Sequence record: OR352938.1
Origin: Escherichia phage AV108
Reading direction: 5' to 3' (one strand)
Length of the DNA: 64,000 bases
Part shown: one piece after another, positions 1 to 64,000 of the stretch
Position numbering within the stretch: position 1 is the stretch's first letter
Layout: the number at the start of each line of letters is the position of its first letter
Made by a program: the position numbers and the translations under genes
The notes under the pieces: generated by a model
The model's database searches: none
Seen by the model: only the letters and a program-made list of their open reading frames with translations
What the model was told of the DNA's origin: nothing

Positions 1-174
1 TTTTTGAAATTAATTCTGCTTTGATTTCGCAGAGAACATCTAAAGATTTCTCGTCACCCGCTTTTGCTGCTTCTGCTTGCATTTTTGAAATGGCTTCAAT
101 GTCAGTGCAATTATAAGCCGCTTGAACTTTAGCTATTGCGATGATTGCCGATTCGATGGTTAAGTGTTTCATGT
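1..174 (-). CDS. hypothetical protein, partial (3' end runs off the window start)
   Basis: ATG at 172-174 preceded by GGAG RBS and promoter at 205-234; frame open to position 1. Confidence 0.4.
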
Positions 175-204
175 TTGATTCTCCTTTCGTTTCGGTATGT
201 GTGC

Positions 205-234
205 ATTATAGGGGATCACCGATCCCCCTGTCAA
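205..234 (-). promoter_or_regulatory. sigma70-type early promoter (TTGACA-N18-TATAAT on minus strand)
   Basis: + strand attata at 205-210 and tgtcaa at 229-234; spacer is the palindrome GGGGGATCGGTGATCCCC with two GATC sites. Confidence 0.6.
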
Positions 235-241
235 CAATTTT

Positions 242-760
242 TTAGTTATTTTTTAATTGCTCATCTTGCAATAGGGCAATCACATGCTGGCGATGTTCTT
301 CCGATTGAGGCACACCGAAAAAGTTTGTTTTGTAGAAATACTCTAATCGGTCTTCTCGTGTGCTCTCTTCCATCATGATCGCGGGTAGTCCGAGATTTCG
401 GAAACGTCGCTTTTCTGCTGGCGTAAAATCACTGTAATACAACATAGAATCATCATTACAAGCAATGCTAAACTCATCCTTCATAAAGGAGAATATTGCG
501 TTTAAACGCTGTTTACCGTCCACGATTTCGATCTCATAGCGAGAGCCATCATCAATCTTAGCCATTGCGATAGCACCAACCGGAAAATCATTAATCAGGT
601 TTTCGATAAACATACGTTTGTTTTCGGTGTCCCATACTAAAGGACGCTGATAATCTGGGTTCATGTTGATATAGCCATCTTCTAACCATGCATCATAAAC
701 AGAGATGACAAAGTTTTTAGTATTGGTATAGTAACGGCGTTTAGGCGTTAAACGGTTCAT
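242..760 (-). CDS. DUF262/ParB-like nuclease-domain protein
   Basis: DGxQR-type motif (IVDGKQRLNAI); ORF track 242..796, likely start is the ATG at 758-760 (MNRLTPK) with AGGAGA RBS, abutting the upstream gene stop. Confidence 0.5.
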   Translation of the reverse strand: MNRLTPKRRYYTNTKNFVISVYDAWLEDGYINMNPDYQRPLVWDTENKRMFIENLINDFPVGAIAMAKIDDGSRYEIEIVDGKQRLNAIFSFMKDEFSIACNDDSMLYYSDFTPAEKRRFRNLGLPAIMMEESTREDRLEYFYKTNFFGVPQSEEHRQHVIALLQDEQLKNN

Positions 761-761
761 G

Positions 762-1094
762 TTATAGTCTCCTGAATGGATCATCACGTAAATCAATATC
801 TTTTAAGAACTCAACCCATGAATGCCGGATATTGTTCTTAATTCTCCAGATAAGCGCAGGGATTGAACGCTCTCCCATCTGGAAGTATGGATCATATGAT
901 CCGTATGCCCAATATGCTACTACAATTCCACAATCAGCGCAATAGTATTCTATTTCACTTGCTGGCGACCAAAGTCCATCAATATGATCGGTGATCTTGC
1001 TTTCGATGTTATGGCTATGACAATCAGGGCAACGGATGCAATGACCTTGTTTATCGTAATTTGACGTTAGCGAATACTTAAACAATCTCATCAT
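762..1094 (-). CDS. Cys/His-rich zinc-ribbon protein
   Basis: CxxC...CxxC pattern (CIRCPDC ... CADCG); start overlaps upstream stop (ATGA); function unknown. Confidence 0.5.
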   Translation of the reverse strand: MMRLFKYSLTSNYDKQGHCIRCPDCHSHNIESKITDHIDGLWSPASEIEYYCADCGIVVAYWAYGSYDPYFQMGERSIPALIWRIKNNIRHSWVEFLKDIDLRDDPFRRL

Positions 1095-1807
1095 AGATCC
1101 TTATTGGCTTCAAATACTGCCTTTGCGAATCCTCGCGGGGTAAGTGACCTTATAGTCTTTGTTTTCGTTCCTTTCCCGCCTAGCTTAGAATGCTGTTTAC
1201 TGTACCCTTTATTAATCTGCAACGGTTTCTTTTCTGGCATTATAAAGCCTTGTCCGGTCCATAAGCAAGTCTTTTTCGGGTACATATCACGGGCGGCGAT
1301 ATACTCAGGAAAAGTAGGATGTTTATCATCTTCCGGCAAATAACCGCCATATTCCCACGGATGGAACATGTAATCAGGCTTACGCCACATACTAGAGATA
1401 ACGCTTACAGGATTCTCTATCATGTAGGGAACTCCTAGCCATTCACCCAAATAAGCGGTTATTTTAGCTGCCCTTACATCATGAACTTGAATCAATGGTC
1501 CTTGTTCTAGTTTCTTTCGTTCAAAGTGCGCAGCGCCACTAACAGCTAAATTGGTGCACGGTGGGAATGCAAAGATAATATCCGGTTTCCCCCATTCAAG
1601 GTCCATTGCTCTTTCCAGCCAATTCAAATCAATCCATGTGTTTACATAGGTAATGTTTGGATGTTCAAATCTGGTATTATACTTTTTGTATGTACCGTGG
1701 TCGGCGTCATCCGCATTAAAGCAGACTACCTTATGACCTGCTTTAGCCCATTCTAGCCCCATTATCCCCGATCCGTCAAAGTTGCAGAATATTAATTTTT
1801 GTTTCAT
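1091..1807 (-). CDS. compact C5-cytosine methyltransferase-like protein
   Basis: motif I-like FDGSGIMG, motif IV-like FPPC, motif VI-like IENP, motif IX-like RSLTPR; only 238 aa with no obvious target-recognition domain. Confidence 0.5.
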   Translation of the reverse strand: MKQKLIFCNFDGSGIMGLEWAKAGHKVVCFNADDADHGTYKKYNTRFEHPNITYVNTWIDLNWLERAMDLEWGKPDIIFAFPPCTNLAVSGAAHFERKKLEQGPLIQVHDVRAAKITAYLGEWLGVPYMIENPVSVISSMWRKPDYMFHPWEYGGYLPEDDKHPTFPEYIAARDMYPKKTCLWTGQGFIMPEKKPLQINKGYSKQHSKLGGKGTKTKTIRSLTPRGFAKAVFEANKDL

Positions 1808-2049
1808 ATACGACCCTTTAACCCAGCACAGATTTTAGTCGGTTCTTTACCGTGCCACATTAAGTAAAGTCCGTTAATGCGACCTTGTTTTGTGTGTGAT
1901 TCTTTTCTGATCTTCTTATAGTGTCGTGCTTCCTCAACTGATTGTTTAGAATACCAATCATAAAGGAAGAGGCACAAAGGCCAACCATTAGCGGCCTTAA
2001 TGCAGTTATTAAGAAATTCCTTATTGCGTTTAATTAATTTTCTTTTCAC
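1804..2049 (-). CDS. hypothetical protein
   Basis: 81-aa ORF, start and stop coupled to neighbours by ATGA overlaps in the same operon. Confidence 0.45.
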   Translation of the reverse strand: MKRKLIKRNKEFLNNCIKAANGWPLCLFLYDWYSKQSVEEARHYKKIRKESHTKQGRINGLYLMWHGKEPTKICAGLKGRI

Positions 2050-2297
2050 GCTGCCCCCATTGGTTTGATAGTAACAGAATCTAAAAGACCTTTGTTAGCC
2101 AGTTCTCGGCAAGTTTTCAGATCCGCAACTTCCCAGCCAGCCGCAATCAGGTTATCAATCAGGCTGTTAGCAACTTCTTCGCTCATGAAAGAGCACTGTT
2201 TGCCGATGGTGTAGCGCACACGCTGTAATTTCAGTTTACGGAAGCCTTTAACGTTCAGGTCTTTAGCGATTTTCTTTGCGGTTTCGATGTTAACCAT
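2046..2297 (-). CDS. hypothetical protein
   Basis: 83-aa ORF; AGGAGAATCAAACA-ATG leader; promoter at 2338-2366. Confidence 0.5.
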   Translation of the reverse strand: MVNIETAKKIAKDLNVKGFRKLKLQRVRYTIGKQCSFMSEEVANSLIDNLIAAGWEVADLKTCRELANKGLLDSVTIKPMGAA

Positions 2298-2337
2298 TGT
2301 TTGATTCTCCTAAGTGGTATCTCGTCTTGATGGTTGT

Positions 2338-2366
2338 ATTGTAGGGGAGTTATCCTCCCCTGTCAA
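2338..2366 (-). promoter_or_regulatory. sigma70-type early promoter
   Basis: tgtcaa at 2361-2366 (TTGACA), TACAAT-like -10, 17-nt palindromic spacer GGGGAGGATAACTCCCC. Confidence 0.5.
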
Positions 2367-2380
2367 CACTTTTTATAAAA

Positions 2381-2548
2381 TTATTTGTTAATTTCTGGTG
2401 CGTTGCTAGGATAGTAACCTTCTTTAACTCCGAGGTATTTCGCAACCATCCCTACAATCTTCTGTGCTACTACAATGTCAAATTTAAGATAATCTTCGCC
2501 GTGGGTTTCAATGATATATGCTTCACATGCTGCTTTAGTCTCGAACAT
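2381..2548 (-). CDS. small protein (55 aa), copy 1 of a duplicated gene
   Basis: ATG at 2546-2548 with GGAGAATCAAA leader, TAA at 2381-2383; translates MFETKAACEAYIIETHGEDYLKFDIVVAQKIVGMVAKYLGVKEGYYPSNAPEINK; below the ORF-track size cutoff. Confidence 0.5.
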   Translation of the reverse strand: MFETKAACEAYIIETHGEDYLKFDIVVAQKIVGMVAKYLGVKEGYYPSNAPEINK

Positions 2549-2581
2549 TTTGATTCTCCTATTTAGTTTCGTTATGTGTGC

Positions 2582-2610
2582 ATTATAGGGGATCTCCCGA
2601 TCCCCGTCAA
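2582..2610 (-). promoter_or_regulatory. sigma70-type early promoter
   Basis: attata 2582-2587 and cgtcaa 2605-2610; spacer palindrome GGGGATCGGGAGATCCCC. Confidence 0.55.
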
Positions 2611-2624
2611 CAACTTTTTTAAAA

Positions 2625-2906
2625 TTATTCGTGATTAGTTTCGATGTTGTGTATTTTGCACCAGTTCAGCCAATCGCCAAGATCCTGATAGTTGATGCTT
2701 TTATCTGCTGCCATCGTTTTTGTCTTGATACCCATATGTGCGTTATGGGTAAGCATTTTTACAGTGAACTCAATTTTATCGCCTTTAGCTTTAACATCAA
2801 CCAGTTTGGTCCACTGGCTACCAGCGCCTCGAATGTTCATACCAACGATGTTTCCGATGTATGCTTCTTTGTTTTTCAGGATTTCGGTTGCTTTGATGAA
2901 TTTCAT
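2625..2906 (-). CDS. hypothetical protein
   Basis: 93-aa ORF with GGAGAATC RBS; own promoter at 2940-2968. Confidence 0.55.
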   Translation of the reverse strand: MKFIKATEILKNKEAYIGNIVGMNIRGAGSQWTKLVDVKAKGDKIEFTVKMLTHNAHMGIKTKTMAADKSINYQDLGDWLNWCKIHNIETNHE

Positions 2907-2939
2907 TTTTGATTCTCCAGTTCGTTTCGGTATGGGTGT

Positions 2940-2968
2940 ATTATGCTATGTTCTTACTTTGGTGTCAA
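2940..2968 (-). promoter_or_regulatory. sigma70-type early promoter
   Basis: tgtcaa 2963-2968, CATAAT-like -10 at 2940-2945. Confidence 0.5.
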
Positions 2969-2976
2969 CAACTTTT

Positions 2977-3246
2977 TTAGATATTTTCAGAAATAAATTT
3001 TAAAACTTGACGTAAATGTTTCTCATCTTTGATAGTCGCCGGAAGTTCTTCTTTTACTTCCTGTGCAAGATAGATATTTCCGTTCCAAGTGAAAGATCCG
3101 TCTTCGTTTACGCGATAGCTGAACATCCACTCGCAATCATTTTCGATTTCATATACACACAGAAGGGTGTAATCGTTAAAGCTATTGATTTCAAGGTCGA
3201 AGCCGTGACGTTTTGCAAAGTTGGTAGTGGTTTTAGTCAGCGCCAT
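2977..3246 (-). CDS. hypothetical protein
   Basis: 89-aa ORF, AGGAGAATCAAACA-ATG leader, promoter at 3287-3315. Confidence 0.55.
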   Translation of the reverse strand: MALTKTTTNFAKRHGFDLEINSFNDYTLLCVYEIENDCEWMFSYRVNEDGSFTWNGNIYLAQEVKEELPATIKDEKHLRQVLKFISENI

Positions 3247-3286
3247 TGTTTGATTCTCCTAAGTGGTATCTCGTTTCGATGGGTGT

Positions 3287-3315
3287 ATTATGCTATAGGC
3301 GTGATCTGGTGTCAA
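3287..3315 (-). promoter_or_regulatory. sigma70-type early promoter
   Basis: tgtcaa 3310-3315, CATAAT-like -10 3287-3292, 17-nt spacer. Confidence 0.5.
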
Positions 3316-3340
3316 CAACTTTTTTAATTTTTTGGAAATA

Positions 3341-3366
3341 AAAAAGCCGACACTAAGGTCGGCTAA
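3341..3366 (-). terminator. rho-independent terminator
   Basis: hairpin AGCCGAC-N6-GTCGGCT followed by a U-run on the minus-strand transcript, just downstream of the 3372..3680 stop. Confidence 0.6.
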
Positions 3367-3371
3367 TAAAA

Positions 3372-3680
3372 TCATTTAGACAAATAATCATTCAGTGCAA
3401 TCCGGTCGGCGTATGCTGGTGTTACGTCAATCGCAATCACTTTAACGCGTGCTTTCTTGCGACCTGGGTTTTCTCGTAACCAGTGCTCATGACCGTGAAC
3501 ATTTTTATACTTTGATGCTTCTTCAAATGTACGGATCGGACCTGGATAATCTGCGTAAAGGATCTCTAGGTCTTCGGTGATGTAAAAATATACATCATAA
3601 TTACTGTTCTCTAGTTTAAGCAGAGACTTTCTGAACATTGGGAGATTTTCGCGGGTAAATTCAAAGATATTATCTTTCAT
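3372..3680 (-). CDS. small protein, HxHxW/V-x-A-I-D-V paralog family member A
   Basis: 102 aa; GAGGA RBS; motifs HGHEHW and VIAIDV shared with five other ORFs in 4103-6778. Confidence 0.55.
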   Translation of the reverse strand: MKDNIFEFTRENLPMFRKSLLKLENSNYDVYFYITEDLEILYADYPGPIRTFEEASKYKNVHGHEHWLRENPGRKKARVKVIAIDVTPAYADRIALNDYLSK

Positions 3681-3733
3681 AGTATTATCCTCAATAGTTT
3701 GATGAAAAGGGGTGGGGCTTAACGCCCCGTATA

Positions 3734-4021
3734 TTAAAACAGTCCTTCCTGTACACCGTAGTAGAGTTCATCGCTGATAATTTCATTAATGCGACGGTGT
3801 GCATATTCCTGATTTGCGAAGTTATCAGCAAGTTCTACTTTAGTTTCGCCGTCATGAGTCCATTTAGTGATAACTTTACCATCTGCAAATTTGAAGTTGA
3901 ACTCTTTAGCTACTGCATCACGTACCAGACGTGCGAACTTGTTGTTACGGATTGCATTATCGGTTTCGTGTGCAGCGTGAGCGAATTTATTAACTTTCAG
4001 AGTGATAGTAATGTATGCCAT
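3734..4021 (-). CDS. hypothetical protein
   Basis: 95-aa ORF with GGAGAATCAAC leader; promoter at 4068-4096. Confidence 0.55.
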   Translation of the reverse strand: MAYITITLKVNKFAHAAHETDNAIRNNKFARLVRDAVAKEFNFKFADGKVITKWTHDGETKVELADNFANQEYAHRRINEIISDELYYGVQEGLF

Positions 4022-4067
4022 AAGTTGATTCTCCTAGTTAGAAAGTGTATCTCGTTTCGATGGGTGT

Positions 4068-4096
4068 ATTATGCTATACACCCGATCTTATGTCAA
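4068..4096 (-). promoter_or_regulatory. sigma70-type early promoter
   Basis: tgtcaa 4091-4096, CATAAT-like -10 4068-4073, 17-nt spacer. Confidence 0.5.
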
Positions 4097-4102
4097 CACT
4101 TT

Positions 4103-4381
4103 TTATAAAATAATTTTTTGATATTTTTCTATGATGTTTGTGTAGGTCACGTCAACCGCTAGCACCGTTGCTTCGAATCCACCGTTTAACCAATGGCTAT
4201 GATCATGATCGTGAAAGAAACCTAGACCAGTACGAAGACCTTCTTTATATTCGGAGCGTACATTTAGATCATCATCGATAAACAGATAAAACCATGAATT
4301 TTTACTAGGATTGATGATACAACCTTTCAGATTAGGGAGAATATCACGACTAAGAATAAACTTATCACCTACTTTGAGCAT
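4103..4381 (-). CDS. small protein, paralog family member B
   Basis: ORF track 4103..4471; likely start ATG 4379-4381 (MLKVGDK) with GAGGAA RBS; motifs HDHDHSHW and VLAVDV. Confidence 0.5.
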   Translation of the reverse strand: MLKVGDKFILSRDILPNLKGCIINPSKNSWFYLFIDDDLNVRSEYKEGLRTGLGFFHDHDHSHWLNGGFEATVLAVDVTYTNIIEKYQKIIL

Positions 4382-4404
4382 AATATTTTCCTCACTTATA
4401 AAGT

Positions 4405-4704
4405 TTAACTGTTGTTTTTCTCGTAATGCTGAATGCGTGCTTGATCTGCTTCCGCTGGTGATAGATTCCATGCAACCACTACAACTTCTGACGCATCGTC
4501 ATCCGTTTTTGATACCCAATGATTGTGATTCATACAGTTATTTGCTATCGAGTGAGCAAATGATTTCATCACTGGAGACGTATAATCATAGTAACGGATT
4601 TTCAGATTTTCATCAACGTACAAATAGATCGTATAAGGTTTATATTCAGTAACCAGTAACAGACAGTTACGCAATTCTGGGAAAATCTTTTTAGTTAATT
4701 TCAT
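4405..4704 (-). CDS. small protein, divergent paralog family member E
   Basis: ORF track 4405..4785; likely start ATG 4702-4704 (MKLTKK) with GAGGA RBS; motif NHNHW and VVVVAW. Confidence 0.45.
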   Translation of the reverse strand: MKLTKKIFPELRNCLLLVTEYKPYTIYLYVDENLKIRYYDYTSPVMKSFAHSIANNCMNHNHWVSKTDDDASEVVVVAWNLSPAEADQARIQHYEKNNS

Positions 4705-4705
4705 T

Positions 4706-4945
4706 TTATAATCCTCGGTCGCGGCTATAGTACACGGTACGCCATACAATTTCATGTTTCGTGTCGCTCCAGCACACGATCTCATTTACTCTTAAATCTT
4801 TGTTATCAACAAAAGATGAACATTGTGACGCTTCTTTCATCATTTTATCTGCTGTTTTCTCATCAAATACAGCACAGATTTCTTTATACACTCGATAATC
4901 TTTGAATTGACTCTGGATACCCATAATTAACACCATTCCAACCAA
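4706..4945 (-). CDS. small protein, member of a second tandem paralog pair
   Basis: SQFKDYRVYKEICAVFDEKTADKMMKEASQC resembles the neighbouring 4884..5147 product; exact start uncertain. Confidence 0.4.
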   Translation of the reverse strand: MVGMVLIMGIQSQFKDYRVYKEICAVFDEKTADKMMKEASQCSSFVDNKDLRVNEIVCWSDTKHEIVWRTVYYSRDRGL

Positions 4946-5147
4946 TTGTTTTTGAGAAAACGTTTATCCACTGTTGAGTGTAGCATGTTTCTTTCCATGA
5001 TACAATACGAGTAGAATAATGGTTTTTGTTTCCAGAAAAGGACGGGCATTTTGATGCATCTTCCATCATCTTTTCGGCGAACTCTGGTGCGTATACTCGC
5101 AGGATCTGTTGATATGCTTTGTATTCTTTAAATTTGCTCATAATCAT
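4884..5147 (-). CDS. small protein, member of a second tandem paralog pair
   Basis: SKFKEYKAYQQILRVYAPEFAEKMMEDASKC resembles the 4706..4945 product. Confidence 0.45.
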   Translation of the reverse strand: MIMSKFKEYKAYQQILRVYAPEFAEKMMEDASKCPSFSGNKNHYSTRIVSWKETCYTQQWINVFSKTIGWNGVNYGYPESIQRLSSV

Positions 5148-5406
5148 TCACTACCTTATCAGCTTCTTTTGTTGTTTTTACATCAACTGCGATAACTCGT
5201 AAAGGTTCGTCATGGTTCCACCAGTGGTCATGAATATCAGCTTGTGATTTATCACCAAAGGAATCACGAATATCATTTTTACATTTATAGCTAATGTGAC
5301 CTTCATAGTCAACATAAAGGTAATTATCGAAAATCGGCGTTTTTAAGATCATACCGAAAAATCTTTCTTTGTGTGTCTTATCCAGCGTTGCAGTAATTCG
5401 CATCAT
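5128..5406 (-). CDS. small protein, paralog family member C
   Basis: AAGAGGAA RBS; motifs HDHWW and VIAVDV. Confidence 0.5.
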   Translation of the reverse strand: MMRITATLDKTHKERFFGMILKTPIFDNYLYVDYEGHISYKCKNDIRDSFGDKSQADIHDHWWNHDEPLRVIAVDVKTTKEADKVVNDYEQI

Positions 5407-5418
5407 AATATATTCCTC

Positions 5419-5598
5419 TTAGAAAGGGATGGTCATTTCTTGAGCTTGTACATTCTCGTTAGGATTAAACTTCATCCAACCGATATTGTCTACCAGCATA
5501 TGCACATTTTTATCATATCCTACGTGGGTAGTCAATACTGTATGTGCTTTACCTTCAATGATGAGTTCCATGTACTTCTGAACTTCGATAGCTTTCAT
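5419..5598 (-). CDS. small protein (59 aa), below the ORF-track cutoff
   Basis: ATG 5596-5598 with GGAGAATCAAA leader, TAA 5419-5421; MKAIEVQKYMELIIEGKAHTVL...; promoter 5631-5659. Confidence 0.4.
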   Translation of the reverse strand: MKAIEVQKYMELIIEGKAHTVLTTHVGYDKNVHMLVDNIGWMKFNPNENVQAQEMTIPF

Positions 5599-5630
5599 TT
5601 TGATTCTCCGTTTGTTGTCTTGATGGGAGT

Positions 5631-5659
5631 ATCTTACTACTCCCTTTAATCATTGTCAA
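5631..5659 (-). promoter_or_regulatory. sigma70-type early promoter (variant spacer)
   Basis: tgtcaa 5654-5659, TAAGAT-like -10 inside palindrome GGGAGTAGTAAGATACTCCC. Confidence 0.45.
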
Positions 5660-5662
5660 CTA

Positions 5663-5830
5663 TTATTTGTTAATTTCTGGTGCGTTGCTCGGATAGTAAC
5701 CTTCTTTAACACCAAGATATTTTGCAACCATTCCGGTGATCTTCTGTGCTACTACGATATCGAATTTCAGGTAGTCTTCACCGTGGTTTGCTACAATGTA
5801 CGCTTCGCATTCTGCTTTAGTCTGGAACAT
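5663..5830 (-). CDS. small protein (55 aa), copy 2 of a duplicated gene
   Basis: MFQTKAECEAYIVANHGEDYLKFDIVVAQKITGMVAKYLGVKEGYYPSNAPEINK; about 80 percent nt identity to 2381..2548 including leader; ORF track lists 5663..5896. Confidence 0.5.
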   Translation of the reverse strand: MFQTKAECEAYIVANHGEDYLKFDIVVAQKITGMVAKYLGVKEGYYPSNAPEINK

Positions 5831-5864
5831 TTTTGATTCTCCTATATCTCGTTGGTATGTGTGC

Positions 5865-5893
5865 ATTATAGGGGATCGGTGATCCCCTGTCAA
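5865..5893 (-). promoter_or_regulatory. sigma70-type early promoter
   Basis: attata 5865-5870, tgtcaa 5888-5893, spacer palindrome GGGGATCACCGATCCCC. Confidence 0.6.
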
Positions 5894-5898
5894 CAACT

Positions 5899-6192
5899 TT
5901 ATAATGCTTTATATGCGTATTTCATAAATTTGTCTGCCACTTCATTGGCATGTTCAGATTCTACGCCTGATTCGAGAACAATAGCTAGGTCGGTTTCGTC
6001 ATTCCCGCCGTACCAATGATTTGATGTTCGATTTTTTTCAATTGGAAATTGGTCACTTTTATCTGTGCGACAAAATACATCTAAATGCTCGTCGATGTAA
6101 AAGATCCAATCTTCATAAAGAATAACGGTATTAGCAAGATTTTTATTGCCTTCAACGAAAGGTTCGGCTACAAACAAATTAGTATGTTCCAT
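5899..6192 (-). CDS. small protein, divergent paralog family member F
   Basis: ORF track 5899..6249; likely start ATG 6190-6192 (MEHTNLF) with GAGGAA RBS; motif SNHW and AIVLESG. Confidence 0.45.
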   Translation of the reverse strand: MEHTNLFVAEPFVEGNKNLANTVILYEDWIFYIDEHLDVFCRTDKSDQFPIEKNRTSNHWYGGNDETDLAIVLESGVESEHANEVADKFMKYAYKAL

Positions 6193-6208
6193 AGTATTTT
6201 CCTCAAAA

Positions 6209-6400
6209 TTATACAGCTTCGTAAACTTCCCAATGTCCAACACCAGCACGCTTAACGAAAAGGTTTTCTTTGATGTTATTCATAAACGTCTGGATGGATT
6301 TAATGCGATTTGAAGGTTTCCAGTCTTCGTTGGCATTGCGTCGATACATCATAACATTACCAGTTCGCTTATATTCAGCAACCATTTTAAGACCACACAT
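6209..6400 (-). CDS. hypothetical protein
   Basis: 63-aa ORF with GAGGA RBS at the correct spacing. Confidence 0.45.
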   Translation of the reverse strand: MCGLKMVAEYKRTGNVMMYRRNANEDWKPSNRIKSIQTFMNNIKENLFVKRAGVGHWEVYEAV

Positions 6401-6457
6401 AATATTATCCTCAATTTGTGGGAGAGTATTACCCCTCCCAATGATTGTTATGTTATA

Positions 6458-6778
6458 TCACACAAAATGGCGTGTCAATGCTTCTTTTGCGGTTCCGCTA
6501 AGACTTTCGATCTCTCCTGGCATAACATCAACCGCCAGAACTTCTACAACATCCTCGGACCCTAACCAGTGAGTATGACCTTTGTAGAACTTAATAACCA
6601 GACTACCTTCCTCGTCCCATTTAACGCTATCGCTAGCCCACCACACATCACCGTCGATAAAGTTGATGTAAAGCACACTACGCCACATTGAATTAATTAC
6701 TTTCAATACTGCGCCTTTCATCTCTTCCACGGTATGGTCTTCCATTTTGAAGACCTCACCTACCTGAACTTTTGCCAT
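6458..6778 (-). CDS. small protein, paralog family member D
   Basis: GAGAGGTG RBS; motifs HTHW and VLAVDV. Confidence 0.5.
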   Translation of the reverse strand: MAKVQVGEVFKMEDHTVEEMKGAVLKVINSMWRSVLYINFIDGDVWWASDSVKWDEEGSLVIKFYKGHTHWLGSEDVVEVLAVDVMPGEIESLSGTAKEALTRHFV

Positions 6779-6795
6779 TTAGTCACCTCTCTTTA

Positions 6796-6975
6796 TTACA
6801 TAACAATCACGCCAGCCGTTGAAAGTTGATGTTTCAACTGAGCATTTTCTGCTACCGTCAAATCAATGATTTCTTGTGACGCTGCAATCATATAGCCATT
6901 GGTGATATTGTTTTGCATCAGTTCAATGGTTTCTTCGTTGTAGCGGATTTTAGCGATGATTTCGTTGAAGTTCAT
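6796..6975 (-). CDS. small protein (59 aa), below the ORF-track cutoff
   Basis: ATG 6973-6975 with AGGAGAATCAATT leader, TAA 6796-6798; MNFNEIIAKIRYNEETIELMQ... Confidence 0.4.
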   Translation of the reverse strand: MNFNEIIAKIRYNEETIELMQNNITNGYMIAASQEIIDLTVAENAQLKHQLSTAGVIVM

Positions 6976-7009
6976 AATTGATTCTCCTAGTTCGTTTCGG
7001 TATGTGTGT

Positions 7010-7038
7010 AGTATAGGGGATCACCGATCCCCTGTCAA
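7010..7038 (-). promoter_or_regulatory. sigma70-type early promoter
   Basis: tgtcaa 7033-7038, TATACT-like -10 7010-7015, spacer palindrome GGGGATCGGTGATCCCC. Confidence 0.55.
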
Positions 7039-7050
7039 CAACTTTTTGAA

Positions 7051-7527
7051 TTATTTTTCTTGATGCTCGCGATCGTACTTTTCGAAATAAAATTCTACTG
7101 GCTGGTCGTGGATTGACAGCAAGCCAAAGCGTTTAGCCGCTCGCAATCCCATATTGCGCTGAATGTACTTCTGGAAGTTCTCGCGTATACACTTACGCCA
7201 GGATTCTAAGCCCATGCAGCTTTTATAAAGATTGCATTGCACACATGCCGGATTCATGTTATCAAGTATATCATGCTCCGGTTTATGCATTCCTACAACC
7301 TTATACTTCCACGATCCATCATCATTACGGGCAATTCGTCCATTTTCATCATAGACAACCTTTGAGCGTCGTAATACTGGTTTGATATGGTCTGCGTGCC
7401 AGCGATCCCCTAGTTCCTCGCCACAATAGGCACAACGTCCACCGTATTTCATTTTCAGGATCTGACGTTGCTCTTTCTTTGACAATTTTTTAGGTTTAGG
7501 GGCTTTCGCCCCTTCATTATCACACAT
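7051..7527 (-). CDS. HNH endonuclease-domain protein
   Basis: CxxC ... HADHIKP ... CVQCN zinc-finger HNH pattern; starts immediately after the ligase stop. Confidence 0.6.
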   Translation of the reverse strand: MCDNEGAKAPKPKKLSKKEQRQILKMKYGGRCAYCGEELGDRWHADHIKPVLRRSKVVYDENGRIARNDDGSWKYKVVGMHKPEHDILDNMNPACVQCNLYKSCMGLESWRKCIRENFQKYIQRNMGLRAAKRFGLLSIHDQPVEFYFEKYDREHQEK

Positions 7528-9016
7528 CGAATACCTCTTTTACTGTATTTGCAGCGGTCTTGTCGTAGCGAATACGTTTGATGATCGGGAGAAATAAAGA
7601 GAACTCCGGTTCATCTTCTTTACGTGATTTGCTGCGAATGTACCCGTTGCATGTCATCTCGATGACTTTTCCAATCAGGTTATGACGGTCAGCCCATAAC
7701 ATTTCTCGGTCAAGTTCATTTCGACGATCGAACGGAATTACACGTTCGATACCATCATCACCTTTTTCGGTTGTAGTGTCGGTTAATCCCGATCCGGTGT
7801 TAGTCATCATTCGTCCACACGCACTACGGACAGTAAAACCGCCTACCTTATTGGGGTCTTTACTATGCGGATATACATCAACAATTTCCGCGTCGAAGTC
7901 AATCACTTCTTTAAATTTAACCTGATCTTTACTACGGCGATCTTCAAATACACCATGTAAATTTTTAAGGATAATACCTTCTAAGCCCATGTTGACATAA
8001 CGATGATATACTTCGCGAGCTTCATCGATATTGTTAACTACAGTGTTTTCGATGATCTGAACACGAGGATCGTTAAGTTCTTCAACAATCTGTTTTAGTT
8101 CTTCAAATCGATCTTTATATTGCTTCGTTGCTTTCTCGTTTCCGTAGTACACATCACGGTCGATAACATCCCAGACAGTGTAAACAATACATTGGGCTTC
8201 TTCTTTTGGAATAGTTCCTTTCAGTGATTTGTTGAGGATACCATTTCCGGTCTGACGGTCTGCAACAACGGATTCTTTCACTGCTTCCGCTACTGGCGTT
8301 AATGGCATTTCCTCTTCTTCAAATATCCATGACAGAGTACCATCATAAACGCTCTCAACGAAGTTCTGCGCTGGTGTTTGCGAAAGGGTAGGCATATATA
8401 CCAATTCACCATCTAGAACAATTCCACGGCCTCGTAGACGCTCTAAAACCGCAAACAAATCATCAAGTCCTTGATAGGTATTACCTGAGCGGGTATAGAT
8501 TGCTAATGTTTCCCCGTCAATATCAGCCATACCACGAGCGCCATCGCTTTTAAGTTGTGCATACGCCGGATACTTGATATTAGCAATAGTCTTATCAGAA
8601 CATGACGATGCAAGGTGACACGGTTGCTGGGGGATCAGTTTCTTCCATACCTTGTTTGCAGTGGTAGCGGAACAACCACATTCCAGATCACGATTCAGGA
8701 CCATCATTGCAACTTTAGCATCATCTTCTGACAAGCAAGTCAGAGTATCGGTAACTAGCTGTAATGCTGCGTTACCAGTTACTTGACGCGTGGCAAGTTT
8801 ATTTTTAAAGACCTGTAATGCACCGGATAAAGACAATACAGACGAATAGCGAGATGGTTTATCGTATTTCTTTACGCCAAACGTAACCTGTTTGCAATAT
8901 GCCAGATAAAAGCATTCTTTCAGTGTTTCATTGCTTGCAGATTCTTTCAGGATCTTTTCTTTCAGCGATGTTTTGTCGGTCGCTGCAAGCTGGTTAATGA
9001 TATTAAGAATTGACAT
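7520..9016 (-). CDS. 30: ATP-dependent DNA ligase
   Basis: collinear with the T4 ligase sequence as recalled (KADGAR active-site region, EGIILKN, C-terminal TVKEVF); ATG at 9014-9016 with GAGGTG RBS, ORF track extends to a GTG at 9022. Confidence 0.9.
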   Translation of the reverse strand: MSILNIINQLAATDKTSLKEKILKESASNETLKECFYLAYCKQVTFGVKKYDKPSRYSSVLSLSGALQVFKNKLATRQVTGNAALQLVTDTLTCLSEDDAKVAMMVLNRDLECGCSATTANKVWKKLIPQQPCHLASSCSDKTIANIKYPAYAQLKSDGARGMADIDGETLAIYTRSGNTYQGLDDLFAVLERLRGRGIVLDGELVYMPTLSQTPAQNFVESVYDGTLSWIFEEEEMPLTPVAEAVKESVVADRQTGNGILNKSLKGTIPKEEAQCIVYTVWDVIDRDVYYGNEKATKQYKDRFEELKQIVEELNDPRVQIIENTVVNNIDEAREVYHRYVNMGLEGIILKNLHGVFEDRRSKDQVKFKEVIDFDAEIVDVYPHSKDPNKVGGFTVRSACGRMMTNTGSGLTDTTTEKGDDGIERVIPFDRRNELDREMLWADRHNLIGKVIEMTCNGYIRSKSRKEDEPEFSLFLPIIKRIRYDKTAANTVKEVFDV

Positions 9017-9482
9017 TTTCACCTCGTTTTGTTAAACGTTCACGAATATCATTGAGGATACTACAAAATTCCGATTCAGTCAATATAGTCTTTAACGGAT
9101 CAGTTCCACCTATGCTATGACGCAATTTCTTATTTCCGGTAGCGAGTAATGCTTTACAAAATTCTGGGTTATTCCGTGCCATCGTAACAAATGCCAGATG
9201 TACCAGTCTGTAATAATGCTCACTCATTCGATGAATAGGGCGACCCTGAAAATATAACATGTGATTCTCAATCTTTTCAGTTCTTCCGGTTCTTTTTGCT
9301 TTGCCACCGTGCATCAAAAAGATTTCTCTTTGTCTCTGAGGGTTCTTAAATCTTAGCCCCTGTAAAAATCCTTCTGTGCTGTTAATATCGCAACCAAATA
9401 GACGGAATGGTCTTTTATTGAAATTACTCAATTCACCCGATGGATAAGGTCCACCCGCATAGATATCAATTTCAGAAGTCAT
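9003..9482 (-). CDS. NADAR (YbiA/DUF1768-like) domain protein
   Basis: by-eye similarity to E. coli YbiA: SNFxxxPF, T.E...Q..KF, LLATG, GG.D...ILT...N.LG segments. Confidence 0.55.
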   Translation of the reverse strand: MTSEIDIYAGGPYPSGELSNFNKRPFRLFGCDINSTEGFLQGLRFKNPQRQREIFLMHGGKAKRTGRTEKIENHMLYFQGRPIHRMSEHYYRLVHLAFVTMARNNPEFCKALLATGNKKLRHSIGGTDPLKTILTESEFCSILNDIRERLTKRGENVNS

Positions 9483-9636
9483 TGAAACTAATCTCGCTAA
9501 TCAGAGAGAACGGATCATAATCGTCATTAGGAATATCGATAGTAATCGAATGAGGGTTTACCCATACACCAAACTGGTCTTCTTCGGTTAATACTTCGGT
9601 ATGGATTTCGTGGATGTTTACATTCATAGTTTTCAT
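9472..9636 (-). CDS. small protein (54 aa), below the ORF-track cutoff
   Basis: ATG 9634-9636 with AAGGAAA RBS; stop overlaps the NADAR start by 11 nt. Confidence 0.35.
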   Translation of the reverse strand: MKTMNVNIHEIHTEVLTEEDQFGVWVNPHSITIDIPNDDYDPFSLISEISFNDF

Positions 9637-9719
9637 AATAAAATTTCCTTAATAATCAATAACTTACAAAATCATATAGTCAAAATATAGGCGGGATTAT
9701 TTCCCGCCGTTTAAAATCA

Positions 9720-10043
9720 TTAACCGTAAACTACCACAATATTCTGTTTGTGTGTTACAGTCCATTTCAGGTCGATCTCTTCTTCCTTCTTAACGCCGTT
9801 AATAACGTCTGGATGAGGAACTTTATTCATCTTGCCATGTGGCAGTAGAACAGTTTTACCCAGCAATTCTTTATCTACAGTCTCGCCAATATCAATAATC
9901 TTACCTACCAGCGGAATCTCACCCATAGTGCGCTTTTGCTCAATAATGATCCCCATAGAGCTTTTTACTTCGGTCCCTGCGCTTTCTGCTTTCGCTTCGA
10001 TAATTACATAATCACCAAGTGCTTTAGGAGTTTTAACGGTCAT
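9720..10043 (-). CDS. 31: GroES-like co-chaperonin
   Basis: 107 aa, GDYVII ... VPHP pattern resembling T4 gp31; position between cd and 30 as in T4; followed by hairpin 9691-9710. Confidence 0.65.
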   Translation of the reverse strand: MTVKTPKALGDYVIIEAKAESAGTEVKSSMGIIIEQKRTMGEIPLVGKIIDIGETVDKELLGKTVLLPHGKMNKVPHPDVINGVKKEEEIDLKWTVTHKQNIVVVYG

Positions 10044-10084
10044 AATTTTATTACCTCTTCAAATCAATACAGTTTAACGATGAA

Positions 10085-10405
10085 TTATTTATAAATTTCG
10101 ACGATCTGCGCTGGAGTCAGCCCGTCCACATTAATCAGACTATCAAGCCCAAAACTACGGAAACCTTCAACTGCAATTTCATATACTGGCAAAGATGTTT
10201 CTGATTCTTTACGCGGTTTTTCAACATTCGGAACTAACCACTTTTCGTATGTTTCGAAAGGCATCAGTGCCGGATCTCGCGTGGCGATCATCTCGCGGAC
10301 AGTACCATCTTTCTTAGTAAACTGCAAAGAGTGAGTACCAACCGAAAACATTTTCTTTAGTGCTTCACGAAGTGCGATATTATCAATTTGTTCGGTCATT
10401 ATCAA
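10085..10405 (-). CDS. hypothetical protein
   Basis: 106-aa ORF between cd and 31. Confidence 0.45.
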   Translation of the reverse strand: MIMTEQIDNIALREALKKMFSVGTHSLQFTKKDGTVREMIATRDPALMPFETYEKWLVPNVEKPRKESETSLPVYEIAVEGFRSFGLDSLINVDGLTPAQIVEIYK

Positions 10406-10898
10406 TACCCTTCAAATCTGTCAATAATGCTTTTGGAATACGCGTGATCGTAATATCTGCATTATTCAGAATATCAGCCCAATCACGCCCACCATTTCGA
10501 TCATATGTGTCGCAATAGTATAGATATTTAATTCCACTGTTTGCAATTGCTTTAGCGCAATCTGGACACGGTGAAGCAGTACACCACATACTAGCGCCTT
10601 CAATCGATACACCGCTACGGGCAGCAAACAAAATAGCATTTAATTCAGCGTGGATCTCGTTTTTCTGTGACCATGCACTATGCTCTGGTCGTTTTTCTGG
10701 GATCATTTTGCCGTCATCATCCAGCCAACCGTTTTTATGTGCATGACAGCTACAATTTACTTGCCCTGCTGGAGTTCCGTTAAATCCAGTAGAAATGATT
10801 CGCCCGTCTTTTTCGATCAGTGCGCCTACCTTCCACGAAACACATTTAGAGTTCTTTGCGATCAGATAGGCGATCTGCATGTAAGTTTGTGACAACAT
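10383..10898 (-). CDS. cd: dCMP deaminase
   Basis: HAELNAI and SPCPDCAKAI zinc-binding deaminase motifs; collinear with T4 Cd as recalled. Confidence 0.85.
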   Translation of the reverse strand: MLSQTYMQIAYLIAKNSKCVSWKVGALIEKDGRIISTGFNGTPAGQVNCSCHAHKNGWLDDDGKMIPEKRPEHSAWSQKNEIHAELNAILFAARSGVSIEGASMWCTASPCPDCAKAIANSGIKYLYYCDTYDRNGGRDWADILNNADITITRIPKALLTDLKGIDNDRTN

Positions 10899-10919
10899 AA
10901 TATAATCCTCACATATTAA

Positions 10920-11123
10920 TTAACCGTATACGCGAAAGTATTCTACTGATCCGTCGCTATACTGTTTTACATTGAATGTATTCACACCATGATTATTTCT
11001 CATGATGACATATACACTGCGACGTTCATCGCTAAACGGCATAACTGGCGCTGGTTCAATATCAACACTAAAACCACGTTTAGCAAGTGCTTCGCCTAAT
11101 TGCTTGAGTTTATCGGTAAACAT
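10920..11123 (-). CDS. hypothetical protein
   Basis: 67-aa ORF between pseT and cd. Confidence 0.4.
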   Translation of the reverse strand: MFTDKLKQLGEALAKRGFSVDIEPAPVMPFSDERRSVYVIMRNNHGVNTFNVKQYSDGSVEYFRVYG

Positions 11124-12001
11124 TAAAATTCTCCGTAGTTAACCTGAAAACATTCTACACCAATTGAGCGGTACATGTCAACCACTTGATCACGGTCATC
11201 TACCGCCAAAACAACATGATAACGCGGTGCAATTTCAGAGAAGAAGATCTCTTTCTTCACTTCATGATCAGGACGACGATCATTAGTTTCACGTTGAAAG
11301 TGATCACTAGGTTCAATACCCTGTTCACGCAACCATTGCAGAGTATCTTCTTCGCAAACATCTTCGCGTCCTGAGCATGTAATGATACGATAACCATTAT
11401 CACGATACAGTTTAAGCATTTCGATCACTTGCGGACGCGGTTTATCTTCTTTGACCTTTGTCCAGTCAAACGGATGACGACCGCCCTTATCCGCTAATGT
11501 TCCATCAATATCAAAGATCACTGCCTTCGGCAGCATGGTATTCGGTTTGTATACTTCTTGACCCATATATTCCTGCATCAGATAAAATTGGTTGCGCAAA
11601 TGAGAAAGTGGGATTGCTTTCTCTCCGCGATAGAAATTACGTTTCTTTAGTGTCTCAAATGATTCATTGAACACTTGTTCAGTATACACCGCGTTAAATT
11701 CTTTTGCAAGTTCTTTGTAGAATACACGATGTTTTTCTTTCAGGTTAGTATCAGAGATAATGATACTAAATCCGCGTGATAGAGTCTCACGAGCAATCAT
11801 TCTCTGAATAGACTCTACCAGCTTTTCTTTTTCCTTAGTATACTTGTATTTCAAATGTGAGTCAACACCAAACAACATAAGACGAAGATCATCACGATTC
11901 ACATTACGATAATTACTAAACCGTTTACATGTTTCCATAGCCCATGTAGTTTTACCAGACCCAGAACAACCAACGGTTAAAATCACTTCACATTTCGGCA
12001 T
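11123..12001 (-). CDS. pseT: polynucleotide 5'-kinase/3'-phosphatase
   Basis: Walker A GCSGSGKTTWA, DxDGT phosphatase motif (VIFDIDGTLA), C-terminal GVECFQV; start taken at ATG 11999-12001 (MPKCEVIL) by alignment to T4 Pnk; ORF track 11123..12022. Confidence 0.9.
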   Translation of the reverse strand: MPKCEVILTVGCSGSGKTTWAMETCKRFSNYRNVNRDDLRLMLFGVDSHLKYKYTKEKEKLVESIQRMIARETLSRGFSIIISDTNLKEKHRVFYKELAKEFNAVYTEQVFNESFETLKKRNFYRGEKAIPLSHLRNQFYLMQEYMGQEVYKPNTMLPKAVIFDIDGTLADKGGRHPFDWTKVKEDKPRPQVIEMLKLYRDNGYRIITCSGREDVCEEDTLQWLREQGIEPSDHFQRETNDRRPDHEVKKEIFFSEIAPRYHVVLAVDDRDQVVDMYRSIGVECFQVNYGEF

Positions 12002-12333
12002 TATTTCTCCTTCGGTTTGCACCGTTCCTCATTAATTTCTTTTCGATAATAACACATGATCAACTTACTTTCAAGTGTATATCTCTTAATATCCGCAAGC
12101 CAGACTCTGAATTTTTGGGAGTCCTCCCACGACATAGAAACTCTAGGTTTACCGTCTATTGTATCCACTTTCAGGTCAATGTCAACTTTTTCTATTGGTG
12201 CTGGTAGTGGAGGATGTAATTTCGGTTCCTGTGAATAATGGTCCATTGTACACGAAGAAAGCGCAAATACAATAGGCACAGCGAAGACGTGGATTATGGC
12301 GGTCTGGAAATTCTTATGTGCTTTCTTAAACAT
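12001..12333 (-). CDS. o-spanin-like outer-membrane lipoprotein
   Basis: from ATG 12331-12333: MFKKAHK n-region, hydrophobic core, lipobox LSSC; lies next to pseT where T4 has its spanin pair; the ORF track extends upstream to 12453. Confidence 0.5.
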   Translation of the reverse strand: MFKKAHKNFQTAIIHVFAVPIVFALSSCTMDHYSQEPKLHPPLPAPIEKVDIDLKVDTIDGKPRVSMSWEDSQKFRVWLADIKRYTLESKLIMCYYRKEINEERCKPKEK

Positions 12334-12449
12334 CCAGTGTATCACGAAAATTGAAAACACCATCAGGATAATAATGCTTGCACCTATCCACAGATAATCA
12401 ACCAGATTAAAATTGCTTATCTGCTCTTGTGTAGGCAATATTTCTATGC

Positions 12450-12773
12450 TCATTTAGTAGCCTCCTTTAATTCTTCGGTAAACTCCTTAAATGAGTCATT
12501 AAGCTGTTTCTCTACCAACTTGGGTTTTTGTGCTACTACATAGCCTCGTGTAGCGTCTTTCATTGCTTTGTTTTGTTCTTCCGCAAACTTAGTTCTTATT
12601 CCATACATCTCCTTTTGTAGTGAGTCTACGACCTTCATCTTTTCATCGGTCTTTTTCTTATACTCTGTAAATTCCTGATTCAGTCGATCTACCTCCTTTT
12701 TATTTTCCCACCACATATTACCACCTACCCCTAGCAACACAGAGATGATAACAATGTATATCAGCTTTGACAT
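12450..12773 (-). CDS. i-spanin-like protein
   Basis: from ATG 12771-12773: N-terminal TM LIYIVIISVLLGVGG then charged coiled-coil-like sequence; ORF track 12450..12824. Confidence 0.5.
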   Translation of the reverse strand: MSKLIYIVIISVLLGVGGNMWWENKKEVDRLNQEFTEYKKKTDEKMKVVDSLQKEMYGIRTKFAEEQNKAMKDATRGYVVAQKPKLVEKQLNDSFKEFTEELKEATK

Positions 12774-12817
12774 ATTACCCCCAACGACAAAAGGCGGGGA
12801 ACTAGCCCCGCTTATTA

Positions 12818-13987
12818 TTACCAATCAATCTTATCAGCCGGAATAAGTTTCTTATAATTCCGTAGATAGTAAGTTTTCATTGAATCCAGAATACGGTCAT
12901 AATCAAGACCATCAAATGCAATCATCAGACACATGAAAATATATGCTTGTGCATCACCATGTTTACGTGATTCGATAGTCGCATTGGATGCATATGTCTT
13001 TCTGTCTTCTCCCGCGTGTGCGTTATAAAATTCTGTTGCTGTCGTGAAGGCATTGCGAAGAATAGACCTGAATGCTTCCTCGAATAGCTCGATTCGTTCC
13101 AGTGCTTCCGGTTCGCCTTCATATGCAGCACGCAAATCATCGGTTTCGCTTTCTACGACATAGTAGATCAGGTTATTAGGAAACATCGATGTGTTTTTAA
13201 TGTTATGCACACCAATATACCATTCACTCTTCACTTTGAACATTTGACCGTCTTTAGTGCGTGCAACAATTCCTTCGATACCTTCTGCGGTCCGAACTTC
13301 ATCAAGAATATTGCTAAAACGCGCTGAATCAACCTGTAACGCATTTACCAGATGAGAACGTAGGATTGCGTCAGCAAATAGCATTTGATGCGGTACGTAC
13401 TCTCCTGTGACGTTATGGCGTACATTCAGAAGTGTTAGCGACGGTTCAGAATATTCTACAACAATTCGGTTGCTGGGCGCTGTATATTCAAAGTTGAAAG
13501 TATAATCAGACCCAATATCAGCAATCTTAGCGCGTAGATCCGCATACTTCTCTGAATACAGAAGACCGTTTGCTCTCTCTGCCTGGCTTGAGTACAAGGC
13601 CGCTTTAGACTTCAACTGAACATAGCCGTTATCAATGTAGGTGCTTACTAGACTACCGTCCATTTTGTCCATGACCATTTCCACATCTTCCGGCTTAAAG
13701 CGAGCGCGATCATTCTCGCCTAAATTAAAAAACTTCTCCATAGGACGAGATGCAATGCGGACCGGACGACCTTTATCGTCAATTTCAAACATGATCCCGC
13801 GACACTCTAACGCATCTGGTTTATTCCACATTTCCGGTTTGCTCAAGTACAGATAACTAAAAATGCGCATACGGGTTTGCATCGCCGTAATTTCATCTTT
13901 GTAATAGAACGTATCAGATCCGTCACATAGTGCCATCAGATTTTTGAACAATGCTAAAACTTTTTTGTTGTTTTCTTTTGTTGACAT
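12818..13987 (-). CDS. rnlA: RNA ligase 1
   Basis: near-identical blocks to T4 Rnl1 as recalled: PDALECRGIMFE, PVRIASRPMEKFFNL, FNFEYTAPSNRIV. Confidence 0.9.
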   Translation of the reverse strand: MSTKENNKKVLALFKNLMALCDGSDTFYYKDEITAMQTRMRIFSYLYLSKPEMWNKPDALECRGIMFEIDDKGRPVRIASRPMEKFFNLGENDRARFKPEDVEMVMDKMDGSLVSTYIDNGYVQLKSKAALYSSQAERANGLLYSEKYADLRAKIADIGSDYTFNFEYTAPSNRIVVEYSEPSLTLLNVRHNVTGEYVPHQMLFADAILRSHLVNALQVDSARFSNILDEVRTAEGIEGIVARTKDGQMFKVKSEWYIGVHNIKNTSMFPNNLIYYVVESETDDLRAAYEGEPEALERIELFEEAFRSILRNAFTTATEFYNAHAGEDRKTYASNATIESRKHGDAQAYIFMCLMIAFDGLDYDRILDSMKTYYLRNYKKLIPADKIDW

Positions 13988-14384
13988 AATTTGTGTTCCA
14001 TTCTGGTTTAAATTTGGTGATCAAAACAGGTTCTTCGATATCGGCAGTGCTTATAATATCCTTACCCGTTGGATTCTCGATGTACAACTCAAAGCACTGT
14101 CGGTAATAGAATGTTACTGTCTTACCTTCCTCTAGCGCCTTATGAATATTCTTACTCTTGCGAGTATCCGCTGTTGGTGTTTGTCTGTTAATGCTAGTCC
14201 GGTAATAATTGATCCGCTTTCTGAGATTGACAGTCTGACCAATGTATACCAGTTCATCATCAACAACAATAGCGTAAAGAACATTTAAACGGTTCTTCTG
14301 AGGCGGCAGAATCACATCACCATCTTTACACTCTAAACATGAATATTTAACGAATCCATAGTTTTCTATTAGCTCATTAATCAT
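13923..14384 (-). CDS. denA: GIY-YIG nuclease, endonuclease II-like
   Basis: VLYAIVV-N6-VYIGQT followed by RKR; size and position after nrdB fit T4 denA; gene symbol by position. Confidence 0.5.
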   Translation of the reverse strand: MINELIENYGFVKYSCLECKDGDVILPPQKNRLNVLYAIVVDDELVYIGQTVNLRKRINYYRTSINRQTPTADTRKSKNIHKALEEGKTVTFYYRQCFELYIENPTGKDIISTADIEEPVLITKFKPEWNTNYVNKRKQQKSFSIVQKSDGTM

Positions 14385-14434
14385 TATCCTTTCCTCACGT
14401 CACAACAAAGGCGGGATTTCTCCCGCCCACCTTA

Positions 14435-14833
14435 TTAACTTTCCAGAATATCGCGAGCTTCGTTACGCTCCTTGATGATTTTCAGGACAAATTCCAGTTT
14501 TTCTTTGTTCAGCGTTCCATTTTCCATTGCTTCTTTGACGGTAAACACTCCGCCACCTTGCCCGTATACAGTGACAGTGATTTCACCTAACATCGTGGTA
14601 TGAAAACCGCCAATTTTCGGTGATTCGAAAGAAACAATTACCTCGCGAACAGTATTACCGTCGTTGATTTCTGAGAGGGTAATGTCGTTTTTGTAGGCGG
14701 TTGCTTTAACCATACGGATCAGCATAGTCTGATCTGGGGAGATGGTCATTTTGTCCATTGCATGTTGCAATGCAGCGTAACCGAAAACTTTAACGAAGTC
14801 CAGAACATCTTTGCGAGTTTGAAATTTAATCAT
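14435..14833 (-). CDS. hypothetical protein
   Basis: 132-aa ORF; hairpin 14411-14428 downstream. Confidence 0.5.
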   Translation of the reverse strand: MIKFQTRKDVLDFVKVFGYAALQHAMDKMTISPDQTMLIRMVKATAYKNDITLSEINDGNTVREVIVSFESPKIGGFHTTMLGEITVTVYGQGGGVFTVKEAMENGTLNKEKLEFVLKIIKERNEARDILES

Positions 14834-14903
14834 CTTGATACTCCTTAGTTGTTTTGGTATGGGAGTATCTTACTAAGTATCTTACTACTCCCCAACTGCT
14901 TTT

Positions 14904-15053
14904 TTATGCAACCGCAAACATCAACATTTGAACATTCTTGGCTGTCTGGCTTTCAAAGTTCTGACATTCTTTGATAATGTCCTCTACTTTCTCGCCGGAG
15001 ATCTCCGCGTAAGTTTCGATTGCCATTTTCAGTACCGCGTCAAAGTTGTTCAT
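14904..15053 (-). CDS. small protein (49 aa), below the ORF-track cutoff
   Basis: ATG 15051-15053 with GGAGAATCAA leader; promoter 15086-15114. Confidence 0.35.
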   Translation of the reverse strand: MNNFDAVLKMAIETYAEISGEKVEDIIKECQNFESQTAKNVQMLMFAVA

Positions 15054-15085
15054 TTGATTCTCCTTTGTTTCGTTTCGATGGGGGT

Positions 15086-15114
15086 ATATTAATACCCCCG
15101 TTATTCAGTGTCAA
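15086..15114 (-). promoter_or_regulatory. sigma70-type early promoter
   Basis: tgtcaa 15109-15114, TAATAT -10 inside palindrome GGGGGTATTAATATACCCCC. Confidence 0.5.
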
Positions 15115-15121
15115 CTACTTT

Positions 15122-15394
15122 TTACTTGTTGTATTCATTCCACCATTGGGTGAGCTTATCAATTATTTTTGTGTTTCTATCCAACTTATCCCACCGTTTT
15201 CGAGGGTTTATCAACCGTAATAGGTAAGGTGTACTTGTTAAGTGAACTCGGTCAATATAGTGATTGATGTACTGTTTTTCGATTCTAAGTTTCATCTTTT
15301 TACGATGAAAATATGCAATGACTTGTTCTTCTGTTTCCATATGTTCCTCCGTTTCGATGTGTATTATGCTATGGCAAGATCCGATTGTCAACAC
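15122..15394 (-). CDS. hypothetical protein
   Basis: ORF track 90 aa; the promoter at 15363-15391 lies inside the 5' end, so the real start is probably the internal METEEQ. Confidence 0.4.
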   Translation of the reverse strand: MLTIGSCHSIIHIETEEHMETEEQVIAYFHRKKMKLRIEKQYINHYIDRVHLTSTPYLLRLINPRKRWDKLDRNTKIIDKLTQWWNEYNK

Positions 15395-15438
15395 CCAATA
15401 ACAAAAAAGTCGCCACTATGGGCGACTTTGAACAAACA

Positions 15439-15915
15439 TTAATCATGACCGTGATTTGCAATGTCCGCTCGCGTCTTATCTTTGTGATTTCCTACGTCAA
15501 AGACACGATAACCATTTTCACGCAAAACTTTAATCACTTCTGGGTTATCCTCAAAGACTCCGACAACTTCATCTTTATCAAAGGATTTAATTACCTCTAA
15601 TTTGATGTGATAGTCTTTACGGGAATCGGTACGGCCTCTCATAAAGATTTTATCAAAACACACCCCGTTAGAAATTAACCAATCAATTGTTTCCATGTAA
15701 GCATGTGAACTTCGTCCGGTGAGGATGTAAATCAAATGCCCGTTGTCGGAAAGAGCATTAATAACACGAATTACATCGTAAATGGGGGAATCTCCCCCAC
15801 ATGCCTTGTTATATTCGATCCATGACTCGACTTTATCAAGATTTTCGGTTGGCATCTTTGCTAGTCGATGTGTTGGATCTGTGATCGTAAAATCTAAATC
15901 GACAAAATATATCAT
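15439..15915 (-). CDS. HAD-superfamily phosphatase-like protein
   Basis: N-terminal DxDxT motif (VDLDFTIT) and small size. Confidence 0.5.
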   Translation of the reverse strand: MIYFVDLDFTITDPTHRLAKMPTENLDKVESWIEYNKACGGDSPIYDVIRVINALSDNGHLIYILTGRSSHAYMETIDWLISNGVCFDKIFMRGRTDSRKDYHIKLEVIKSFDKDEVVGVFEDNPEVIKVLRENGYRVFDVGNHKDKTRADIANHGHD

Positions 15916-17078
15916 AGATATTTCCCGAATCGGTTGTAGTCGTCATCTGTTAAATCGGTATTAACCTGAGATACCAGATACATAATCTCTACTTCCTGCG
16001 CTGCATTCTGTACTTCGTCAGAGTTCAACCATTTACGCATCCACGGTAACGGATGACGACGAACACTAAACGGGCTTTTCAGTCCGGCAGCACGCATACG
16101 GGAATCTGCCAGGTATTCTACATAGGTTTTCAGAATTTCCGGTGACAGGTTAGGAATTGCCCCCATTGCGAATAGGTGGTCTACCCATTCTTTTTCTTGC
16201 TCGACAACATCCAGAAAGATTTTCGTTGCTTCGCCTTCAAGTTCTTCCGCAATCTGTTTCCACTCATCACCATCAACCCCCGTTTGCCATTGACGAATAA
16301 TGTATTGTGTGCCTTTTAAGTGAAGTTGTTCATCACGCGCAATAAATTTCATGATCTTCGCGTTACCTTCCAGTAAACCACGTTCGGCAAAGCTGAAAGT
16401 ACATGCAAAGGACACATAAAAACGAATTGCTTCCAGTGCATTGACGCAGTGTGCACACAGATAAATCGAAGCCATCAGATCTCGTTTTGTATCTTCAAAA
16501 AATCTTCTTGCATCATCTAATGCTGTCTGGTCGTCTCGTTCTTCCCAATAGCGGAGATCTTCTTTTGCATTCTCATACTTACGAATCCAATAAAGAACAT
16601 CATCATAATATTTCCCGATAGATTCCGCTCGCTTCATGATAGCAGGGTTATCGATGATCTGGTCGAACTCACTAGCCGGATCAATGAAACAGTTACGCAT
16701 AATGTGTGTATAGCTTCGGCTATGAATCGTTTCGCTGAATGTCCATGTTTGCAACCATGTATCGAGAGTTGGATCAGATACAATTGGACCAAATGCTGCG
16801 GACGGTGCGCGACCTTGAATAGAATCAAGTAATGTCTGATACTTCAAGTTTTCAGTAAAGAAACGCTTTTCAACGTCACCCATATTAAGATATTGAATAC
16901 GGTCGGTTGCAAGTGAAATTTCTTCGGGGCGCCAAAAAAATGACAGAGATTTTTCAATTAGTTCTTCAAATACTTGATGACGCTGAATGTCATAACGAGC
17001 GATACCTAAACCGCTACCCAGAAACATCGGTTCATTCATAATATCAACGTGTTCACGATTAAATACCGTATTTCCCAT
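15912..17078 (-). CDS. nrdB: ribonucleotide reductase small subunit
   Basis: collinear with T4 NrdB as recalled (VDIMNEPMF, ARYDIQRH, FFWRPEE); uninterrupted ORF, so no intron. Confidence 0.9.
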   Translation of the reverse strand: MGNTVFNREHVDIMNEPMFLGSGLGIARYDIQRHQVFEELIEKSLSFFWRPEEISLATDRIQYLNMGDVEKRFFTENLKYQTLLDSIQGRAPSAAFGPIVSDPTLDTWLQTWTFSETIHSRSYTHIMRNCFIDPASEFDQIIDNPAIMKRAESIGKYYDDVLYWIRKYENAKEDLRYWEERDDQTALDDARRFFEDTKRDLMASIYLCAHCVNALEAIRFYVSFACTFSFAERGLLEGNAKIMKFIARDEQLHLKGTQYIIRQWQTGVDGDEWKQIAEELEGEATKIFLDVVEQEKEWVDHLFAMGAIPNLSPEILKTYVEYLADSRMRAAGLKSPFSVRRHPLPWMRKWLNSDEVQNAAQEVEIMYLVSQVNTDLTDDDYNRFGKYL

Positions 17079-17753
17079 TCACATATTCCTCATTTTACAG
17101 TTATCAAAGTGCCATCGTAGAGCATTGCCTTTATTGGTAATTTTACCGCAATGCGGACAAGGATCTGCCACTGTTGCTTCCTTTGTCCTTTGTGCAATCA
17201 GCTTTATCATTTCCTCGCTATGTGGTATTCCTTTAGTTGGCGATGGTTTCCCAAACATAGGATTTTTACTTCCCATTCTAGCTTTTGAAATGTTTAACGC
17301 GTGCTCCTTTGTTTTTGGCTTACGCATTTTAGCTTTTGTCTCTTCTGATTTCAACACACCTTTCGAAGATTCGCTAATCTTTCTTCGCGTTTCTTCTTTC
17401 ATCGGCTTGCCCTTTCTTTGTTCAGAGATAAGTACCCTAGCTTGTTCATATACCCTAGACGAAACAATATAATCTCTTTTATTGGTCTTCGCATTTTTTG
17501 CTAAACACATCATACCAAATGCTTGTGCCATAGGTCCACCATGAATTTTTGCTAGCAGATGATGAATCACGAAATGTTCTTTTGCTGTCAAATCAATCAG
17601 GTTATCAACTTCATCACCGCCACCCATAGATCTCGGTAAAATATGATGTGTTTCCTTATATCCTTCAACGGTTCCTCTTATCTTTGCTTTTTCTATGATT
17701 GCGTCATGTAATTTTTGTAAGTTCATGAATAAATCCTCGTTTCTGTATACCAT
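17079..17753 (-). CDS. mobE: HNH homing endonuclease (MobE-like by position)
   Basis: HNH core THHILPRSMGGGDEVDNLIDLTAKEH; C-terminal basic repeats and CPHCG zinc knuckle; inserted between nrdA and nrdB exactly where T4 carries mobE. Confidence 0.6.
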   Translation of the reverse strand: MVYRNEDLFMNLQKLHDAIIEKAKIRGTVEGYKETHHILPRSMGGGDEVDNLIDLTAKEHFVIHHLLAKIHGGPMAQAFGMMCLAKNAKTNKRDYIVSSRVYEQARVLISEQRKGKPMKEETRRKISESSKGVLKSEETKAKMRKPKTKEHALNISKARMGSKNPMFGKPSPTKGIPHSEEMIKLIAQRTKEATVADPCPHCGKITNKGNALRWHFDNCKMRNM

Positions 17754-17823
17754 TATTTATCAGGTATCCAGAAGAAGGATTAATTCACCTCACCATTATC
17801 CTACAACCTCAAAACATTTATCA

Positions 17824-18027
17824 TCAGGAAGAATCGCCCATTCTACAACCGTATTCATCCTCGACGTAGTAGCAAGTCCCATCATGTCGAGCATCATATT
17901 CATCACCAACAACAAAGCTATCAGCTAGCTCAAAATCTACAGCAACACATTTTAATTTGGTCATAATAAAATCCTCACTTGTTTTTGATGGTTGTATTAT
18001 AGCGGGGATTTCTCCCCGCGTCAACAC
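17824..18027 (-). CDS. hypothetical small protein
   Basis: promoter 17996-18024 lies within the listed 5' end, so the likely start is the internal MTKLK. Confidence 0.35.
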   Translation of the reverse strand: MLTRGEIPAIIQPSKTSEDFIMTKLKCVAVDFELADSFVVGDEYDARHDGTCYYVEDEYGCRMGDSS

Positions 18028-18032
18028 TTATT

Positions 18033-20276
18033 TTACAGCTTGCAAGATGAGCACTCGCTAGCGTCTTCCGTACCATCAGCACCGTCGCGAACGTTCGCAT
18101 AATACAGGGTTTTCAGACCGTAATATTGAGCAAACAACATATCATCTAACACATCAGCAATATCGACTTTACCAGTCTTATAAGTGCTTGGATCGTATGA
18201 TGTATTGGAACTAATCGCCTGATCCACAAACTTCTGCATGATCGCTGCCAGTGTCAGATAAGGCTTGTTACCTTTCTTGATCAGTGTCCAAAGCAGGTCA
18301 ATAACATCAGCATTATTCTCTACGTTCGGAATAACCTGATTAAATTGCCCTTCTTTCGATCCTTTAACCGATACAATACCGCGAGGCGGTTCAATACCGT
18401 TTGTGCTGTTAGATACCTGAGAAGACGACTCACAAGGCATCAGAGCCGAAAGCGTACTGTTACGAATGCCATATTTTTTCAGGTCTTCGCGCAGTTCTTC
18501 CCAATCCATCTCATATACCGGATCAACCAGTTCATCTACTGTCTTTTTGTACCAGTCGATAGGCAGTTCACCGCGTCCATAACGTGTTTCGTGCATCAGT
18601 TCGCAAGCACCCTTCTCTTTAGCCAGTTGCACACTAGCCTTAATCAGAGCATATTGCAAGCGTTCAAACGTTTTATGCGTAAACTCGTTAGCGTCTTCAT
18701 ATGTGAAGAAATTATCCGCGAGATACGATGCAAAGTTAGTCACCCCAACACCCAGAGAGCGACGTTTTTTGGATGTCAGAGCTTGCTCTACAGGATAATC
18801 CTGGTAATCTAACAGGTTGTCAAGTGCACGCACCATAACCATAGCAATGCGTTCTACTTCTTCCATATTTTCGATATCAAAGTTTCCTAAAACATATGCT
18901 GCCAAAGTACATAGGCTGATCTCTGAATCATCACGACCCATCGGTTTTGTAGGCAGAGCAATTTCACAACACAGGTTGGATTGTTTAATCGGTGCTACAT
19001 TACGAATAAACGCCCCGTGATTGTTCATGTTGTCTGTGAACGTTGGGTAGATTCGACCAGTGTTAAAACGTTCAATTGCCACCGCTAAAAACAGGTCTTC
19101 GGCTTTAACACGAGTTTTACGAACACTCGGATCTTTTTCCAGTTTTTCGTAAAGCTGGCGGAAACCTTCCTCATCTCGGAAGTATAGATCCCACAACAAG
19201 CCACCTGCAACATCTGGACTAAACAGAGTAATGTAATCCCGTTTAAGGAATCGCTCTACCATCAGGTTATTAATCTGTACGCCGTAATCAAGATGACGAA
19301 TGCGGTTATCTTCCACCCCCTTATTGTTCTTTAACACAATCAGACTTTCAAACTCTAAATGCCACATTGGGTAATAGAGAGTCGCCGCCCCGCCACGAAT
19401 ACCGCCTTGTGAGCATGACTTAACGGCAGTCTGAAAATGTTTCCAGAATGGGATAACGCCAGTATGACGAACTTCACCATGCCCGATCTTAGATCCTTCC
19501 GCGCGAATCATGCCAGCGTTGATACCGATACCAGCACGCTTGCTAATATACTTGATGATTGCATTTGCTGTTTCGTTGATGCCCTGCAATGAGTCATCAC
19601 TTTCAATCACCACACACGAACTAAATTGGCGTGTTGGGGTACGCACACCTGCCATAATCGGAGTAGGCAGAGAGATTTGCTTATTCGCAACAGCATTATA
19701 AAAATCAATCACATGTTCAAGTCTATTTTCGGTCTCTTCTTGATGCAAGCACATACCGATCAGCATATACGCAAATTGCGGTGTTTCGATGATTTTCTTA
19801 GTGCTGCGATCCTGAACAAGATATTTCTCTTTTAACTGCATCGCACCAGCATAGGTCATTTTAAAATCAAGTTTATGGTCGATGAATTTCTCCAGATATT
19901 CCACTTCTTCACGGGAATACTTTTGCAGAATTTCGCGATCATATTTTCCGATTGCAATATTACGCTCAATATGGCTATAAAAATCAATAGGTTGGAATTG
20001 ACCGTATACTGATTTACGAAGCGCGAACATTGCAAGGTTACTTGCTACATATTGATAATCGGGTGTTTCTACCGTGATGTTATCTGCGGCGACCTTAATC
20101 AATACTTTCTGGATATCATTGGTAGACATACCTTCTGTCAGAAGTGGTTCAACCATATCAAACAATTCATATGGATCAACGTTATGACCTTCGGCTGCCG
20201 CTTCCAGAATTTTCATTACTTTTTCTTTTTCAAACGGAACAGTCAGACCGGAAGACTTAACAACATTTTTAATCAT
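18033..20276 (-). CDS. nrdA: ribonucleotide reductase large subunit
   Basis: 747 aa, long identical blocks to T4 NrdA as recalled (GVIPFWKHFQTAVKSCSQGGIRGGAAT, NSTLSALMPCESSSQVSNSTNG). Confidence 0.92.
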   Translation of the reverse strand: MIKNVVKSSGLTVPFEKEKVMKILEAAAEGHNVDPYELFDMVEPLLTEGMSTNDIQKVLIKVAADNITVETPDYQYVASNLAMFALRKSVYGQFQPIDFYSHIERNIAIGKYDREILQKYSREEVEYLEKFIDHKLDFKMTYAGAMQLKEKYLVQDRSTKKIIETPQFAYMLIGMCLHQEETENRLEHVIDFYNAVANKQISLPTPIMAGVRTPTRQFSSCVVIESDDSLQGINETANAIIKYISKRAGIGINAGMIRAEGSKIGHGEVRHTGVIPFWKHFQTAVKSCSQGGIRGGAATLYYPMWHLEFESLIVLKNNKGVEDNRIRHLDYGVQINNLMVERFLKRDYITLFSPDVAGGLLWDLYFRDEEGFRQLYEKLEKDPSVRKTRVKAEDLFLAVAIERFNTGRIYPTFTDNMNNHGAFIRNVAPIKQSNLCCEIALPTKPMGRDDSEISLCTLAAYVLGNFDIENMEEVERIAMVMVRALDNLLDYQDYPVEQALTSKKRRSLGVGVTNFASYLADNFFTYEDANEFTHKTFERLQYALIKASVQLAKEKGACELMHETRYGRGELPIDWYKKTVDELVDPVYEMDWEELREDLKKYGIRNSTLSALMPCESSSQVSNSTNGIEPPRGIVSVKGSKEGQFNQVIPNVENNADVIDLLWTLIKKGNKPYLTLAAIMQKFVDQAISSNTSYDPSTYKTGKVDIADVLDDMLFAQYYGLKTLYYANVRDGADGTEDASECSSCKL

Positions 20277-20344
20277 ATTACCTCACTTCATATTTTAGCA
20301 GGAACAAGTTTATCCTCCATATTGGGGGCTTTCGCCCCCTTTGT

Positions 20345-21577
20345 TTATACTGCCATTTGAGCGGTGATCGCTGGATGGCTTTGATAGTTGTGAATTTTAA
20401 AGTCTTTCGGAGTCTTTGTCAATACCTCATCTAAAGATTTAAATTCCGGCAACTCAATTGTTGGTTTATCAAACGGAACACGGCTTAACTGTTCCATAAC
20501 TTGATCAAAGTGGTTTTTGTAAATGTGAGTATCTCCACCAGAGAAAATCAGTTCTCCTACCTCAAGATCACACATTTTCGCTATGATGTGAGTTAACAGC
20601 GCATAGCTGGCAACATTAAAGGGCAAGCCCAAAAAGCTGTCTACGCTTCGCTGAAACCACATACAAGACAGTTTACCTTCATTGACGTAGAATTGCACGA
20701 AAGGATGACATACACCCAATACAGCATTATGTGTTCCTTGTACGTTCCATGAGTCAATAATGATCCGGCGATCCGTTGGATTGTTTTTAATTTGTTCAAT
20801 CACGTTTTGTAACTGGTCTTCCCAAATCTTCGGGCGATAGACATATTCTTCATCGTCTTTAGTGCTCGATGTGTCTACGTCCATACTAGCAAAGATCGTG
20901 GTATCTGGTGCTAAAATATCCCCACCCAGATAATCACTATCAAGTAGATAACCGAAATAACCATCATCTACCCATTCCTGGAATCCCCACAAGCAATATG
21001 CATCATTAACAAAATTAGATTGAGTCTTCCAGTGATCTGCTACTAAGAATTGATTATATTCAGAATCAAACTCTTCATAACGCATACCACGCCAGATAGC
21101 ACATAAACGGTCTTCTGTGTCGTTGGTTGGCGTAAAGTCTTCTACCCACGGGTGCTTAAATGTATGTGCATATTTGCTCTTAACGCGCTTAATTTTGATT
21201 TCACCGTGTGGATGAATCGGTTTGCGTCGCCATGCCATACCATACATATTGCCGACATTATAACCATTGAATCGCAAAGGATTCTTTTCTTTCATATCAA
21301 GACAGTTGCCGCGCCAAATGTCGAAGGCTTCTTCGTCAAACTTACCGCGTGTAATTTCCTGTAAGCGACGGCGGTCAAGTGATCCCTCCATAAACCATAG
21401 CAATTCGCCAATTACAGAGGCTGTAGCCATCTTTTTAGTGGTCAGTAATGGGAAACCCTTGCTTAAATCAATTCGCATCTCTGCGCCGAATTTAGAGAGC
21501 GTACCTACCCCCGTGCGGTCTTCACGAGGCCAGCCATTATCAAGAACATCACGCAACAGTTTCAAATATTCTTTCAT
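20345..21577 (-). CDS. td: thymidylate synthase with a large internal insertion
   Basis: TS motifs DRTGVGT, RRIIIDSWNV, CHPFVQFYV, GLPFNVASYALL, GGDTHIYKNH; about 115 extra residues between YGMAWR and EDQLQNV; continuous frame. Confidence 0.88.
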   Translation of the reverse strand: MKEYLKLLRDVLDNGWPREDRTGVGTLSKFGAEMRIDLSKGFPLLTTKKMATASVIGELLWFMEGSLDRRRLQEITRGKFDEEAFDIWRGNCLDMKEKNPLRFNGYNVGNMYGMAWRRKPIHPHGEIKIKRVKSKYAHTFKHPWVEDFTPTNDTEDRLCAIWRGMRYEEFDSEYNQFLVADHWKTQSNFVNDAYCLWGFQEWVDDGYFGYLLDSDYLGGDILAPDTTIFASMDVDTSSTKDDEEYVYRPKIWEDQLQNVIEQIKNNPTDRRIIIDSWNVQGTHNAVLGVCHPFVQFYVNEGKLSCMWFQRSVDSFLGLPFNVASYALLTHIIAKMCDLEVGELIFSGGDTHIYKNHFDQVMEQLSRVPFDKPTIELPEFKSLDEVLTKTPKDFKIHNYQSHPAITAQMAV

Positions 21578-21839
21578 CCCACATCCCCTTTTTCTTTGCT
21601 TTCTTACGCAGTTTTGCTACTGTCTCGCTAATGTTAATAAAAATATCGTCTGGACCGAATACAGTAACAGGTCTTGATATATCGCTATTTTCTTGTACAG
21701 GAAACCATGACGCTTTCGATTCATCATAGAGATATTGCAACCCGTAAAGATCTTCTGCTACTGCGTAGTTTTCATTGGTTGCCGACCATAATCGAATAAT
21801 ACTGATTTTCATTATTGTTCCCGTCCGCAGTGTAAACAC
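21549..21839 (-). CDS. hypothetical protein
   Basis: 96-aa ORF between frd and td, 3' end overlaps the td start. Confidence 0.4.
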   Translation of the reverse strand: MFTLRTGTIMKISIIRLWSATNENYAVAEDLYGLQYLYDESKASWFPVQENSDISRPVTVFGPDDIFINISETVAKLRKKAKKKGMWDERIFETVA

Positions 21840-21905
21840 CGACTACCAGCAAACATCAAAGATTCACCACAATGTTTGCACTCATAATCTGTCAGAATTT
21901 TCATG

Positions 21906-22487
21906 TTACGCCTTCTTACGTTCTAAAATTTGTTCGCTGATCAGGTAATCATCAAGGAAGTAATTATGTTCTTCTTTTGTTGTAAAATCAAAATATAATT
22001 CCTGAATCATTTCCTTAGAGATGCCAACATCATATTCAAACGGATCATTAATTCCTGATCGTTGAACATACGTTAACACAATACGGTCCGCAAAGTCAAC
22101 TGCTTTTTCAATCAGGGAAGGTCCGCCAATAACGCTTACCAAACCTTGCAATTTCTCTATGACTTCTAATAATTCCTTCAATCCACCATCATTAGTAATC
22201 GCGGTATACACATCTGGTTGGTCGCCGTTTTTTGCTTTCGGTGCTGGCTTACTGGTATCGGTGCTAACAACCACATTCACACGACCTTCCAGTGCTTTAG
22301 GGAGACTTTCAAAGGTATTACGTCCCATTACAACCGCCGCAAGATCAACATCTCCCATAGTGCGCATTTTAAAGTTTTCCATGTCCTTTTTGATTGGACG
22401 TCCCCACGGTAAACCGCCTTTAAAACCAAAAGCCCAATTTTCATCTGACATTTTAGTGTCACCAATCGCAAATACACATTGAATCAT
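21906..22487 (-). CDS. frd: dihydrofolate reductase
   Basis: DHFR N-terminal pattern (FGxxGGLPWG) and frd-td-nrdA order as in T4. Confidence 0.85.
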   Translation of the reverse strand: MIQCVFAIGDTKMSDENWAFGFKGGLPWGRPIKKDMENFKMRTMGDVDLAAVVMGRNTFESLPKALEGRVNVVVSTDTSKPAPKAKNGDQPDVYTAITNDGGLKELLEVIEKLQGLVSVIGGPSLIEKAVDFADRIVLTYVQRSGINDPFEYDVGISKEMIQELYFDFTTKEEHNYFLDDYLISEQILERKKA

Positions 22488-22502
22488 AATATAAATCTCC
22501 CA

Positions 22503-22832
22503 TCAAATCAGTTTGAAATAGTTTTCGTTTACATTTTCTTCTGTGATTGCTGTCTTAAATTCTTGACCGTTATCCTGTGTGATGAAATAACGGTCAGAAT
22601 AATCACGAAAACGTTTTAAGTGAGATACCCCAACATTAACACCATTTTCCCAGAAACGAAAGGTAATCATTTTTGGTTCATATCGATAGTCGCTGGTTAA
22701 CACAGTACCATCCCCGCGACGGGCTTCATAAACCGTAATACATTCACGATTAGCGGCTTTAAGGCATTCTTCAATAGTGCCGCACGAGATAATACTTACT
22801 TTTTCATCTACGATTTGTTCTACAGTCCACAT
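22503..22832 (-). CDS. hypothetical protein
   Basis: ORF track 22503..22865; the promoter 22864-22891 overlaps that start, likely start ATG 22830-22832 with GAGAGG RBS. Confidence 0.45.
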   Translation of the reverse strand: MWTVEQIVDEKVSIISCGTIEECLKAANRECITVYEARRGDGTVLTSDYRYEPKMITFRFWENGVNVGVSHLKRFRDYSDRYFITQDNGQEFKTAITEENVNENYFKLI

Positions 22833-22863
22833 AATATAATCCTCTCTTTGTTTCGATATGTGC

Positions 22864-22891
22864 ATTATACACTATTGCGTTACGCTGTCAA
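22864..22891 (-). promoter_or_regulatory. sigma70-type early promoter
   Basis: tgtcaa 22886-22891 and attata 22864-22869. Confidence 0.45.
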
Positions 22892-24058
22892 CTCTTTTTC
22901 AAAAGATTTTACGATATACATGATGGTGCTCAATTCGGACGGCGCTACTGTCTCTGTGTAGCCATCCGGCATATCTTCTTTCGAGATATAGGAAGTTTTA
23001 CCTTTCATTACTTCCTTGATTTTGTTCTCTAATTCTAAGATCTTTTGACCGTCTTGTAAAGTCAATTCATAAAAGATCTCATGATCGAACTTTGAAACAC
23101 GAGATTGGTTTCTCATGCGCTCATGTGTTTCTTTGTTTGTTATTCCAAATTTCACGCCAACAAAGGAATCATTGTTGGTTAATTTCTGTATATAAAGAGT
23201 TCCTGTCTTTAATGCCTGATAACCATGCTTAGAACACAACGGGCAGCGTGTTCCGCGATTAACAAAATTATCAATAGTTACATCCCATTCATGGTTACGT
23301 TCGCATGTCAGAAGTATTCTTGTTAATGCACCTTTCCACTTTCCTGAAATCCCAATAAATTTTAGTCTGTTGGTTTCGCATATTTTTTCAATTTGTTTTA
23401 ATCGGTCACTTTTTGTTATTGGTGCTGTTCCGCTACATTTGCGACACCGACGACCTAGTTTGAACTTATCATAACTTTGTTCGTAAATGTGATTATTAGG
23501 ACACTCAAATTTAAGTTTAGTTTTTGTTCCTCTCCATTCCCCAATTATACCCAAAAATTTATAATCTCCTTTATTTTCATTTATATAAGATAAGGAATCT
23601 TCTTTATCATGCATCTTGCCCCCGTTACATAAAGGACATCTTGTTTTTTGATGAATGAAATCTGTATATGTTGGTTGGTATGTGTGTCCGTTTGTACAGT
23701 TCATAATGAGTCTTGTTCTGCTATTTTTATACTCCCCACCAACAAAACCAACAAATACATCGTTTGTTTCTTGTTTTATTCTTTCTATCACATTGTTTGG
23801 GTTTAATCTTTGAGAATCAACCACACATTTCTTACACGAAACGTTTTTCCTGATATTTGCTAGAGTTGATGTGTATTCATGCTTGTTATTACATAATATA
23901 AGAGCTTTTGTTTTGAGACCAGACCATTCTCCAACAAACCCCATGAAAGAATAACCAACTTCCAAACATGAATTTTTTACAACATTTTCCCAATAGAAGG
24001 GAGTTTTCGTGTTTCCTTTTATTTCTATACTAATCTCATGTGCTTGACGTACTAACAT
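22880..24058 (-). CDS. four-repeat Cys/His module protein with a GIY-YIG-like C-terminal segment
   Basis: four tandem modules of about 65 aa of form F-x-G-(F/I)-x-G-(E/K)-(W/Y)-x(4)-(T/R)-x(4)-C-x(2,3)-H-x(14,15)-C-x(2)-C; C-terminal LYIQKL-N9-VGVKFGIT; start taken at ATG 24056-24058 with GGAGGA RBS; ORF track to 24103. Confidence 0.5.
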   Translation of the reverse strand: MLVRQAHEISIEIKGNTKTPFYWENVVKNSCLEVGYSFMGFVGEWSGLKTKALILCNNKHEYTSTLANIRKNVSCKKCVVDSQRLNPNNVIERIKQETNDVFVGFVGGEYKNSRTRLIMNCTNGHTYQPTYTDFIHQKTRCPLCNGGKMHDKEDSLSYINENKGDYKFLGIIGEWRGTKTKLKFECPNNHIYEQSYDKFKLGRRCRKCSGTAPITKSDRLKQIEKICETNRLKFIGISGKWKGALTRILLTCERNHEWDVTIDNFVNRGTRCPLCSKHGYQALKTGTLYIQKLTNNDSFVGVKFGITNKETHERMRNQSRVSKFDHEIFYELTLQDGQKILELENKIKEVMKGKTSYISKEDMPDGYTETVAPSELSTIMYIVKSFEKELTA

Positions 24059-24088
24059 ATTTTTATCCTCCGTTGTTTCGATGATTGT

Positions 24089-24116
24089 ATTATACATTAC
24101 CACATCAGCATGTCAA
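24089..24116 (-). promoter_or_regulatory. sigma70-type early promoter
   Basis: tgtcaa 24111-24116, attata 24089-24094. Confidence 0.45.
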
Positions 24117-24142
24117 TACATTTTCATAAAATTTTAGGCAAT

Positions 24143-24168
24143 AAAAAAAGCCTTCCCGAAGGAAGGCT
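24143..24168 (-). terminator. rho-independent terminator after gene 32
   Basis: hairpin AGCCTTCC-cgaa-GGAAGGCT followed by a U-run on the minus-strand transcript. Confidence 0.65.
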
Positions 24169-24178
24169 TTAAAATTCA

Positions 24179-25147
24179 TTACATCCCTAACAGAGCGTCA
24201 AGATCATCCAGATCAGAAGCGGAGGAAGTACCGCCACCCAGGTCCAGAGATGCCATCAGGTCATCAGCGGAAGAATCTAACGCCGTGCTAGCTGCGTTAA
24301 TACCAACTACAGTGCTAGCTGCGGTAGTACCAGCGTCGAATGCATTCATCTGTGCGTCAAAATCATCAAGCTGGCTGTTAATCGCTGCCGCAGCACTGGA
24401 AGCCGCAGCACCAGCTACCATAGAAACGCCCATAGTTTTCTTAAATTTGGTTTCCAGTTCATCGAACGGTTTAAACTGGCTAGGCGCTACAATCTCACTC
24501 AGATCAACCATGTTTTCCATCAGATATTTCTGATATGCTTCGTCTTCAATTTTCGGAAGCTGTGATTGCTGCATGAAACGAGAATCATCATAGTTCTGGT
24601 GTTTATCAACCTTCTTAGCTTTCAGGAGGAAGTTAGCACCGGAGAACACACAAGTTACATCTACCGGAACTTCGCCCATGTCGGTATTCACGTTCACCAT
24701 TGCAACGATCTTATCATAAATTTTCTGACCGAAGCGGAATTTGAATACCTTACCTTCATTTTCTGGTGCTTGAGGATCTTTCAGTACCAGAATGTTTGCG
24801 TAGTAAGACGCTTTACGCTTAATCAGTTGCCATTCGGTTTTATCGGTATTGTATAGGTCTTTTTCGTTAATATATTTGCACACAGGGCAAGAATCAAAAT
24901 CACCGTGGGTGCTGGAGCAGTTTTCCCAATACCATTTACCATTAACTTTGAAGGAATGGTTTACCAGTTTCACAATCGGCAGACCGTCTTCTGTCTTAGA
25001 CGGCAGGAAGCGAATCAGGGCTTCACCGTTACCTGCTGCATCAGTCTTAATCTTCCACTCTTTCGGATCTTCTTTGGAGAAACCGTTGCCACCTTTCAGT
25101 GCGGCCAGTTGAGCTTGTAGTTTGGAAGAATCTTGGCGTTTAAACAT
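24179..25147 (-). CDS. 32: single-stranded DNA-binding protein
   Basis: collinear with T4 gp32 as recalled ([40 protein letters not shown]); Ala/Ser/Asp-rich acidic tail; start at MFKRQ (25145-25147). Confidence 0.92.
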
Positions 25148-25207
25148 ATTCACTATTCCTTCTTTTGATTGATTTACTAGACTATTATACAGATTTAAGT
25201 TTACTTG

Positions 25208-25888
25208 TCAACTATTTGTTTCTGCTTTTAATTGAGATATTTCTTTACACTCTTTAACTACTTTAACAAATAATGCTCTTGCTTTTGCGGCGTCAATAAC
25301 AAGTAGTTTCTTGTACGCCTTCATTTTAACACTATAAGTTTGCCAAATCAAGTCTTTGGCTACCTTGTCGTGTTCGTCGATTATATTTAGAAAGCTATCT
25401 AACAACATAAACGACTCAAACGATATAATCCGATTTTGCAGTAGTTTAAAGATACCGCTAGTTTCGGTTGCGGGATTATATGTAATTAGCTCTTTAAGAG
25501 TAACCCCGCGTTTCTCTGAGAAGTATACAAGACTTTTAATGTCATCGTCAAATCGTGTTGCCGCATCAGTGATTTTACCGATGTACTCCATGTAAAACCC
25601 GTATGCGTCAACATCGGTGATTTCACCTACCCATGCATCGGTATTAGCTACCAGATTGCTTAAGAATAGGAAGTATAATTCTCTTAGATTGTACTTTTCC
25701 GCTAATTTTGCGAAATAATACTTATCTCTGCGTTTATTGAATGCGGCATCAGACAACCGCATCCTCCAATTGTATTTTACGCAATCATAACGCCCGTTCA
25801 TATGAGCTTTCATCATGCAATATAACATATACACAGATTTAGCATTAATTCGCATATCTGGATCTGGAGGAAGACGGTTTCTGATCAT
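25208..25888 (-). CDS. 59: helicase loader
   Basis: collinear with T4 gp59 as recalled (KSVYMLYCMMKAHMNGRYD, KYNWRMRLSDAAFNKRRDKYYF, IISFESFMLLDSFLNIIDEHD). Confidence 0.9.
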   Translation of the reverse strand: MIRNRLPPDPDMRINAKSVYMLYCMMKAHMNGRYDCVKYNWRMRLSDAAFNKRRDKYYFAKLAEKYNLRELYFLFLSNLVANTDAWVGEITDVDAYGFYMEYIGKITDAATRFDDDIKSLVYFSEKRGVTLKELITYNPATETSGIFKLLQNRIISFESFMLLDSFLNIIDEHDKVAKDLIWQTYSVKMKAYKKLLVIDAAKARALFVKVVKECKEISQLKAETNS

Positions 25889-25897
25889 ACATACCCC

Positions 25898-26167
25898 TTA
25901 AATATCGAGAGTGTTGGTCGGTTCGTCGATCACTCCCTTCCTGAGCGTTCTATTTACTATACATTCTTGTGTGATCTTGTCAATGATGGACACCGGAATA
26001 TATTTCTGATAGTGACCATATTCTATAGAGTTTTCCTCTACAAACTGAGTTGTCGCTTCAAGATAAGTCAATCCCTCTTCAACAACCAGTTTTTCGATTG
26101 CAAGACCGTTTGCTGTTTTATTCGCGGCTTTTACCGCATGTTCATTAAGCATTGAACACCCGATCAT
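25898..26167 (-). CDS. 33: late-transcription co-activator gp33-like protein
   Basis: LTYLEATTQFVEENSI ... YIPVSIIDKI resembles recalled T4 gp33; position between 59 and rnh; real start may lie upstream of the listed ATG. Confidence 0.5.
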   Translation of the reverse strand: MIGCSMLNEHAVKAANKTANGLAIEKLVVEEGLTYLEATTQFVEENSIEYGHYQKYIPVSIIDKITQECIVNRTLRKGVIDEPTNTLDI

Positions 26168-26420
26168 AGAGTTCTACTGCTTCATCGCGTTCTGCTTCGA
26201 AGGTTTCGCGCTGTTGCTGGTGATACAGTTTAAACAGAATGCCCCACATTTTACCATCTACGCCTAATTCTTCTTTAGCACGCTGTTTGATCTCTTTGAT
26301 CTTATCGCCGTATGCTTCTTGAATGGTTTTCTGATCGCTGGCTTCTTTAATCAGTTGTGCCAGGGTATTTCCGTGTACATTTTCATCGAATACTACTTTT
26401 TCTTTTTTCTGTTCAGTCAT
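26145..26420 (-). CDS. hypothetical protein (DsbA-like by position and size only)
   Basis: 91 aa, lysine/glutamate rich, sits where T4 has dsbA. Confidence 0.35.
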   Translation of the reverse strand: MTEQKKEKVVFDENVHGNTLAQLIKEASDQKTIQEAYGDKIKEIKQRAKEELGVDGKMWGILFKLYHQQQRETFEAERDEAVELYDRVFNA

Positions 26421-26425
26421 AATAT

Positions 26426-27025
26426 TTAACCCTCTTTCGTCATTAATTGAAAACCACGTTCAGCTTTTGAAATTTCGCTAGGACTTAAATCGTCACCAAC
26501 ATATTCTAGCATCATTTCTCGGATAATGTCAAGTGCTTTTTCATCACCTGATTTTAACTCGAACTCAAGTTCATAATGAGCAGTGTTTCCCAATCCTTCG
26601 CCTACTTTGCCATAATAGAAAGTGTCTTTGCACATTTCCACTATACCACAACCCATATCTAGAGTCAATGACTTGCGATATGTCATTACTTGCATTATTG
26701 CAGTGATATAGTCGGAGTTTACCCCTAGACTATCAATAAAATGGACGAACTCATCCCAATTTGAAAATGTCATTTCCTCGCGGTTGAATAGTCCAGATTC
26801 ATTATCACCCATTTTGACCATGATCTCTGATTTTCTACAGTCAAGTCGTGCATAAATTCCTTTTTGACGTAGCGCATGATCTTCGGTATCATAATAAAAT
26901 TCGTGTTTTAATATGTTATCTCGGTCTAAGAGATTGTACCCGTCATACATTGCCACCCACAAATCACAGATGGTTTCGACGCCAATTTGTGAGTGTGCAT
27001 AGTATTTTAATTCAAGTTCTTTCAT
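26426..27025 (-). CDS. CYTH-like (triphosphate tunnel metalloenzyme) domain protein
   Basis: N-terminal ExExK (MKELELKYY), later R-rich segment and ELEFELK acidic pair; length about 200 aa. Confidence 0.4.
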   Translation of the reverse strand: MKELELKYYAHSQIGVETICDLWVAMYDGYNLLDRDNILKHEFYYDTEDHALRQKGIYARLDCRKSEIMVKMGDNESGLFNREEMTFSNWDEFVHFIDSLGVNSDYITAIMQVMTYRKSLTLDMGCGIVEMCKDTFYYGKVGEGLGNTAHYELEFELKSGDEKALDIIREMMLEYVGDDLSPSEISKAERGFQLMTKEG

Positions 27026-27035
27026 GTGTCAACCC

Positions 27036-27983
27036 TTAGAACTCACCAATTTTCTGTAACATTTTAACTAACGCATTTGTTACAAAATAGTTATAAATTT
27101 TACCGCGTGGTGCTGGTTTAGATTTTTCCCATGCTAACAAAATTTCATATTCGATGTTATCAGGAATAAATTCAAAATCAATAAGTTCGCGGTTTTCGTC
27201 AAAGCGTCGTGCTTCTTCCTCTGTCATCAAAGACTTTGGATCTTCGGCATCGAAAATTTGCTCTAACCATTTGGTTGCAATTGGTTTAGCTCGTTCTCCT
27301 TCCAGTCGTGAGATAATGAAATCACTACGGCACTTGATAGAAGCTACACCGTCTTTTGCGTCACCCTTAACACATTTTACCATAAGGTCTTTGTAAGGGC
27401 TACCATATTTGCATTTCTTCCACGCTTTCTGTACTGGCGACCACTGTTTCACGTTTTTGTATTTGTGCAACTGTGTGTAGTCACCATCGCCGGAGTTGAT
27501 TAGCACCTGGCGACCTTCTACAGAAAACTTTTTAGTTAATACAGCGATTATATCATCCGCTTCAACTTTGTCAACCTTAATAACGTGATAAGGCATGTTC
27601 TCTTTAAACTCTTCGGTGATCTTATTGATCGCAGCAAAGATCATCTCCCAATCACGCGGATCTGCGTCTCGTTTTTCTTTACGGTTGCGTTTATAGTAAG
27701 GTGCGATATCACGTCGCCAGTAACCTTTGCTTGAATCAAAGGCAAGTACCGTAATTGGGTATTGCTCTTTGAATTTTGTCATATTATAACGCATGGTGTC
27801 AAGGATAAGATGACGGATCATACCTTCATTAATAGGATCTTCCGGTTTAAAGGTATGTGAGATAGTAGCAATCATAAGCTGCGACATATCAATCAAATGC
27901 ACACCTTCCGGCAGTTTATCTTCTGGATCATCGAAGAAATCATTAAGTGTAGCGGTCGTTTTTGTAAATGGGTTATACGTCAT
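27036..27983 (-). CDS. rnh: RNase H / flap endonuclease
   Basis: collinear with T4 RNase H as recalled (GYWRRD, YYKRNR, VEADDIIAVL, DGDYTQLHKYKNVKQWSP, PRGKIYNYF). Confidence 0.85.
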   Translation of the reverse strand: MTYNPFTKTTATLNDFFDDPEDKLPEGVHLIDMSQLMIATISHTFKPEDPINEGMIRHLILDTMRYNMTKFKEQYPITVLAFDSSKGYWRRDIAPYYKRNRKEKRDADPRDWEMIFAAINKITEEFKENMPYHVIKVDKVEADDIIAVLTKKFSVEGRQVLINSGDGDYTQLHKYKNVKQWSPVQKAWKKCKYGSPYKDLMVKCVKGDAKDGVASIKCRSDFIISRLEGERAKPIATKWLEQIFDAEDPKSLMTEEEARRFDENRELIDFEFIPDNIEYEILLAWEKSKPAPRGKIYNYFVTNALVKMLQKIGEF

Positions 27984-27985
27984 AA

Positions 27986-28171
27986 TTAAGTTCTCTCCAC
28001 TCTCACAACAACATATTCGCCAAACGAGTTAGATACTTCACGGTCATACCCGTACTTCTCCATAACTCGCAGAATTGCATTGTTTAATTCGGCGCGGAAA
28101 TAATTGTAATCCTTATCAGGGATTCTGTCAACTACCCATTTTGCACCTTCTGACAAATCAACTTTAACCAT
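27986..28171 (-). CDS. hypothetical protein
   Basis: 61-aa ORF upstream of rnh. Confidence 0.4.
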   Translation of the reverse strand: MVKVDLSEGAKWVVDRIPDKDYNYFRAELNNAILRVMEKYGYDREVSNSFGEYVVVRVERT

Positions 28172-28209
28172 AATATATCATCCTCTTTTGTTTCTATCAA
28201 GCCTTATTT

Positions 28210-28217
28210 TATAAATA
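28210..28217 (+). promoter_or_regulatory. T4-type late promoter (TATAAATA)
   Basis: exact TATAAATA 29 nt upstream of the gene 34 start, followed by AAGGAG RBS. Confidence 0.6.
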
Positions 28218-28245
28218 TGAACATACTATAAAAGGAGACCCAATA

Positions 28246-31200
28246 ATGGCAGATTTTTCTCAACATTTCAAGGCCACATTTGGCTTTGACGCTGGTAATG
28301 AAAAGGTCGTCAATGTAGCATACGCAGATAAAAACACATCAACGGATGCGGTCAACGTTGAATTTTTCAATTACCATAATGGCATTACTCAGTATGACAC
28401 AACTCGCGGTTATGATCAATACGGAACTACAATCTATCAAAACCGTCCGTATTATGCAAAAGAAGATATCACAAAGCCAGCAGGTGATTTTGACCCGACT
28501 AAATGGCAAGCACTGCGCACGGACCCACGTTGGGATTATATTGCAGCAACTTCCGGTGATACTCCTTTACAGTCTGGTGATTATATCGCAGCAGATGGTC
28601 AATTTGCAAACTTGACTTTCTCTATGCCAACTAAACCAGCAGAGGGAGACACTATAACAGTAAAAGATATCGGTGGCAAGTGTGGTGTTAACGAATTATC
28701 GTTCTTGAGTACAGGACATGAGTTTTACCATAACGGTAATGTGTACAACCGAAAATGGTATTGCACTACCCCGTATGCAATGAACTATTTCATCTTTGTT
28801 CGTAATCGTTGGCATGTTTATCAGACAGGAACAGAGCCACGCGGTGTGTACGCACAGCCAGCGATTGATGCTATTCAAATGCAGAATGGTGATCAGGTAT
28901 TTCGTCGTAGTTCGTTGGGTAATATTACCTTAGTGCTTCCTAAGTTTGCCAACAATGGCGACATGATCCAGACTACAGACCTTGACGGATTAACCGCAAC
29001 CAACCACGTTACGGTTAAAGTTCATGAGCACGCAGAAGAACAATCAATTGGCACGTCCGGTCTAAAAGAGATTATCGGTAAGCGTAGCGGTCATGGTGTA
29101 TTCATCTTTGACAAGACGGAAAACTTATGGCGTTTGTGGGATGGTGATCAGTCTGTTCGTCTTAAACCGATCATCGATGACACTCGCTTGCAACCTAATA
29201 GCTATGTTGCTGTATTTGGTGATCGTGATGTTACTCTGACGCTGCCGACCAATGTCGAGCCGGGTGATCGTATTCAAGTTTCTATGCAGTATATGAACGG
29301 AAACCAGAATTGCCGTATTATCGCCGCCACAGAGGATACAAAAATCCTTATGCAGAAAAACATGGTTCAGTTTCCTAAGCGTAGCGAGTACCCATTCAAT
29401 GGGACCGATACATGGACGGGAGTATCTGAATTGTCTTTCAACGCTGCAAATGATTATGTACCTTATCTGGAGTTCTCTTATTCAGAAGGTGATGATGGTA
29501 AGAAATACTGGTTGGTGGCACATGCTCACCCGATTGTAGAACGAGTAGATCCGACTCGTAAAGATCGTGTTGGTGTAATTGCACTGGCTACCCAAACTGA
29601 AACGAATAAAAACCATGAAGAGAATCCTAGCGACGAAGTTGCAGTAACACCAAAAATGCTGGCTAATAAAACCGCCAACGAAACTCGACGCGGTATTGCT
29701 CGCATTGCGACTCAAGCGGAAACGCATCAAGATACTGGTTCCAACTTCCTGGATGATGTTATCGTTACGCCTAAAAAGTTAAATGACTGTGTTGCTACCG
29801 AAGCCCGTCGTGGTGTGATGGAAATTGCAACCCAGCACGAAACCAATGAAGGTTTAGACGATACCCGCGCTATTACTCCTAAGAAATTAGAAGAACGTCG
29901 CGCTTCCGAAGATCTCGCTGGTATTGCTGAAATTGTTCAGGCTGGCGGCAGTGCTGCCGCTCGACGTGGCGAAGCTGGTACAGGGATCTATAACATCAAT
30001 GACCATGCTAAAATTGTTACGCCAAAAAACATCAACGAAGTCAAGGCGACCGAAACTTCCCGTGGTGTTGGCTATCTGGCAACTGACGCGGAAGTGCAAG
30101 GGGCTACAGAATCAACCCCGCAAGATGCTTTACTCATCACGACTCGCACGCTAACGAAACGTACTGCTACCGAATCGCGCACTGGTATCGCTGAAATTGC
30201 AACTCAGGAAGAAACAAACTTAGGTCAAAGTGATAACCATATCATCACGCCTAAAAAGTTGCATACTCGCCGCGCAACGGAAACTTTACACGGTTTAGCA
30301 GAAATTGCAACTCAGCCGGAATTTGACGCAGGTCGTGACGATGATCGCATTTCTACCCCATTGAAGATTAAAACCTTCTTTGAGAATGCACAGCGTTTGA
30401 AAGTAGATCCGACTCAGGGGCTTAACCTTACTGGTGATTTGTGGCAAGGTATCATGATCAGCGGTCTGGATGCAACCGAAGATACAAAAGGTGTCGCTAA
30501 AGTTGCGACTACTCAGCTTACTGACGCTGGTCAAGATGATACTACAATCATCACGCCTAAAAAGCTGCAAGGCAAAAAGGCCACCGAAGGTAAAGAAGGT
30601 ATTATCCGAGTTGGTACTCAAGCCGAAACCGTGGCTGGTATTATGGACAATGTAGCAATTTCTCCGAAGAACTTCAAATATGTTGTTCAGACAGAGGATA
30701 CATGGAAAGCAACCGAAGCGCGTCGTGGATTCTTGAAAGTTGCTACTCAGGAAAACTGTTTTGTTGGTGATAATCTGCAAGGTTCTACTCAAGAACTAGG
30801 AAACTACCAGCATGACGGAATTGCTGTTACCCCTAAAGGATTAAACTACGCACTTGCTAATTTCTTACCTAAGATGGCAACCGCTCAGAATAGTTTGAAA
30901 TTGGGTAACGTAGAGGCCTCTAAATGGGCGCGTAGAGACATTGATCAGACCATAGAGAGCAATTACACGTTTAATAAAAACGTTAACGTGAAGGGCGATT
31001 TAGAGTGCTTAAAATCAGGTTCCTTTGAAACTCTGTCTGTGACTAAGAACTCGACCGATGTTCCGAGTAATGGTCATCTGGTGTTGGGTGAGCGTGGAGT
31101 TGACGGTCACACCGGAATTACTCTGCATGGCACAACCGCATCGGAAGGCATGAAAAACTCTTGGTCTATTATCGTTGGTGGTACTGGAACAGCGCAAGTT

Positions 31201-31986
31201 GTTGATAGTGATGCTATCGCTTTCGGTAAAATCAATGATGGTGGAGTCGTTGAGCATTACGCCTTTGCTATGAAACACAATGGCGACGCGACAGCATATA
31301 GAGACTTTATTGCAGGTCGTAACCTGTATGCGAAACAAGGCGGTTTATACATTGTTGACCAGTCTAATCCGGCAATGACTCGTTCCTCAGATGGTATGCT
31401 GAATATCGGTCACGGTGGAAGTGTTAACATCAAGGCAGGTCATCAAACGTTAACTACAGAGATCGCCGGACAGAAATATCAGATCGTACACGCAGGAAAC
31501 GCCGACGAAGTTCTTAACCGTCAGTTTGTTAAGAATGCTGGCGATACAATGGTCGGTAAGCTGACTATGGATAATGCGCCTATTGTTTCTGTTAAGCATG
31601 AAGCTAGCGCGGCAACCGCTCCGGCAATCGGTAACATCGGTTTCTGGAATATGCGAGTTACTACCCAGAACATCAAAGAAACTTATCCAGAGAAGAAAAA
31701 CGGTACTCTGATGCAATGGGGTACTGACGCGGACGGGCTTACCCAGCTTTGGTCCCCTGATGGTACTCATAAACATTATATCCGTTCCGGTACTGGTGGT
31801 CAATGGACCGCATGGGGTGAAATTTACACCAAACAGAATAAGCCTACCGCTCAGGAAATCGGGGCAGTAGTTGCAGAAGGTGGTTTAATGAACTCTATGA
31901 CGGTTCGTGATTGGATCAAAGTTGGTAATGTTAAAATCATCGCCAATAATCTGACTCGTACCGTAGACTTTATCTGGGAAGACTAA
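28246..31986 (+). CDS. 34: long tail fiber proximal subunit
   Basis: 1246 aa; collinear with T4 gp34 as recalled, including the repeated ATQxETNxG ... ITPKKL modules and C-terminal RDWIKVGNVKI. Confidence 0.92.
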   Translation: MADFSQHFKATFGFDAGNEKVVNVAYADKNTSTDAVNVEFFNYHNGITQYDTTRGYDQYGTTIYQNRPYYAKEDITKPAGDFDPTKWQALRTDPRWDYIAATSGDTPLQSGDYIAADGQFANLTFSMPTKPAEGDTITVKDIGGKCGVNELSFLSTGHEFYHNGNVYNRKWYCTTPYAMNYFIFVRNRWHVYQTGTEPRGVYAQPAIDAIQMQNGDQVFRRSSLGNITLVLPKFANNGDMIQTTDLDGLTATNHVTVKVHEHAEEQSIGTSGLKEIIGKRSGHGVFIFDKTENLWRLWDGDQSVRLKPIIDDTRLQPNSYVAVFGDRDVTLTLPTNVEPGDRIQVSMQYMNGNQNCRIIAATEDTKILMQKNMVQFPKRSEYPFNGTDTWTGVSELSFNAANDYVPYLEFSYSEGDDGKKYWLVAHAHPIVERVDPTRKDRVGVIALATQTETNKNHEENPSDEVAVTPKMLANKTANETRRGIARIATQAETHQDTGSNFLDDVIVTPKKLNDCVATEARRGVMEIATQHETNEGLDDTRAITPKKLEERRASEDLAGIAEIVQAGGSAAARRGEAGTGIYNINDHAKIVTPKNINEVKATETSRGVGYLATDAEVQGATESTPQDALLITTRTLTKRTATESRTGIAEIATQEETNLGQSDNHIITPKKLHTRRATETLHGLAEIATQPEFDAGRDDDRISTPLKIKTFFENAQRLKVDPTQGLNLTGDLWQGIMISGLDATEDTKGVAKVATTQLTDAGQDDTTIITPKKLQGKKATEGKEGIIRVGTQAETVAGIMDNVAISPKNFKYVVQTEDTWKATEARRGFLKVATQENCFVGDNLQGSTQELGNYQHDGIAVTPKGLNYALANFLPKMATAQNSLKLGNVEASKWARRDIDQTIESNYTFNKNVNVKGDLECLKSGSFETLSVTKNSTDVPSNGHLVLGERGVDGHTGITLHGTTASEGMKNSWSIIVGGTGTAQVVDSDAIAFGKINDGGVVEHYAFAMKHNGDATAYRDFIAGRNLYAKQGGLYIVDQSNPAMTRSSDGMLNIGHGGSVNIKAGHQTLTTEIAGQKYQIVHAGNADEVLNRQFVKNAGDTMVGKLTMDNAPIVSVKHEASAATAPAIGNIGFWNMRVTTQNIKETYPEKKNGTLMQWGTDADGLTQLWSPDGTHKHYIRSGTGGQWTAWGEIYTKQNKPTAQEIGAVVAEGGLMNSMTVRDWIKVGNVKIIANNLTRTVDFIWED

Positions 31987-31991
31987 TTAAA

Positions 31992-32007
31992 GGGGGCGAA
32001 AGCCCCC
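31992..32007 (+). other. intercistronic GNRA-tetraloop hairpin GGGGGCGAAAGCCCCC
   Basis: perfect 6-bp stem with GAAA loop between genes 34 and 35; the same 16-mer recurs in mRNA sense at 20324-20339 and in part at 7499-7512. Confidence 0.5.
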
Positions 32008-32019
32008 TATGGGGTTATT

Positions 32020-33159
32020 ATGACACAAGATATAGAATTACGCAATACTGGAATTAGGTTTGCGCATTTCGACGAAGACTCTGCGACATTTACCAGCATT
32101 TCAGAAAATAACTCTGTGATGTATAAGCTGGAAGTGCGCGGATCTAATGCGGATTCTACCAAACCAGCAAGGATTAGATTTAATGGAGTGGAGATCGTTG
32201 GCACTGGCTATGAAAATGGCCTAAATTTTAAAGTTCTTACTCCAACTGGACAACTACACGAAGAAAAGGTATTCTATGGTCGCGGTGCTGTTTTGGCAAT
32301 GCGTGATTATCTTTCTTTGCTGAAAGGTGACTATATCATTGCGATGGCAACGCATGGAGAATTGTTTGCAGATCCGATCAGTGATGGTGTATTCTCTAAG
32401 CTGGGATCTGTATCATTCCCGAATCACATTTTGCTACAGCAAATGCCTCGTGTATCATATGCAGCAATTTATTCTACTAAAATGGGTAAAATTGTGTGCG
32501 AAGGGATGCAAGCAACTCACGGGGAAGGACAAGATTCATCTATACAAATTGAGAAAGTCTATGATACTATAGATGATCTTGCTATAACAGGAACACCACA
32601 ACGATTTTTAGATTATCCGGTTGAGTATGTTAGCGAAGATGCCGAACATTTCGAGCTAATACAATGGCCTCATGATGAGACCAGCGCCCCACTTGAGGAT
32701 TTTAACATAAAGGCAGGTGACAAACTATCAATATCCTTTGAATTGTTCCGTGATAGTGCCGCAGCCGCAGCCAACGTAACAGCGCGTTTCTATCACAACT
32801 ACTTCACCGATGGACAATATCAAACTGGTGTTCGATACAATGCCAGCAAAAAAGACCAATGGGAAAAGTTTGAAGCCGTCTATACCGTACCGGAAGGAGT
32901 TGATAGTGTAGTAACTGGTTGTATCAGATATCCAACCAACTCCAATGAAGGTATTGTTAAAATTAGAAACATACTAATAACGCCGATCAGTGGAGTCGTC
33001 AAAACTACTGGTCCTACTTCATTTGGTGTTAATGGTGTTAGAACAACTCATATTCAGGATAACGGTGATTTTACTAACCCTGTAATGAGTCTTCTTAAAC
33101 TACCCAGAGATAATAAACACATCACATCCAACAACTTTAAAGAGTTCGATGTTGATTAA
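32020..33159 (+). CDS. 35: long tail fiber hinge protein
   Basis: 379 aa, by size and position between 34 and 36. Confidence 0.7.
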   Translation: MTQDIELRNTGIRFAHFDEDSATFTSISENNSVMYKLEVRGSNADSTKPARIRFNGVEIVGTGYENGLNFKVLTPTGQLHEEKVFYGRGAVLAMRDYLSLLKGDYIIAMATHGELFADPISDGVFSKLGSVSFPNHILLQQMPRVSYAAIYSTKMGKIVCEGMQATHGEGQDSSIQIEKVYDTIDDLAITGTPQRFLDYPVEYVSEDAEHFELIQWPHDETSAPLEDFNIKAGDKLSISFELFRDSAAAAANVTARFYHNYFTDGQYQTGVRYNASKKDQWEKFEAVYTVPEGVDSVVTGCIRYPTNSNEGIVKIRNILITPISGVVKTTGPTSFGVNGVRTTHIQDNGDFTNPVMSLLKLPRDNKHITSNNFKEFDVD

Positions 33160-33169
33160 CATTTTTAAC

Positions 33170-33200
33170 AAGCCGATCCATGTGGTCGGCTTTATTTTTA
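33170..33200 (+). terminator. rho-independent terminator after gene 35
   Basis: hairpin AGCCGA-N9-TCGGCT followed by TTTATTTTT. Confidence 0.55.
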
Positions 33201-33320
33201 TACAGTTGGTTAAATTGTAACCAAAACGAAGAAAGATCTTTAGAATAATAGAAAATTTGTTTCGGTTAAAAAGTAGTCAGTGCCTACGGCACGTCGCGAA
33301 GCGATATTTTGTTAACATTC

Positions 33321-33328
33321 TATAAATA
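33321..33328 (+). promoter_or_regulatory. T4-type late promoter (TATAAATA)
   Basis: exact TATAAATA 33 nt upstream of the gene 36 start. Confidence 0.6.
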
Positions 33329-33361
33329 CTCGGAACTATAACTAATTTTTGAGGTTACTTT

Positions 33362-34852
33362 ATGGCAGATTTGAAATATGGATCTACTGTAGGTGGATCT
33401 CCCATTTGGACGCAAGGAAACTTGACGATCCAGCCAGCGGGGGATCAGCTTTTCTACAAAGGTCATAAAATCTATACCGCTTTTGATAGACCTTCGGCTA
33501 CCGATTTTGATGCTGTTAGTGCATCCGAAGGTGGCACATTTCAAAAGCAAGTTCATTTCGAGGAAGGTTTAAGCGTAGGTAGCGCATCGGCTGGAGAAAC
33601 CAAAAAGAATGGTATCTTTAAAGGTCAGAGCGACGCTGCTAATTTTGACGGCGTAAGCTGGGGTTTGCATTCATGGAAGTCAATCGGCTTTGTTAATGCC
33701 CGTGATGGCGTTATTATGGCGTATATTGACACCACAACGGGCGAATTTAAGTCTAAAGGGACTATCGAAGGGACAACCATTAAAGACACAGGTCAACGTG
33801 TCTATAGCCCTGTTAATAAACCAACGAATAATGATTTGGATTTAGTTTCCCGTCGCGGTGATACTCTCTCAGGAACGTATAATTTAAACACTGTCACTGT
33901 TAAACTATCGGTTGATTCGAAATTAATTGCAAGGGAACGTGATTTAATTAATTTTGATGCGACTAAGATCTATTATGGTAACGTTCTTGATACGTTGGTC
34001 TTCCGAAGTAAAGATGAGCCTACCATTTTTGTTAATGGCAGAGAAGGTCGTTTTTATCACACCAACAATAAACCAACTAAAGACGATGTTGGACTAGGCA
34101 ATGTCACCAATGATGCACAGGTTAAACGTGCTGGTGATATTATGGAAGGTAACTTGCAAGCGCCTAGAATGTTGGCGACAAACGATCCCGCTGGTCCTAA
34201 TGAATTGGTTCGTTTGAGCTACTTTGAGAAAAAATCAATGGTGGCAAATCCAACCATCATTGGAAATGTTGATTGGAACACTCTTATTAATCGCGGTATC
34301 TATCGTGTGGAAAATGCTGGGTCTGGTACTAATAAACCGTCTGATAGCTATTATAACGGCGTTTTGATGGTATATCGCCCAGAAGATGCGGTCGGTACTC
34401 GTCGAATTGTTCAGGTGTATTATCCTGAATCTATTGACCATCCTATGTGCTGGCGTTCGTGTTCTAATGAATCCTGGACTGCATGGAACTATGTAGATCA
34501 CCGTAAATTAGCCGATATTCGCTATGTTAACGTAACTGGCGATACCATGACAGGACCGTTAACTGTTCCGGCTGCAAATGGCGTTAGAACAGCTAAAACT
34601 AACTATAACGGGGATAACTGTTATGCGGCGTTAAGCGGTGCTGATGGTACTGCTATGATTCACCGCATTAGTGATATTAAAGGGACCGAAAAGCTGGGGA
34701 TCACCCACGACTCAAAGGTCGTGTTTTTCCGTTCTAGAAACAATACTCAAACCGTGGACCGCTATCAGCTTTATCATGAAGGTAATAAACCTACTCCGGC
34801 TGATGTTGGAGCGGTTCCACTTAATGCGGTGATTGATTTTGGTACTTTCTAA
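33362..34852 (+). CDS. 36: long tail fiber distal subunit (small), enlarged
   Basis: N-terminus MADLKYGSTVGGSPIWTQGN matches T4 gp36 as recalled; 496 aa against 221 aa in T4. Confidence 0.8.
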   Translation: MADLKYGSTVGGSPIWTQGNLTIQPAGDQLFYKGHKIYTAFDRPSATDFDAVSASEGGTFQKQVHFEEGLSVGSASAGETKKNGIFKGQSDAANFDGVSWGLHSWKSIGFVNARDGVIMAYIDTTTGEFKSKGTIEGTTIKDTGQRVYSPVNKPTNNDLDLVSRRGDTLSGTYNLNTVTVKLSVDSKLIARERDLINFDATKIYYGNVLDTLVFRSKDEPTIFVNGREGRFYHTNNKPTKDDVGLGNVTNDAQVKRAGDIMEGNLQAPRMLATNDPAGPNELVRLSYFEKKSMVANPTIIGNVDWNTLINRGIYRVENAGSGTNKPSDSYYNGVLMVYRPEDAVGTRRIVQVYYPESIDHPMCWRSCSNESWTAWNYVDHRKLADIRYVNVTGDTMTGPLTVPAANGVRTAKTNYNGDNCYAALSGADGTAMIHRISDIKGTEKLGITHDSKVVFFRSRNNTQTVDRYQLYHEGNKPTPADVGAVPLNAVIDFGTF

Positions 34853-34862
34853 TTTTAGCGGG

Positions 34863-34882
34863 GATTATCTCCCCGCTTTTCT
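34863..34882 (+). other. stem-loop between genes 36 and 37
   Basis: AGCGGGGA-ttat-CTCCCCGCT then U-run; gene 37 has no TATAAATA of its own. Confidence 0.45.
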
Positions 34883-34922
34883 AAATAATATTATTCTAAT
34901 AACCGTTTAAGGATTTTATAAA

Positions 34923-37844
34923 ATGGCAGATTTAAGCAGAATCCAATTTAAACGCACTAGCACTAAAGGTCGTAAACCGGATGCTAGTACGATGAATCCG
35001 GGGGAATTGGCAATCAACCTTGCGGATCAATATCTTCTTACTAAAAATGATTCCGGTGATATTATCAATTTAAGTTGTCCTCCGGTGTATGACCGCGATG
35101 TTACAATGGCGGGTAAGGTTAAAGGTAATAATTATATCTTAAGTAAAACCGCTAACTATCTGGAAGATCAGACAGCGAGAGATCTTAACTACTTTGGCGC
35201 TTTCCGTACCAATGGTCTTGATGGTCTTCTCGAACTCACGCTAAACGTTCCTCACTCTTACGGCGTCCAACATGGTCGAGGATTTACTTTCCAATATGGG
35301 CACACTGGATCGCGTGTAGAAACTTATGGATACAATAAAGAAGGTCAAAAAGCATTTAGCTATAAAATGTATCACGAAGGTGATAAACCTACTCCCTCAG
35401 AATTGAACGTTTATAGCAAACAAGAAATTGACAGAATGTTTATTAAAAACGTTAAAATGTCTGTTCCTTCCGGTGACGCAACTCGTGGTTACTTTAAGAT
35501 CGCGACCGCAATGATTCCTCAGAATAATGGTCGAATGGCATTTTTACGGATTTACGGCGGAAACGGATATAATGTTAACTCCTACGATCAGGTGGAGTTC
35601 CTTGAAATTGTGATTCGTGGTGGTAATAATAACCCTAAAGGTGTTAGTATTGCTGCATATCGTCGTAATTCTTTGAACGTCCATGAAGTATTTGCAATTA
35701 ATACTTCCGGTGATAACTATGACATTTATGTTAACTATGGTCGTTACACCGATAACGTTATTGTAGAGTTTGGAAAAACTGTTGATGTTGCATTGACTGT
35801 TCACGATGTTCCTGAATTTTCGGCGACTAAACCCGCAACCGGAACTAAATTTGATGCTCGTGTTATTACGATGTTCAACACCGAAAACAAAGCCGGAACG
35901 TTGATGTTTGATAATAACGGTCAAGGAACATATGATATTATCAGCTTGAATAACTCGACTGATATCAATAAAAAATATCTTCGTAAGTTTCGTAGCAAAT
36001 CCACAGAAACAATATGGCATGAGGTTGTCGAGGGTAGCGTATATCGTTTAGCTACTGGCGTTACTGATCAGTCAGACCAACTAAAAATTGATTTTAATGG
36101 GGTTACTGTAAATCGTCTTTTCGTTAAGGGAAATAATGCTATCAGAATGGAGCGTAGAGACGGACAAAGTAATTACCTAGAATTTTATGATTATCGTTCC
36201 GGTGCTAACCGCCGTCAAGGTTATCTAGGGTATGGTGACGGTACTACTAACACCGTACAGTTAGTAAATGAATTAACGGAAGGTAATAACTCATTAAGAC
36301 TGGATGATACTGGTCAGGTTACGTTGTCTGTAGGCAAAACAAAAATTGTATATACCAACGGACAATATTATTCCGCTAACTCTGATGCATATCGTATGAT
36401 CTATGGCAATTACGGTGCATTCTGGCGCAATGACGGGACTAAAGTTTATCTTCTTTCCACCGAAGAAAATGACCATTTTGGTGGATGGAACGGCAACCGA
36501 CCATTCATTTACGATTTGACGACTGGTAAAGTTACTTTAGGTGGTGACGGTAACGAAGGTGCATTAGTTCTTGAAAGAGATAGCCGTGCTGCTAGATTTG
36601 CTGGCGACATTTACGTTGGCAAAGGGATGTTAACATTTGATGCCGGACGATTAAATTCTCGTGATTACTTCCGGTTTAACCATTGGGGCGATAGCAATAA
36701 CGCTCGTGATAACATCTTACAGCTTGACGATAGCAAAGGCGCACACTTCACCACTGAACGTACTTTAGCAACTGGTGCAATTAAAACTAAATTCTTCGGT
36801 GATTTGGAATCTGCTGGTCAAATTAAATGGGGTAAAGGGACCGCCACATCTACGTTTACTCTACGTGTATGGGGTAACGATAGTCGTAAACAAATATTTG
36901 AATGCGGCGATGAAAGCGGGTGGCATTGGTATACCCAACGAGCGGGGGGTCCTGGTACAAATGATATTATATTCAATGTTAACGGGAAATTTCAATCTCA
37001 GGGTTTTGAGACTTCCGGTAATATTAAGATAACTGGTCCAGACCTTGAGTTTCGTCGCACTGGTAATAAGCATATCTGGTTTAGAGATCCAAACGGCTTA
37101 GAGTTAGGCGTGATGTACTGCGATGATGCTGGTGCTATTCGCTTCCGTGGTCAGAAACAAGCCCAGTCGTGGAAATTTGCAGATAAAATGATCCAGTTGG
37201 AATCTGGTACTGTATCCGGTGGCGGTAATGGCCTGATTCGTGGTGAAGTTGCTGGCGGTAGTTGGGCTAGCTGGCGTGACCGTGCTGCTGGCCTTATGGT
37301 TGGGTGTCCTCAATCAACCAATTCCGCTCATAACATCTGGAAAGCTACTCATTGGGGTAAATATCACATCGCAGCAATGGGTGTACACGTTCCTAGCGGT
37401 ACTATCGGTAATGCTATAGCTCGCCTAAACGTTCATGACGCCAACTTTGACTTTAGCGCCTCCGGTGACATGTCGGCAGGGCGTAACGGTTCGTTTAACG
37501 ATGTGTACATTCGTTCTGATGCTCGCCTGAAAATCAATAAGGAAGAGTATAAAGAGAATGCCACCGATAAAGTTAATCGCTTGACGGTATACACCTATGA
37601 CAAGGTTAAATCTTTAACCGACCGTACTGTCATTGCTCATGAAGTTGGTATTATTGCTCAGGATCTTGAAAAAGAATTGCCGGAAGCCGTAACAACTTCT
37701 AAGATCGGAGATCCAGATAATCCAGAAGAGATCTTAACAATTTCTAACTCTGCTGTCAACGCTCTTTTAATTAAGGCGTTTCAGGAAATGAGCGAAGAAT
37801 TGAAAGCCGTTAAAGCTGAACTAGCGGAACTTAAAAAGAATTAA
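34923..37844 (+). CDS. 37: long tail fiber distal subunit (large), with a C-terminal chaperone-like domain
   Basis: N-terminus MADLSRIQFKRTSTKGRKP matches T4 gp37 as recalled; C-terminal 130 aa carry an SDARLK motif and coiled-coil tail like peptidase S74 intramolecular chaperones. Confidence 0.85.
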   Translation: MADLSRIQFKRTSTKGRKPDASTMNPGELAINLADQYLLTKNDSGDIINLSCPPVYDRDVTMAGKVKGNNYILSKTANYLEDQTARDLNYFGAFRTNGLDGLLELTLNVPHSYGVQHGRGFTFQYGHTGSRVETYGYNKEGQKAFSYKMYHEGDKPTPSELNVYSKQEIDRMFIKNVKMSVPSGDATRGYFKIATAMIPQNNGRMAFLRIYGGNGYNVNSYDQVEFLEIVIRGGNNNPKGVSIAAYRRNSLNVHEVFAINTSGDNYDIYVNYGRYTDNVIVEFGKTVDVALTVHDVPEFSATKPATGTKFDARVITMFNTENKAGTLMFDNNGQGTYDIISLNNSTDINKKYLRKFRSKSTETIWHEVVEGSVYRLATGVTDQSDQLKIDFNGVTVNRLFVKGNNAIRMERRDGQSNYLEFYDYRSGANRRQGYLGYGDGTTNTVQLVNELTEGNNSLRLDDTGQVTLSVGKTKIVYTNGQYYSANSDAYRMIYGNYGAFWRNDGTKVYLLSTEENDHFGGWNGNRPFIYDLTTGKVTLGGDGNEGALVLERDSRAARFAGDIYVGKGMLTFDAGRLNSRDYFRFNHWGDSNNARDNILQLDDSKGAHFTTERTLATGAIKTKFFGDLESAGQIKWGKGTATSTFTLRVWGNDSRKQIFECGDESGWHWYTQRAGGPGTNDIIFNVNGKFQSQGFETSGNIKITGPDLEFRRTGNKHIWFRDPNGLELGVMYCDDAGAIRFRGQKQAQSWKFADKMIQLESGTVSGGGNGLIRGEVAGGSWASWRDRAAGLMVGCPQSTNSAHNIWKATHWGKYHIAAMGVHVPSGTIGNAIARLNVHDANFDFSASGDMSAGRNGSFNDVYIRSDARLKINKEEYKENATDKVNRLTVYTYDKVKSLTDRTVIAHEVGIIAQDLEKELPEAVTTSKIGDPDNPEEILTISNSAVNALLIKAFQEMSEELKAVKAELAELKKN

Positions 37845-37885
37845 GGAAAATCCCAGGGAAGGGAAACTACTAAGGAGAAACGGCT

Positions 37886-38125
37886 ATGGTCTATAATATC
37901 GTCATTGGTGCTTTGTCTAGTTTCGGAATGAAACTATTATCAAAGTTAATTAGTGAAAAGATGCTCACTAAAATTTTCTTCTATTGCGCTCGTCGTCTTG
38001 CGGCCTATACCAATACGCCAATTGATGATCGTTTCGTGGAAGAACTTTATAAGGAGTTTAATAAAGATCAGTCAGAAGATAGTAACGAGCAAGATAAACC
38101 TAGTGATAGTCAAGTACCTAAATAA
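37886..38125 (+). CDS. hypothetical small protein at the gene 38 position
   Basis: 79 aa, AAGGAG RBS, hydrophobic N-terminus; no resemblance to T4 gp38 seen. Confidence 0.4.
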   Translation: MVYNIVIGALSSFGMKLLSKLISEKMLTKIFFYCARRLAAYTNTPIDDRFVEELYKEFNKDQSEDSNEQDKPSDSQVPK

Positions 38126-38158
38126 GAGTACACTGTCATAGTTATCTTAGGGCATTAT

Positions 38159-38815
38159 ATGCAAGTTTCTGAAAAAGGGAAAGACTTTGCTATCTCAAAT
38201 GTCCTGCGCGCTATTTTCACAACTAAAAGCACGGAGTTGCTCGTACTTCGTGTTTTTGCTGCCGTCGTGTTGTCCATATTGGCATTTGTCGTTTATAGTA
38301 AAAACGAGTTATTTGCGCTTTATAAAGAGACTCGTTATGAGACTTATGCTCACATTCTCCAGGTAGAGAAAGACCGCAATTTTGATAATGCAGCACAGGA
38401 GCAGTTACAGATAGTTCATGTGTCGGCTGATGCCGATTTTTCTGCTGTTTTTAGTTTTCGTCCGAAAAACCTAAACTATTTTGTTGATTTGGTGGCATAT
38501 GAAGGAAAGCTACCGCATACAATCGATGAAAAAAATTTAGGCGGATTCCCTATCAATAAAACGAGTGAAGAATATCGTAGGCATCTTTTAGGTAAATCAT
38601 ATTTTACCGATAAAGATTTCCAGTATATTCCATCAAGAGAAAAGAAATTAGAGAATATCGATATAGGTTTCATGTATTCTTGTCCTATATTCAATCTCGA
38701 TAATGTCTATTCTGGTAGTATCGCCATTTCATGGAAGAATAAACCGGATATTGACATTGAGAATTTAGATACTCTTTGCAATCAATCTGCCAGAATCCTC
38801 GGAAGGATTAGATAA
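38159..38815 (+). CDS. t: holin
   Basis: 218 aa, collinear with T4 holin T as recalled (EQLQIVHVSADADFSAVFSFRPKNLNYFVDLVAYEGKLP, MYSCPIFNLDNVY, ARILGR). Confidence 0.88.
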   Translation: MQVSEKGKDFAISNVLRAIFTTKSTELLVLRVFAAVVLSILAFVVYSKNELFALYKETRYETYAHILQVEKDRNFDNAAQEQLQIVHVSADADFSAVFSFRPKNLNYFVDLVAYEGKLPHTIDEKNLGGFPINKTSEEYRRHLLGKSYFTDKDFQYIPSREKKLENIDIGFMYSCPIFNLDNVYSGSIAISWKNKPDIDIENLDTLCNQSARILGRIR

Positions 38816-38821
38816 CTTAAA

Positions 38822-38852
38822 GGGGAAGCCTTTCGGCCTCCCCTTCTTTTTA
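38822..38852 (+). terminator. terminator between convergent genes
   Basis: GGGGAAGCC-tttc-GGCCTCCCC hairpin with flanking T/A runs between t (+) and the minus-strand ORF ending at 38850. Confidence 0.55.
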
Positions 38853-39098
38853 TTGGCGCATAGACGCGCCTGAATCGCATTTTGACGCTGTATGATGAAA
38901 ACAGGTAGCGTACCAGTCATCGGCTTGTTTGTCTTCGTCAGAAAACGCGTAATTGCGTTGTATGCCGTTTTCTACTTTGACCAGTGCAATAGCTGTTTCT
39001 GGAAGATCAATCAATCGGACAAAATCGCCATCTTCCCATTCTACACGAGCAATATCATAACCCATCTCAAAATAAACAATCGCTTGCTCTAATCTCAT
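38850..39098 (-). CDS. hypothetical protein
   Basis: 82-aa ORF, last gene of the minus-strand early block. Confidence 0.4.
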   Translation of the reverse strand: MRLEQAIVYFEMGYDIARVEWEDGDFVRLIDLPETAIALVKVENGIQRNYAFSDEDKQADDWYATCFHHTASKCDSGASMRQ

Positions 39099-39445
39099 TC
39101 TGGAAACTTCCCGTAAACATTCTCTGCCAACTTACGTGCATCGCTAATAATATCTTTCATGTGATGGTCGTATTGCTTTGCCATAATAAGAATACAATCA
39201 ATGAAGAATGAATAACGTCTAGAATTTACTAAAAAGTTTTTACCTAGTGAATCAAACGGATCTGGATCATCAAGTTCGATAGATTCTCTAACTTTAGACA
39301 ATTCTTTCATTACAAGGTTTACATCGTTTATAATATCTTTTGATTTATATGCGCCTTTCTTTAACAATATGGCGGTCAATTCTGACGCAGTTTCTTGAAA
39401 TTCTTTCTGATAAGCTGAGTTTACATCATCATCGATATTAAACAT
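39095..39445 (-). CDS. hypothetical protein, tandem paralog 1
   Basis: starts MFNIDDD and ends ENVYGKFPE, like the neighbouring 39455..39787 product. Confidence 0.5.
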   Translation of the reverse strand: MFNIDDDVNSAYQKEFQETASELTAILLKKGAYKSKDIINDVNLVMKELSKVRESIELDDPDPFDSLGKNFLVNSRRYSFFIDCILIMAKQYDHHMKDIISDARKLAENVYGKFPE

Positions 39446-39454
39446 AATCGCCTC

Positions 39455-39787
39455 TCAAATATTGCCGTAAATGTTTTCAGTCATGGTTCTTGCTTCTTCC
39501 AGCATTTTGGTCATGCTCATGGTGTAGTTGTTATCTCGTACAGACTTAATAACGACAAGCAAGGAATCTAGGAAAACTTTATATACTCTCCATTTTACGC
39601 TATTGTTGAATAGTTTTATATCTTCTACTTTATCGATCAGATAACCTAAAACAGATAGCGCCTCGTTCACTTCTTCCGTTACTTTACTGCCACTAAACCA
39701 GATGGGGTAAAGCTGGATTGACAGCGACCGTGCTGCCTCTTTCAGTTCGGTCGCCTTCCATGATTCATATTGATCAAAGTTAAACAT
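39455..39787 (-). CDS. hypothetical protein, tandem paralog 2
   Basis: starts MFNFDQ and ends ENIYGNI; similar length to paralog 1. Confidence 0.5.
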   Translation of the reverse strand: MFNFDQYESWKATELKEAARSLSIQLYPIWFSGSKVTEEVNEALSVLGYLIDKVEDIKLFNNSVKWRVYKVFLDSLLVVIKSVRDNNYTMSMTKMLEEARTMTENIYGNI

Positions 39788-39799
39788 TATAGAATACCA

Positions 39800-40132
39800 T
39801 TACAGATGAAAACCTGTTACGATCACCGCATCGATCATACCGCTAGGAATAAACGGTTCGCCCTCTTTTATTTCAACTTTGAATTGATGCCATTTCGCTA
39901 ATACTTCTTCCGGTACACCCAGCGATTTGGCGTCTGCTTTAGTTTCATCCATAATCCAACTAGGCTGCATGAGAGCATAGTTTACATAGTCCATTTCTGG
40001 GGTCATGTCATCAATGTTAATATATTTGCAGTTGACGCGTTTCAGAATTTCAAATTCTTTATTGTCAACCTGTACCATGTATAATTCAGTAGTTTCTGGA
40101 ATCAGTTCCCACACAATCAGTACATTTTTCAT
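39800..40132 (-). CDS. hypothetical protein
   Basis: 110-aa ORF. Confidence 0.45.
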   Translation of the reverse strand: MKNVLIVWELIPETTELYMVQVDNKEFEILKRVNCKYINIDDMTPEMDYVNYALMQPSWIMDETKADAKSLGVPEEVLAKWHQFKVEIKEGEPFIPSGMIDAVIVTGFHL

Positions 40133-40140
40133 AGTTCACC

Positions 40141-40509
40141 TCACTTAACAAAGATTTTCTTTAATGCTTTCAGGATCGTTGCTTCCGGCGCTTCTTCCGG
40201 TGGAGGAAGCAATTCTACCACTTCCTCTTCCAACTCGATATAGTCTACCAGATATTCTACATAGAATGCAAGTGCTTCCATGAAATTAGATGCTACATCC
40301 GATTCACCACAAGCGCCTACATGCATTGTATAAACATCACTGCGATCAAGTTTGTGGATGCTTCCCAGATAGTTTCGGTTATACCAAACTTCCCACACTT
40401 TCAGCTTTCCGGTTTTAGTCGCTGTTTTATAATCGGTTTCGTAATGATGCAATTGACGTTGCAGATCATTGATAATAACACATTTTTCGTAATTGTTTTG
40501 AATTTCCAT
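40141..40509 (-). CDS. hypothetical protein
   Basis: 122-aa ORF with acidic Pro/Glu-rich C-terminus. Confidence 0.45.
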   Translation of the reverse strand: MEIQNNYEKCVIINDLQRQLHHYETDYKTATKTGKLKVWEVWYNRNYLGSIHKLDRSDVYTMHVGACGESDVASNFMEALAFYVEYLVDYIELEEEVVELLPPPEEAPEATILKALKKIFVK

Positions 40510-40519
40510 GATGTAATCC

Positions 40520-40711
40520 TCACTTATCGTTAAGAAGTTCTAAAACCTTCTGTCGTACTTTATCAATATTAGTTGATTCAAAAACTGTACGGTATCCCCA
40601 GCTTTGACCGTATGAGCGCGAGCAATCCCCATATCCCCATTGTTCAACCTGATAATATTCAAGGAATGGATGTTGTCGAACTATGATACCATCGCGATTA
40701 AAAATTACCAT
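40520..40711 (-). CDS. hypothetical protein
   Basis: 63-aa ORF. Confidence 0.35.
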   Translation of the reverse strand: MVIFNRDGIIVRQHPFLEYYQVEQWGYGDCSRSYGQSWGYRTVFESTNIDKVRQKVLELLNDK

Positions 40712-40734
40712 GATATAATCCTCACGTCAACAAC

Positions 40735-41016
40735 TTATTTTCTGTTGTACTTCTGCCACTTTCTGTAATACTGCTTGTAAAATTGTTTAATGTTTGGTGG
40801 TTCGTCACTATACATGTTATCAACCATCATGTCAATAAGACCTTCCGGTGTTTGATAGTTACCCGCTCGAATGAGTTCCTTAATCAAAAGATCTTGTGCC
40901 GCTTTATACTTGACAATAACAACTGTCTTTTCTGCCTTTCCAATTCCGATCCGGTCGTTAGCTCTCATAGCATCCCACCAATCTTTTTTAAACTTCATGT
41001 TGTTAAATTTCATCAT
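40735..41016 (-). CDS. hypothetical protein
   Basis: 93-aa ORF abutting the stop of the upstream gene. Confidence 0.45.
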   Translation of the reverse strand: MMKFNNMKFKKDWWDAMRANDRIGIGKAEKTVVIVKYKAAQDLLIKELIRAGNYQTPEGLIDMMVDNMYSDEPPNIKQFYKQYYRKWQKYNRK

Positions 41017-41816
41017 TAACCCTTCTTATATTCGCAAACATATTGAGTACCATAATCATAGCTAATGCGACCTTTCTCGATGACTTCAAAGCGGATTTCA
41101 TCGTTTTCCCCTACCCACATTTTGTACTCGTTGAAGTATCCTGCTACATCCGGTTTGCTCATACCAACAACCATATTTTTATATTGTTTGCTGCGTGTCA
41201 GATTTGATTTAAACACTTCGCGCTCATCAACATATACGAAAGAAGACAATTCACCTTCGGTCATGGTCATTTTCAGCTTGCCGCCCTTATTGCCATAAGT
41301 AGAGTTGCCATACAATGGATCTTTGCGGCTGTCTGTTTCAATACCATCAATGATTTTCCATGTAAATTTTGCAATGCACTGATAAGTGATAGATCCAGAG
41401 ATTTTCTCTTCTTTCTTCTGTTCTTCCACCACTTTTTCTTCCTGTTTCGGTTGTTCTTCTTCAACCTTCGCAGAAGTCTCTGAATCGCTTTCTGACGCGG
41501 TTTCTTCTTTAGGTAATACATTCATCAAGTTTTGGATTTGAGCGTTGTATACAGCCTCCAGTGGCTGAATCTGCCCGATATTGATCATTGTGTCACGAAC
41601 AGTTTTATTCCAGTTTCGTTGCTCTTGTTTCAGAGACGGATCAATCTTAACAGCCTTAACATACACCTCATGAAGTTTAGAGTCCAGTGCGGAGATAGAC
41701 TCATTAGCACAAATAAACTTCTCTGATTTGGTAGTAGCTTTAGCGCAATCAAAGGACGCAGCGTTAGCACCGAAAGCAGTAGCAGAAAGAACGATAGCAG
41801 CGATAATGTTTTTCAT
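41016..41816 (-). CDS. secreted DUF1311 (LprI-like N-terminal domain) protein
   Basis: signal peptide MKNIIAAIVLSATAFGANA; FDCAKATTKSEKFICANESISALDSKLHEVY and EQRNWNKTVRD fit the DUF1311 signature; acidic linker; promoter 41850-41878. Confidence 0.55.
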   Translation of the reverse strand: MKNIIAAIVLSATAFGANAASFDCAKATTKSEKFICANESISALDSKLHEVYVKAVKIDPSLKQEQRNWNKTVRDTMINIGQIQPLEAVYNAQIQNLMNVLPKEETASESDSETSAKVEEEQPKQEEKVVEEQKKEEKISGSITYQCIAKFTWKIIDGIETDSRKDPLYGNSTYGNKGGKLKMTMTEGELSSFVYVDEREVFKSNLTRSKQYKNMVVGMSKPDVAGYFNEYKMWVGENDEIRFEVIEKGRISYDYGTQYVCEYKKG

Positions 41817-41849
41817 AATATATTCCTCAATGTTTTTCTTGATGGGAGT

Positions 41850-41878
41850 ATCTTACTACTCCCTTAATCCGGTGTCAA
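41850..41878 (-). promoter_or_regulatory. sigma70-type early promoter (variant spacer)
   Basis: tgtcaa 41873-41878; -10 inside palindrome GGGAGTAGTAAGATACTCCC. Confidence 0.45.
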
Positions 41879-41885
41879 CTACTTT

Positions 41886-42098
41886 TTAATTTTTACCCGC
41901 TCGTGCATTAATACGCATTTTCTGCATAGCCATGATCTGGTTTACTGCTTCTTCTTTACGTTCTTGCGTGATAACGTGACCAGATTCAGCAAACTCTCCC
42001 GCAACTTCTTCTACGATCTCGCGAACTTGAGAACGTCCAAAGATGCGGTTTCCTTCGTAGCTCATAAATTCAGTCACTACTTGCTCAATAGATTTCAT
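41886..42098 (-). CDS. hypothetical protein
   Basis: ORF track 41886..42143; likely start ATG 42096-42098 (MKSIEQ) with AAGGAGAATCAC leader; promoter 42127-42155. Confidence 0.45.
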   Translation of the reverse strand: MKSIEQVVTEFMSYEGNRIFGRSQVREIVEEVAGEFAESGHVITQERKEEAVNQIMAMQKMRINARAGKN

Positions 42099-42126
42099 GT
42101 GATTCTCCTTTAGTTTGGTATGGGAG

Positions 42127-42155
42127 TATAATACTACTCCCATTTCTTTACGTCA
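42127..42155 (-). promoter_or_regulatory. sigma70-type early promoter
   Basis: cgtcaa 42150-42155, TATTAT -10 inside palindrome GGGAGTAGTATTATACTCCC. Confidence 0.45.
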
Positions 42156-42159
42156 ACAA

Positions 42160-42390
42160 CTATTTTAAATTATTTTCGACCTTCATCCATTCCGCGTATT
42201 CTTGCGCGGCTACTTTCGGATTTAGTCCGTCTTCGTACATTGCTTCAAGTAATTCTTCGTCGGTGGGCTTATATCCTAGATAAGCCTCCACCTGATTTTT
42301 CCAAATTTTATACCAGTTCATATTATCACCAATCAAGAGCGCGTGTCTCTGCGTCTTCCCATGCTTGATCCATAACAGCCTTGAAAACAT
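42160..42390 (-). CDS. hypothetical protein
   Basis: 76-aa ORF; real start may be the internal MNWYK at 42321. Confidence 0.35.
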   Translation of the reverse strand: MFSRLLWIKHGKTQRHALLIGDNMNWYKIWKNQVEAYLGYKPTDEELLEAMYEDGLNPKVAAQEYAEWMKVENNLK

Positions 42391-42598
42391 ATTCTAGAGT
42401 ATCATCTTTAGAGAATCCGAAGACCTTAGACGGGATATCTTCAATTGCTACTCCCGCAACTTCTGCATTACGCGCTTGGCAATAATGCAACTCTAAGTTA
42501 TCGAGATAGCGACCGCCTAATTTATCCATATCATCCCAGCATTTCCAGTAACCTACTTGATCTGCAATTGCTAACACTTTGCTGTTTTTGTTGCTCAT
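42326..42598 (-). CDS. hypothetical protein
   Basis: ORF track 42326..42661; likely start ATG 42596-42598 (MSNKNSK) with AAGGAGAATCAAAG leader; promoter 42630-42658. Confidence 0.45.
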   Translation of the reverse strand: MSNKNSKVLAIADQVGYWKCWDDMDKLGGRYLDNLELHYCQARNAEVAGVAIEDIPSKVFGFSKDDTLEYVFKAVMDQAWEDAETRALDW

Positions 42599-42672
42599 CT
42601 TTGATTCTCCTTTTGTTTGGTATGGGTGTATTATGCAATGCTGGATTTGTGAAGTCAACAACTTTTTAAAAT

Positions 42673-42698
42673 AAAAAAGCCGACCACAAGGATCGGCT
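42673..42698 (-). terminator. rho-independent terminator
   Basis: AGCCGATCC-N5-GGTCGGCT hairpin then U-run on the minus transcript, downstream of the 42709..43101 stop. Confidence 0.55.
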
Positions 42699-42708
42699 TA
42701 ATAATCAG

Positions 42709-43101
42709 TTACTTACTAAATTTCTTTTTGGCTTCGTCTACTGCATGAGATGCCAGTACCGCAGCCGCATGTGCACTTTTATCTGTGTTACATAGAACAC
42801 CCAGATAAACATCACGCCAAAGTTTAATCATCTCGTAGATCATATCAATATCATTTTCTTGTTTGTTGGTGATGCTATTCGTCGTTATCTGGTAAGGTAA
42901 CGGCTTAATCTGTACTGGTTCCGCCATCGGGCTAAACGGTTTCTGATCAGTCATCGGATTAATTGGTGGCGATGTTTTCCATACGTCATTATTCCACGGT
43001 TTAATCGTTGTATCGTAAAGTTTATAAGGATTTTTGTCCGGGTCAACCATCCATGCATGATGAGTACCCAAACCATTTGAAGTGATGCGTCGTTCAGTCA
43101 T
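42709..43101 (-). CDS. hypothetical protein
   Basis: 130-aa ORF. Confidence 0.5.
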   Translation of the reverse strand: MTERRITSNGLGTHHAWMVDPDKNPYKLYDTTIKPWNNDVWKTSPPINPMTDQKPFSPMAEPVQIKPLPYQITTNSITNKQENDIDMIYEMIKLWRDVYLGVLCNTDKSAHAAAVLASHAVDEAKKKFSK

Positions 43102-43104
43102 AAT

Positions 43105-43308
43105 TTATTTCCTCTCTGAAAATTCTTTCATCAAGCTGTCGATCTTTGCTCTGTGTTCTGGTGTGTTTGTTATCTCTGCTAACTTATTCAGAGATTCAAT
43201 AGTGATCCGGTTGGCTTCTTCCATAGTCTCAACGACCATTGGCACAATCTTTTTATTGTTGTACACAAATGCAATATAACCGCCTTCTGGATATTCTTTC
43301 ATAATCAA
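43105..43308 (-). CDS. hypothetical protein
   Basis: 67-aa ORF directly downstream of gene 52. Confidence 0.4.
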   Translation of the reverse strand: MIMKEYPEGGYIAFVYNNKKIVPMVVETMEEANRITIESLNKLAEITNTPEHRAKIDSLMKEFSERK

Positions 43309-44666
43309 CCCTTCTTAAGTTCTTTAAGATCTTTCTTATATTCCTTCATTGCTGTCGTCTTTGTCCAATACTCATATTCACTATGATGTTTATCGGCATC
43401 TTTGACCAGTCGATCATACTCTTCTTGAGTAACGCTATACAATGGCATAGAAACTAGCTTATCGGCGTATGGACGCAGTTTTTCGTGTCCATTGATGGAT
43501 TGCATTACCTCGGCCTTTTTCTTGCCCTGTAGCTCGATTTCGCCCTTAATTACGCGGTCGATAAATTCAGCTTTAGCCATTGCATAATTGTATGCTTCCA
43601 GCGTTTCCGCTTGCATCAATTCAATGCGTTTATCTACATAGCCTAATCGGATTTCGACGAATCGACGGATCAGATCGCTCGCTTTCTCGAATACTTCTAC
43701 TAAACCACGTTCGTTAACTACTACGATATTCTGGGCTACTAACTGCGTTAGTTTAAAATCCTTCATGATTTGCTCATGTCGAGCGGATTCATCTTCGCTT
43801 TTGAAATAATCGCGTTTCAGTGTTACTTCAAATCTGAATCCGTCCTTAGAGCAACGGTCATTATACGATACAATCAGATCTTTTTCTTCCAGTGCATCAA
43901 GTACCGCTACATATTCTTCACGGTCGAACTTATAAGGAACTTCTGATATTGTCAGCTTAGTCTTGCCGTTTAGTTCATATGTACCCTCAAGAATCACACC
44001 ATCGCGATCATCTCGCGGGATAACTTTACCCGTGAATTTCGGGAATTGAACACTAGGTTCTTTATCCAGTTTTCCGGCAAGTGCTAGCTCTGTGCATTCA
44101 ATGAGGCTTTCCAGTGAATGCGGTAAAATGTCAGTTTTATACCCTGTAGCAATACCACTAATACCATTAGCCAATACCATTGGCACAACTGGCAAGTAGA
44201 ACGCTGGCGGGATGTGTTCCAGATCTTCGTGCTTGGGTGCGCAATTCATATCTTTATAGATTTTAAAGAAGTTTTCATGCACGCGAGCAAAGATATAACG
44301 TGCCGCACCTGCTTTCTGGACTAAACGCGATCCGAAGTTACCTTGACCGTCAAGCAGTGGAGTATTATTGCTCCATGTATTCGCCATAAGTGATCCGGCT
44401 TCTACGGCATTAGTTTCCCCGTGGTGATACCCCAACTCAGCGACACCAGATCCAATATCTGCCATCTTACGGAATTTCTTACGGTCGCCTTTACTCTTTT
44501 GCAAAGCACATTCCATAACAAAGCGTTGCACTGGTTTAAGACCATCAACTAATTGAGGAATCCCGCGTTCCTCAGCAGAATAGATCGCATATTCCTTAGC
44601 TTCATTATGTACAATGCTTTCAAAGCTGCGGTAAGTAACTGATTTATTCATCTTCACCTCATACAC
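43305..44666 (-). CDS. 52: topoisomerase II medium subunit (GyrA-like)
   Basis: collinear with T4 gp52 as recalled (DGLKPVQRFV, LLDGQGNFGSR, AARYIFAR, PAFYLPVVP). Confidence 0.9.
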   Translation of the reverse strand: MYEVKMNKSVTYRSFESIVHNEAKEYAIYSAEERGIPQLVDGLKPVQRFVMECALQKSKGDRKKFRKMADIGSGVAELGYHHGETNAVEAGSLMANTWSNNTPLLDGQGNFGSRLVQKAGAARYIFARVHENFFKIYKDMNCAPKHEDLEHIPPAFYLPVVPMVLANGISGIATGYKTDILPHSLESLIECTELALAGKLDKEPSVQFPKFTGKVIPRDDRDGVILEGTYELNGKTKLTISEVPYKFDREEYVAVLDALEEKDLIVSYNDRCSKDGFRFEVTLKRDYFKSEDESARHEQIMKDFKLTQLVAQNIVVVNERGLVEVFEKASDLIRRFVEIRLGYVDKRIELMQAETLEAYNYAMAKAEFIDRVIKGEIELQGKKKAEVMQSINGHEKLRPYADKLVSMPLYSVTQEEYDRLVKDADKHHSEYEYWTKTTAMKEYKKDLKELKKG

Positions 44667-45021
44667 GCTTACAAATCACATTCTTTACTTTATCAGATTT
44701 ATCAGCCCAATCCAATAGCCATTTTAACGGAAGGATTGAAACAATAAACGGGGCAGCAATCAAAGCAAACATGATACACCGGATAATCAGGAAAGTGCAA
44801 GTAACAAAGCTAGCGATACTGATCCCGACAAAACAAAATACCATAGAAAACAGAGTAATGATATAGAAAGGCCAGAATACCCACTCCCGCATCTTAACGC
44901 CTTTGTATTCTCTGAATTGCTTAAAATCTACAAACAACTCTCGGATAGACGCGTACAGGACCGAAAAATCATCTTTCATTGCTCTGAATGAGCAATCTTC
45001 TATTTTAGAATGACCTAGCAT
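44659..45021 (-). CDS. membrane protein
   Basis: two or three hydrophobic helices; exact start uncertain. Confidence 0.4.
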   Translation of the reverse strand: MLGHSKIEDCSFRAMKDDFSVLYASIRELFVDFKQFREYKGVKMREWVFWPFYIITLFSMVFCFVGISIASFVTCTFLIIRCIMFALIAAPFIVSILPLKWLLDWADKSDKVKNVICKRV

Positions 45022-45023
45022 TA

Positions 45024-45317
45024 TTAACCGCCTTTCATCATTGATACTGGAATTGTTTTCTGATTTGTGTATAATTGGCCTACTTCAATTTTTTCTTGAA
45101 TCACCACGACGTTACAATATCCACTATCTTTAAGTTTTCTGATAATGACTCGCTTTTGTTCGTCGGTGATAGGATTGACTGTTCTCACCAATTCACCGCA
45201 AATAATAGCACCATCTTTACAATTACCAGTAACTTTCATGCTACGACCGTGAACAACAACCACATCACCGTAAATCACATTTTCGTCGTCGTATTTGGTA
45301 ATAACCGTGACCGTCAT
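45024..45317 (-). CDS. hypothetical protein
   Basis: 97-aa ORF; hairpin GGCCGC-gcaaa-GCGGCC just upstream at 45330-45350. Confidence 0.45.
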   Translation of the reverse strand: MTVTVITKYDDENVIYGDVVVVHGRSMKVTGNCKDGAIICGELVRTVNPITDEQKRVIIRKLKDSGYCNVVVIQEKIEVGQLYTNQKTIPVSMMKGG

Positions 45318-45362
45318 AATGTATTCCCTCTAAGAAAGGCCGCGCAAAGCGGCCTATGTTTA

Positions 45363-45695
45363 TTATTGTTCTACAGTATAACCGTTGTTTTCAAGCCATG
45401 CAATAACAATCTTTTCGCCAATTTCATCGAGCATTTCATCAGAGCCATATTCTTTGATGAAAATCGATGGATCGTTATTGCTTACTACGTGCTGGATCAC
45501 AACATGTTCAGGAATTGCGTCTAGCAGTTCGCTATGATCATACTCATTAACGATATCTTCAACACTAACATTATTAACCAAATCAACATCATCCATAGTC
45601 ACAGTAACGCGACCGGACGGACGCAATGAATATTGGCTACTTTCAACTTCAACATGTGCACTTTCGCAAGTAACTTTCATATCAACCATAATCAA
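45363..45695 (-). CDS. strongly acidic small protein (DNA-mimic candidate)
   Basis: 110 aa with about 23 Asp/Glu against about 5 Lys/Arg. Confidence 0.45.
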   Translation of the reverse strand: MIMVDMKVTCESAHVEVESSQYSLRPSGRVTVTMDDVDLVNNVSVEDIVNEYDHSELLDAIPEHVVIQHVVSNNDPSIFIKEYGSDEMLDEIGEKIVIAWLENNGYTVEQ

Positions 45696-45703
45696 TTCCT
45701 CTG

Positions 45704-46705
45704 TTAGTAATGGCTAAAACCTTCGGTCACATCTTCAACCACATAGTAACGATGACAGCGCATTTTGGCATTTGCATAATCTTTCGGGATACTTACAACG
45801 TGACGCGGATCAACTTTGCATTTAATGATTCGGCCTCGTCCACCGCCATAGTGAGGAATATAGTGTTTCGCTGCAACGTGGAGGCCATTAGAGCAAGTGC
45901 GATCATCATCTGGGTCCACGTCTTTACGCTTCATTTTAACCGTGCGCCCTGGGCTATTATCAAACGTATGCGTAAAGAAATCTTTATAATCAACATCAAC
46001 ACGTTTCCATGCATAGAAACAACCATCTTCCCCGATCTCAATGTCGTTGTGCTCTAAGAAGTCAAACAGACGATCTACGGCCTTACGGCTAGGGTTTTTC
46101 TTGCACTTCTCAAAGAAGTTCAGATAGTGCGTATATGGCTTATTCTCTTTAATCGACTCCACAACTCGACGAGTCAGATTATTATCAAGAACAATATTAT
46201 GATAATACACAATACCATTTTCGATACGGAAAGCGCCGTGATAATATACTTCAACCGCTTTCTTAATGTCAATCAGCGTAATTGCTTTAATAAAATCATT
46301 CTGCTTAACTGCTTCCAGTGCTTCATTAAAGTTAACATGCGACGGATCAGCAGTATAAACAATGTCACCACATGTAATAGTAATAAACTTAGTTGAGGCT
46401 ATTGCTACGATTTTTGAGGAAGTAGTCACGGGCTTTTTTGCGCGTTCACCGCCTTTTCCTTTACTGGTTTTACGGCGTGCTTTACGTTTTTCTAGTGCCT
46501 TGCGGCCTTCCGCTACTGCGTCTTTCTGGATCAATAATACACGGGAGGCAGTGCGACGAGATACACCAAATGCTGCCGCAAGTGCTTCGCGGGTAGTAAA
46601 CTTACCTTCGCCCCACTGTTTAGCCAGTTTGATTTGTTTCGCAGAATCCAGGCATTGAACGTTACGGTCAGAGACGGTGATTTTTGCTTTAGTCATAGTA
46701 TTCAT
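45704..46705 (-). CDS. rIIB: rIIB membrane-associated protein
   Basis: C-terminal blocks match T4 rIIB as recalled (SRKAVDRLFDFL, NDIEIGEDGCFYAWK, FDNSPGRTVKM, VVSIPKDYANAKMR, YVVEDVTE). Confidence 0.88.
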   Translation of the reverse strand: MNTMTKAKITVSDRNVQCLDSAKQIKLAKQWGEGKFTTREALAAAFGVSRRTASRVLLIQKDAVAEGRKALEKRKARRKTSKGKGGERAKKPVTTSSKIVAIASTKFITITCGDIVYTADPSHVNFNEALEAVKQNDFIKAITLIDIKKAVEVYYHGAFRIENGIVYYHNIVLDNNLTRRVVESIKENKPYTHYLNFFEKCKKNPSRKAVDRLFDFLEHNDIEIGEDGCFYAWKRVDVDYKDFFTHTFDNSPGRTVKMKRKDVDPDDDRTCSNGLHVAAKHYIPHYGGGRGRIIKCKVDPRHVVSIPKDYANAKMRCHRYYVVEDVTEGFSHY

Positions 46706-46758
46706 TCCTCTATTAGTTGGGCGACTATCGCCGCCCGATTCACATCATTATACCAGAA

Positions 46759-46890
46759 TTATTTTGCTTCGACAACCTTTCGGATTGTGCGGTCTGATAC
46801 ATTATAGATTCGTGCCAGTTCGCCTTTAGTCAAGCCGCGAGCGTATTGTTTACGGATGGTTTCTTTCTGGATAGCGGTCAGTTTAGTCAT
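46759..46890 (-). CDS. small helix-turn-helix protein (43 aa) between rIIA and rIIB
   Basis: ATG 46888-46890 with AAGAGGTG RBS; MTKLTAIQKETIRKQYARGLTKGELARIYNVSDRTIRKVVEAK; below the ORF-track cutoff. Confidence 0.45.
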   Translation of the reverse strand: MTKLTAIQKETIRKQYARGLTKGELARIYNVSDRTIRKVVEAK

Positions 46891-46901
46891 AATATCACCT
46901 C

Positions 46902-49010
46902 TTAAAATTTAACATTCTTAACCAGTTTCATAAAGTCTTGTGCGCGTTTGTCGTTATGCAGAATACGATACCAGTTATCTACAATATCATACAGTAACGG
47001 GCTATTATCTTTAAACTTCGCACAAACTGCTTTAATTCGTTCGTTTGCTGCCGTGAATTTTTCATCACAGATCTTTTTAGTTTCTTCGTCCATAATCCAA
47101 CGAGTATGAAGGAGTAACTTGGAAACCTCTTTATTATAATGACGACCGTACAGTCTGTCAATAAATTCTGGAACACAGCGTTCTAGTTCATCGTCATGAA
47201 ACAACATAGTGATCACACCCAGATATTCGCCATACCCCAGATGATTGGTCTTAACCTTCTTAGCCAGACCAGCCAGCTTACCGCGAACAAATTCTAGCGC
47301 ACATTCCAATTGTTCGTCAACGAGATATTTTTGTGTCTCGTTACGAGTAATAATATACTTTGTTACCCCGAAGTAGTCAAGCGCCGTGTGTAATGTATTT
47401 TCACTATAGATCGATTTACGACTACGGCTTTCGAATGCATCACCTACGCGGAACATGTGCAAGCCTGATAACTCGCGAATCTCTGCCGCTTTCATGTGAT
47501 GGCTGGTTTTATGCCAACTGTCACCAATCTTTTCCATAATATACACGTTAGGCAGCTTAGGAGTCGCTTCACGTTGTGTACGCTCGGTCTTCTCCGGTTT
47601 AACTGCTTTAGCACGCAGATCATCGGCCTCTGATACTTTAATAACGGTCATTTCAGAATCATCATAATACTGTTTGATGTACTCGAAAGTCTCCATATGT
47701 TTTTCGTTGTTCTGACGGAACACCAGTACCTTTTTATTGATGCCGTATTCCTGGACCATGCCGTTAAGAGTCAGTGCACGCAGTTTCGGTTTATCGGTAT
47801 CATCAATAAGACACGTAATATCTTCTTTATGCATCCATACAAAATGCGTAATATTGTATTGACTGCTAACGAAAGCAGGTCGCAATTTGCTGATTGTGTG
47901 TCGATGATGATACAGAGTATACACCTGACCTTCTACGTCATTAGGCGAATCTTTACCCGCATTCACAAACTTATTATAGATTGCTACCGGATCATCCCAC
48001 TGTCCGATCTTACCCATCTTGCTAATAATATTGCGTTGCGTCGATGAATACTCGCTCATAAATTGCGCAAGTTTACGCTCTGTTTTAATGTTGGCGATCT
48101 TCTCTTTAACCTTTTCCAACATCATTTCATTGATTTCTGCAATGCGTTTTTCGATGTTCGCTTTAGTCTCAATTGACAAGTGAACTTCTTCACGCGATGG
48201 CATCAGGTCCAGATCACCCAACTCAAAATTAATGTAAATGGTCTGGTGCTGGCGGTTTACAGCTTCTAACCATGTTCCGCGAACATATTCATACGGGATC
48301 GGATACTGGATCTTACCCATGATTGCATATACGACATAGGAATCGTTGTCACGCCCATTACACACATAATAATTATCAAAGCTAGGGAAATAATTAATTT
48401 CGATTGCATTGATATTTGGTTTGTGTTCCCCAAAGTGACGCAGTACAAATTGCGCTTCTCTATGCCATGTCTGAATATCTTTTTCTTTCACTGGAATAGT
48501 GATTTTCAGACCATTGTCTTCATAGGTCGGTTCGTCAAAAATCTGCACCATTTTCGGCATAGAGTTTTGCACAAATGCCGTAAAGCCATAAGCGCGACCA
48601 TTGTAATAGTTTACGATTGTAAAGGTGTCGGTATAGCTATAAGCAGACTTCGCACCCAAACCAAAAGACCCGATATAGTCATTAGTCTGGTCTTTTGTTG
48701 ATTCAAAGTAAACCGTAAACAGTTGTTCTAATTCTTTCTTAGACGGAATACCAGTACCATAATCACGCACAGAAAAATACGGTTCGATTGCAGTCGGTAA
48801 ATGAATATCAAACGGACGATCTAAGGTTCCGGCTTCTTTGTGAGTGTCGGTAGCATTGCACGAATACTCACGGACGCAAGCACGTTCACAATATTGATAA
48901 GTGTTCTTAGAAAGCACCATAAAAGCCTTGCTACTTGCTTTCAGTGAAAAATCAACCGCACCGCTCAAGTCACTGCCAAATACTTCTTCATTATCAATAT
49001 GCATTTTCAT
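46902..49010 (-). CDS. rIIA: rIIA protein
   Basis: collinear with T4 rIIA as recalled (EPYFSVRDYGTGIPS, FTVYFESTKDQTNDYIGSFGLG, YGFTAF); 702 aa. Confidence 0.88.
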   Translation of the reverse strand: MKMHIDNEEVFGSDLSGAVDFSLKASSKAFMVLSKNTYQYCERACVREYSCNATDTHKEAGTLDRPFDIHLPTAIEPYFSVRDYGTGIPSKKELEQLFTVYFESTKDQTNDYIGSFGLGAKSAYSYTDTFTIVNYYNGRAYGFTAFVQNSMPKMVQIFDEPTYEDNGLKITIPVKEKDIQTWHREAQFVLRHFGEHKPNINAIEINYFPSFDNYYVCNGRDNDSYVVYAIMGKIQYPIPYEYVRGTWLEAVNRQHQTIYINFELGDLDLMPSREEVHLSIETKANIEKRIAEINEMMLEKVKEKIANIKTERKLAQFMSEYSSTQRNIISKMGKIGQWDDPVAIYNKFVNAGKDSPNDVEGQVYTLYHHRHTISKLRPAFVSSQYNITHFVWMHKEDITCLIDDTDKPKLRALTLNGMVQEYGINKKVLVFRQNNEKHMETFEYIKQYYDDSEMTVIKVSEADDLRAKAVKPEKTERTQREATPKLPNVYIMEKIGDSWHKTSHHMKAAEIRELSGLHMFRVGDAFESRSRKSIYSENTLHTALDYFGVTKYIITRNETQKYLVDEQLECALEFVRGKLAGLAKKVKTNHLGYGEYLGVITMLFHDDELERCVPEFIDRLYGRHYNKEVSKLLLHTRWIMDEETKKICDEKFTAANERIKAVCAKFKDNSPLLYDIVDNWYRILHNDKRAQDFMKLVKNVKF

Positions 49011-49024
49011 AATATAATCCTCAC

Positions 49025-49282
49025 TTAATTAAAATCTTCTTTGTCCATCTCTGCGTAGATTGCATCCCACGCCCATAAATCAATAAACGCATTATATGTC
49101 ACGGTGCAATCGTTGTCAATCACTTCTTTCGCATATTTCTTGATGTTTTCGTAGGAAACTTGCGGATCAATTTTGTGTTTACGAAGGTGTGTATATTCAT
49201 ACCTCAAACATTTCATAAACAGGTCCATCGATTTCTTTTCTCGATGAGACTTGGCGATCAGAAAATCAAAACTTCGACTCAT
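49025..49282 (-). CDS. hypothetical protein
   Basis: 85-aa ORF with AAGGAG RBS. Confidence 0.5.
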   Translation of the reverse strand: MSRSFDFLIAKSHREKKSMDLFMKCLRYEYTHLRKHKIDPQVSYENIKKYAKEVIDNDCTVTYNAFIDLWAWDAIYAEMDKEDFN

Positions 49283-49292
49283 TTTCTACTCC

Positions 49293-49487
49293 TTATACAT
49301 TTTCAATCACCCATTGCAGATGGGCTTCTGCGTCAACCAGTTCAGCTCGGCTTTTCTCTAAGCACTTGCTGTATTCTTTACGTTCCCAATCAGCAATTTC
49401 GTTTTTCAGGACTTCTTCATAGTAAGCAATTACGCCTTTCAGGTCTGAAACTTTACGGCTTGCCAGTTCGATGTAATGGTTACGCAT
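49293..49487 (-). CDS. hypothetical protein
   Basis: 64-aa ORF with AGGAGAATCAAA leader; promoter 49704-49732. Confidence 0.45.
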   Translation of the reverse strand: MRNHYIELASRKVSDLKGVIAYYEEVLKNEIADWERKEYSKCLEKSRAELVDAEAHLQWVIENV

Positions 49488-49703
49488 TTTGATTCTCCTT
49501 TGTTACTAGATAACGAATTTGGTCTTGCATTGCGATCAGTTCCCAGCGTGCTACTTTCATCATAGAAACTGACTCTTTGAACATAATATTAGCTTTTTCC
49601 TTTTCCCCTGTCAAGTAGATTTCTGCAATTTTTCACAAAATTTTTGAGTTTCTTCATTCTTAAACGGTTTCATATAAGTCAACCTTTTGTTTTCGATGGG
49701 GAT

Positions 49704-49732
49704 ATTATGATATATCCCCGATCCAGTGTCAA
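49704..49732 (-). promoter_or_regulatory. sigma70-type early promoter
   Basis: tgtcaa 49727-49732, CATAAT -10, palindromic spacer GGGGATAT...ATATCCCC. Confidence 0.5.
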
Positions 49733-49740
49733 CGGATTTT

Positions 49741-50040
49741 TTAATCTTTTTTCAGTGCATCCATTACTCGCTCTGCGATCAGTTCTCTTAAGCACTGATA
49801 ACCATGATATTTGATGGCAATGTCACGCAGATCATTAACCAGTTCCCGTACTTCATGGTCTTTCAGATCGTCTCTGTATTTCGATTTAATCGTATCTTTA
49901 GGTGGATTGCGGATAACCTGAAAACCTTGTTCTGCAATCACTGCGGCTTCGCGCTGGCGTTCATGTTGTACTGTATTTTTGATCAGGTCTGCTTCCATGA
50001 ACTTTGTCATACTCATCATCATGTTATTCTTTTTGCTCAT
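49741..50040 (-). CDS. hypothetical protein
   Basis: ORF track 49741..50121 overlaps the gene 39 stop; likely start ATG 50038-50040 (MSKKNN) with GAGGA RBS. Confidence 0.45.
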   Translation of the reverse strand: MSKKNNMMMSMTKFMEADLIKNTVQHERQREAAVIAEQGFQVIRNPPKDTIKSKYRDDLKDHEVRELVNDLRDIAIKYHGYQCLRELIAERVMDALKKD

Positions 50041-50105
50041 TATTAAATCCTCATAAAAGAAAAGGGAGACTCCCATTATAGAGAATCTCCCTTGTATGTC
50101 AAGTG

Positions 50106-51929
50106 TTATGATTGCATCCAAATTTTGCGTTGATCTGCATCTTCACTATAGAGCAAATCGAATAGCTCTTTATAGTTTTCCGGTAACGTGATGATCTCCA
50201 TTACAGGATCGTTGATCACGCGATGATAATCGGATTCTGTGAGCGATGCCAACCCTTTGATATATCGAATGTTATAACCTTTGATATTATCTCGGTCGTT
50301 CTCGAAATCTTCTAGGTCATAATACCATCGAACATCATCACCTTTCTTTGGTTCCGCAATGATAATAGGTGTTTTGATAAACCTGATTCGTCCATCTTCG
50401 AACAATTCAGGCCAACGTGCAAAGAAAGAGATCAGACTAGGTTTAATAGACCCGATCCCGTCAGTATCAGCGTCTGTCATAATCGCAATATTTTTGTATT
50501 GCATAACTTCCAATGCATCAACACCAAATTGCAAGCCAGTGATCGCCATGATGTTAAAAATTTCGGCGTTCTTAACGATCTTTGCCTCCGGTTGTTCCCA
50601 CGTTGTAAGAGTTTTGCCTCGCAACGGGAAACCGCCATGTAAATCTTGATCACGTACAGAGATCAGATAGTTGATTGCGGAATCACCTTCTGTCAAAAAC
50701 AGGGTAGTTTCTGCGTCAGTTCCAATAAGGTTAGCTTTAACGTGTTTTGCTACCTTAGCCCGTTTCGCTGCCTTCGCTGCCTTAGTCGCTGCCGCTTTAT
50801 CTGCTGCCTCTTTGCGTGCCAGGACTACAGCAATAATAGGCATAATAATGTTTTCTTTCTTCGCAATGACTTTAGCCAGCTTTTTAAAATCAAGATCAAT
50901 ATGACGCTTGATATCACCAGTTGGATTAGTCAAGCGTTCTTTTGTCTGTGAATCAAAACGGAGGTTAGGCAATTCACGAACAATCAAAATACAGGTCAAT
51001 CCAGACTTAACCGCAGCTTTAGTAACATCAACCTTATATTCTTTCTTGATTCGTTTTACAATCTCTTCACAAAGATCATCTGTCACGTAGTCTACGTGTG
51101 TTCCCCCGTTTTTGGTAAACAGACCATTAGCAAAGGATACTGATTTAAAACCTTCTCCCTCGACCGCCGGAACTAGAGCAAGTGAAAAGTTTTTATCTTC
51201 AATGACAAACGGATCATCATTGTATAGTTTAGCATAATCCTTGAACTTACTAACAATACGTTTACCATTAAACTTAAACGTGATCTTAGGAAAGATTACG
51301 CTCAATGATTGCAGACGATCATGAACAATATCTAAAACAGAGTTGTCCATCATATAACCTTCGAAGTGGTCGAAGTCTGGGCAAAATGTAACCTTTGTTC
51401 CCTTCAATTTTGATGGTTTTGACGACCATGTGATATTTTCAGCGCCGTTTGTGCACTGTACGGTCATTTCTGTTTCGCCGTCACATGTTACACCAGTAAA
51501 CCAATCGCTAAAGAAATTTGACAACGACGACCCCACACCGTTCATCCCTTGCGTTAATCGATTGGTATCATCAAAGTTAGACCCTGCTTTTGTTCGTGTC
51601 CATGCGGCTACAGGTTGCGGAATCTGCGTACCCTCTGGGGTAGTAACCATATGTTGAGGAATACCGCGACCATTGTCTGTTACCGTAACAATATTGTTTT
51701 GGATATCGACGCTAATCACATTGGCAAATTCAAAGTTAGTGCGGATCGCCTCGTCTACAGAGTTGTCGATGATCTCATCAATGATTTTAACCAGTCCAGG
51801 AACATATGAAATTTTTGTCCACTTACCGAACAGGAAACGTTGATGTTCTTCGTAAGTTGTTGATCCTATGTACATTCCTGCACGCTTAAGGACATGTTCA
51901 CGATCAGATAAAATGCGAAACTCACTCAT
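50106..51929 (-). CDS. 39: topoisomerase II large subunit (GyrB-like ATPase), fused 39+60 form
   Basis: N-terminus MSEFRILSDREHVLKRAGMYIGS matches T4 gp39 as recalled; 607 aa single frame covers what T4 splits into genes 39 and 60. Confidence 0.9.
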   Translation of the reverse strand: MSEFRILSDREHVLKRAGMYIGSTTYEEHQRFLFGKWTKISYVPGLVKIIDEIIDNSVDEAIRTNFEFANVISVDIQNNIVTVTDNGRGIPQHMVTTPEGTQIPQPVAAWTRTKAGSNFDDTNRLTQGMNGVGSSLSNFFSDWFTGVTCDGETEMTVQCTNGAENITWSSKPSKLKGTKVTFCPDFDHFEGYMMDNSVLDIVHDRLQSLSVIFPKITFKFNGKRIVSKFKDYAKLYNDDPFVIEDKNFSLALVPAVEGEGFKSVSFANGLFTKNGGTHVDYVTDDLCEEIVKRIKKEYKVDVTKAAVKSGLTCILIVRELPNLRFDSQTKERLTNPTGDIKRHIDLDFKKLAKVIAKKENIIMPIIAVVLARKEAADKAAATKAAKAAKRAKVAKHVKANLIGTDAETTLFLTEGDSAINYLISVRDQDLHGGFPLRGKTLTTWEQPEAKIVKNAEIFNIMAITGLQFGVDALEVMQYKNIAIMTDADTDGIGSIKPSLISFFARWPELFEDGRIRFIKTPIIIAEPKKGDDVRWYYDLEDFENDRDNIKGYNIRYIKGLASLTESDYHRVINDPVMEIITLPENYKELFDLLYSEDADQRKIWMQS

Positions 51930-52028
51930 TATTAAACCTCTTCATAACATAACCATAACTTACTGCAACCGCCACAAAGACGGCTGCAACAATCATATTA
52001 AAAATTGAGTGATTGTCAAGTATATGAC

Positions 52029-52202
52029 TCATGACACGCGCACATTTTTATCATAGTACCCGCCATTAATCCCGCGCGGGGCAGTTAATCCCTGTTTGCA
52101 TTCTTTACCACATTCAGGGCATTCTGCCTTTTCACGTTCGGAAATTTTGCGGATTTTCTGAAATTGACCGTGTTCTTCACAAGAATAATCATATAATGGC
52201 AT
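52029..52202 (-). CDS. FmdB-type zinc-ribbon protein
   Basis: MPLYDYSCEEHGQF ... CPECG; likely start ATG 52200-52202 with AAGGGGA RBS; ORF track 52029..52283. Confidence 0.5.
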   Translation of the reverse strand: MPLYDYSCEEHGQFQKIRKISEREKAECPECGKECKQGLTAPRGINGGYYDKNVRVS

Positions 52203-52203
52203 A

Positions 52204-52872
52204 TTATCCCCTTTGTTTCTTAACTGAATTTGGATCTGGATTTTCGGGCAAGTCTTCCAGACCCATAGCATAACGTTGTGCATAGATTAGCATAAGAATA
52301 TCGCGAGCGCAATCATGAATTGCATCATGCGCGATAAACCCGTCTAGCGTACCCATTGGTAACGGGCATTCACACATACCACGATGCATCAATGTACGCT
52401 CAATGGCGGTGCGAACGTCTCGGATGTTCCAGAATCGCACAGGTTCAAGATTGAACGTCTCACGGGTATTGTGTGCACGGCGGATCATATCAACTAGTAA
52501 CGGAATATCAAACGCATTACCGCGTGACCACATTACTGATTTAACCGGATCTACCCCTACGGCTTCACAGAATGCGTTAAAACGCGCTAAACCTTCTTTA
52601 GTTGATACTTCCGTACCATTTGTGATTAATTGCTTTCTCATGCCTTCTGAGGCGGTATTCTTCCACCATTCAACCACACCATGATCAAAGATCCTTACAC
52701 CTTTCTGGGAAGGAATATCAAATTTTACCAGAAAGGAATTGTCAACCAGTTCTTTAAATGTAGGTGGATTGTGCGGATCTTCTTTAAATCCGATTGCCGC
52801 CATATTGATCACCGCCCCATCAGGCGGATAACCTAAACTTTCAAAGTCAATCATTAAATCCACTGGAAGCAT
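52204..52872 (-). CDS. dexA: exonuclease A (DEDD 3'-5' exonuclease)
   Basis: collinear with T4 DexA as recalled (IDFESLG, VEWWKN, FDIPLLVDMIRR, GTLDGFIAHDAIHDCARDILMLIYAQRYAMGLED). Confidence 0.88.
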   Translation of the reverse strand: MLPVDLMIDFESLGYPPDGAVINMAAIGFKEDPHNPPTFKELVDNSFLVKFDIPSQKGVRIFDHGVVEWWKNTASEGMRKQLITNGTEVSTKEGLARFNAFCEAVGVDPVKSVMWSRGNAFDIPLLVDMIRRAHNTRETFNLEPVRFWNIRDVRTAIERTLMHRGMCECPLPMGTLDGFIAHDAIHDCARDILMLIYAQRYAMGLEDLPENPDPNSVKKQRG

Positions 52873-52873
52873 T

Positions 52874-53125
52874 TTAAATATCCTCCGCGATGTGTCGGAA
52901 CAACTCCAGGTCGTTTTTATCTAACACTAGATTGCATTTGGTTGACCGATAATTGCAAACATTAATCAGTAAACTTTCCATCGCCTGTACCGACTGTACT
53001 TTATGTCGAAAAGACATTACATGTTGTGCATAATCAGCGTGAATTTTATCACGATGGAATGTTACGATGGCATCTAAACATAACAGTTTATCAAGTTCAT
53101 CAATAATCATCATATCAGGAACCAC
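52874..53125 (-). CDS. hypothetical protein
   Basis: 83-aa ORF abutting dexA. Confidence 0.4.
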   Translation of the reverse strand: MVPDMMIIDELDKLLCLDAIVTFHRDKIHADYAQHVMSFRHKVQSVQAMESLLINVCNYRSTKCNLVLDKNDLELFRHIAEDI

Positions 53126-53282
53126 GCTTAGTGAAGTGATCTATCATGGAATTAATACAATCGGCCTCGCTGATTCCAGATATACCCCATCCGTAGTTAC
53201 CCCACCTGAAATGCATGTATACACATTCGCCATGATACGATACTTTCACTTCGTCAAATTCTGGGATACTTCGCATAATCAT
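53115..53282 (-). CDS. hypothetical small protein
   Basis: ATG 53280-53282 with GAGGAA RBS; the ORF-track entry 53115..53297 uses an upstream TTG. Confidence 0.4.
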   Translation of the reverse strand: MIMRSIPEFDEVKVSYHGECVYMHFRWGNYGWGISGISEADCINSMIDHFTKRGS

Positions 53283-53293
53283 AATAATATTCC

Positions 53294-53375
53294 TCAAATA
53301 TAGTCTACACGATACCGTGCACGGGTAACACCCACATATAATAACTGCATTGCCAATTCAAAGTCAACATTATCT
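53294..53375 (-). other. dda: dda C-terminal segment (helicase motif VI) in the -1 frame
   Basis: frame starting at the G of the dda stop reads DNVDFELAMQLLYVGVTRARYRVDYI then stop. Confidence 0.6.
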
Positions 53376-54675
53376 AAGGGGTATACAGGAACACGCGGTC
53401 TACGCTGATTCCTTGTGACTTATGAATAGTGCAAGCTGGTAATGCTTTTACATTCAAGAACATACGCTTCATCGTCCAGAAAGAATCCCAATCCGGTTTA
53501 AAATTCGGATTCTCTTTCTTCATTTCGCGATATTGTCCGGCGACCGTATTCAGATAGATAGAGAAAATGTTCTTCTGACGTTGTTCTGTCAGAATGTTGA
53601 TTTCTACTAAATCTGGTTTATCTGTAGTGATTCCGACTGCATCTAAACCGACTTTCTGATTTAGGATTTCTTTGTCTTCGTCATCATCGACGCTTTCCAC
53701 TTTCAGAGTATAGCCTAAAACTGGTTGCGGATCTACCCCCGTGCAACGTAATGTAAATTCGCGCGGTATAACCTCTTTAACTCGGATCATCTCACCATTG
53801 TTAAAAATAACATTGGGGATCTTCTTCCCGCGTTCATCTCGCAGATATTCGATCAATGGTTCCTGAGTAACCAGAATTTCATCTACAATCACTGGTTCAT
53901 CGGTGTTATAAACGCGCTTACGTACAATTTCATTGAGTTTTTCGACGCTCTTGTTAGTGTAGGCCAGAATACGGTTTTCTAGAAGGTCTTCCGGCGTTTT
54001 AACGGTTTCGAAATAATGCTTCATAAACTCCGGCAGAGTTGAGCTATGGAATACACCCTCGTTACCGCACTGCTTTTCGAATACCCATTTACCATTACGG
54101 ACAGCGGTCGCCACATCAATTATTGGCGCATTAGATCGTTTAATCTCTGTAAGTTCTACATTCTGAAACCTTTCATCGGTGAAGAAAGGAGAGATCGACG
54201 TTGCGCCGCTCGGATCAACTGGTCGTAACTGGTACAGATCACCCACGGCAATAATAACAATTCGACCGTTGATACTCTTCATGAGAATATCAAATAGTTT
54301 CTTATCGACCATACTCGCTTCATCAACAATGATGATCTGAACATCATCTAGCTTAGGAGTATCTTTTTGCTCAAATACTTGAGTATCTTCATAGTTGGTC
54401 GGGTTTAGTCGCAGTAGTGCATGTAAAGTAAATGCTTGACGACCTACCGCTTTACTCAAAACTTTTTTAGCCTGGTGGGTAGGCGTTGCCAAAACCACAC
54501 CAGTTACACCACGGCGGACCATTTCCTGAACAATGAATTTCATCATTGCGGTTTTACCAGTACCCGCCGCACCACGGACAGTTGTATGCTTCTTTTGTTC
54601 AATGCGTTTCATTAGAACATCAAAAGCATGTTTTTGCCCGTCTGTTAACATATCGAAAGTTAATACTCTGCTCAT
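53374..54675 (-). CDS. dda: Dda SF1B DNA helicase, main frame ending before motif VI
   Basis: collinear with T4 Dda as recalled (GAAGTGKT, ATPTHQAKK, IIVDEASM, ELTEIKRSNAPIIDVATAVRNGKW, TIHKSQG); main frame stops after VDRVFLYTP. Confidence 0.85.
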   Translation of the reverse strand: MSRVLTFDMLTDGQKHAFDVLMKRIEQKKHTTVRGAAGTGKTAMMKFIVQEMVRRGVTGVVLATPTHQAKKVLSKAVGRQAFTLHALLRLNPTNYEDTQVFEQKDTPKLDDVQIIIVDEASMVDKKLFDILMKSINGRIVIIAVGDLYQLRPVDPSGATSISPFFTDERFQNVELTEIKRSNAPIIDVATAVRNGKWVFEKQCGNEGVFHSSTLPEFMKHYFETVKTPEDLLENRILAYTNKSVEKLNEIVRKRVYNTDEPVIVDEILVTQEPLIEYLRDERGKKIPNVIFNNGEMIRVKEVIPREFTLRCTGVDPQPVLGYTLKVESVDDDEDKEILNQKVGLDAVGITTDKPDLVEINILTEQRQKNIFSIYLNTVAGQYREMKKENPNFKPDWDSFWTMKRMFLNVKALPACTIHKSQGISVDRVFLYTP

Positions 54676-54989
54676 TATCCTAAAATCCTCACCTTGCGAA
54701 CACAGATAGTATTGAGTTCTCGCCGTACCCGTTCTTTTTCATATTCAGGAATTTTATATTCGATACCATCCCGAACAATTTCAGAAGACCGGATTATGCC
54801 AAATTTTCGTTTAGGTACAACCTTGTATTTCGGTTCACCCGCCAATAGACTCTCACAATAATCTATCTGATCACACATTGACGCTAACGCAGCATCATGT
54901 GTTTCGCAAGTTAGGACGCGACCTTTCGCGTCCACTGAGTATTGAAAGAATCCGTCTTTATCACGATAACATACAGCAAATACATGCAT
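54675..54989 (-). CDS. hypothetical protein
   Basis: 104-aa ORF coupled to dda. Confidence 0.45.
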   Translation of the reverse strand: MHVFAVCYRDKDGFFQYSVDAKGRVLTCETHDAALASMCDQIDYCESLLAGEPKYKVVPKRKFGIIRSSEIVRDGIEYKIPEYEKERVRRELNTICVRKVRILG

Positions 54990-55744
54990 TATAAACCTAC
55001 CTTCGCTTTCATCAATTCAATCCACGACGCATCAATCGGAAGCCCGTATTTCACGCGTTCTTTTTGTGCTGGCGTTAAGTTCTCATACTTAGAAAGAGAT
55101 TCAATCAAAACGCTGGTATATTTTAGCACGATTTCGGTATTGTTTGCAATAGCCTTAAGTTTTTCTTCTTTCTTGTTGATTTCGCTAAGGGCTTGCTTGA
55201 GATCTGCAATTTTCTGATAACGTTCTTCCATACGGAAGAGAGTATTTTTAATCGCTCGCTCGGCTGCCTCTGCTTTCTCCGGTTCGTTGTGTTTTTTATG
55301 GCGCTCGATTGCTAATTTCTTTTCTTCGATTGCCATTTCCTGATTTTTGATGCGATTCTCGTTAAGTTCGATCCACTCGATGTACTTCGCACGTAGGGCA
55401 ATTTCATCATCAGAAAGTTTACCTTTAGTTCCCAGTTCCTGGATCTCTTTAAGAGATTCGATAGTGTGATTGCCACGGAAAGAATTATATTTCAGTTTAA
55501 CCGGAATTACATTGCCATCAACATATCCCAGATTGCAATCAATGCGCTCTAAGGAGAGTCCGTCATCACCTTCACCAAACGCTTCACCTGAATATGCGCA
55601 ATGAGTCTGACGGTAAATGTTACGCACAGTGACTAAGCTCATAGAGAAGTCTTTGTTGCGACGTGAAGCGCCAGCCATGATAGAGTTCAGACGGAAAACA
55701 ACCAGCGCCAATTCTTCGTTAGATTTAAAAGCAAACAGTTTCAT
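54989..55744 (-). CDS. hypothetical protein with Cys-containing N-terminal domain and coiled-coil C-terminus
   Basis: 251 aa; HCAYSGE ... ERIDCNLGY ... KYNSFRGN loosely HNH-like but lacks the catalytic His; size and position after dda would also fit T4 srd, unverified. Confidence 0.45.
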   Translation of the reverse strand: MKLFAFKSNEELALVVFRLNSIMAGASRRNKDFSMSLVTVRNIYRQTHCAYSGEAFGEGDDGLSLERIDCNLGYVDGNVIPVKLKYNSFRGNHTIESLKEIQELGTKGKLSDDEIALRAKYIEWIELNENRIKNQEMAIEEKKLAIERHKKHNEPEKAEAAERAIKNTLFRMEERYQKIADLKQALSEINKKEEKLKAIANNTEIVLKYTSVLIESLSKYENLTPAQKERVKYGLPIDASWIELMKAKVGL

Positions 55745-55773
55745 AATTGATTCTCCTTAGTTGGTATGTGTGT

Positions 55774-55802
55774 ATTATTGTCTATCTGGTTTGTGCTGTC
55801 AA
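55774..55802 (-). promoter_or_regulatory. sigma70-type early promoter
   Basis: tgtcaa 55797-55802, AT-rich -10. Confidence 0.4.
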
Positions 55803-55805
55803 CAC

Positions 55806-56309
55806 TTAAATTAAAGAAAATTTGTAAATCTCTATCAGATCGCCGTTACACGCGTAAACTTCCTCGATCTCATCAAGGATCATGGTCGTCCCTGTCTTGT
55901 ATATGCACTCGCGCTCATCTGCCAACATAGCATACAAAGACAGTCGAGTAGTCGGATTGTCATACTCTTTAGACACCACTCGGTCAATAGCATGTTCGTA
56001 ATAATTCATGCAAGGCTTGGTAGGTTTTATTGCAATAATCTTTCCTGTTGCATAAACATCGGTTGCAAAGTCCTCTGCTGTTGATTGCAGTGGCGTAAAG
56101 CTCATAGGACGCTCTACAACGAAAGAATCACCTACAATTAAGGTATCCAGCTTACGACCTTCTCTTTTGCTCACACCGCGATACAAGGCTTCATGATGCA
56201 CTAACCGTTCAGTCTTTTCGATCAATCCATTAAGGATCGACATATCGATATTTTCTTTAGAGTTCATCACTTCATCAATGATGTTAAGTTCTTCTGGTGT
56301 AAATTGCAT
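55806..56309 (-). CDS. ADP-ribosyltransferase-like protein (ModA/ModB-like R-S-ExE pattern)
   Basis: YRG ... STAED ... DERE spacing fits arginine-specific ADP-ribosyltransferases; position between dda and 56 as for T4 modA/modB. Confidence 0.4.
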   Translation of the reverse strand: MQFTPEELNIIDEVMNSKENIDMSILNGLIEKTERLVHHEALYRGVSKREGRKLDTLIVGDSFVVERPMSFTPLQSTAEDFATDVYATGKIIAIKPTKPCMNYYEHAIDRVVSKEYDNPTTRLSLYAMLADERECIYKTGTTMILDEIEEVYACNGDLIEIYKFSLI

Positions 56310-56316
56310 AATAAAA

Positions 56317-56342
56317 AAGCCTCCAATCTTTCGACAGGAGGC
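56317..56342 (-). promoter_or_regulatory. 5' leader hairpin enclosing the RBS of the ADP-ribosyltransferase-like gene
   Basis: GCCUCC-N12-GGAGGC in mRNA sense; the GGAGG RBS is the 3' arm, followed by UUUUUUAUU-AUG. Confidence 0.4.
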
Positions 56343-56371
56343 ATAATAAAACCATTATAGAGTAGTGTCAA
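56343..56371 (-). promoter_or_regulatory. sigma70-type early promoter
   Basis: tgtcaa 56366-56371, TATTAT -10 at 56343-56348. Confidence 0.45.
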
Positions 56372-56378
56372 CTAATTT

Positions 56379-56897
56379 TTAGTAGCCGCGTTCTTGACGG
56401 GCGAAGTTTTCAGCATTTTTCAGATAGTACAGCTTGAAGATATCCTTAGCGGTTAAACCTAAGCCCAGCATTTTAATCAGCACAAAATGCCAGATATCGA
56501 TCAATTCCATCACAATTTCGGTTTTATCGTCATCTGACAGATCAGCAAATTTACGCGCTCGTGCTTCGCCGTGGTTCTTCTTCCACACTTTAGTAATTGC
56601 GCTTGCATCTTTGCCATTTGACATGCCACCCAGGGCAACATAAAGTTCTCGTGTCTCGTCGTCGATTGCGTCATCCCACAACTTCATCCAGTCAAGGATC
56701 TCCCCGCAAGTTTCCAGCTTATCAGGATGCATTACCCACTCAAATTTATCAGCTAGTGCGACCTGTAATCCTTTTTGCATATCTAACATTACTTGCAGCG
56801 GATCTTTACCGCTAGTGATTGCCTCGGAATACGCAATACCAGCTTTAGACATAGTTTCATCATTAACAAGACCAGCACAAGAATTAAATTCACTCAT
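56379..56897 (-). CDS. 56: dCTP pyrophosphatase-like all-alpha NTP pyrophosphohydrolase
   Basis: MazG-like ELIDIWHFVL helix, about 172 aa from ATG 56895-56897 with GAGAGG RBS; position next to 61 as T4 gene 56; ORF track to 56960. Confidence 0.6.
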   Translation of the reverse strand: MSEFNSCAGLVNDETMSKAGIAYSEAITSGKDPLQVMLDMQKGLQVALADKFEWVMHPDKLETCGEILDWMKLWDDAIDDETRELYVALGGMSNGKDASAITKVWKKNHGEARARKFADLSDDDKTEIVMELIDIWHFVLIKMLGLGLTAKDIFKLYYLKNAENFARQERGY

Positions 56898-56907
56898 AAT
56901 AAACCTC

Positions 56908-57471
56908 TCAAATAACATTAAACACTGCAAATTCACCGTGATACTTATACGCATAGTCATTATATACTATTGCGGCGTCTATTTCTAGGTCAAATTGTCC
57001 TATATAGACTTTATTTCCTTCATTGTCCCTTATCTGGGCGACCCATTTACCCGAACGACTATTATAATGCACTCCTTTAAAATTGCTAGTTTTAGTTTGG
57101 TTGTTTCTTCTCATATTTTGGGTATTCTGTTTTTGTGTCGCCTCTCTTAAGTTTGGAGGATCGTTGTTCTCTGGATTCCCGTCAATATGGTCAATGACAG
57201 GTGGGCAATACCCATGCTCTAAGAAGAATACTATTCTATGCACAAGCTCAAAATATTGTTTTCCTTCAAAAGAAAATGAGACTTTTAGGTGTCCGGCTGT
57301 GACTTTAGATACCTTTACTATATCACCAACCTTATAAAACTGGCCTTCTTTCGTCGTTCGGCTTGCTTTGCTGTTTGTTTTATGAATCAATATACCCCTT
57401 TCGTGTCTATATCTTCGACGTATTTCATCCTTTAATTCATCGCTCCATTCTTTGGCTTTCCTTACCCTCAC
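56908..57471 (-). CDS. HNH endonuclease with AP2 DNA-binding domain
   Basis: HNH core VHRIVFFLEHGYCPPVIDHIDGNPENN ... NLREATQKQN; AP2-like FKGVHYNSRSGKWVAQI ... YIGQFD ... AAIVYNDYA. Confidence 0.65.
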   Translation of the reverse strand: MRVRKAKEWSDELKDEIRRRYRHERGILIHKTNSKASRTTKEGQFYKVGDIVKVSKVTAGHLKVSFSFEGKQYFELVHRIVFFLEHGYCPPVIDHIDGNPENNDPPNLREATQKQNTQNMRRNNQTKTSNFKGVHYNSRSGKWVAQIRDNEGNKVYIGQFDLEIDAAIVYNDYAYKYHGEFAVFNVI

Positions 57472-57488
57472 AATACAACCCTCATTAA

Positions 57489-58517
57489 TTAAAATTTACA
57501 ATATTTCATAAACCGCATTTTAGCCATCAGACCTTGTACGGTGTTCTCTTTGATATATTCCATGATCTGGTCGCGTGTAGCGCCCTCGTCCTGAATCATG
57601 GCGTTAACGTCTTTAGAATGCCACGGGCAACGATCCCACAATACAATCTTTTCCCCTGCATTGATAAACTTTTCCAGTCGGTGCATTGTATCGGCAGACC
57701 GTGGTTCCGCATCAAGTACAAACACTCGCTGGTCTGGGAAAGGGATTTCATCTAATCCCAAAGTACCGCCAGTAATTGCACACCCGTTATCAATAAACAA
57801 TGAATCGATCGGACCTTCTAAGAAATACACTGGTTTACTCGGATCGGCGCGTTCAAGACCATAGACCTTACTCGCTAACTCGTGAGTTTTAATCGTCATA
57901 TATTTGGTCTTTCCGTAATCCTTTCTCAATGCTCGCCCCTGAATGGATTCTATCTTGTTCTCGCGGTTAAAGATAGGAATCACTAAACGCGGTTCAGGTT
58001 GTGGATTCTTGAAAGTATCCGCCTTAATGTGATTTGCTACCTTTTGCCATTCTCTCGTGAAATACAGAAGATCCCATTTATCGTGAGGAATACAGCGATC
58101 ACTGACATACTTTATTATAGGATGATTAGCCGGAAGAGTATCTAATCTCTCGCAGAAAGGCAATGTTTGCACTTTCTTAATCTCCGGCTTTTCTACCTTT
58201 TTCAGTGGCTTGAACGTGGTGTTCTTGTGGTCGCCTTGTTCCTTCCGTCGTTCCATAAGCCATTCCCTGAATAGGTCCGGCTTATACTGTTTGAGAAATT
58301 CACCTAACGGCTGATTGTAGTTACAGTTGAAACAGCCGCAACGCAAACTATCCTTATAGGTATAGATACGGAATCGCGCCATTGTGCTATTCTTTTTGGA
58401 ATCTCCGCAGATCGGACAACTTGCTACTAACGTAAATGAGTTAGTATGTAACCGCTTGAAATTTCGTTCGCCGTATATGGCTTTTTCCGCTATTTCATAA
58501 TCTGCGTAGTAAATCAT
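57489..58517 (-). CDS. 61: DNA primase
   Basis: 342 aa as T4 gp61; zinc ribbon CPICGDS ... CGCFNCNY and TOPRIM-like region. Confidence 0.85.
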   Translation of the reverse strand: MIYYADYEIAEKAIYGERNFKRLHTNSFTLVASCPICGDSKKNSTMARFRIYTYKDSLRCGCFNCNYNQPLGEFLKQYKPDLFREWLMERRKEQGDHKNTTFKPLKKVEKPEIKKVQTLPFCERLDTLPANHPIIKYVSDRCIPHDKWDLLYFTREWQKVANHIKADTFKNPQPEPRLVIPIFNRENKIESIQGRALRKDYGKTKYMTIKTHELASKVYGLERADPSKPVYFLEGPIDSLFIDNGCAITGGTLGLDEIPFPDQRVFVLDAEPRSADTMHRLEKFINAGEKIVLWDRCPWHSKDVNAMIQDEGATRDQIMEYIKENTVQGLMAKMRFMKYCKF

Positions 58518-58526
58518 AATAACCTC

Positions 58527-58730
58527 TTATAGCTCAAATTTCATGAAAGTTCCTACACTTTCATTTTCATTCTCTCCGTTTTCATCTAAGCCAAATTTGT
58601 AGACACTACCATCTGGCGATGTGTAAGAGAATACACGAAAACGGCCTACCGGATCAAGTTCCATGAACTCATATTCTTTTCCGGCTTCAAAAAGTGCATA
58701 TGTGCTTTTAAGACATTTCATCGTAATCAT
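58527..58730 (-). CDS. hypothetical protein
   Basis: 67-aa ORF. Confidence 0.4.
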   Translation of the reverse strand: MITMKCLKSTYALFEAGKEYEFMELDPVGRFRVFSYTSPDGSVYKFGLDENGENENESVGTFMKFEL

Positions 58731-59050
58731 TTAAGTGCCACCGACAACAGAATGAGAACTACACCAACATACATTGTGATCTCGGATAACTTTTCTGTTT
58801 TTGTTTTGTGTCCAGATAATCCGAAAACAACAACACCGATAATAGCGGACAGCAAGCCAACGATAAACATGATGATACTAAGCACCGTCTTTCTCCTTTT
58901 TGCGTTTTTCTTTACCCGCTACACTAGGTCCACGATTGGTAATAGATCCGTTCGTTTCACCTGCTGCGATTTTCTCAGGATTGCCGCCAGCATCGCCAGC
59001 GGTCATATCTTCTTTGAGTTTATTTTCTTCAACAAACTGTTTAAATCCAA

Positions 59051-59428
59051 TCATAGAATAATCTCTTTCAGTAAGTCAACAATCTGGTCTTTCGTCAGTT
59101 TATCCTGATTCTCTACAATCTTGATAACACAAGCATTAACATCTTTTCGAGTCACGCGGGAGATCGTTTTAATACGATGAAACGGTTCGTAGAAATATAC
59201 TGCTTCATTATAGAGAGCGGATACTTTACGACGCATTTGATCTTTATCTGACAAGAAAACAAGTGCTGTTTTATGACCTTCTACACCCGCCACGTTATAT
59301 AGTTCAGCAACACCCCAGCGACCTTCCGGTTCAATCATTCCGGCGTGTTTACCGTCGATAAAAATAAGAATATCTCCGTTGAATGCGGTTTTGAATGCTA
59401 CATCTTCCGGCGTAATCATATTTTTCAT
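59051..59428 (-). CDS. hypothetical protein
   Basis: 125-aa ORF between 41 and 61. Confidence 0.45.
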   Translation of the reverse strand: MKNMITPEDVAFKTAFNGDILIFIDGKHAGMIEPEGRWGVAELYNVAGVEGHKTALVFLSDKDQMRRKVSALYNEAVYFYEPFHRIKTISRVTRKDVNACVIKIVENQDKLTKDQIVDLLKEIIL

Positions 59429-59458
59429 AATATAGTCTCCTTAGAGTTTCATTATAGA

Positions 59459-60094
59459 TCAAGCGAATGTAGAAAGCAAATGTTTTGTTTCTTTCAGTTG
59501 TCGTTCAAGATCTTTGCGTTTCTCTTTAAGTTGCATTTTAGCATTATTTCGCTGTTTTTCAACATCTTTATCAATGCTCTTATTCCAGTTATCAATATCA
59601 GAATAAGTTGGCATACCCAATTCTAGACCTAATGCGGTTGGATACAGGGTAACAGTCCATAAACCGCTAATCTTCTTAAATAGGTCTGGGTGTAGTGTAC
59701 TATCTACATCTTCCGGTGTCAACTCTTTTTCTTCTTTCAGTGGTGGGATCTCGTCATATGGTTCCAGTGCATTTACTTTAATATCAGATACCTCATCAAA
59801 GAATCCGCGTACATCCGCAGGAAATACACAAGCAATTTCCCAACCGTGATCACGCAGAGAAGTAATATTTTTCACTCCCCCACCATGTGTGATGATTGAT
59901 GTGACATTGCCATCAAGGTCCACCGAATTTACGAGAAATGGCTTATCGTCTGTCAGATCATTATAAAACTGTGCTTCGGCTGTAGTCATCTCCAGAAACA
60001 GATCTCGGATCGGACGACCATCAGGTGCGTTACCTTCCTTGAGAGTATAAAAGCGACTTACGATCCATTTTGGCGGTAAAGCATTAGCGATCAT
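59459..60094 (-). CDS. hypothetical protein
   Basis: 211-aa ORF with an ITHGGGV motif and a Lys/Glu-rich C-terminal tail. Confidence 0.45.
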   Translation of the reverse strand: MIANALPPKWIVSRFYTLKEGNAPDGRPIRDLFLEMTTAEAQFYNDLTDDKPFLVNSVDLDGNVTSIITHGGGVKNITSLRDHGWEIACVFPADVRGFFDEVSDIKVNALEPYDEIPPLKEEKELTPEDVDSTLHPDLFKKISGLWTVTLYPTALGLELGMPTYSDIDNWNKSIDKDVEKQRNNAKMQLKEKRKDLERQLKETKHLLSTFA

Positions 60095-60144
60095 GTTATA
60101 TCTCCTATCAAATCATTCACCAGCGCCCCGCAGGGCGCATTTTA

Positions 60145-61557
60145 TTAGAAAGTCATGTTATTTGCTAGCTCGTCGAGTTTTTCTCGTTTCTCGGCTTGCT
60201 GTGCGCTTTGTGGTTTAACTTGTGCATTCTCCTGATCTGCGATCTGGTTTGGTACTTCATACCAACGCTGATTGCCTTTCTTCACACCAACGTTAAACCG
60301 TGAATAATAGTTCTTGTCACCGTAACGAGACTTGATCTGCTTCATGAGTTGGACGCCCATTTTAGCCAGGTCTTCGGTTTCGATAACACCCAACATAAAG
60401 TCGGCAGTAGCCGGAAGACCTGCTGATTCAGCGGTATCACTCATGTTAAGGTCGGAAGCATCCCAACCCGCGCGGGTAGTCTGTGCCGCAGTCCAACCAA
60501 CAACATCCCACTTAACAAAAAATCCTCGCAGTTCTTCCGCAATCGCCTTAACTAGTGTGTAACTATTTTCAGAGTATACACGCAAGCGAGACGATGCGCA
60601 AATCCCCAGATAGTCAACAATCACAACATCAGGTTTAAACTGTTTCTTGAGTCGCAATTCATTCATTAACGCCTCAAAGTGATTGGAGTTCGCGCCACCA
60701 GTCGGATACTGCTTGATCATCAATTTTCCAACCGGACGATCTCCGATCTTCTTATTCTTAACACGCTTCATGCGTGCGGAATATTCCGCAAAAGAAACAT
60801 TACCATTATCCAATTCATCTAATGTAATGTCAAGCAAGTTTGCGTCGATACGTTTTGCTACTACATGCTCCGCCATCTCCATTGAGATATACAATACATC
60901 ATAACCACATTCCATATAATCCGCAGCAAGAGAACACAAGCCAAGCGATTTACCAACGTTTACACCAGCAAGCAACACATTTAGCGTTTTTCTTTCCGCC
61001 CCTCCTTTCGTGATTTTATTCAACATCGGCAGCTTAAACGGGATCTTATTCGCCTTAGTCTGATATAGCAAGAATCGTTTTTCAAAGTCATTAAACCAGT
61101 CATGACCTACATCAGAATCAAACGTAATGGATAGTGCTTCCTGCATGATCTCAGGAATAGCACCCTCACTCGGCAATTTCTTATTCTGTTTCTCTTTTGG
61201 TAGTTGTGCGTTCGCCTGAATCTCTAGCGCCCGTGACATTGCATTATACATAGCGCGGTCACGAATAAATTTTTCGGTTTCCTTCATTAACCAATCAAGG
61301 TCTTCCGGTGTATTCTCCAGCGAATCGAGAAGAGTTTTCGCCCCTTCATATGTTGTCTGATTTCCTCTCTCCTTGTCTAAAGCAATCTGTAATGCAGTTG
61401 GCGTAGGAATATTGGAATATTCGTCTACGTGCTTTTTAATCAGCTTATAAATCAGTTTTTCTTCGTCTTCGGTGAAGTAGTCCGCTTTAAGGTGAGGCCA
61501 TACATTCGTAAAGAATGCGCCATTGTAAATCAACTGTGAAAAGATAGTTTTAATCAT
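60145..61557 (-). CDS. 41: replicative DNA helicase (DnaB-like)
   Basis: long identical blocks to T4 gp41 as recalled (VPFKL, LNKITKGGAE, LNVLLAGVNVGKSLGLCSLAADY, VLYISMEMAE, ESAGLPATADFML, SRYGDKN). Confidence 0.92.
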   Translation of the reverse strand: MIKTIFSQLIYNGAFFTNVWPHLKADYFTEDEEKLIYKLIKKHVDEYSNIPTPTALQIALDKERGNQTTYEGAKTLLDSLENTPEDLDWLMKETEKFIRDRAMYNAMSRALEIQANAQLPKEKQNKKLPSEGAIPEIMQEALSITFDSDVGHDWFNDFEKRFLLYQTKANKIPFKLPMLNKITKGGAERKTLNVLLAGVNVGKSLGLCSLAADYMECGYDVLYISMEMAEHVVAKRIDANLLDITLDELDNGNVSFAEYSARMKRVKNKKIGDRPVGKLMIKQYPTGGANSNHFEALMNELRLKKQFKPDVVIVDYLGICASSRLRVYSENSYTLVKAIAEELRGFFVKWDVVGWTAAQTTRAGWDASDLNMSDTAESAGLPATADFMLGVIETEDLAKMGVQLMKQIKSRYGDKNYYSRFNVGVKKGNQRWYEVPNQIADQENAQVKPQSAQQAEKREKLDELANNMTF

Positions 61558-61871
61558 ACATAGCCCCCAACTACACGCATAACAAAGGTCTTGAGTTTAT
61601 ACCAGAAAGTTTCTTTTTTCAACTTTTCTTCTGCTTCTTTGATCTGCGCGGTTAACGCCTTAATGACGTGTGGATATACCACATCACGATCTGACGGCGT
61701 GGAGTAGTCGACCACAATACCTTTAGTGTCTGGATCGTATTCAACATTATGAATATAGACAATATGATGCTCTCCCTCTTCATCAACAATTATCAATTCC
61801 TGAATAACTGTCTTCATTGCTTCTTGAATCAAGCTGTGTGCTTCTTCTAAACTTGTTGGTTTCTTATCCAT
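61554..61871 (-). CDS. hypothetical protein at the gene 40 position
   Basis: 105-aa ORF between uvsX and 41; assignment by position only. Confidence 0.4.
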   Translation of the reverse strand: MDKKPTSLEEAHSLIQEAMKTVIQELIIVDEEGEHHIVYIHNVEYDPDTKGIVVDYSTPSDRDVVYPHVIKALTAQIKEAEEKLKKETFWYKLKTFVMRVVGGYV

Positions 61872-61926
61872 AATATAATCCTCTCTAGATATGAAAAAGG
61901 GGCACGTAGCCCCTTTACTACCATTG

Positions 61927-62997
61927 TTATGCTAACATATCTTCGATTTCTTTGTCAACTGCTTCGTCGCTGATCACTTGCCCCAGCTTATAATGATCGT
62001 TGATTGCTTCGTTAAACTTATCGTTTGTCAGAAGTGGTTTCCAGAACTCAATGCTATTGGTTTCTTTAGCACGGAACTTGCGTTCTTCGGTTTCCATCTC
62101 TCCGGTCTCGGTATTCAGGATTGAACGAGAATACCAGCCGTTTGACGGTTTCACTACCCAGCCTAACTCTACAGCCAACTCCAGCAAACCGGAATAAGGA
62201 TCGATGCCACCGCTAAATGTTACGCTAATCGGGAACTTAGATTTTTCTTTAACGGTTCGTGATTTTTCCGCATTCAGGATAAAATCATAACCAGTAATTT
62301 CGGTTCCTTCTTTCTGCTGACGACGACCAATAATGAAAACTTCATTGGCTGAATACATCGCGCCAGTACCGCCGGACATAACGGTCTTACTAAACATTTC
62401 TTGCGTTTCGTAAGTGTGGTTAATAGCGATGCACGGGATATCATTCATAGTCAGATACGGCGTAACCATACGGAACAAGCCTTTAAGTGCTTTCGCTCGC
62501 GTCATATCCTGTGCGGATTTCTCATTAATCGCGTCTTCAACTTCTTTTTTACTTGCTAAGTTACCGATTGAGTCAATAAAGATGATCACTTTATCTTCAC
62601 GGGTAATTTGCTCAAGCTGGTTCATGATTTCAAATTTAAGTTCTTCGATGTTCTTGATTGGAACATGCACCACGCGATCAGGATCTACACCCATAGATTC
62701 CAGATATGCGGAAGTAATGCCAAACTCAGAATCAAAGAACAAGCACGCCGCATCAGGATTCTGTTTCATGTATGAACTAACACAAGTTAATCCCATGTTT
62801 GATTTAAAGTGCTTAGATGGACCAGCAAAGAAAATCAGACCAGATTGAAAGCCTTTTTTAAGATCACCTGAAAACGCAATATTCAGCATCGGGATCTTAG
62901 TGCGAGTATTTGTTTTTTCGTTAAAGAAGCTGGATTTAGACAGTACCGCAGTAGTTTTCAGGGTAGAGTTCTTTTTCAGTTTTTCCAGTACAGACAT
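61927..62997 (-). CDS. uvsX: UvsX recombinase (RecA-like)
   Basis: collinear with T4 UvsX as recalled (RTKIPMLNIAFSG, GPSKHFKSN, CIAINHTYETQEMFSKTVM, KSRTVKEKSKF). Confidence 0.9.
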   Translation of the reverse strand: MSVLEKLKKNSTLKTTAVLSKSSFFNEKTNTRTKIPMLNIAFSGDLKKGFQSGLIFFAGPSKHFKSNMGLTCVSSYMKQNPDAACLFFDSEFGITSAYLESMGVDPDRVVHVPIKNIEELKFEIMNQLEQITREDKVIIFIDSIGNLASKKEVEDAINEKSAQDMTRAKALKGLFRMVTPYLTMNDIPCIAINHTYETQEMFSKTVMSGGTGAMYSANEVFIIGRRQQKEGTEITGYDFILNAEKSRTVKEKSKFPISVTFSGGIDPYSGLLELAVELGWVVKPSNGWYSRSILNTETGEMETEERKFRAKETNSIEFWKPLLTNDKFNEAINDHYKLGQVISDEAVDKEIEDMLA

Positions 62998-63008
62998 TAT
63001 TAATACCT

Positions 63009-63236
63009 CTATTCAGTTAATCCGTAATACTTTAATTGCTTCATTGTTATTCGATCTTTGTAGTGCTCTTGAATTAACTTTTTCATCGCATCAACATCGA
63101 TCGTCACAAATACTTCGTTGCTGTGATTTCCGTGAACTTTCTTGAAATGCTCTATGCCTTCCTCACGTTCACGTTTAATCTTTTCAATGTCTCTCATAGT
63201 ATATTTCTCACGTTGGCGGGTATCGTCACCCAACAC
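63009..63236 (-). CDS. hypothetical protein
   Basis: 75-aa ORF, the only gene between 43 and uvsX; hairpin GGCGGGT-N13-ACCCGCC at 63215-63241. Confidence 0.4.
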   Translation of the reverse strand: MLGDDTRQREKYTMRDIEKIKREREEGIEHFKKVHGNHSNEVFVTIDVDAMKKLIQEHYKDRITMKQLKYYGLTE

Positions 63237-63258
63237 CCGCCATTATACACACTTTATC

Positions 63259-64000
63259 TTAAATGTCAAACAGGTCAGTCAGAGAAGCAACTTTTTCATA
63301 TTGCAGCTTTGCAGCCGTGGTAATGTTCTCCAGTGGTTTGACGAAAGTCTTATTAAACAACAAAGGCCAGTCTAACCACTTTAACACCTCTGATTCAATT
63401 TCTGGTGGAATACGAGTACCAGACAACCAACCAAAACAGATTTCTCCAAACGGATTTCGATCTTTAAGCGGTACAATCATAACCTTCTCGCCTTCACGAA
63501 TCGGATCTAGTCCGAATTTTCGAGCATTACGATTATAACACAATACACTCTTAACCGCATACGGACAACCCTTAATCGGATACCCGTTTGAATCGCTGTA
63601 TTTCTGTAGGTTGTTTGCAGATGATACCGCAGCAACCTCAAGATAGTCAAGTTTTCTAAACTCTTGCTCAAAAATACCGTAGTATTCCTGCAATGACTCT
63701 TCCCCTTCCTGCAACATACGGCGAATACATTCTTTCAGTGATTTCTGACATGCTTTAGGGGTAGAGCTACGTTGCGTTTCCAATCCCATGATTTTTAGCT
63801 TAGGTTCAGCAAAGCGCGTTCCTTCCATATCCCAAACATTAAGAGCATAGCGTTTTTTACCCGTCCAGAATCCACCGATACCCGCAGATTTCAACGGAGG
63901 ACCAGCAATTGCCTCACGGTCCATAAACATCAAGTGCTCGTAGTTGTTCATGTACTCGCATAACTCGCGATATCCCTTGTCGATAATAGGTTCCATTCGA
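63259..64000 (-). CDS. 43: DNA polymerase, C-terminal part (5' end outside the window)
   Basis: matches the recalled T4 gp43 C-terminus (GIGGFWTGKKRYALNVWDMEGTR, AEPKLKIMGLETQ, NPFGE) ending in a clamp-binding-type tail KVASLTDLFDI. Confidence 0.85.
   Translation of the reverse strand, partial: RMEPIIDKGYRELCEYMNNYEHLMFMDREAIAGPPLKSAGIGGFWTGKKRYALNVWDMEGTRFAEPKLKIMGLETQRSSTPKACQKSLKECIRRMLQEGEESLQEYYGIFEQEFRKLDYLEVAAVSSANNLQKYSDSNGYPIKGCPYAVKSVLCYNRNARKFGLDPIREGEKVMIVPLKDRNPFGEICFGWLSGTRIPPEIESEVLKWLDWPLLFNKTFVKPLENITTAAKLQYEKVASLTDLFDI

Follow-up and report, generated by a model that had tools for sequence, protein, structure and literature searches.

Four nuclease genes in the window

The DNA analysed here (the window) is a stretch of 64,000 nucleotides from Escherichia phage AV108 (sequence record OR352938.1), a Krischvirus of the RB49/JSE/Phi1-like type with 96-98% identity to about 58 GenBank records. 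Four nuclease genes, all on the minus strand, lie in this window (Table 1): an HNH gene adjacent to the DNA ligase gene, a GIY-YIG gene beside rnlA, a MobE-like HNH gene between nrdA and nrdB, and an HNH-AP2 gene between gene 56 (dCTPase) and gene 61 (primase). The ORFs, their nuclease domains and all of these neighbours were identified as the initial annotation had placed them, except that the HNH-AP2 ORF falls outside the span (7051-17753) to which that annotation assigned it. Free-standing homing endonuclease genes near genes of nucleotide metabolism and replication are a textbook trait of T4-type phages, and in GenBank such genes already carry a homing endonuclease annotation.

Table 1. 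Features of the four nuclease loci, in window positions
Feature	Position	Strand	Basis
Resident HNH nuclease gene, 158 aa	7051..7527	-	Pfam, PHROG, motif, 58/58 records
denA, T4 endonuclease II orthologue, GIY-YIG fold	13923..14384	-	2WSH match, 58/58 records
nrdB 5' tract, codons ~5-46, linked to MobE-like cassette	16941..17066	-	carrier vs non-carrier alignment
MobE-like cassette: leader, ORF and four new first nrdB codons	17067..17792	.	delimited against RB49
MobE-like free-standing HNH homing endonuclease gene, longest ORF	17079..17753	-	MobE homology, 7/58 records
Gene 56 5' tract, codons 1-12, mostly synonymous cassette-linked changes	56861..56897	-	carrier vs non-carrier alignment
HNH-AP2 cassette between gene 61 stop and gene 56 ATG, ~583 bp in place of 5 bp	56898..57480	.	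junction comparison
Free-standing HNH-AP2 homing endonuclease gene, starting with GTG	56908..57471	-	HNH_3 + AP2, 7/58 records

The availability of about 58 close relatives in GenBank makes it possible to check the presence and synteny of each nuclease ORF. Presence or absence was scored in 58 Krischvirus records, of which six are duplicates between GenBank and RefSeq and several more come from isolates that are nearly identical; the number of independent counts is therefore smaller than 58.

Nuclease genes present in every record

The GIY-YIG gene is the near-core host-DNA nuclease gene denA and not a homing gene. Its product remains 0.1 bits under the Pfam GIY-YIG cut-off (22.5 vs 22.6 bits), but matches phrog_1111 at 2e-52 and T4 endonuclease II (PDB 2WSH) at 2.6e-38 over residues 3-134, and the catalytic Glu is kept (DIEEP, with E where the 2WSH crystal mutant, DLEAP, has A). 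The gene was found in 58/58 records with fixed synteny, always overlapping the start of rnlA and annotated as denA or endonuclease II, and it is under strong purifying selection, comparable to that on nrdA and ligase (pN/pS 0.08 vs 0.02-0.03). Endonuclease II is also found in nearly all T4 relatives (Petrov et al. 2010, Table 4, PMC2993671). The orthology with T4 DenA is clear, as the GIY-YIG core, the catalytic Glu and the rnlA-denA-...-nrdB neighbourhood are common to both, and by analogy the enzyme may nick cytosine-containing host DNA at specific sites. However, the setting differs in that Krischvirus belongs to a phage type without gene 42, denB and alc (Petrov et al. 2010, PMC2993671), and therefore the T4 logic, in which cytosine DNA is cut and hydroxymethylated phage DNA is spared, cannot apply unchanged. 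Counts of mobile elements must leave denA out.

The ORF of the HNH gene next to ligase overlaps the ligase stop codon by 8 nt (overlap sequence ATGTGTGA). The CxxC..HxDH..N..CxxCN motif is complete (residues CAYCGEELGDRWHADHIKP ... LDNMNPACVQCNLYK), and the protein matches Pfam HNH (PF01844, 27 bits) and phrog_2118, 'HNH endonuclease' (1e-54). No presence/absence polymorphism exists among the 58 Krischvirus records, all of which carry the gene at 96-100% identity, in the same position and always overlapping the ligase stop, and purifying selection on it is strong, again comparable to that on ligase and nrdA (pN/pS 0.05). Beyond Krischvirus only homologues of <50% identity occur, mostly in siphoviruses; the family is scattered over unrelated phages, including just one other T4-like phage, in which it occupies a different locus. 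Within Krischvirus the gene behaves as a fixed resident. The Krischvirus ancestor probably gained it in a single event, and selection for some phage function probably maintains it today, although it may still home against populations outside this sample.

Rather than an orphan nuclease, the protein might be a resolvase of the endonuclease VII type or an HNH protein that works with terminase (HK97 gp74-like). Weak PHROG matches to 'endonuclease VII' (4e-10 and 1e-6) and a size like that of T4 gp49 point in this direction, as does the fact that the closest non-Krischvirus homologues are often found near siphovirus genome ends, where terminase-linked HNH genes lie. Nevertheless, a search of the PDB at E<=1 matched neither T4 endonuclease VII nor any resolvase structure, Pfam matched its generic HNH model only and not Endonuclease_7, the matches in NCBIfam and PADLOC are likewise generic HNH and sub-threshold, and the gene is coupled in the window to ligase, not to terminase. 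We therefore consider either identity unlikely.

The initial annotation had treated all four genes as mobile and all four loci as probable sites of gene conversion, and had named universal presence with conserved synteny as the observation that would speak against this. Such an arrangement is what we found for the HNH gene beside ligase and for the GIY-YIG gene (58/58 each), and not for the MobE-like and HNH-AP2 genes (7/58 each). Mobility of all four as homing endonucleases, with marker exclusion and gene conversion now going on at each locus, would fit the fact that every one of them has a nuclease fold used by homing enzymes. The patchiness of the ligase-adjacent HNH family in unrelated phages would also fit, and Petrov et al. 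(2010, PMC2993671) placed an 'other HNH' gene of RB49, Phi1 and JSE among the putative homing genes. Against this stand the fixed synteny and the pN/pS of 0.05-0.08 of this gene and denA, as well as the orthology of denA with an enzyme common to nearly all T4 relatives. More specifically, neither gene has an empty site anywhere in the genus, so that there is nothing to home into, and their within-genus mobility is contradicted by their presence in 58/58 records. We regard this as the least probable of the explanations considered here, and highly improbable. Mobility and gene conversion are supported at nrdB and gene 56, where linked substitution tracts were detected.

Cassettes and linked substitution tracts at nrdB and gene 56

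The MobE-like protein contains an intact HH..DN..H motif, with HHILPRSMGGGDEVDNLIDLTAKEHFVIH aligning with the HNH domains of solved nucleases and with the N-terminus of T4 MobE; the C-terminal region contains NUMOD3 (two copies, 6.8e-9), and the protein matches phrog_655, 'homing endonuclease' (2.7e-56), and T4 MobE itself (48% identity over 232 aa, 2e-75). Translation probably begins not at 17753 but at an ATG at 17726, which has an RBS (AGAGGA) in front of it: a stop falls within the 9-codon leader in JSE and PTE-Eco09, and the T4 MobE alignment begins at residue 10. The gene, which lies outside any intron, is intact in every carrier (pN/pS 0.07). In RB49 the empty site reads GAGGTGAATTA|ATGAGC and the cassette sits at the bar, exactly between the nrdB RBS and ATG; genomes of diverse background share one and the same empty site, precise to the base. 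In some isolates the same position is occupied by a rival HNH-AP2 endonuclease, and the small-ORF content beside the MobE-like gene varies via the s2-s3 deletion.

The start of nrdB differs between carriers and non-carriers. In a 10-genome alignment, 14 of the 402 variable sites separate the two classes, a perfect segregation that is a property of this 10-genome sample, and all 14 are confined to 16946-17058 (P 1.5e-21). Divergence between the classes amounts to 13.9% in this tract vs 1.4-3% in every other segment, the changes are mostly synonymous, and shared polymorphism returns within 11 bp of it. Within the tract, the block 16946-16959 reads AAA TCT CTG in carriers and AAG CAA TTG in empty alleles (CGG CAG ATC in T4). 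This block (four codons upstream of FFWRPEE) lies where the T4 MobE nick site falls in the homologous gene; MobE-dependent nicks have been mapped in T2 nrdB at nt 122-126, and codon 42 at the nick site is AAG in all mobE-less phages (Wilson & Edgell 2009, PMC2790892). The position of the polymorphism thus suggests that the MobE-like enzyme may act on nrdB at the point where T4 MobE nicks the T2 gene. Genus-wide, the carrier-type tract is present in 7/7 MobE-like carrier records, and the carrier-type nick-site block also in about 9-10 of the 51 records that are without the gene. PHB13, KFS-EC and Makalu_001 are natural alleles of this latter kind, with an empty nrd site and a putatively resistant-type block, which would be expected because conversion tracts are short.

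At the second locus, the HNH-AP2 protein consists of an HNH_3 domain (51.2 bits) and then an AP2 domain (29.9 bits, where the cut-off is 33.3), and it matches plant AP2 structures (5e-8 to 4e-4) and I-HmuI (1.2e-5). The gene is intact in every carrier (pN/pS 0.15), and its family is scattered over 830 phage records. The true start of gene 56 is at 56897, so that there is no overlap with the HNH-AP2 ORF. RB49 reads AATGAGG TGAAT ATGTCA where the cassette sits in carriers, with a base-precise junction; the original gene 56 RBS has been taken over by the cassette, and a new one (GAGAGG) is supplied. In a 13-genome alignment 7 of 626 variable sites separate the carriers, all 7 of them in 56862-56901 (P 1.1e-15), including synonymous changes (carriers vs non-carriers) in codon 2 (AGT/TCA), codon 9 (CTT/CTG) and codon 11 (AAT/AAC). 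The carrier-type tract is confined to the 7 HNH-AP2 carrier records.

It could be argued that neither of these patchy genes is homing. Each might be an ancestral gene that most lineages have deleted, or might descend vertically from a single old insertion, with the tracts reflecting nothing but hitch-hiking ancestry. Indeed, the gene 56 alleles of the HNH-AP2 carriers are nearly identical and all of one class, so that a single insertion with linked inheritance is harder to exclude there than at nrdB, and the s2-s3 deletion provides a case of variable gene content beside the MobE-like gene. However, carriers of the two genes do not group as a clade in gene 61, in nrdA or in nrdB outside the tract, and are scattered over flank genotypes: the window is nearest in nrdA to kvi (a non-carrier) and FL15 (a carrier), both at 0.89%, and in nrdB beyond the tract to TB34 (a non-carrier) at 0.39%. 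The rapid return of shared polymorphism beside the nrdB tract, its mostly synonymous changes concentrated on the known MobE nick site, the identical empty sites across diverse backgrounds and the purifying selection on both genes in every carrier also speak against simple descent, which we consider very unlikely.

A possible homing cycle and its closest counterparts

Taken together, the four nucleases very probably represent two kinds, namely two active homing endonuclease genes (MobE-like and HNH-AP2) and two resident nucleases that are currently non-mobile. This picture is already-known biology for RB49-like phages, whose uneven homing-gene content has been tabulated for RB49, Phi1 and JSE (Petrov et al. 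2010, PMC2993671), and it is of little discovery value in itself.

The two mobile genes are self-contained cassettes set exactly between the RBS and the start codon of a downstream essential gene. During mixed infection, the enzyme would nick or cut the cassette-free allele of a relative within ~40 codons of the start of this essential gene, and recombinational repair off the carrier genome would copy the cassette, together with a short flanking tract, into the empty allele. As judged from the polymorphism, the mostly synonymous changes in this tract would destroy the recognition site, making carriers putatively immune. The small HNH nuclease, on the other hand, would be co-translated with DNA ligase, and denA would serve as the host-DNA-degrading nuclease common to most T4 relatives. 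A further and more tentative suggestion, which we put forward as possible rather than probable, is that the first ~45 codons of Krischvirus nrdB constitute a natural, fully sampled 'homing cycle', and that the ligase-adjacent HNH protein is a domesticated ex-homing nuclease working with DNA ligase. Four nrdB states exist in sequenced isolates: sensitive-type empty, MobE-like carrier, empty with the resistant-type block, and the slot filled by the rival HNH-AP2 gene. These natural sensitive-type, resistant-type and occupied alleles are a ready set for specificity tests of MobE-type and HNH-AP2 enzymes, for which two candidate targets are offered: nrdB nt ~121-129, as numbered in the empty allele, and codons 1-12 of gene 56 together with the 61/56 junction. 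If the homing cycle is real, target specificity and competition between homing genes could be tested directly.

The closest known system for the MobE-like gene is T4 MobE (Wilson & Edgell 2009, PMC2790892), an HNH endonuclease that is likewise free-standing and encoded between nrdA and nrdB. The similarity extends over the whole length, with an N-terminal HNH and a C-terminal NUMOD3 in both, and includes the locus directly upstream of nrdB, the patchy distribution and an allele difference centred on the T2 nrdB nick codon. The two differ in that the Krischvirus group has unmodified cytosine, that the cassette runs directly into the nrdB ATG (TGAATG) and gives nrdB four new codons at its N-terminus, and that T4 mobE has an internal terminator, whereas a simple scan of the MobE-like cassette found no terminator-like site.

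The HNH-AP2 gene resembles the HNH-AP2 genes of RB16/RB43/RB49 type (Petrov et al. 2010, PMC2993671) in its HNH_3-AP2 order, free-standing position and patchy distribution. I-HmuI (PDB 1U3E) is a structural relative. We know of no member of this class with a mapped target site, and the polymorphism at the 61/56 junction proposes a candidate for one. In T4, free-standing endonucleases beside essential genes, SegF and SegG, cut the allele of a relative and co-convert flanking markers, and SegF likewise targets gene 56. This 'intronless homing' by SegF and SegG is cited in Petrov et al. (2010, PMC2993671). The HNH-AP2 gene differs from SegF in being of the HNH type rather than of the GIY-YIG Seg family and in lying on a different side of gene 56.

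Distribution of the four nuclease genes

The initial annotation placed four free-standing nuclease genes beside conserved metabolism genes, and proposed that all four are mobile and that their loci are likely sites of gene conversion between relatives. An ORF check and profile searches confirmed the ORFs, their nuclease domains and their neighbours (ligase, RNA ligase 1, NrdB, NrdA, gp56 and gp61), with all four genes located on the minus strand of the window and with unremarkable base composition there. Megablast assigns the window to the genus Krischvirus, at 96-98% identity to members that include RB49, JSE, Phi1 and some 50 more recent E. coli/Shigella isolates. The presence or absence of each ORF was compared across 58 Krischvirus records; with six GenBank/RefSeq duplicates among them, and several isolates that are nearly identical, they represent somewhat fewer independent genomes. 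Specifically, the ligase-adjacent HNH ORF and the GIY-YIG ORF occur in 58/58 records each and are not polymorphic within the genus, whereas the MobE-like ORF is found in seven (FL15, JSE twice, PTE-Eco09, SSG23, SFHK24 and phiS) and the HNH-AP2 ORF likewise in seven (G2494, ELT3, TB34, SAP, phiS and KFS-EC twice). Only phiS shares both patchy ORFs with the window. Judged by universal presence, which the initial annotation named as refuting its proposal, mobility is borne out for two of the genes and not for the two universal ones.

Positions of the nuclease genes and associated features in the window
Feature	Position	Strand	Basis
HNH domain (ligase-adjacent ORF)	7051-7527	-	profile search
GIY-YIG-type match	13923-14384	-	profile search
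Two NUMOD3 motifs and 'homing endonuclease' PHROG (MobE-like ORF)	17079-17753	-	profile search
HNH_3 plus AP2	56908-57471	-	profile search
MobE-like replacement relative to RB49	17067-17792		
Class-separating columns in nrdB	16946-17058		nrd alignment
Small ORF s1	17824-18027	-	
Near-consensus promoter before s1	17996-18024	-	
Fifth candidate nuclease gene	22880-24103	-	
Gene 56 (dCTPase/dUTPase)	56379-56897	-	
Class-separating sites at gene 56	56862-56901		61/56 alignment
Linked substitutions in gene 61	58380-58458		
Empty site upstream of gene 61	58519/58520		

The ligase-adjacent HNH gene and denA

Judged by its sequence, the GIY-YIG gene is not a mobile nuclease but simply denA: its product matches T4 endonuclease II (PDB 2WSH; 2.6e-38) with the catalytic glutamate conserved, and its homologues are annotated as denA in the records of relatives. 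This gene is present in all T4 relatives but the Acinetobacter phages and the cyanophages (Petrov et al. 2010, PMC2993671). An internal stop is found in denA of PTE-Eco09 (record L007, 7501-7962), where the gene is annotated as two fragments, and a 1-nt indel lies at the denA/rnlA overlap in JSE (record L001, 13286-13717); these changes reflect either mistakes in the sequencing or rare cases of disruption in a gene that is otherwise universal. Phages of the RB49 type are without gene 42, denB and alc, and the cytosine in their DNA is thought to be unmodified (Petrov et al. 2010, PMC2993671); a conserved endonuclease II would have to spare such DNA when it is the phage's own.

The ligase-adjacent HNH gene and the end of the ligase gene, at its stop codon, have 8 nt in common, and the encoded HNH protein has a complete CxxC..HxDH..N..CxxCN motif. 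Searches among solved structures, NCBIfam and PADLOC returned no specific match for it, NCBIfam and PADLOC giving only sub-threshold generic HNH matches. An identity as endonuclease VII, suggested by weak PHROG matches and the size of 158 aa, was rejected, with no support from Pfam or PDB. Homologues beyond Krischvirus are less than 50% identical and belong mostly to siphoviruses. Among T4-like phages outside the genus, only Morganella phage vB_Mm5 has one; its copy is not beside the ligase, and hence the HNH-ligase synteny does not reach beyond the genus. In a comparison of seven genomes, this gene has a pN/pS of 0.05 and denA one of 0.08 (0.03 for the ligase and 0.02 for nrdA). Therefore, given their presence in every record and their low pN/pS, both genes behave as maintained resident genes, to which the homing interpretation does not extend within this genus. 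A single acquisition from a mobile HNH family is the probable origin of the ligase-adjacent gene.

Cassettes and linked tracts at nrdB and gene 56

The MobE-like protein shares 48% identity with T4 MobE along its whole length and is encoded at the same locus. In carriers, the cassette sits exactly at the bar of the RB49 junction ...GAGGTGAATTA|ATGAGC..., between the nrdB ribosome-binding site (RBS) and ATG, and its end supplies another RBS and the added codons MGNT. A simple insertion is visible in phiS, PTE-Eco09 and SSG23; the same reading was ruled out for the window, in which 726 bp replace 358 bp of RB49. The upstream small paralogous ORFs s2-s3 are additionally missing from the window, JSE and FL15; no direct repeats of at least 30 bp that might explain this deletion were found in window 14300-18200, the only similarity being one of 23 bp between s2 and s3 in phiS. 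At the 61/56 junction, the window has an HNH-AP2 cassette of about 583 bp in place of 5 bp that separate the stop of gene 61 from the ATG of gene 56. The original gene 56 RBS (TTAATTAATGAGG) now serves the HNH-AP2 gene, and the cassette brings a new RBS for gene 56. Scans around both cassettes detected no terminator like that inside T4 mobE, and no promoter-like sites above shuffled expectation. No carrier has a disrupted copy of either gene, and pN/pS is 0.07 (MobE-like) and 0.15 (HNH-AP2), which fits active enzymes.

In an alignment of 10 genomes (window 14400-20400), 14 of the 402 variable columns split MobE-like carriers from non-carriers, all within nrdB codons ~7-45; the probability of such clustering by chance among variable sites is 1.5e-21. 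Thirteen of these changes are synonymous, and between-class divergence reaches 13.9% in the tract versus 1.4-3% in each other segment. Class-shared polymorphisms begin again 11 bp past the tract, and the flanking segments do not group the carriers: the window is closest in nrdA to kvi (non-carrier) and FL15 (carrier), at 0.89% each, and in the remainder of nrdB to TB34 (non-carrier), at 0.39%. Nicks that depend on T4 MobE map in T2 nrdB to codon 42, which is AAG in every phage without mobE and lies 4 codons before the conserved FFWRPEE; a bipartite site has been proposed (Wilson & Edgell 2009, PMC2790892). The homologous codons (nt 121-129) read AAG CAA TTG in empty Krischvirus alleles, AAA TCT CTG in carriers and CGG CAG ATC in T4, and thus the linked tract is densest at the MobE site that was defined by experiment.

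Genus-wide, the carrier-type nrdB tract is found in 7/7 MobE-like carrier records (97-98.5%), with most non-carriers at ~87%. However, perfect segregation, true in the 10 genomes, is undone by empty records with a carrier-type block; the 14 sites are a property of the sample and not a rule of the genus, because an intermediate class exists (PHB13, KFS-EC, ELT3, LF73P4, JK32, Makalu_001-003 and E26). In PHB13, KFS-EC and Makalu_001, sequence through the site combines an empty RB49-type junction with a carrier-type nick-site block, in mosaic tracts. Conversion tracts stopping short of the cassette would generate such 'empty but resistant-type' nrdB alleles. In G2494, the slot between nrdA and nrdB holds a different gene, of 540 bp, for an HNH-AP2-type endonuclease (record L024, 546-937; the counterpart of window ~17079, upstream of nrdB), which means that at least two endonuclease families contest the slot; nrdB of G2494 has its own distinct changes at codons ~11-20. 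Tract identity indicates that G5211 and G37-3 probably also hold the G2494-type gene there.

At gene 56, seven of 626 variable sites (13 genomes) split HNH-AP2 carriers from non-carriers, clustered at P 1.1e-15. The changes within the gene are synonymous (codons 2, 9 and 11), and the carrier-type tract occurs genus-wide only in the seven carrier records. Two allele classes of gene 56 occur in the genus (RB49b/MIZ/Makalu type and Phi1/ECD7/kvi/FL15 type), with ~30% nucleotide divergence past the first ~12 codons, with flanking genes only 1-4% apart. All HNH-AP2 carriers belong to one class and are near-identical there (0-0.4%, KFS-EC 2.5%), while their gene 61 differs by 1.5-4.8%, a pattern consistent with gene 56 having been carried along by the cassette. 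All non-carriers, whichever their gene 56 class, have a conserved empty-site sequence; TTAATTAATGAGGTGAATATGTCAGAATTTAATTCTTGTGCTGGTCTGGTTA, the counterpart of the carrier allele, is a candidate target of the HNH-AP2 enzyme.

Further loci and known systems

The spacer of the near-consensus promoter before s1 (TTGACG cggggagaaatccccgc TATAAT) is a GC stem-loop, an arrangement that resembles the promoter-stem-loop cassettes described for RB49-type phages. In comparison with phiS, a +1 T frameshift in the window's s1 gives it a different C-terminus. ECD7 and TB34 carry, directly upstream of gene 61, an unrelated 577-bp HNH cassette that the window is without. The two 577-bp cassettes on either side of gene 61 have only the HNH motif in common, which rules out one duplicated element as their origin. 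Twenty-two linked substitutions in gene 61 (nt ~60-138) are shared by the window, ECD7, TB34 and no other, and at the three linked sites closest to the insertion point the window has the empty type. The gene 61 5' region looks like a conversion scar, that is, an endonuclease-linked tract without its endonuclease gene. The fifth candidate free-standing nuclease (407 aa) has four CapR-homology zinc-finger domains (1.4e-29), a phrog_681 'endonuclease' match (2e-100) and a C-terminus that appears GIY-YIG/T5orf172-like by eye. Its gene falls within the kilobase of lowest GC in the window (0.339), at a polymorphic site: the same allele is full-length in seven records, ~21 others have partial or diverged alleles with mainly the 3' end in common, and just ~314 bp are present at the site in one RB49 assembly.

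Putative homing genes have been counted as two in RB49, two in Phi1 and seven in JSE, in classes including mob-like HNH, HNH-AP2 and 'other HNH' (Petrov et al. 2010, PMC2993671), and the general claim of patchy homing genes is therefore already published. The linked substitution tracts speak for gene conversion at nrdB and gene 56. For the MobE-like and HNH-AP2 genes, with their patchy distribution, precise insertions and linked tracts, comparative evidence gives good support to a mechanism of intronless homing, of the MobE/Seg kind.

Follow-up and report, generated by a model that had tools for sequence, protein, structure and literature searches.

Do identical, tetraloop-capped hairpins that recur just past unrelated genes of one phage form a family with a role of its own? 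The question is raised by a 64,000-nt window of Escherichia phage AV108 (OR352938.1), a Krischvirus (RB49-like T4-type phage), where a first-pass annotation had proposed that such elements share a role in transcript processing, stabilisation or attenuation rather than simple termination. The recurrence of GGGGGCGAAAGCCCCC is real and non-random. It is also no multicopy repeat but a coincidence of two to three copies among a great many hairpins, and the three GAAA hairpins are no dedicated family but ordinary members of the G/C-rich stem-loops that follow stop codons in T4-type phages. Such gene-end hairpins probably tune message survival or read-through into the next gene.

Table 1. Hairpins, signals and reading frames discussed in the text (window coordinates)
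Feature	Position (strand)	Context
AGGGGC-GAAA-GCCCCU hairpin	7498..7513 (-)	starts 6 nt past gene 30 stop (7522-7520)
GGGGGC-GAAA-GCCCCC hairpin	20324..20339 (-)	starts 5 nt past td stop (20347-20345)
A-GGGGGC-GAAA-GCCCCC-U hairpin	31991..32008 (+)	starts 4-5 nt past gene 34 stop (31984-31986)
Orphan GGAGG (SD-like, RegB-type GGAG)	20314..20318 (-)	6 nt 3' of td hairpin
Sigma-70-like promoter TTGACA-17-TAAAAT	20394..20422 (-)	in td 3' end, ~55 nt upstream of hairpin
Late promoter motif TATAAATA	28210..28217 (+)	upstream of gene 34; defines late g34-g35 unit
U-tailed terminator	33170..33192 (+)	after gene 35, ends g34-g35 unit; TransTerm '35-->36' (RB49)
Second TATAAATA	33321-33328	past gene 35 terminator
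PeSL: -35 TTGACG, stem-loop, -10 TATAAT	17996..18024 (-)	between nrdA stop and next small ORF
AGCGGGGA-UUAUC-UCCCCGCU hairpin, then UUUCU	34857..34882 (+)	after gene 36; intrinsic-terminator-like
GGCGGGA-GAAA-UCCCGCC, then UUUGUUG	14410..14427 (-)	denA side; TransTerm 'denA<--ORF225c' (RB49)
C(UUCG)G-capped terminator	24147..24170 (-)	after gene 32; TransTerm-called in RB49
HNH endonuclease ORF	7051..7527	
Gene 30 ORF	7520..9022	
td ORF	20345..21577	
Gene 34 ORF	28246..31986	

Three copies in a crowded population

The window holds two exact copies of GGGGGCGAAAGCCCCC, 20324-20339 (minus) after td and 31992-32007 (plus) after gene 34, as had been annotated, and AGGGGCGAAAGCCCCT, a shorter copy with two mismatches, past gene 30. 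The last had been described as a partial copy at the gene 30/HNH junction. The copy is there, but it is coding and not intergenic: the ATG of the HNH endonuclease ORF overlaps the gene 30 stop, and the hairpin spans HNH codons 5-10, ahead of the part that encodes the HNH domain. All three copies present the GAAA loop in the mRNA sense of the flanking genes and form within context folds, with free energies of -11.6 to -14.9 kcal/mol (-13.3 kcal/mol for td), which bears out the description of structured elements after stop codons with a hyperstable GNRA loop on the mRNA. A sense-strand 3' U-tract was found at none of the three, and TransTerm calls no terminator in RB49 at these hairpins. Since canonical intrinsic terminators have a U-tract and these elements have none in sense, reading them as something other than simple termination is reasonable.

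Chance does not account for the copies. None of 100 dinucleotide shuffles yielded a GGGGGCGAAAGCCCCC-type copy (expectation ~0), and composition predicts ~7e-6 per genome (an arithmetic estimate). The 164-kb RB49 genome carries the same two exact copies, the gene 30 copy and one further two-mismatch relative in gene 49, so that the motif stands far above the composition estimate genome-wide. RB49 also has 57 G/C-rich perfect hairpins against 4-9 expected, and their tetraloops are GNRA or UNCG in 13/19 cases read in mRNA sense and 0/19 in antisense (8/11 and 0, respectively, in the window). UUCG hairpins in RB49 are U-tailed terminators, as the terminator after gene 32 also indicates for the UNCG class; GAAA hairpins are mostly U-less or embedded in promoters, although the denA-side hairpin is GAAA-capped and does carry a U-rich tail.

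What fails is the notion that these elements make up a specific family united by a single role. The exact 16-mer is a generic solution, carried by unrelated contigs of viruses (at least 120) and by contigs of bacteria or archaea (also at least 120), and it fits the G-run/C-run stem-loop repertoire already described for RB49/phi1 (Arbiol 2010). Of 107 viral sites, 74 have the end of a long ORF no more than 30 nt upstream in the GAAA sense alone, and 5 in the opposite sense alone.

A second family, GCGGGGA with a four-nucleotide loop, had been placed at two sites. One is exact: GCGGGGA-GAAA-UCCCCGC (18002-18019) fills the 17-nt spacer between -35 and -10 of a textbook PeSL (promoter-early stem-loop), whose RB49 counterpart is the predicted early promoter Pe:134563. 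The other, given as 34863-34882, really lies at 34857-34877 and has a loop of 5 nt (GCGGGGA-TTATC-TCCCCGC); its RB49 counterpart is the TransTerm '36-->37' terminator. An element within an early promoter and a U-tailed terminator differ in context, which argues against a shared role for the pair. A further near-copy of the GCGGGGA element lies at 12794-12811.

Junctions after td, gene 34 and gene 30

At td, 47 nt separate the hairpin end from the nrdA ATG (20276). Directly 3' of the hairpin in sense comes AAUAUGGAGG, and no start codon stands at proper spacing after the GGAGG; similar 'hairpin then SD' arrangements are seen in 011D4, Makalu003 and LF73P4. The promoter-like sequence in the td 3' end corresponds to a low-scoring predicted early promoter in RB49 (Pe:136961), and the same region of RB16 reads TTGACT-17-TATAAT. 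If this putative early promoter is active, the hairpin also lies within the nrdA 5' leader, where strong termination would be wasteful, so attenuation at td may be weak.

The td hairpin is conserved in Krischvirus, RB16/RB43 and PspYZU05, that is, in two genera beyond Krischvirus. RB16/RB43 have GGGGC-GAAA-GCCCC followed by UUUCUU (in RB43 a TransTerm-predicted terminator, 'td-->nrdA'), PspYZU05 has AGGAGGC-GAAA-GCCUCCU (a compensatory change from G-C to A-U in the stem) followed by UUUUUUAU, and Makalu003 and LF73P4 carry GCGGGGA-GRAA-UCCCCGC in the same position. In T4, neither the td/nrdA.2 nor the 34/35 junction has any hairpin, so a phage can in principle do without the element.

The gene 34 hairpin, present in 58/58 Krischvirus records, stands in the middle of the late g34-g35 transcription unit, 11 nt from the gene 35 ATG (32020) and with an SD-like GGGG immediately 3'; a divergent relative keeps the stem there with a UUU loop. 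The gene 30 copy is likewise conserved in 58 genomes, and in one natural isolate, KFS-EC, a G->T change breaks a stem pair. Because flanks are equally conserved, conservation within the genus is uninformative.

Proposed action on the transcript and its alternatives

On balance, we favour the reading that the GAAA hairpins are sense-strand RNA attenuators or barriers to 3' exonucleases, and also recombination joints. They would be promoter-less members of the RB49-type G-run/C-run repertoire that operate in the sense transcript: a few nucleotides past the stop of td, gene 34 or gene 30, a GNRA-capped helix of great stability would fold, and much transcription, for want of a U-tract, would run on into the next cistron. 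The hairpin would then lower downstream expression (attenuation) and/or block 3'->5' exonucleases after downstream cleavage, in which case the upstream cistron message would outlive the downstream one. An experimental precedent is the U-less stem-loop of PeSL211/210, which lowered lacZ expression to roughly the same extent as rrnB T1 (Arbiol 2010, PMC2839356). Selection on the RNA sense strand is supported by the tetraloop bias and by the ORF ends of the viral contigs. Non-random occurrence, stable folding and a position kept despite sequence change after td and gene 34 likewise speak for this reading. The operon layout, with TATAAATA at 28210, the hairpin, g35 and the terminator at 33170, also counts for this reading, and attenuation or stabilisation within g34-g35 would fit a long tail fibre with gp34 and gp35 in a 3:1 ratio. 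What the sequences show is that the hairpins are present, how they are oriented, that they are conserved, that they flank a cassette and that the 16-mer is ubiquitous; attenuation, stabilisation and stoichiometric tuning we infer. Inside the HNH ORF, the hairpin might also limit endonuclease transcription or translation. The identity of sequence may have two sources, convergence on a near-optimal design and copying, the latter if the hairpin and its short flanks act as a joint for the exchange of gene cassettes by recombination.

This last property could instead be the main one, with a module of A-rich spacer, hairpin and SD-like tail supplying homology for cassette excision and insertion, as promoter-less analogues of PeSLs, and any RNA effect secondary. 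Three versions of the td/nrdA junction occur (one plain, one with nrdA.1, one with the methylase), and a G/C-rich GRAA hairpin directly follows the td stop in each. In 011D4 a foreign DNA methylase cassette, unique among Krischvirus records, lies between td and nrdA, flanked by two direct copies of AACAAAGGGGG(G)CGAAAGCCCCCA. Krischvirus and RB16, a Pseudotevenvirus, share a 33-nt island of perfect identity at the td site amid surroundings roughly 55-60% identical, and the td and g34 copies have common flanks outside the stem (AAA upstream, (A)A-TATGG downstream). All this agrees with the PeSL mini-circle model (Arbiol 2010, PMC2839356), but the ~20-25 nt of homology is short against the roughly 100 bp invoked there for PeSLs, flanked cassettes number only one, and the g34/35 and g30/HNH junctions vary by no indel in 58 genomes. 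DNA recombination also has no need of a sense bias for RNA-stable GNRA/UNCG loops, and we consider it unlikely that the hairpins are mainly DNA-level joints.

The same sense bias (13:0 genome-wide) bears on whether the hairpins are intrinsic terminators of the opposite strand, guarding td/nrdA or g34/g35 against antisense transcription, as the A-rich sense-upstream spacer reads as a U-tract on the other strand. This spacer (ACAAA) is conserved in RB49 and RB16; plus-strand GGGGGCUUUCGCCCCC with UUUGUUUAUA, in antisense to td, is among the top terminator-like sites in a consensus scan, which also makes a weaker call antisense to g34; and the GenBank records of TB34 and Makalu_003 annotate an antisense 'terminator' at the td site. 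UUUC, the loop in antisense, is, however, no special tetraloop, the upstream ORF in viral contigs is coded in the GAAA sense by 74:5, and the U-tracts of the RB16 and PspYZU05 orthologues are on the sense side. With poor antisense tails at the g34 (UUUAAUUAG) and g30 (UUCAUUAUC) copies and no plus-strand TATAAATA late promoter anywhere within 20 kb upstream of the td hairpin, antisense termination appears improbable.

Translational control, in which the hairpins would govern how accessible the g35 Shine-Dalgarno is and impede the start of HNH translation, is suggested by position: this Shine-Dalgarno (GGGG) lies 4 nt past the hairpin, in which the 3' arm CCCCC might otherwise base-pair to it, and the gene 30 copy covers +15 to +30 from the HNH ATG. 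T4 restrains homing-endonuclease translation with RNA hairpins, and a UUCG hairpin separates its g37 stop from its g38 start. We nevertheless give this reading little credence: the td copy, 47 nt from the nrdA start, cannot act in this way, MFE folds keep the g35 SD unpaired to the hairpin, and known phage examples sequester the RBS itself, unlike the GAAA hairpins.

Finally, the hairpins might work as single-stranded DNA, excluding gp32/SSB or marking priming or pausing sites in recombination-dependent replication. Their core, GCGAAAGC, is the canonical 'extraordinarily stable' DNA mini-hairpin (Kimoto & Hirao 2026, PMC13037366), occurs at the complementary-strand origin of phage G4 and binds SSB poorly (PMC13037366), and RB49/phi1 stem-loops blocked sequencing reactions without betaine (Arbiol 2010, PMC2839356). 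Such a function is highly improbable given that RNA-stabilising UUCG loops share the sense orientation, that the location right behind a stop codon, seen in unrelated phages too, speaks for gene expression, and that no origin features were seen near the hairpins.

Relation to known stem-loops

The closest relatives of the hairpins, read as sense-strand RNA elements, are the PeSL cassettes of RB49/phi1 and other T4-like phages, of which ~51 were counted in RB49 (PMC2839356; PMC4122927). Both occur in the same phage group with polyG-then-polyC stems, are intergenic, preceded by a stop codon and followed by an SD, and involve U-less stem-loops, one of which lowered reporter expression; PeSL cassettes, like the 011D4 hairpins, are flanked by repeats. 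The three GGGGGCGAAAGCCCCC copies differ in having no -35/-10 around or overlapping the stem and in flanking core genes (td, 34, 30), whereas PeSLs flank ORFans in hyperplastic regions.

For the gene 30 copy, T4 mobE and segF offer a parallel: each is a free-standing homing endonuclease gene immediately downstream of a core gene with a terminator just inside its 5' coding region, thought to limit endonuclease transcripts (PMC2988022). In mobE the terminator carries a (weak) poly(U) tract, and termination was measured at ~30% (PMC2988022), whereas the 7498-7513 hairpin lacks a U-tract. Rho-independent terminators at large share the G/C-rich stem, 4-nt loop and post-stop position, and the td orthologues approach them, with the prediction in RB43 and U-rich tails in RB16 and PspYZU05, but the three window copies have no U-tract on the sense strand. 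The d(GCGAAAGC) mini-hairpin of Hirao has the identical 8-nt core and was described for ssDNA at replication and transcription origins (PMC13037366), while context and strand bias in the window point to RNA.

T4 itself has GGGGC-UUCG-GCCC after the g37 stop and ahead of the g38 start, and GGGACCC-UUCG-GGUUCCC with a U-tract between g35 and g36. Intercistronic C(UUCG)G tetraloop hairpins of this phage were reportedly described by Tuerk and colleagues in PNAS in 1988; like the GAAA hairpins they are hyperstable, lie between cistrons and in some cases lack a U-tract, but their loops are UNCG rather than GNRA, and T4 has no hairpin where the window phage has those after td and gene 34. The 3' stabiliser hairpins of polycistronic bacterial mRNAs, REP-type exonuclease barriers reportedly described by Newbury and colleagues in Cell in 1987, are longer, imperfect, multicopy host repeats, unlike the phage hairpins. 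As stable intercistronic stem-loops that lack terminator activity, shield the cistron upstream of them and make expression unequal across an operon, REP-type barriers would work by the very mechanism that we propose for the GAAA hairpins.

Stem-loops at the ends of td, gene 34 and gene 30

Stable GNRA-tetraloop hairpins stand on the sense strand just past gene stop codons in this phage; their position is kept while their sequence changes, and in Krischvirus they lack a U-tract. Two are exact copies of GGGGGCGAAAGCCCCC, lying in mRNA sense after td and gene 34 just where the first-pass annotation had put them. A partial copy had also been reported at the junction of gene 30 with a predicted HNH endonuclease gene; a shorter version, AGGGGCGAAAGCCCCT, is indeed present, although not at the junction: it lies inside the HNH ORF (7051..7527), whose ATG overlaps the stop codon of gene 30 and whose HNH domain begins only at residue 32. 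The three stems are 6-7 bp long, nearly all G-C, and begin 4-6 nt past the td, gene 34 and gene 30 stops. In mRNA sense relative to their neighbouring genes, all three show a Watson-Crick-closed C(GAAA)G tetraloop, as a GNRA-tetraloop RNA hairpin should, with predicted free energies of -11.6 to -14.9 kcal/mol and a fold that is retained in its sequence context. Neither the GGGGGCGAAAGCCCCC nor the AGGGGCGAAAGCCCCT hairpin occurred in 100 dinucleotide shuffles, and on this and on conservation we rejected a pure chance origin. An Rfam 15 scan of the entire 64-kb window returned no family at the gathering threshold.

Hairpins of the window and a nearby promoter, with strand and context
Feature	Position	Strand	Context
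GGGGGCGAAAGCCCCC, exact copy	20324-20339	-	stem begins 5 nt past td stop (ORF 20345..21577)
GGGGGCGAAAGCCCCC, exact copy	31992-32007	+	stem begins 4-5 nt past gene 34 stop (28246..31986)
AGGGGCGAAAGCCCCT, shorter version	7498-7513	-	stem begins 6 nt past gene 30 stop (7520..9022)
GCGGGGA/TCCCCGC stem-loop	18002-18019	-	TTGACG-17-TATAAT around stem; coincides with published predicted early promoter Pe:134563 in RB49
GCGGGGA/TCCCCGC hairpin, 5-nt loop	34857-34877	+	UUUCU 3' of stem; TransTerm "36-->37" terminator in RB49
Sigma-70-like promoter	20422-20394	-	in td 3' end; predicted Pe:136961 in RB49; 55 nt upstream of td hairpin

The window belongs to a Krischvirus, a T4-type coliphage of the RB49 kind; it is 97-99% identical to RB49, phi1, JSE, GEC-3S and many newer isolates and identical to none of them, and the RB49 genome (NC_005066) with its annotation served as reference for whole-genome counts. 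RB49 holds the same two exact copies, the gene 30 copy and one relative with two mismatches in gene 49, and no others. The genome-wide motif count, which had been proposed as a check on the first-pass annotation, places GGGGGCGAAAGCCCCC far above what composition predicts, yet the motif is not a multicopy repeat. The gene 49 near-copy, GGGGGCAAATGCCCCC at RB49 39535-39550 (beyond the window), sits in the endonuclease VII gene and, on the plus (antisense) strand, precedes CTGTTTTTCG.

G/C-rich hairpins are abundant in RB49, with 57 perfect examples (6 bp or more, of which five or more are G-C), where Markov-simulated genomes have 4-9; the window has 23. Stems pairing a G-run with a C-run recur, namely GGGGATC/GATCCCC, GCGGGGA/TCCCCGC, GGCGGGA/TCCCGCC, GGGGGC/GCCCCC and GGGGGTA/TACCCCC. 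The GCGGGGA/TCCCCGC stem had been described as a second family with two members; the first stands, whereas the second, put at 34863-34882, in fact lies slightly upstream and has a 5-nt loop. The two members have the stem in common and differ in context (see table). As the element at 18002-18019 lies between a -35 TTGACG and a -10 TATAAT, it is a promoter-early stem-loop (PeSL) of the kind described in RB49/phi1-type phages and belongs to the subclass whose stem is placed between the boxes. The PeSL stem seen most often, (A)GGGGATC-N3/4-GATCCCC(T), occurs on the minus strand of the window at 211-227, 2588-2605, 5870-5888 and 7015-7033, between TTGAC and TATAAT/TATACT; its arms carry two GATC (Dam) sites, and RB49 encodes a Dam methylase.

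Strand sense and the terminator question

The tetraloops of G/C-rich hairpins are strongly polarized. Read in gene sense, the 19 in RB49 include six GAAA, four UUCG and one each of UACG, GCGA and GGGA loops; GNRA or UNCG loops therefore appear in sense in 13 of 19 and in antisense in none, and in the window 8 of 11 do so in sense and none in antisense. All UUCG hairpins of RB49 have a U-tract and are classical terminators, for example past gene 32, while its GAAA hairpins are promoter-embedded, U-tailed (as at 14410-14427 of the window) or U-less. The td, gene 34 and gene 30 copies belong to the last kind: their 3' sense tails read AAUAUGGAGG, AUGGGGUUAU and AAACCUAAAA, and none has a U-run (at least five of eight) directly 3' of the stem, as an intrinsic terminator would. 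A consensus terminator scan of the sense strand called none of the three, and all are missing from the TransTerm list of 41 terminators for RB49. A search of the literature for RB49 or Krischvirus transcript 3'-end data, or T4 or RB49 Term-seq maps, found nothing usable.

Could the hairpins instead be intrinsic terminators of antisense transcription? On the antisense strand the consensus scan does flag the td hairpin, since the A-rich spacer on its upstream side reads UUUGUUUAUA there, and GenBank records of TB34 (locus L001, 3825-3847) and Makalu_003 (locus L133, 425-452) carry 'terminator' features at the td hairpin, antisense to td; these annotations probably arose only because the stem has an A-rich spacer on its 5' side. 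The 13:0 loop bias of RB49 favours the sense strand, the plus strand has no TATAAATA late promoter in the 20 kb that precede the td site, orthologous td hairpins bear their U-tract on the sense side, and in other phages the same 16-mer mostly has an ORF end in the GAAA sense. Together these four points make antisense termination unlikely.

Strong termination at the td hairpin in the sense direction is hard to reconcile with the sigma-70-like promoter in the 3' end of td, as nrdA transcripts starting there would be aborted at about 50 nt. A GGAGG lies 6 nt 3' of the td stem without a start codon to serve. RB49 encodes RegB (by annotation), which cleaves at GGAG, and we speculate that a cut at this GGAGG would leave the hairpin as the end of the td mRNA. 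A 10-codon mini-ORF, ATGGAGGATAAACTTGTTCCTGCTAAAATATGA (20288-20320, minus strand), begins 3 nt past the hairpin and overlaps the orphan GGAGG; since it lacks a Shine-Dalgarno sequence (SD) and its ATG is abutted by the hairpin, we take it as chance. Mini-ORF and GGAGG may be relics of the ribosome-binding site of a lost cassette. We rejected a candidate late promoter at the td stop, GTATAAACA, which differs from TATAAATA by one mismatch, is missing at the other two copies and does not figure in the available part of the published set of RB49 late promoters.

Conservation, copying and exchange

A hairpin follows the td stop directly in all Krischvirus records, and the gene 34 hairpin is present in 58 of 58. 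Because few related loci were retrieved (five viral loci with NrdA and three with gp35), comparison beyond Krischvirus rests on RB16/RB43, PspYZU05, T4 and one metagenomic relative. In Pseudotevenvirus (RB16, RB43 and many Enterobacter, Cronobacter, Klebsiella and Citrobacter phages) NrdA protein identity is only about 55%, and the td junction shares with Krischvirus a perfect 33-nt island, ATGGCAGTATAAACAAAGGGGGCGAAAGCCCC, amid roughly 55-60% identity; there the hairpin has UUUCUU 3' of the stem and in RB43 is the predicted terminator "td-->nrdA". The hairpin of Pseudomonas phage PspYZU05, AGGAGGC-GAAA-GCCUCCU with UUUUUUAU after it, shows a compensatory replacement of G-C by A-U and keeps the loop. 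In Makalu_003 and LF73P4, where nrdA.1 adjoins td, the hairpin at the td stop has the second-family stem, as GCGGGGA-GGAA/GAAA-UCCCCGC. At gene 34/35, the divergent metagenomic relative (gp35 87% identical) keeps the GGGGGC/GCCCCC stem with a UUU loop and another tail. The changes that bear on whether relatives maintain the structure are one compensatory pair, one replacement of the whole stem and one loop altered to UUU, too few independent events for statistics. In T4, neither td/nrdA.2 nor 34/35 has a hairpin; UUCG hairpins do occur, one at 35/36 accompanied by a U-tract and a late promoter, and a U-less one separating the gene 37 stop from the gene 38 start. The gene 30/HNH copy is conserved, but its flanks are equally so, and in KFS-EC a G->T change breaks one pair.

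Among isolates, the G- and C-runs of the td and gene 34 stems vary from G5 to G8 (G5/C5, G6/C5, G7/C6, G8/C6 and G5/C4), as in the loci from G5211 (L136), KFS-EC (L137), PHB13 (L138) and ECD7-like phages (L128/L177). The variation may reflect genuine slippage, or sequencing error (homopolymer or compression) at hairpins of such stability.

The td/nrdA junction exists in three states, including nrdA.1 forms and the methylase insertion of phage 011D4 (MT478991). In the latter, a foreign two-ORF DNA methylase cassette of about 0.8 kb lies between td and nrdA (1703-2570 of locus L131, corresponding to window ~20276-20345), bounded by two direct hairpin copies, AACAAAGGGGG(G)CGAAAGCCCCCA. No close relative of the cassette was found in other Krischvirus records, and its nucleotide identity to other phage methylases is at most about 75%. 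This hairpin-cassette-hairpin layout is the topology predicted by the mini-circle model of PeSL cassette shuffling. Presence or absence of a cassette around the hairpin copies was seen at td/nrdA only; among the 58 genomes, there was no gene gain or loss at gene 34/35 or gene 30/HNH. The td and gene 34 copies have common flanks, AAA upstream and (A)A-TATGG downstream. Judged from sequence comparison, the three junction states, the cross-genus island and the common flanks would fit a hairpin module that has been copied, used for exchange and also selected for structure.

The common flanks and the 011D4 duplication support copying; counts in other genomes support convergence. The exact GGGGGCGAAAGCCCCC 16-mer occurs in at least 120 IMG/VR viral contigs and at least 120 bacterial or archaeal contigs, whereas a control with an AAGA loop of the same composition occurs in 37 viral contigs (complete scan). 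Of 107 sites among the viral matches listed, 74 have a long ORF ending no more than 30 nt upstream in the GAAA sense alone, 5 in the opposite sense alone and 11 in both, and a strong T-run follows the stem in just 33 of 115 unique contexts; polarity is weaker among the bacterial matches listed (31 versus 15). These counts and orientations point to a generic, convergent gene-end hairpin that in phages is especially GAAA-sense and mostly U-less. Akkermansia/Akkermansiaceae MAGs make up a striking share of the bacterial contigs among the matches listed (loci L190, L194, L203, L208, L217, L220, L235, L241, L250 and L253-L255), often with the 16-mer near contig ends, which hints at a repeated element containing this hairpin in that lineage.

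The underlying observation of the first-pass annotation was essentially correct. Its suggestion of transcript processing, stabilisation or attenuation rather than simple termination seems reasonable in direction; to speak of a family is over-specific, as the two second-family contexts differ and the 16-mer is generic in at least 120 viral contigs.

Proposed role and place among T4-type stem-loops

The hairpins may lower expression of the downstream cistron, shield the 3' end of the upstream cistron once the downstream RNA is cleaved, or both. Genes 34 and 35 make up a single late unit, with TATAAATA at 28210, the hairpin, gene 35 and a terminator at 33170, the next TATAAATA lying at 33321. In the long tail fibre gp34 and gp35 stand at three to one, a ratio that an attenuator or stabilizer in mid-operon would fit. 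A split-SD role of the T4 gene 38 kind was rejected, as the gene 34 hairpin has no SD on its 5' side. The 3' end of gene 34 also contains a strong antisense sigma-70-like promoter match, TTGACC-17-TATAAT (11/12; 31775-31803, minus strand); in T4, oriG (ori34) lies in gene 34 and its primer RNA runs opposite to the gene (T4 RefSeq annotation). For the gene 30 copy there is a parallel in T4: terminators in the 5' coding regions of the free-standing homing endonuclease genes mobE and segF are thought to restrict endonuclease expression (Edgell, Gibb & Belfort 2010, PMC2988022), and the hairpin likewise lies in the 5' coding part of an endonuclease ORF.

More broadly, it is possible, if on balance doubtful, that the U-less module of stop codon, GNRA hairpin and SD is a widespread and distinct form of phage operon punctuation, one that blocks exonucleases or attenuates instead of terminating, and also a portable joint that admits foreign cassettes to core-gene operons and moves between T4-like genera. 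Were this so, the td and gene 34 copies would have spread by copying and not by convergence alone. If the attenuator or stabilizer reading proposed above is right, the hairpins would help RB49-type phages, which are not known to have MotA-dependent middle transcription, to set relative expression within polycistronic units, such as gp34 above gp35 and limited HNH endonuclease. They would also mark sites where new genes slot into otherwise conserved operons. Annotation pipelines at present assign 'terminator' features here to what is probably the wrong strand, and because the 16-mer is very common in phages and mostly U-less, terminator-based predictions of phage operons may be systematically off there. 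Of most interest are the cassette flanking and cross-genus identity at the td hairpin and the prevalence of U-less exact copies across phages.

By analogy, the hairpins may act as the stem-loop part of a PeSL does and as the intercistronic tetraloop hairpins of T4 do. The PeSL211/210 stem-loop, which in RB49 is AGGGGAUCACGUAUCCCCU followed by AUACUACAC and has no U-tract, lowered lacZ expression to roughly the same degree as rrnB T1 in the PeSL study (Arbiol 2010, PMC2839356). The td and gene 34 copies resemble PeSLs as stable polyG-polyC-type stem-loops in an intergenic position between stop codon and SD, the gene 30 copy being within an ORF. No PeSL -35 and -10 boxes surround any of the three GAAA copies, the nearest being 55 nt upstream, inside td, whereas the element at 18002-18019 has them. 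The three copies therefore lack both the promoter that defines a PeSL and the U-tract of an intrinsic terminator, and are best placed, as promoter-less members not remarked on before, in the known class of T4-type phage gene-end stem-loops, which extends the picture drawn from PeSLs and T4 tetraloop hairpins to core-gene junctions and leaves existing views standing.

Follow-up and report, generated by a model that had tools for sequence, protein, structure and literature searches.

The interval between genes 31 and 30 of Escherichia phage AV108 contains a small open reading frame that raises two questions: does a free-standing phage protein of the NADAR (YbiA-like) type reside at this locus, and, if so, could it serve as a counter-defence enzyme against host ADP-ribosylation of DNA? 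The window analyzed here, a stretch of 64,000 nucleotides from record OR352938.1, derives from a Krischvirus and is 99% identical to phage kvi. A preliminary description made from the sequence had reported a 159-aa product at this site, and the reading frame was recovered exactly, from ATG to stop, with the ligase gene on one side and a 54-aa ORF followed by gene 31 on the other, in keeping with the location given there. The features of the locus are:

7520..9022, minus strand: gene 30, an ORF coding for ATP-dependent DNA ligase; it begins within the 3' end of 30.3
9003..9482, minus strand: gene 30.3, an ATG-to-stop ORF of 159 aa coding for the gp30.3 (AdfN) ortholog, by orthology a putative phage-type NADAR ADP-ribosylglycohydrolase
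9472..9636, minus strand: 54-aa ORF 31.-1 between 30.3 and gene 31, overlapping the beginning of 30.3 and ending 11 nt inside it
9690..9708, minus strand: GC-rich hairpin plus T-run resembling a terminator, found by pattern scan between gene 31 and ORF 31.-1
9720..10043: gene of the gp31 co-chaperonin

The 159-aa product is 100% identical to gp30.3 as annotated for phage RB49 (AJ550428). It matches the Pfam family Phage_30_3 (PF08010) with 132.5 bits (cutoff 36; E = 1.2e-38) over profile positions 2–138 of 138, and phrog_652 with E = 2.5e-45. BLASTP aligned its residues 3–150 with residues 2–152 of the 152-aa T4 AdfN (gp30.3), thus covering 151 of the 152 T4 residues, with 38% identity, 54% positives, and an E value of 2e-30. 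Judged by these sequence comparisons, AV108 gp30.3 is the RB49-type (Krischvirus) ortholog of T4 gp30.3 (AdfN). The anti-DarTG1 activity of T4-type gp30.3 has already been published (2024–2025), and the idea of a counter-defence function thus is not new. The practical value of the assignment lies chiefly in annotation, as most of the Krischvirus records examined label 30.3 as "hypothetical protein" whereas an anti-defence function has been demonstrated for the ortholog in T4.

The ligase ORF was matched by T4 gp30 in a tblastn search with 41% identity (E = 8e-113), and it is annotated as DNA ligase in the kvi and Phi1 records. ORF 31.-1, which takes its name from the RB49 record, corresponds to phrog_15277 (E = 2e-41) and was found at the same place and with the same length in a diverged contig (L010), the motif IPNDDYDP being common to both. 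The gene order around 30.3 is identical in the annotated genomes of Phi1, G5211, GEC-3S, MIZ6, and kvi. As in T4, 30.3 lies in the 30-to-31 interval of a T4-syntenic replication and repair cluster, which includes the ligase and PNK, and in kvi and L010 also RNA ligase 1. T4 differs by having 30.1 and 30.2, whereas 30.3 of AV108 directly abuts the ligase gene; moreover, T4 30.4 is unrelated to the overlapping upstream ORF 31.-1, and the internal gene 30.3' of T4 has no equivalent among internal ORFs of 40 aa or more in AV108. No counterparts of T4 30.1, 30.2, and 30.4–30.9 were found in the AV108 window. For the hairpin at 9690..9708, the GEC-3S record annotates a terminator at the equivalent site, but the regional count of such sites does not exceed the expectation from shuffled sequences, so that the hairpin is no more than suggestive of a terminator. 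A consensus scan of the coding strand yielded no promoter upstream of 31.-1 and 30.3, with regional promoter counts at the level of shuffled sequence, and neither tRNA genes nor Rfam families were detected across the window.

Whether gp30.3 is a NADAR protein could not be settled by the Pfam NADAR model (PF08719) itself, which scored 15.5 bits (cutoff 35.1; E = 0.021) and covered residues 14–120. The gathering score of this model is sufficient but not necessary for membership, and 27 of 108 members of the gp30.3 family reach PF08719 singly at E ≤ 0.01 (best E = 1.2e-6). Because the model scores under its cutoff, the link to NADAR proteins requires profile–profile or fold evidence. A profile–profile comparison by hhalign with seven canonical NADARs resulted in a probability of 97.2% (E = 3.5e-11), and a local profile of 162 sequences gave 95.3% (E = 2.3e-8) when compared with YbiA alone and 97.4% (E = 1.1e-11) with nine NADARs. 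The AlphaFold model of AV108 gp30.3 was confident (pLDDT 94) and contained the alpha + beta YbiA fold. Since profile searches of the PDB missed 8bau and 8bat, these two structures had to be reached by fold comparison, in which 137 of the 219 residues of 8bat were aligned. With a profile of 108 sequences hmmsearch of the PDB had returned YbiA as the sole match (E = 0.0012), and with a profile of 12 sequences YbiA appeared at E = 0.12 only. Taken together, the profile–profile and fold comparisons extend the homology to NADARs over about 135–138 residues, and AV108 gp30.3 is firmly placed in the NADAR superfamily by profile–profile alignment, AlphaFold model, and fold comparison. The likeness to YbiA/DUF1768 across the length of the protein, as put forward in the preliminary description, thus holds at the level of profiles and fold but not as a direct Pfam match. 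That description had also named the lack of a significant NADAR profile match as an outcome that would overturn it; the sub-threshold Pfam score came close to this outcome, and the profile–profile and fold evidence carried the assignment. A single-protein sequence match to DltA in the PDB (E = 3.8e-4) was judged spurious, a weak match to the NCBIfam model of anti-phage NADARs (E = 0.023) was set aside as evidence, and the PADLOC models matched neither AV108 gp30.3 nor T4 AdfN.

The positions expected to matter for catalysis were located by alignment and in the structural model:

9372..9374, minus strand: codon GAA of Glu37, the catalytic Glu (T4 E36, YbiA E48), by pairwise alignment
9351..9353, minus strand: codon AGA of Arg44, at the site of the phosphate-contacting Lys (T4 K43, YbiA K55, E. 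coli C7 K95), by alignments
9117..9119, minus strand: codon CAT of His122 in the last strand, at the position of the YbiA-family Glu and the DarG1 Asp, aligned to YbiA E125
9012..9077, minus strand: C-terminal helix, model residues 136–157, by DSSP on the AlphaFold model

Glu37 aligns with the invariant E48 column of the canonical NADARs, and Glu occupies this position in 157 of 161 family representatives. A His at position 122 is present in 159 of the 161; the last-strand His is a hallmark of the phage (gp30.3) NADARs (PMC11125620, PMC11543638). The catalytic Glu37 and the phage-type His122 are both kept in the alignments. The motif S19-N20-F21 is retained as well, and position 44 is the only near-invariant one that has changed. 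At the C-terminus, T4 AdfN is aligned up to its final residue, and AV108 gp30.3 extends nine residues beyond it. Comparison with five other Krischvirus genomes revealed 19 synonymous and 2 non-synonymous codon changes, with E37, R44, and H122 invariant; gene 30.3 is under purifying selection in Krischvirus.

The functional precedent comes from T4. There, resistance to DarTG1 depends on AdfN, which also suffices for it (PMC11825919), and the enzyme strips ADP-ribose from DarT1-modified DNA in vitro (PMC11825919; also PMC11125620, PMC12945103). In vitro, T4 gp30.3 hydrolyzes ADP-ribosylated guanine (G-ADPr) and leaves T-ADPr intact (PMC11125620, PMC12945103), and AdfN gives no protection from DarTG2, which is specific for thymidine (PMC11825919). 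E36A, K43A, and truncation of the C-terminus impair the enzyme, and its full function is seen only in T-even infection, which implies a phage cofactor (PMC11825919). Full neutralization of DarT1 toxicity in uninfected cells and full rescue of T5 or Bas25 are both beyond T4 AdfN. The ORF, its family and fold, the catalytic Glu and the phage-type His, the intact C-terminal helix, purifying selection, and the placement beside the ligase gene were determined here for the Krischvirus gene. With guanine-ADPr on DNA as substrate and the anti-DarTG1 role both carried over from T4 by orthology, RB49-type gp30.3 is probably a minimal NADAR-fold N-glycosidase that acts on guanine-ADPr DNA and defeats DarTG1-type defence. 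A DarT1-type toxin of the host would place ADP-ribose on N2 of guanine in the phage DNA, gp30.3 most likely would hydrolyze the bond between ADP-ribose and guanine N2 during infection, and the removal of ADP-ribose would restore phage replication and neutralize the abortive-infection defence of the DarTG1 type. The suggestion that a phage NADAR might counter DarT-type toxins by removing ADP-ribose from guanine thus gains support from the orthology to T4 AdfN. Several observations speak against this reading: the identity to T4 AdfN is only 38% and the phosphate-contacting Lys is replaced by Arg44; the Pfam NADAR score is sub-threshold and PADLOC gives no match; and a T-even cofactor is implied for T4 AdfN, yet Krischvirus belongs outside the Tevenvirinae (NCBI taxonomy) and the T4 genes neighboring 30.3 lack counterparts in the AV108 window. 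The published DarTG1 phage panel consists of T2, T4, T6, RB69, and Bas35–47, with Krischvirus absent, and among the papers searched, none combined Krischvirus with DarTG, or RB49 with DarT in a relevant way.

The exchange at position 44 bears on an alternative that we regard as unlikely, namely that the enzyme has kept the fold but shifted its job, so that the Arg44 NADAR prefers a substrate other than DarT1-modified DNA and has weak or absent anti-DarTG1 power. Candidate substrates would be guanine-ADPr in RNA, the product of another host ADP-ribosyltransferase, or a soluble immune signal derived from ADP-ribose; it speaks against the soluble signal that its proposal is older than the experimental work. 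The basic residue seven positions past the catalytic Glu is Arg44, which keeps the charge but not the Lys of T4 (K43), C7 (K95), and PnNADAR (K50), and this Lys is present in 91% of the family representatives (K in 147 of 161, R in 10 or about 6%, other residues in 4). The site is a functional residue and not a criterion of homology. The K95R variant of the E. coli C7 NADAR retained hydrolysis in vitro but lost the rescue from DarT1 in vivo (PMC11543638) and T4 AdfN K43A gave partial rescue only (PMC11825919). In addition, removal of G-ADPr from RNA is an activity common to NADARs from each of the four families (PMC12945103), and the 30.3 cluster contains, beside ligase and PNK, an RNA ligase 1 in kvi and L010. 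Against a shifted job stand the clear DarTG1-specific phenotype of T4, the sole family member tested in vivo, and the conservation of all other active-site positions. Arg44 occurs in all six Krischvirus sequences and in a 69%-identical relative (P0002), and Arg recurs at this position in unrelated, otherwise intact members (P0018, P0035, P0095, P0097, P0142, P0150); a search for co-varying residues revealed a weak trend at position 31 only, which is absent from AV108 gp30.3. Because of this recurrence and the lack of convincing co-variation, Arg44 looks like a tolerated variant and not a specificity switch.

It is similarly doubtful that RB49-type AdfN represents a naturally re-tuned enzyme, with Arg44 fixed under purifying selection in a lineage outside the Tevenvirinae that has no detectable AdfA and lacks the T4 neighbor genes. 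If Arg44 did matter, the substrate range might differ (for example RNA G-ADPr or the product of another DarT1 variant), as might the dependence on the T-even cofactor, and either change would make the Krischvirus protein a natural probe of the limits of AdfN in vivo.

The preliminary description had further pointed to an ADP-ribosyltransferase-like gene in the same window:

55806..56309, minus strand: ModA/ModB-like ADP-ribosyltransferase of 167 aa, matching PHROG 832 "RNA polymerase ADP-ribosylase" (E = 1e-20)

This assignment was confirmed by the PHROG, by similarity to T4 ModB (33% identity, E = 8e-11; ModA: 23%, E = 2e-6), by the gene order dda / dda.1 / srd / mod, and by the R-S-ExE catalytic motif (R44 / S70 / E132-x-E134), while a Pfam search of the ORF matched no family. 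The presence of both genes in one window might suggest that the NADAR reverses ADP-ribosylation (or RNAylation) by the phage's own ModB-like transferase, but we consider this very improbable. About 46 kb separate the two genes, which lie in different clusters, and no functional link between them was found. ModA and ModB ADP-ribosylate host proteins according to the T4 record annotation, whereas all activities reported in the NADAR papers compared here concern nucleobase-linked ADPr. T4 possesses Alt, ModA, and ModB together with AdfN, and DarTG1 alone explains the adfN deletion phenotype. No NADAR assay on Arg-ADPr was found in the literature passages searched, which leaves such a reversal unsupported. 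The more general notion of a two-way ADP-ribose chemistry in this phage found no support, as ModA/ModB are annotated in T4 to act on host proteins and the published substrate of AdfN is guanine-ADPr made by the host on nucleic acid.

It is scarcely credible that 30.3 is decaying or has lost its catalytic activity, as a relic comparable to the frameshifted allele of RB69. That allele shows that natural variants with reduced activity exist in the gp30.3 family, a 15-residue truncation in the region of the C-terminal helix being responsible in RB69 AdfN (PMC11825919), and a K-to-R substitution in the catalytic site would fit a similar fate. However, the AV108 protein has its full length and its C-terminal helix is intact, the near-invariant positions other than 44 are kept, the codon changes in Krischvirus are 19 synonymous against 2 non-synonymous, and Arg44 and synteny persist in the 69%-identical lineage. 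A metabolic N-glycosidase of the YbiA type, with riboflavin-pathway intermediates or comparable small ribosylated compounds as substrates, is just as implausible, since the last-strand Glu that defines the YbiA family is His in all gp30.3-type proteins (PMC11125620), no genes for riboflavin were noticed next to 30.3, and a part in defence has been demonstrated for the ortholog in T4.

Among known systems, the proposed guanine-ADPr hydrolase directed against DarTG1 is best compared with T4 AdfN, which AV108 gp30.3 resembles as a full-length homolog with a core-only NADAR fold, catalytic Glu, last-strand His, C-terminal helix, and location between genes 30 and 31; the differences include the Lys at the phosphate-contacting site of T4 AdfN, where AV108 has Arg44, and the position of Krischvirus outside the Tevenvirinae. 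DarG1 (BC4488 family; G. lovleyi 8bat, E. coli C7 NADAR) has a catalytic Asp in place of His122 and an N-terminal extension (219–234 aa in total), whereas the 159-aa AV108 protein consists of the core only, starting from about residue 4. Furthermore, DarG1 adjoins darT1, whereas 30.3 has the ligase gene and the 54-aa ORF as neighbors and no PADLOC match, and in the absence of infection T4 AdfN cannot substitute for DarG1 (PMC11825919). E. coli YbiA (2b3w), the NADAR/DUF1768 archetype, shares about 18–24% identity with the AV108 protein and differs by E125 (His122) and K55 (Arg44); it is a host enzyme without in vivo protection from DarT1 in published assays (PMC11125620). AdfN(Bas32) and AdfN(Bas60) likewise are stand-alone phage NADARs that are specific for guanine-ADPr and counter DarTG1, but they come from different clades of NADARs and are active without infection (PMC11825919), whereas AV108 gp30.3 falls into the T4-type gp30.3 clade. 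AdfA (T4 gp61.2) also acts against DarT1, yet it is unrelated in sequence type, being a DarT1-binding protein in which no enzymatic domain is apparent. No AdfA homolog was detected in the AV108 window or among the database matches, and a 211-aa ORF between genes 61 and 41 was rejected as a diverged AdfA (BLASTP E = 6.7, different PHROG). A toxin–antitoxin-like pairing of gp30.3-type genes, considered for a cellular (Falkowbacteria) contig, was dismissed as well, the downstream ORFs being mutually unrelated and matching no family. Relabeling of the Krischvirus gene as an AdfN-type NADAR predicts resistance to DarTG1-type systems in RB49-like phages. Some RB49-like phages were isolated on pathogenic E. 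coli.

The 159-aa product of gene 30.3 belongs to the gp30.3/AdfN family of phage NADARs, as the RB49-type form, and as such is already known; its sequence and that of gp30.3 in the annotated RB49 record AJ550428 are 100% identical. Examination of the ORF and its neighbours confirmed its coordinates, its length and its placement between genes 31 and 30:

9003..9482, minus strand: 30.3, ATG-to-stop ORF of 159 aa, gp30.3/AdfN-type protein
9472..9636, minus strand: ORF 31.-1, 54 aa, with its stop 11 nt inside the 30.3 start (11-nt overlap)
9708..9690, minus strand: terminator-like hairpin between the 54-aa ORF and the gp31 co-chaperonin gene
7051..7527, minus strand: HNH endonuclease ORF, 158 aa (Pfam HNH, E = 5e-6)

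The 30.3 stop overlaps the start of a 500-aa T4-type ATP-dependent DNA ligase ORF (41% identity to T4 gp30, E = 8e-113), and the surrounding gene cluster (30, 30.3, 31.-1, 31, 31.1, cd, cd.2, pseT) is T4-like; counterparts of T4 30.1, 30.2, 30.4-30.9 and rIII were sought in the window and none were found. The 5.1-kb region around 30.3 shares 99.0% identity with Escherichia phage kvi and 98% with RB49, Phi1 and some 55 more Krischvirus records. Several Krischvirus records annotate an HNH endonuclease at the site of the HNH ORF, whose sequence has 8 nt in common with the 3' end of the ligase gene.

The window protein matches the Pfam family Phage_30_3 (PF08010; 132.5 bits, E = 1.2e-38) and phrog_652 (E = 2.5e-45), whereas the NADAR model PF08719 scores 15.5 bits (E = 0.021), below its cutoff of 35.1. 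Among 108 diverse family representatives all matched PF08010, and 27 matched PF08719 at E <= 0.01 (best 1.2e-6). Since Pfam taken alone comes close to the lack of a significant NADAR profile match that the preliminary description had named as refuting its assignment, the superfamily link was tested independently. Profile-profile comparison recovered it with a 12-sequence family alignment against seven canonical NADARs (97.2% probability, E = 3.5e-11) and with a 162-domain family profile against nine canonical NADARs (97.4%, E = 1.1e-11) or E. coli YbiA alone (95.3%, E = 2.3e-8, 133 columns), and a family profile search of PDB sequences returned YbiA as sole match (E = 0.0012). The modelled fold gave the following comparisons:

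E. coli YbiA (2b3w): 12.1; 138 / 3.0 A
Phytophthora nicotianae NADAR with ADP-ribose (8bau): 12.0; 136 / 2.9 A
Geobacter lovleyi NADAR, DarG1 antitoxin (8bat): 9.9; 137 / 3.7 A

The proposed resemblance to NADAR/YbiA thus stands on profile-profile and fold comparison, but not on the direct Pfam NADAR score.

The function of the T4 ortholog, renamed AdfN (anti-DarT factor NADAR), has been described in detail. T4 and T2 require AdfN for plating on DarTG1-carrying E. coli, its supply in trans suffices to rescue RB69, and in vitro it strips DarT1-modified DNA of ADP-ribose; the protein is impaired by the substitutions E36A and K43A and by a truncation of its C-terminus that mimics the natural RB69 frameshift (PMC11825919). 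On DNA, hydrolysis by T4 gp30.3 was seen with G-ADPr and not with T-ADPr (PMC11125620), and the thymidine-specific DarTG2 is not countered (PMC11825919). RNA G-ADPr is also a substrate of all NADAR families, and phage NADARs are absent from the list of C-ADPr erasers (PMC12945103). The T4 gp30.3 construct is given as "residues 1-208" in the Methods of PMC11125620; gp30.3 in NC_000866 has 152 aa, and it is gp61.2 (AdfA) that has 208 aa. In uninfected cells AdfN fails to neutralise DarT1, and its rescue of non-T-even phages is only partial, limits that led the authors to propose an additional T-even cofactor (PMC11825919). Linking ORF 31.-1 to such a cofactor would be pure speculation. In a diverged relative (contig L010, 4847..5011) the ORF has the same place and length, with 20 of 54 residues identical (37%) and a common IPNDDYDP-SLI motif; T4 30.4, at the equivalent position in T4, is unrelated.

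Orthology to this characterised enzyme, the fold and active-site conservation support the suggestion that the free-standing phage NADAR serves in counter-defence. By the most likely mechanism, which we consider quite probable, host DarT1-type toxins would place guanine-N2-ADP-ribose on phage DNA and the 30.3 product would hydrolyse it, the substrate and role of the window protein being inferred from T4.

Alignment with T4 AdfN is full-length (38% identity, E = 2e-30). E37 corresponds to T4 E36, the phage-type His is H122, and the model contains the C-terminal helix (residues 136-157), the protein extending nine residues beyond the aligned T4 C-terminus. In 161 family representatives, obtained by searching 1.84 billion proteins (973 clusters at E <= 1e-3), the E37 column is Glu in 157 and the H122 column His in 159; the other near-invariant positions S19, N20, Q41, R85, G125, T135 and E138 are likewise kept. 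The one departure is Arg44, at the phosphate-contacting Lys (T4 K43, YbiA K55, K95 of the E. coli DarG1-type C7 NADAR, PnNADAR K50), a position occupied by Lys in 147 of these representatives, by Arg in 10 and by other residues in 4. Arg recurs here in several unrelated, otherwise intact family members, is found in all six Krischvirus sequences examined and in a relative (69% identity) from a metagenomic phage contig that shares this gene order, and 30.3 codon changes within Krischvirus are 19 synonymous versus 2 non-synonymous. Selection therefore maintains the Arg form, which is no sign of decay. It is worth flagging because C7 NADAR K95R still hydrolyses in vitro but does not rescue cells from DarT1 (Schuller et al.; PMC11543638); a functionally meaningful re-tuning by Arg44 appears improbable. 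What remains novel is this lineage-fixed Lys-to-Arg change in a genus outside the published DarTG1 phage panel (PMC11825919); a literature search for a DarTG1 test of any Krischvirus found none. NCBI taxonomy places Krischvirus directly under Straboviridae, outside Tevenvirinae, the subfamily of T4.

Homologs of AdfA (T4 gp61.2), the second anti-DarT1 factor known, occur in 487 phage records, all with at least 62% identity, and among the matches listed these are T4- or RB69-type phages. The 64-kb window gave no match to AdfA, nor to T4 sp, 61.4 or dmd. An ORF lies roughly at the site of the 208-aa T4 AdfA:

59459..60094, minus strand: 211-aa ORF (phrog_16187), noted with 59051..59428, between primase gene 61 and helicase gene 41

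It has no detectable similarity to AdfA and was rejected as a candidate.

The window's second ADP-ribose-related gene was correctly described as ADP-ribosyltransferase-like:

55806..56309, minus strand: ModA/ModB-type ADP-ribosyltransferase, 167 aa (PHROG 832, E = 1e-20)
56908..57471, minus strand: 187-aa ORF between a 193-aa ORF (56379..56960) and primase gene 61

We take the 193-aa ORF to be a putative gp56 dCTPase-type gene, and the 187-aa ORF presumably encodes a homing endonuclease, its sequence looking HNH/AP2-like. The transferase assignment follows from PHROG, identity to T4 ModB (33%, E = 8e-11) and ModA (23%, E = 2e-6), an R44 / S70 / E132-x-E134 motif and the T4 gene order dda, dda.1, srd, mod. 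There is a single mod-type gene, nearer ModB, where T4 has a modA-modB tandem; T4 Alt had no tblastn match within the 64-kb window. The further idea that ADP-ribose chemistry runs in both directions is unsupported and seems improbable, since nothing ties this ORF to 30.3: the two lie about 46 kb apart, the T4 record annotates host proteins as targets of ModA and ModB, and T4 has both gene kinds and DarTG1 accounts for its adfN phenotype (PMC11825919). The passages searched contained no published NADAR test on Arg-ADPr.

Domains of the gp30.3 type also occur in other contexts. Longer proteins hold many of them (family representatives including P0019, P0069, P0117 and P0135), and some are tandem duplications with the catalytic Glu lost from the second copy (e.g., P0069, P0117). 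Fusion to DUF6939 was found in 8 of the 108 representatives, and other partners are NT5C 5'-nucleotidase, ASCH, histidine phosphatase, thymidine kinase and metallophosphoesterases. The cellular-looking 123-kb contig JAAXUA010000004 (L011; Candidatus Falkowbacteria), which also bears dnaX and gyrB, carries two such genes 2.3 kb apart:

L011 3089..4199 and 6001..7105: gp30.3-type (PF08010) genes with downstream ORFs

Each is followed by an ORF of 133-135 aa; these are mutually unrelated and match no Pfam family, leaving a toxin-antitoxin pairing unsupported. The contig suggests that the His-type "phage" NADAR also occurs outside phage genomes.
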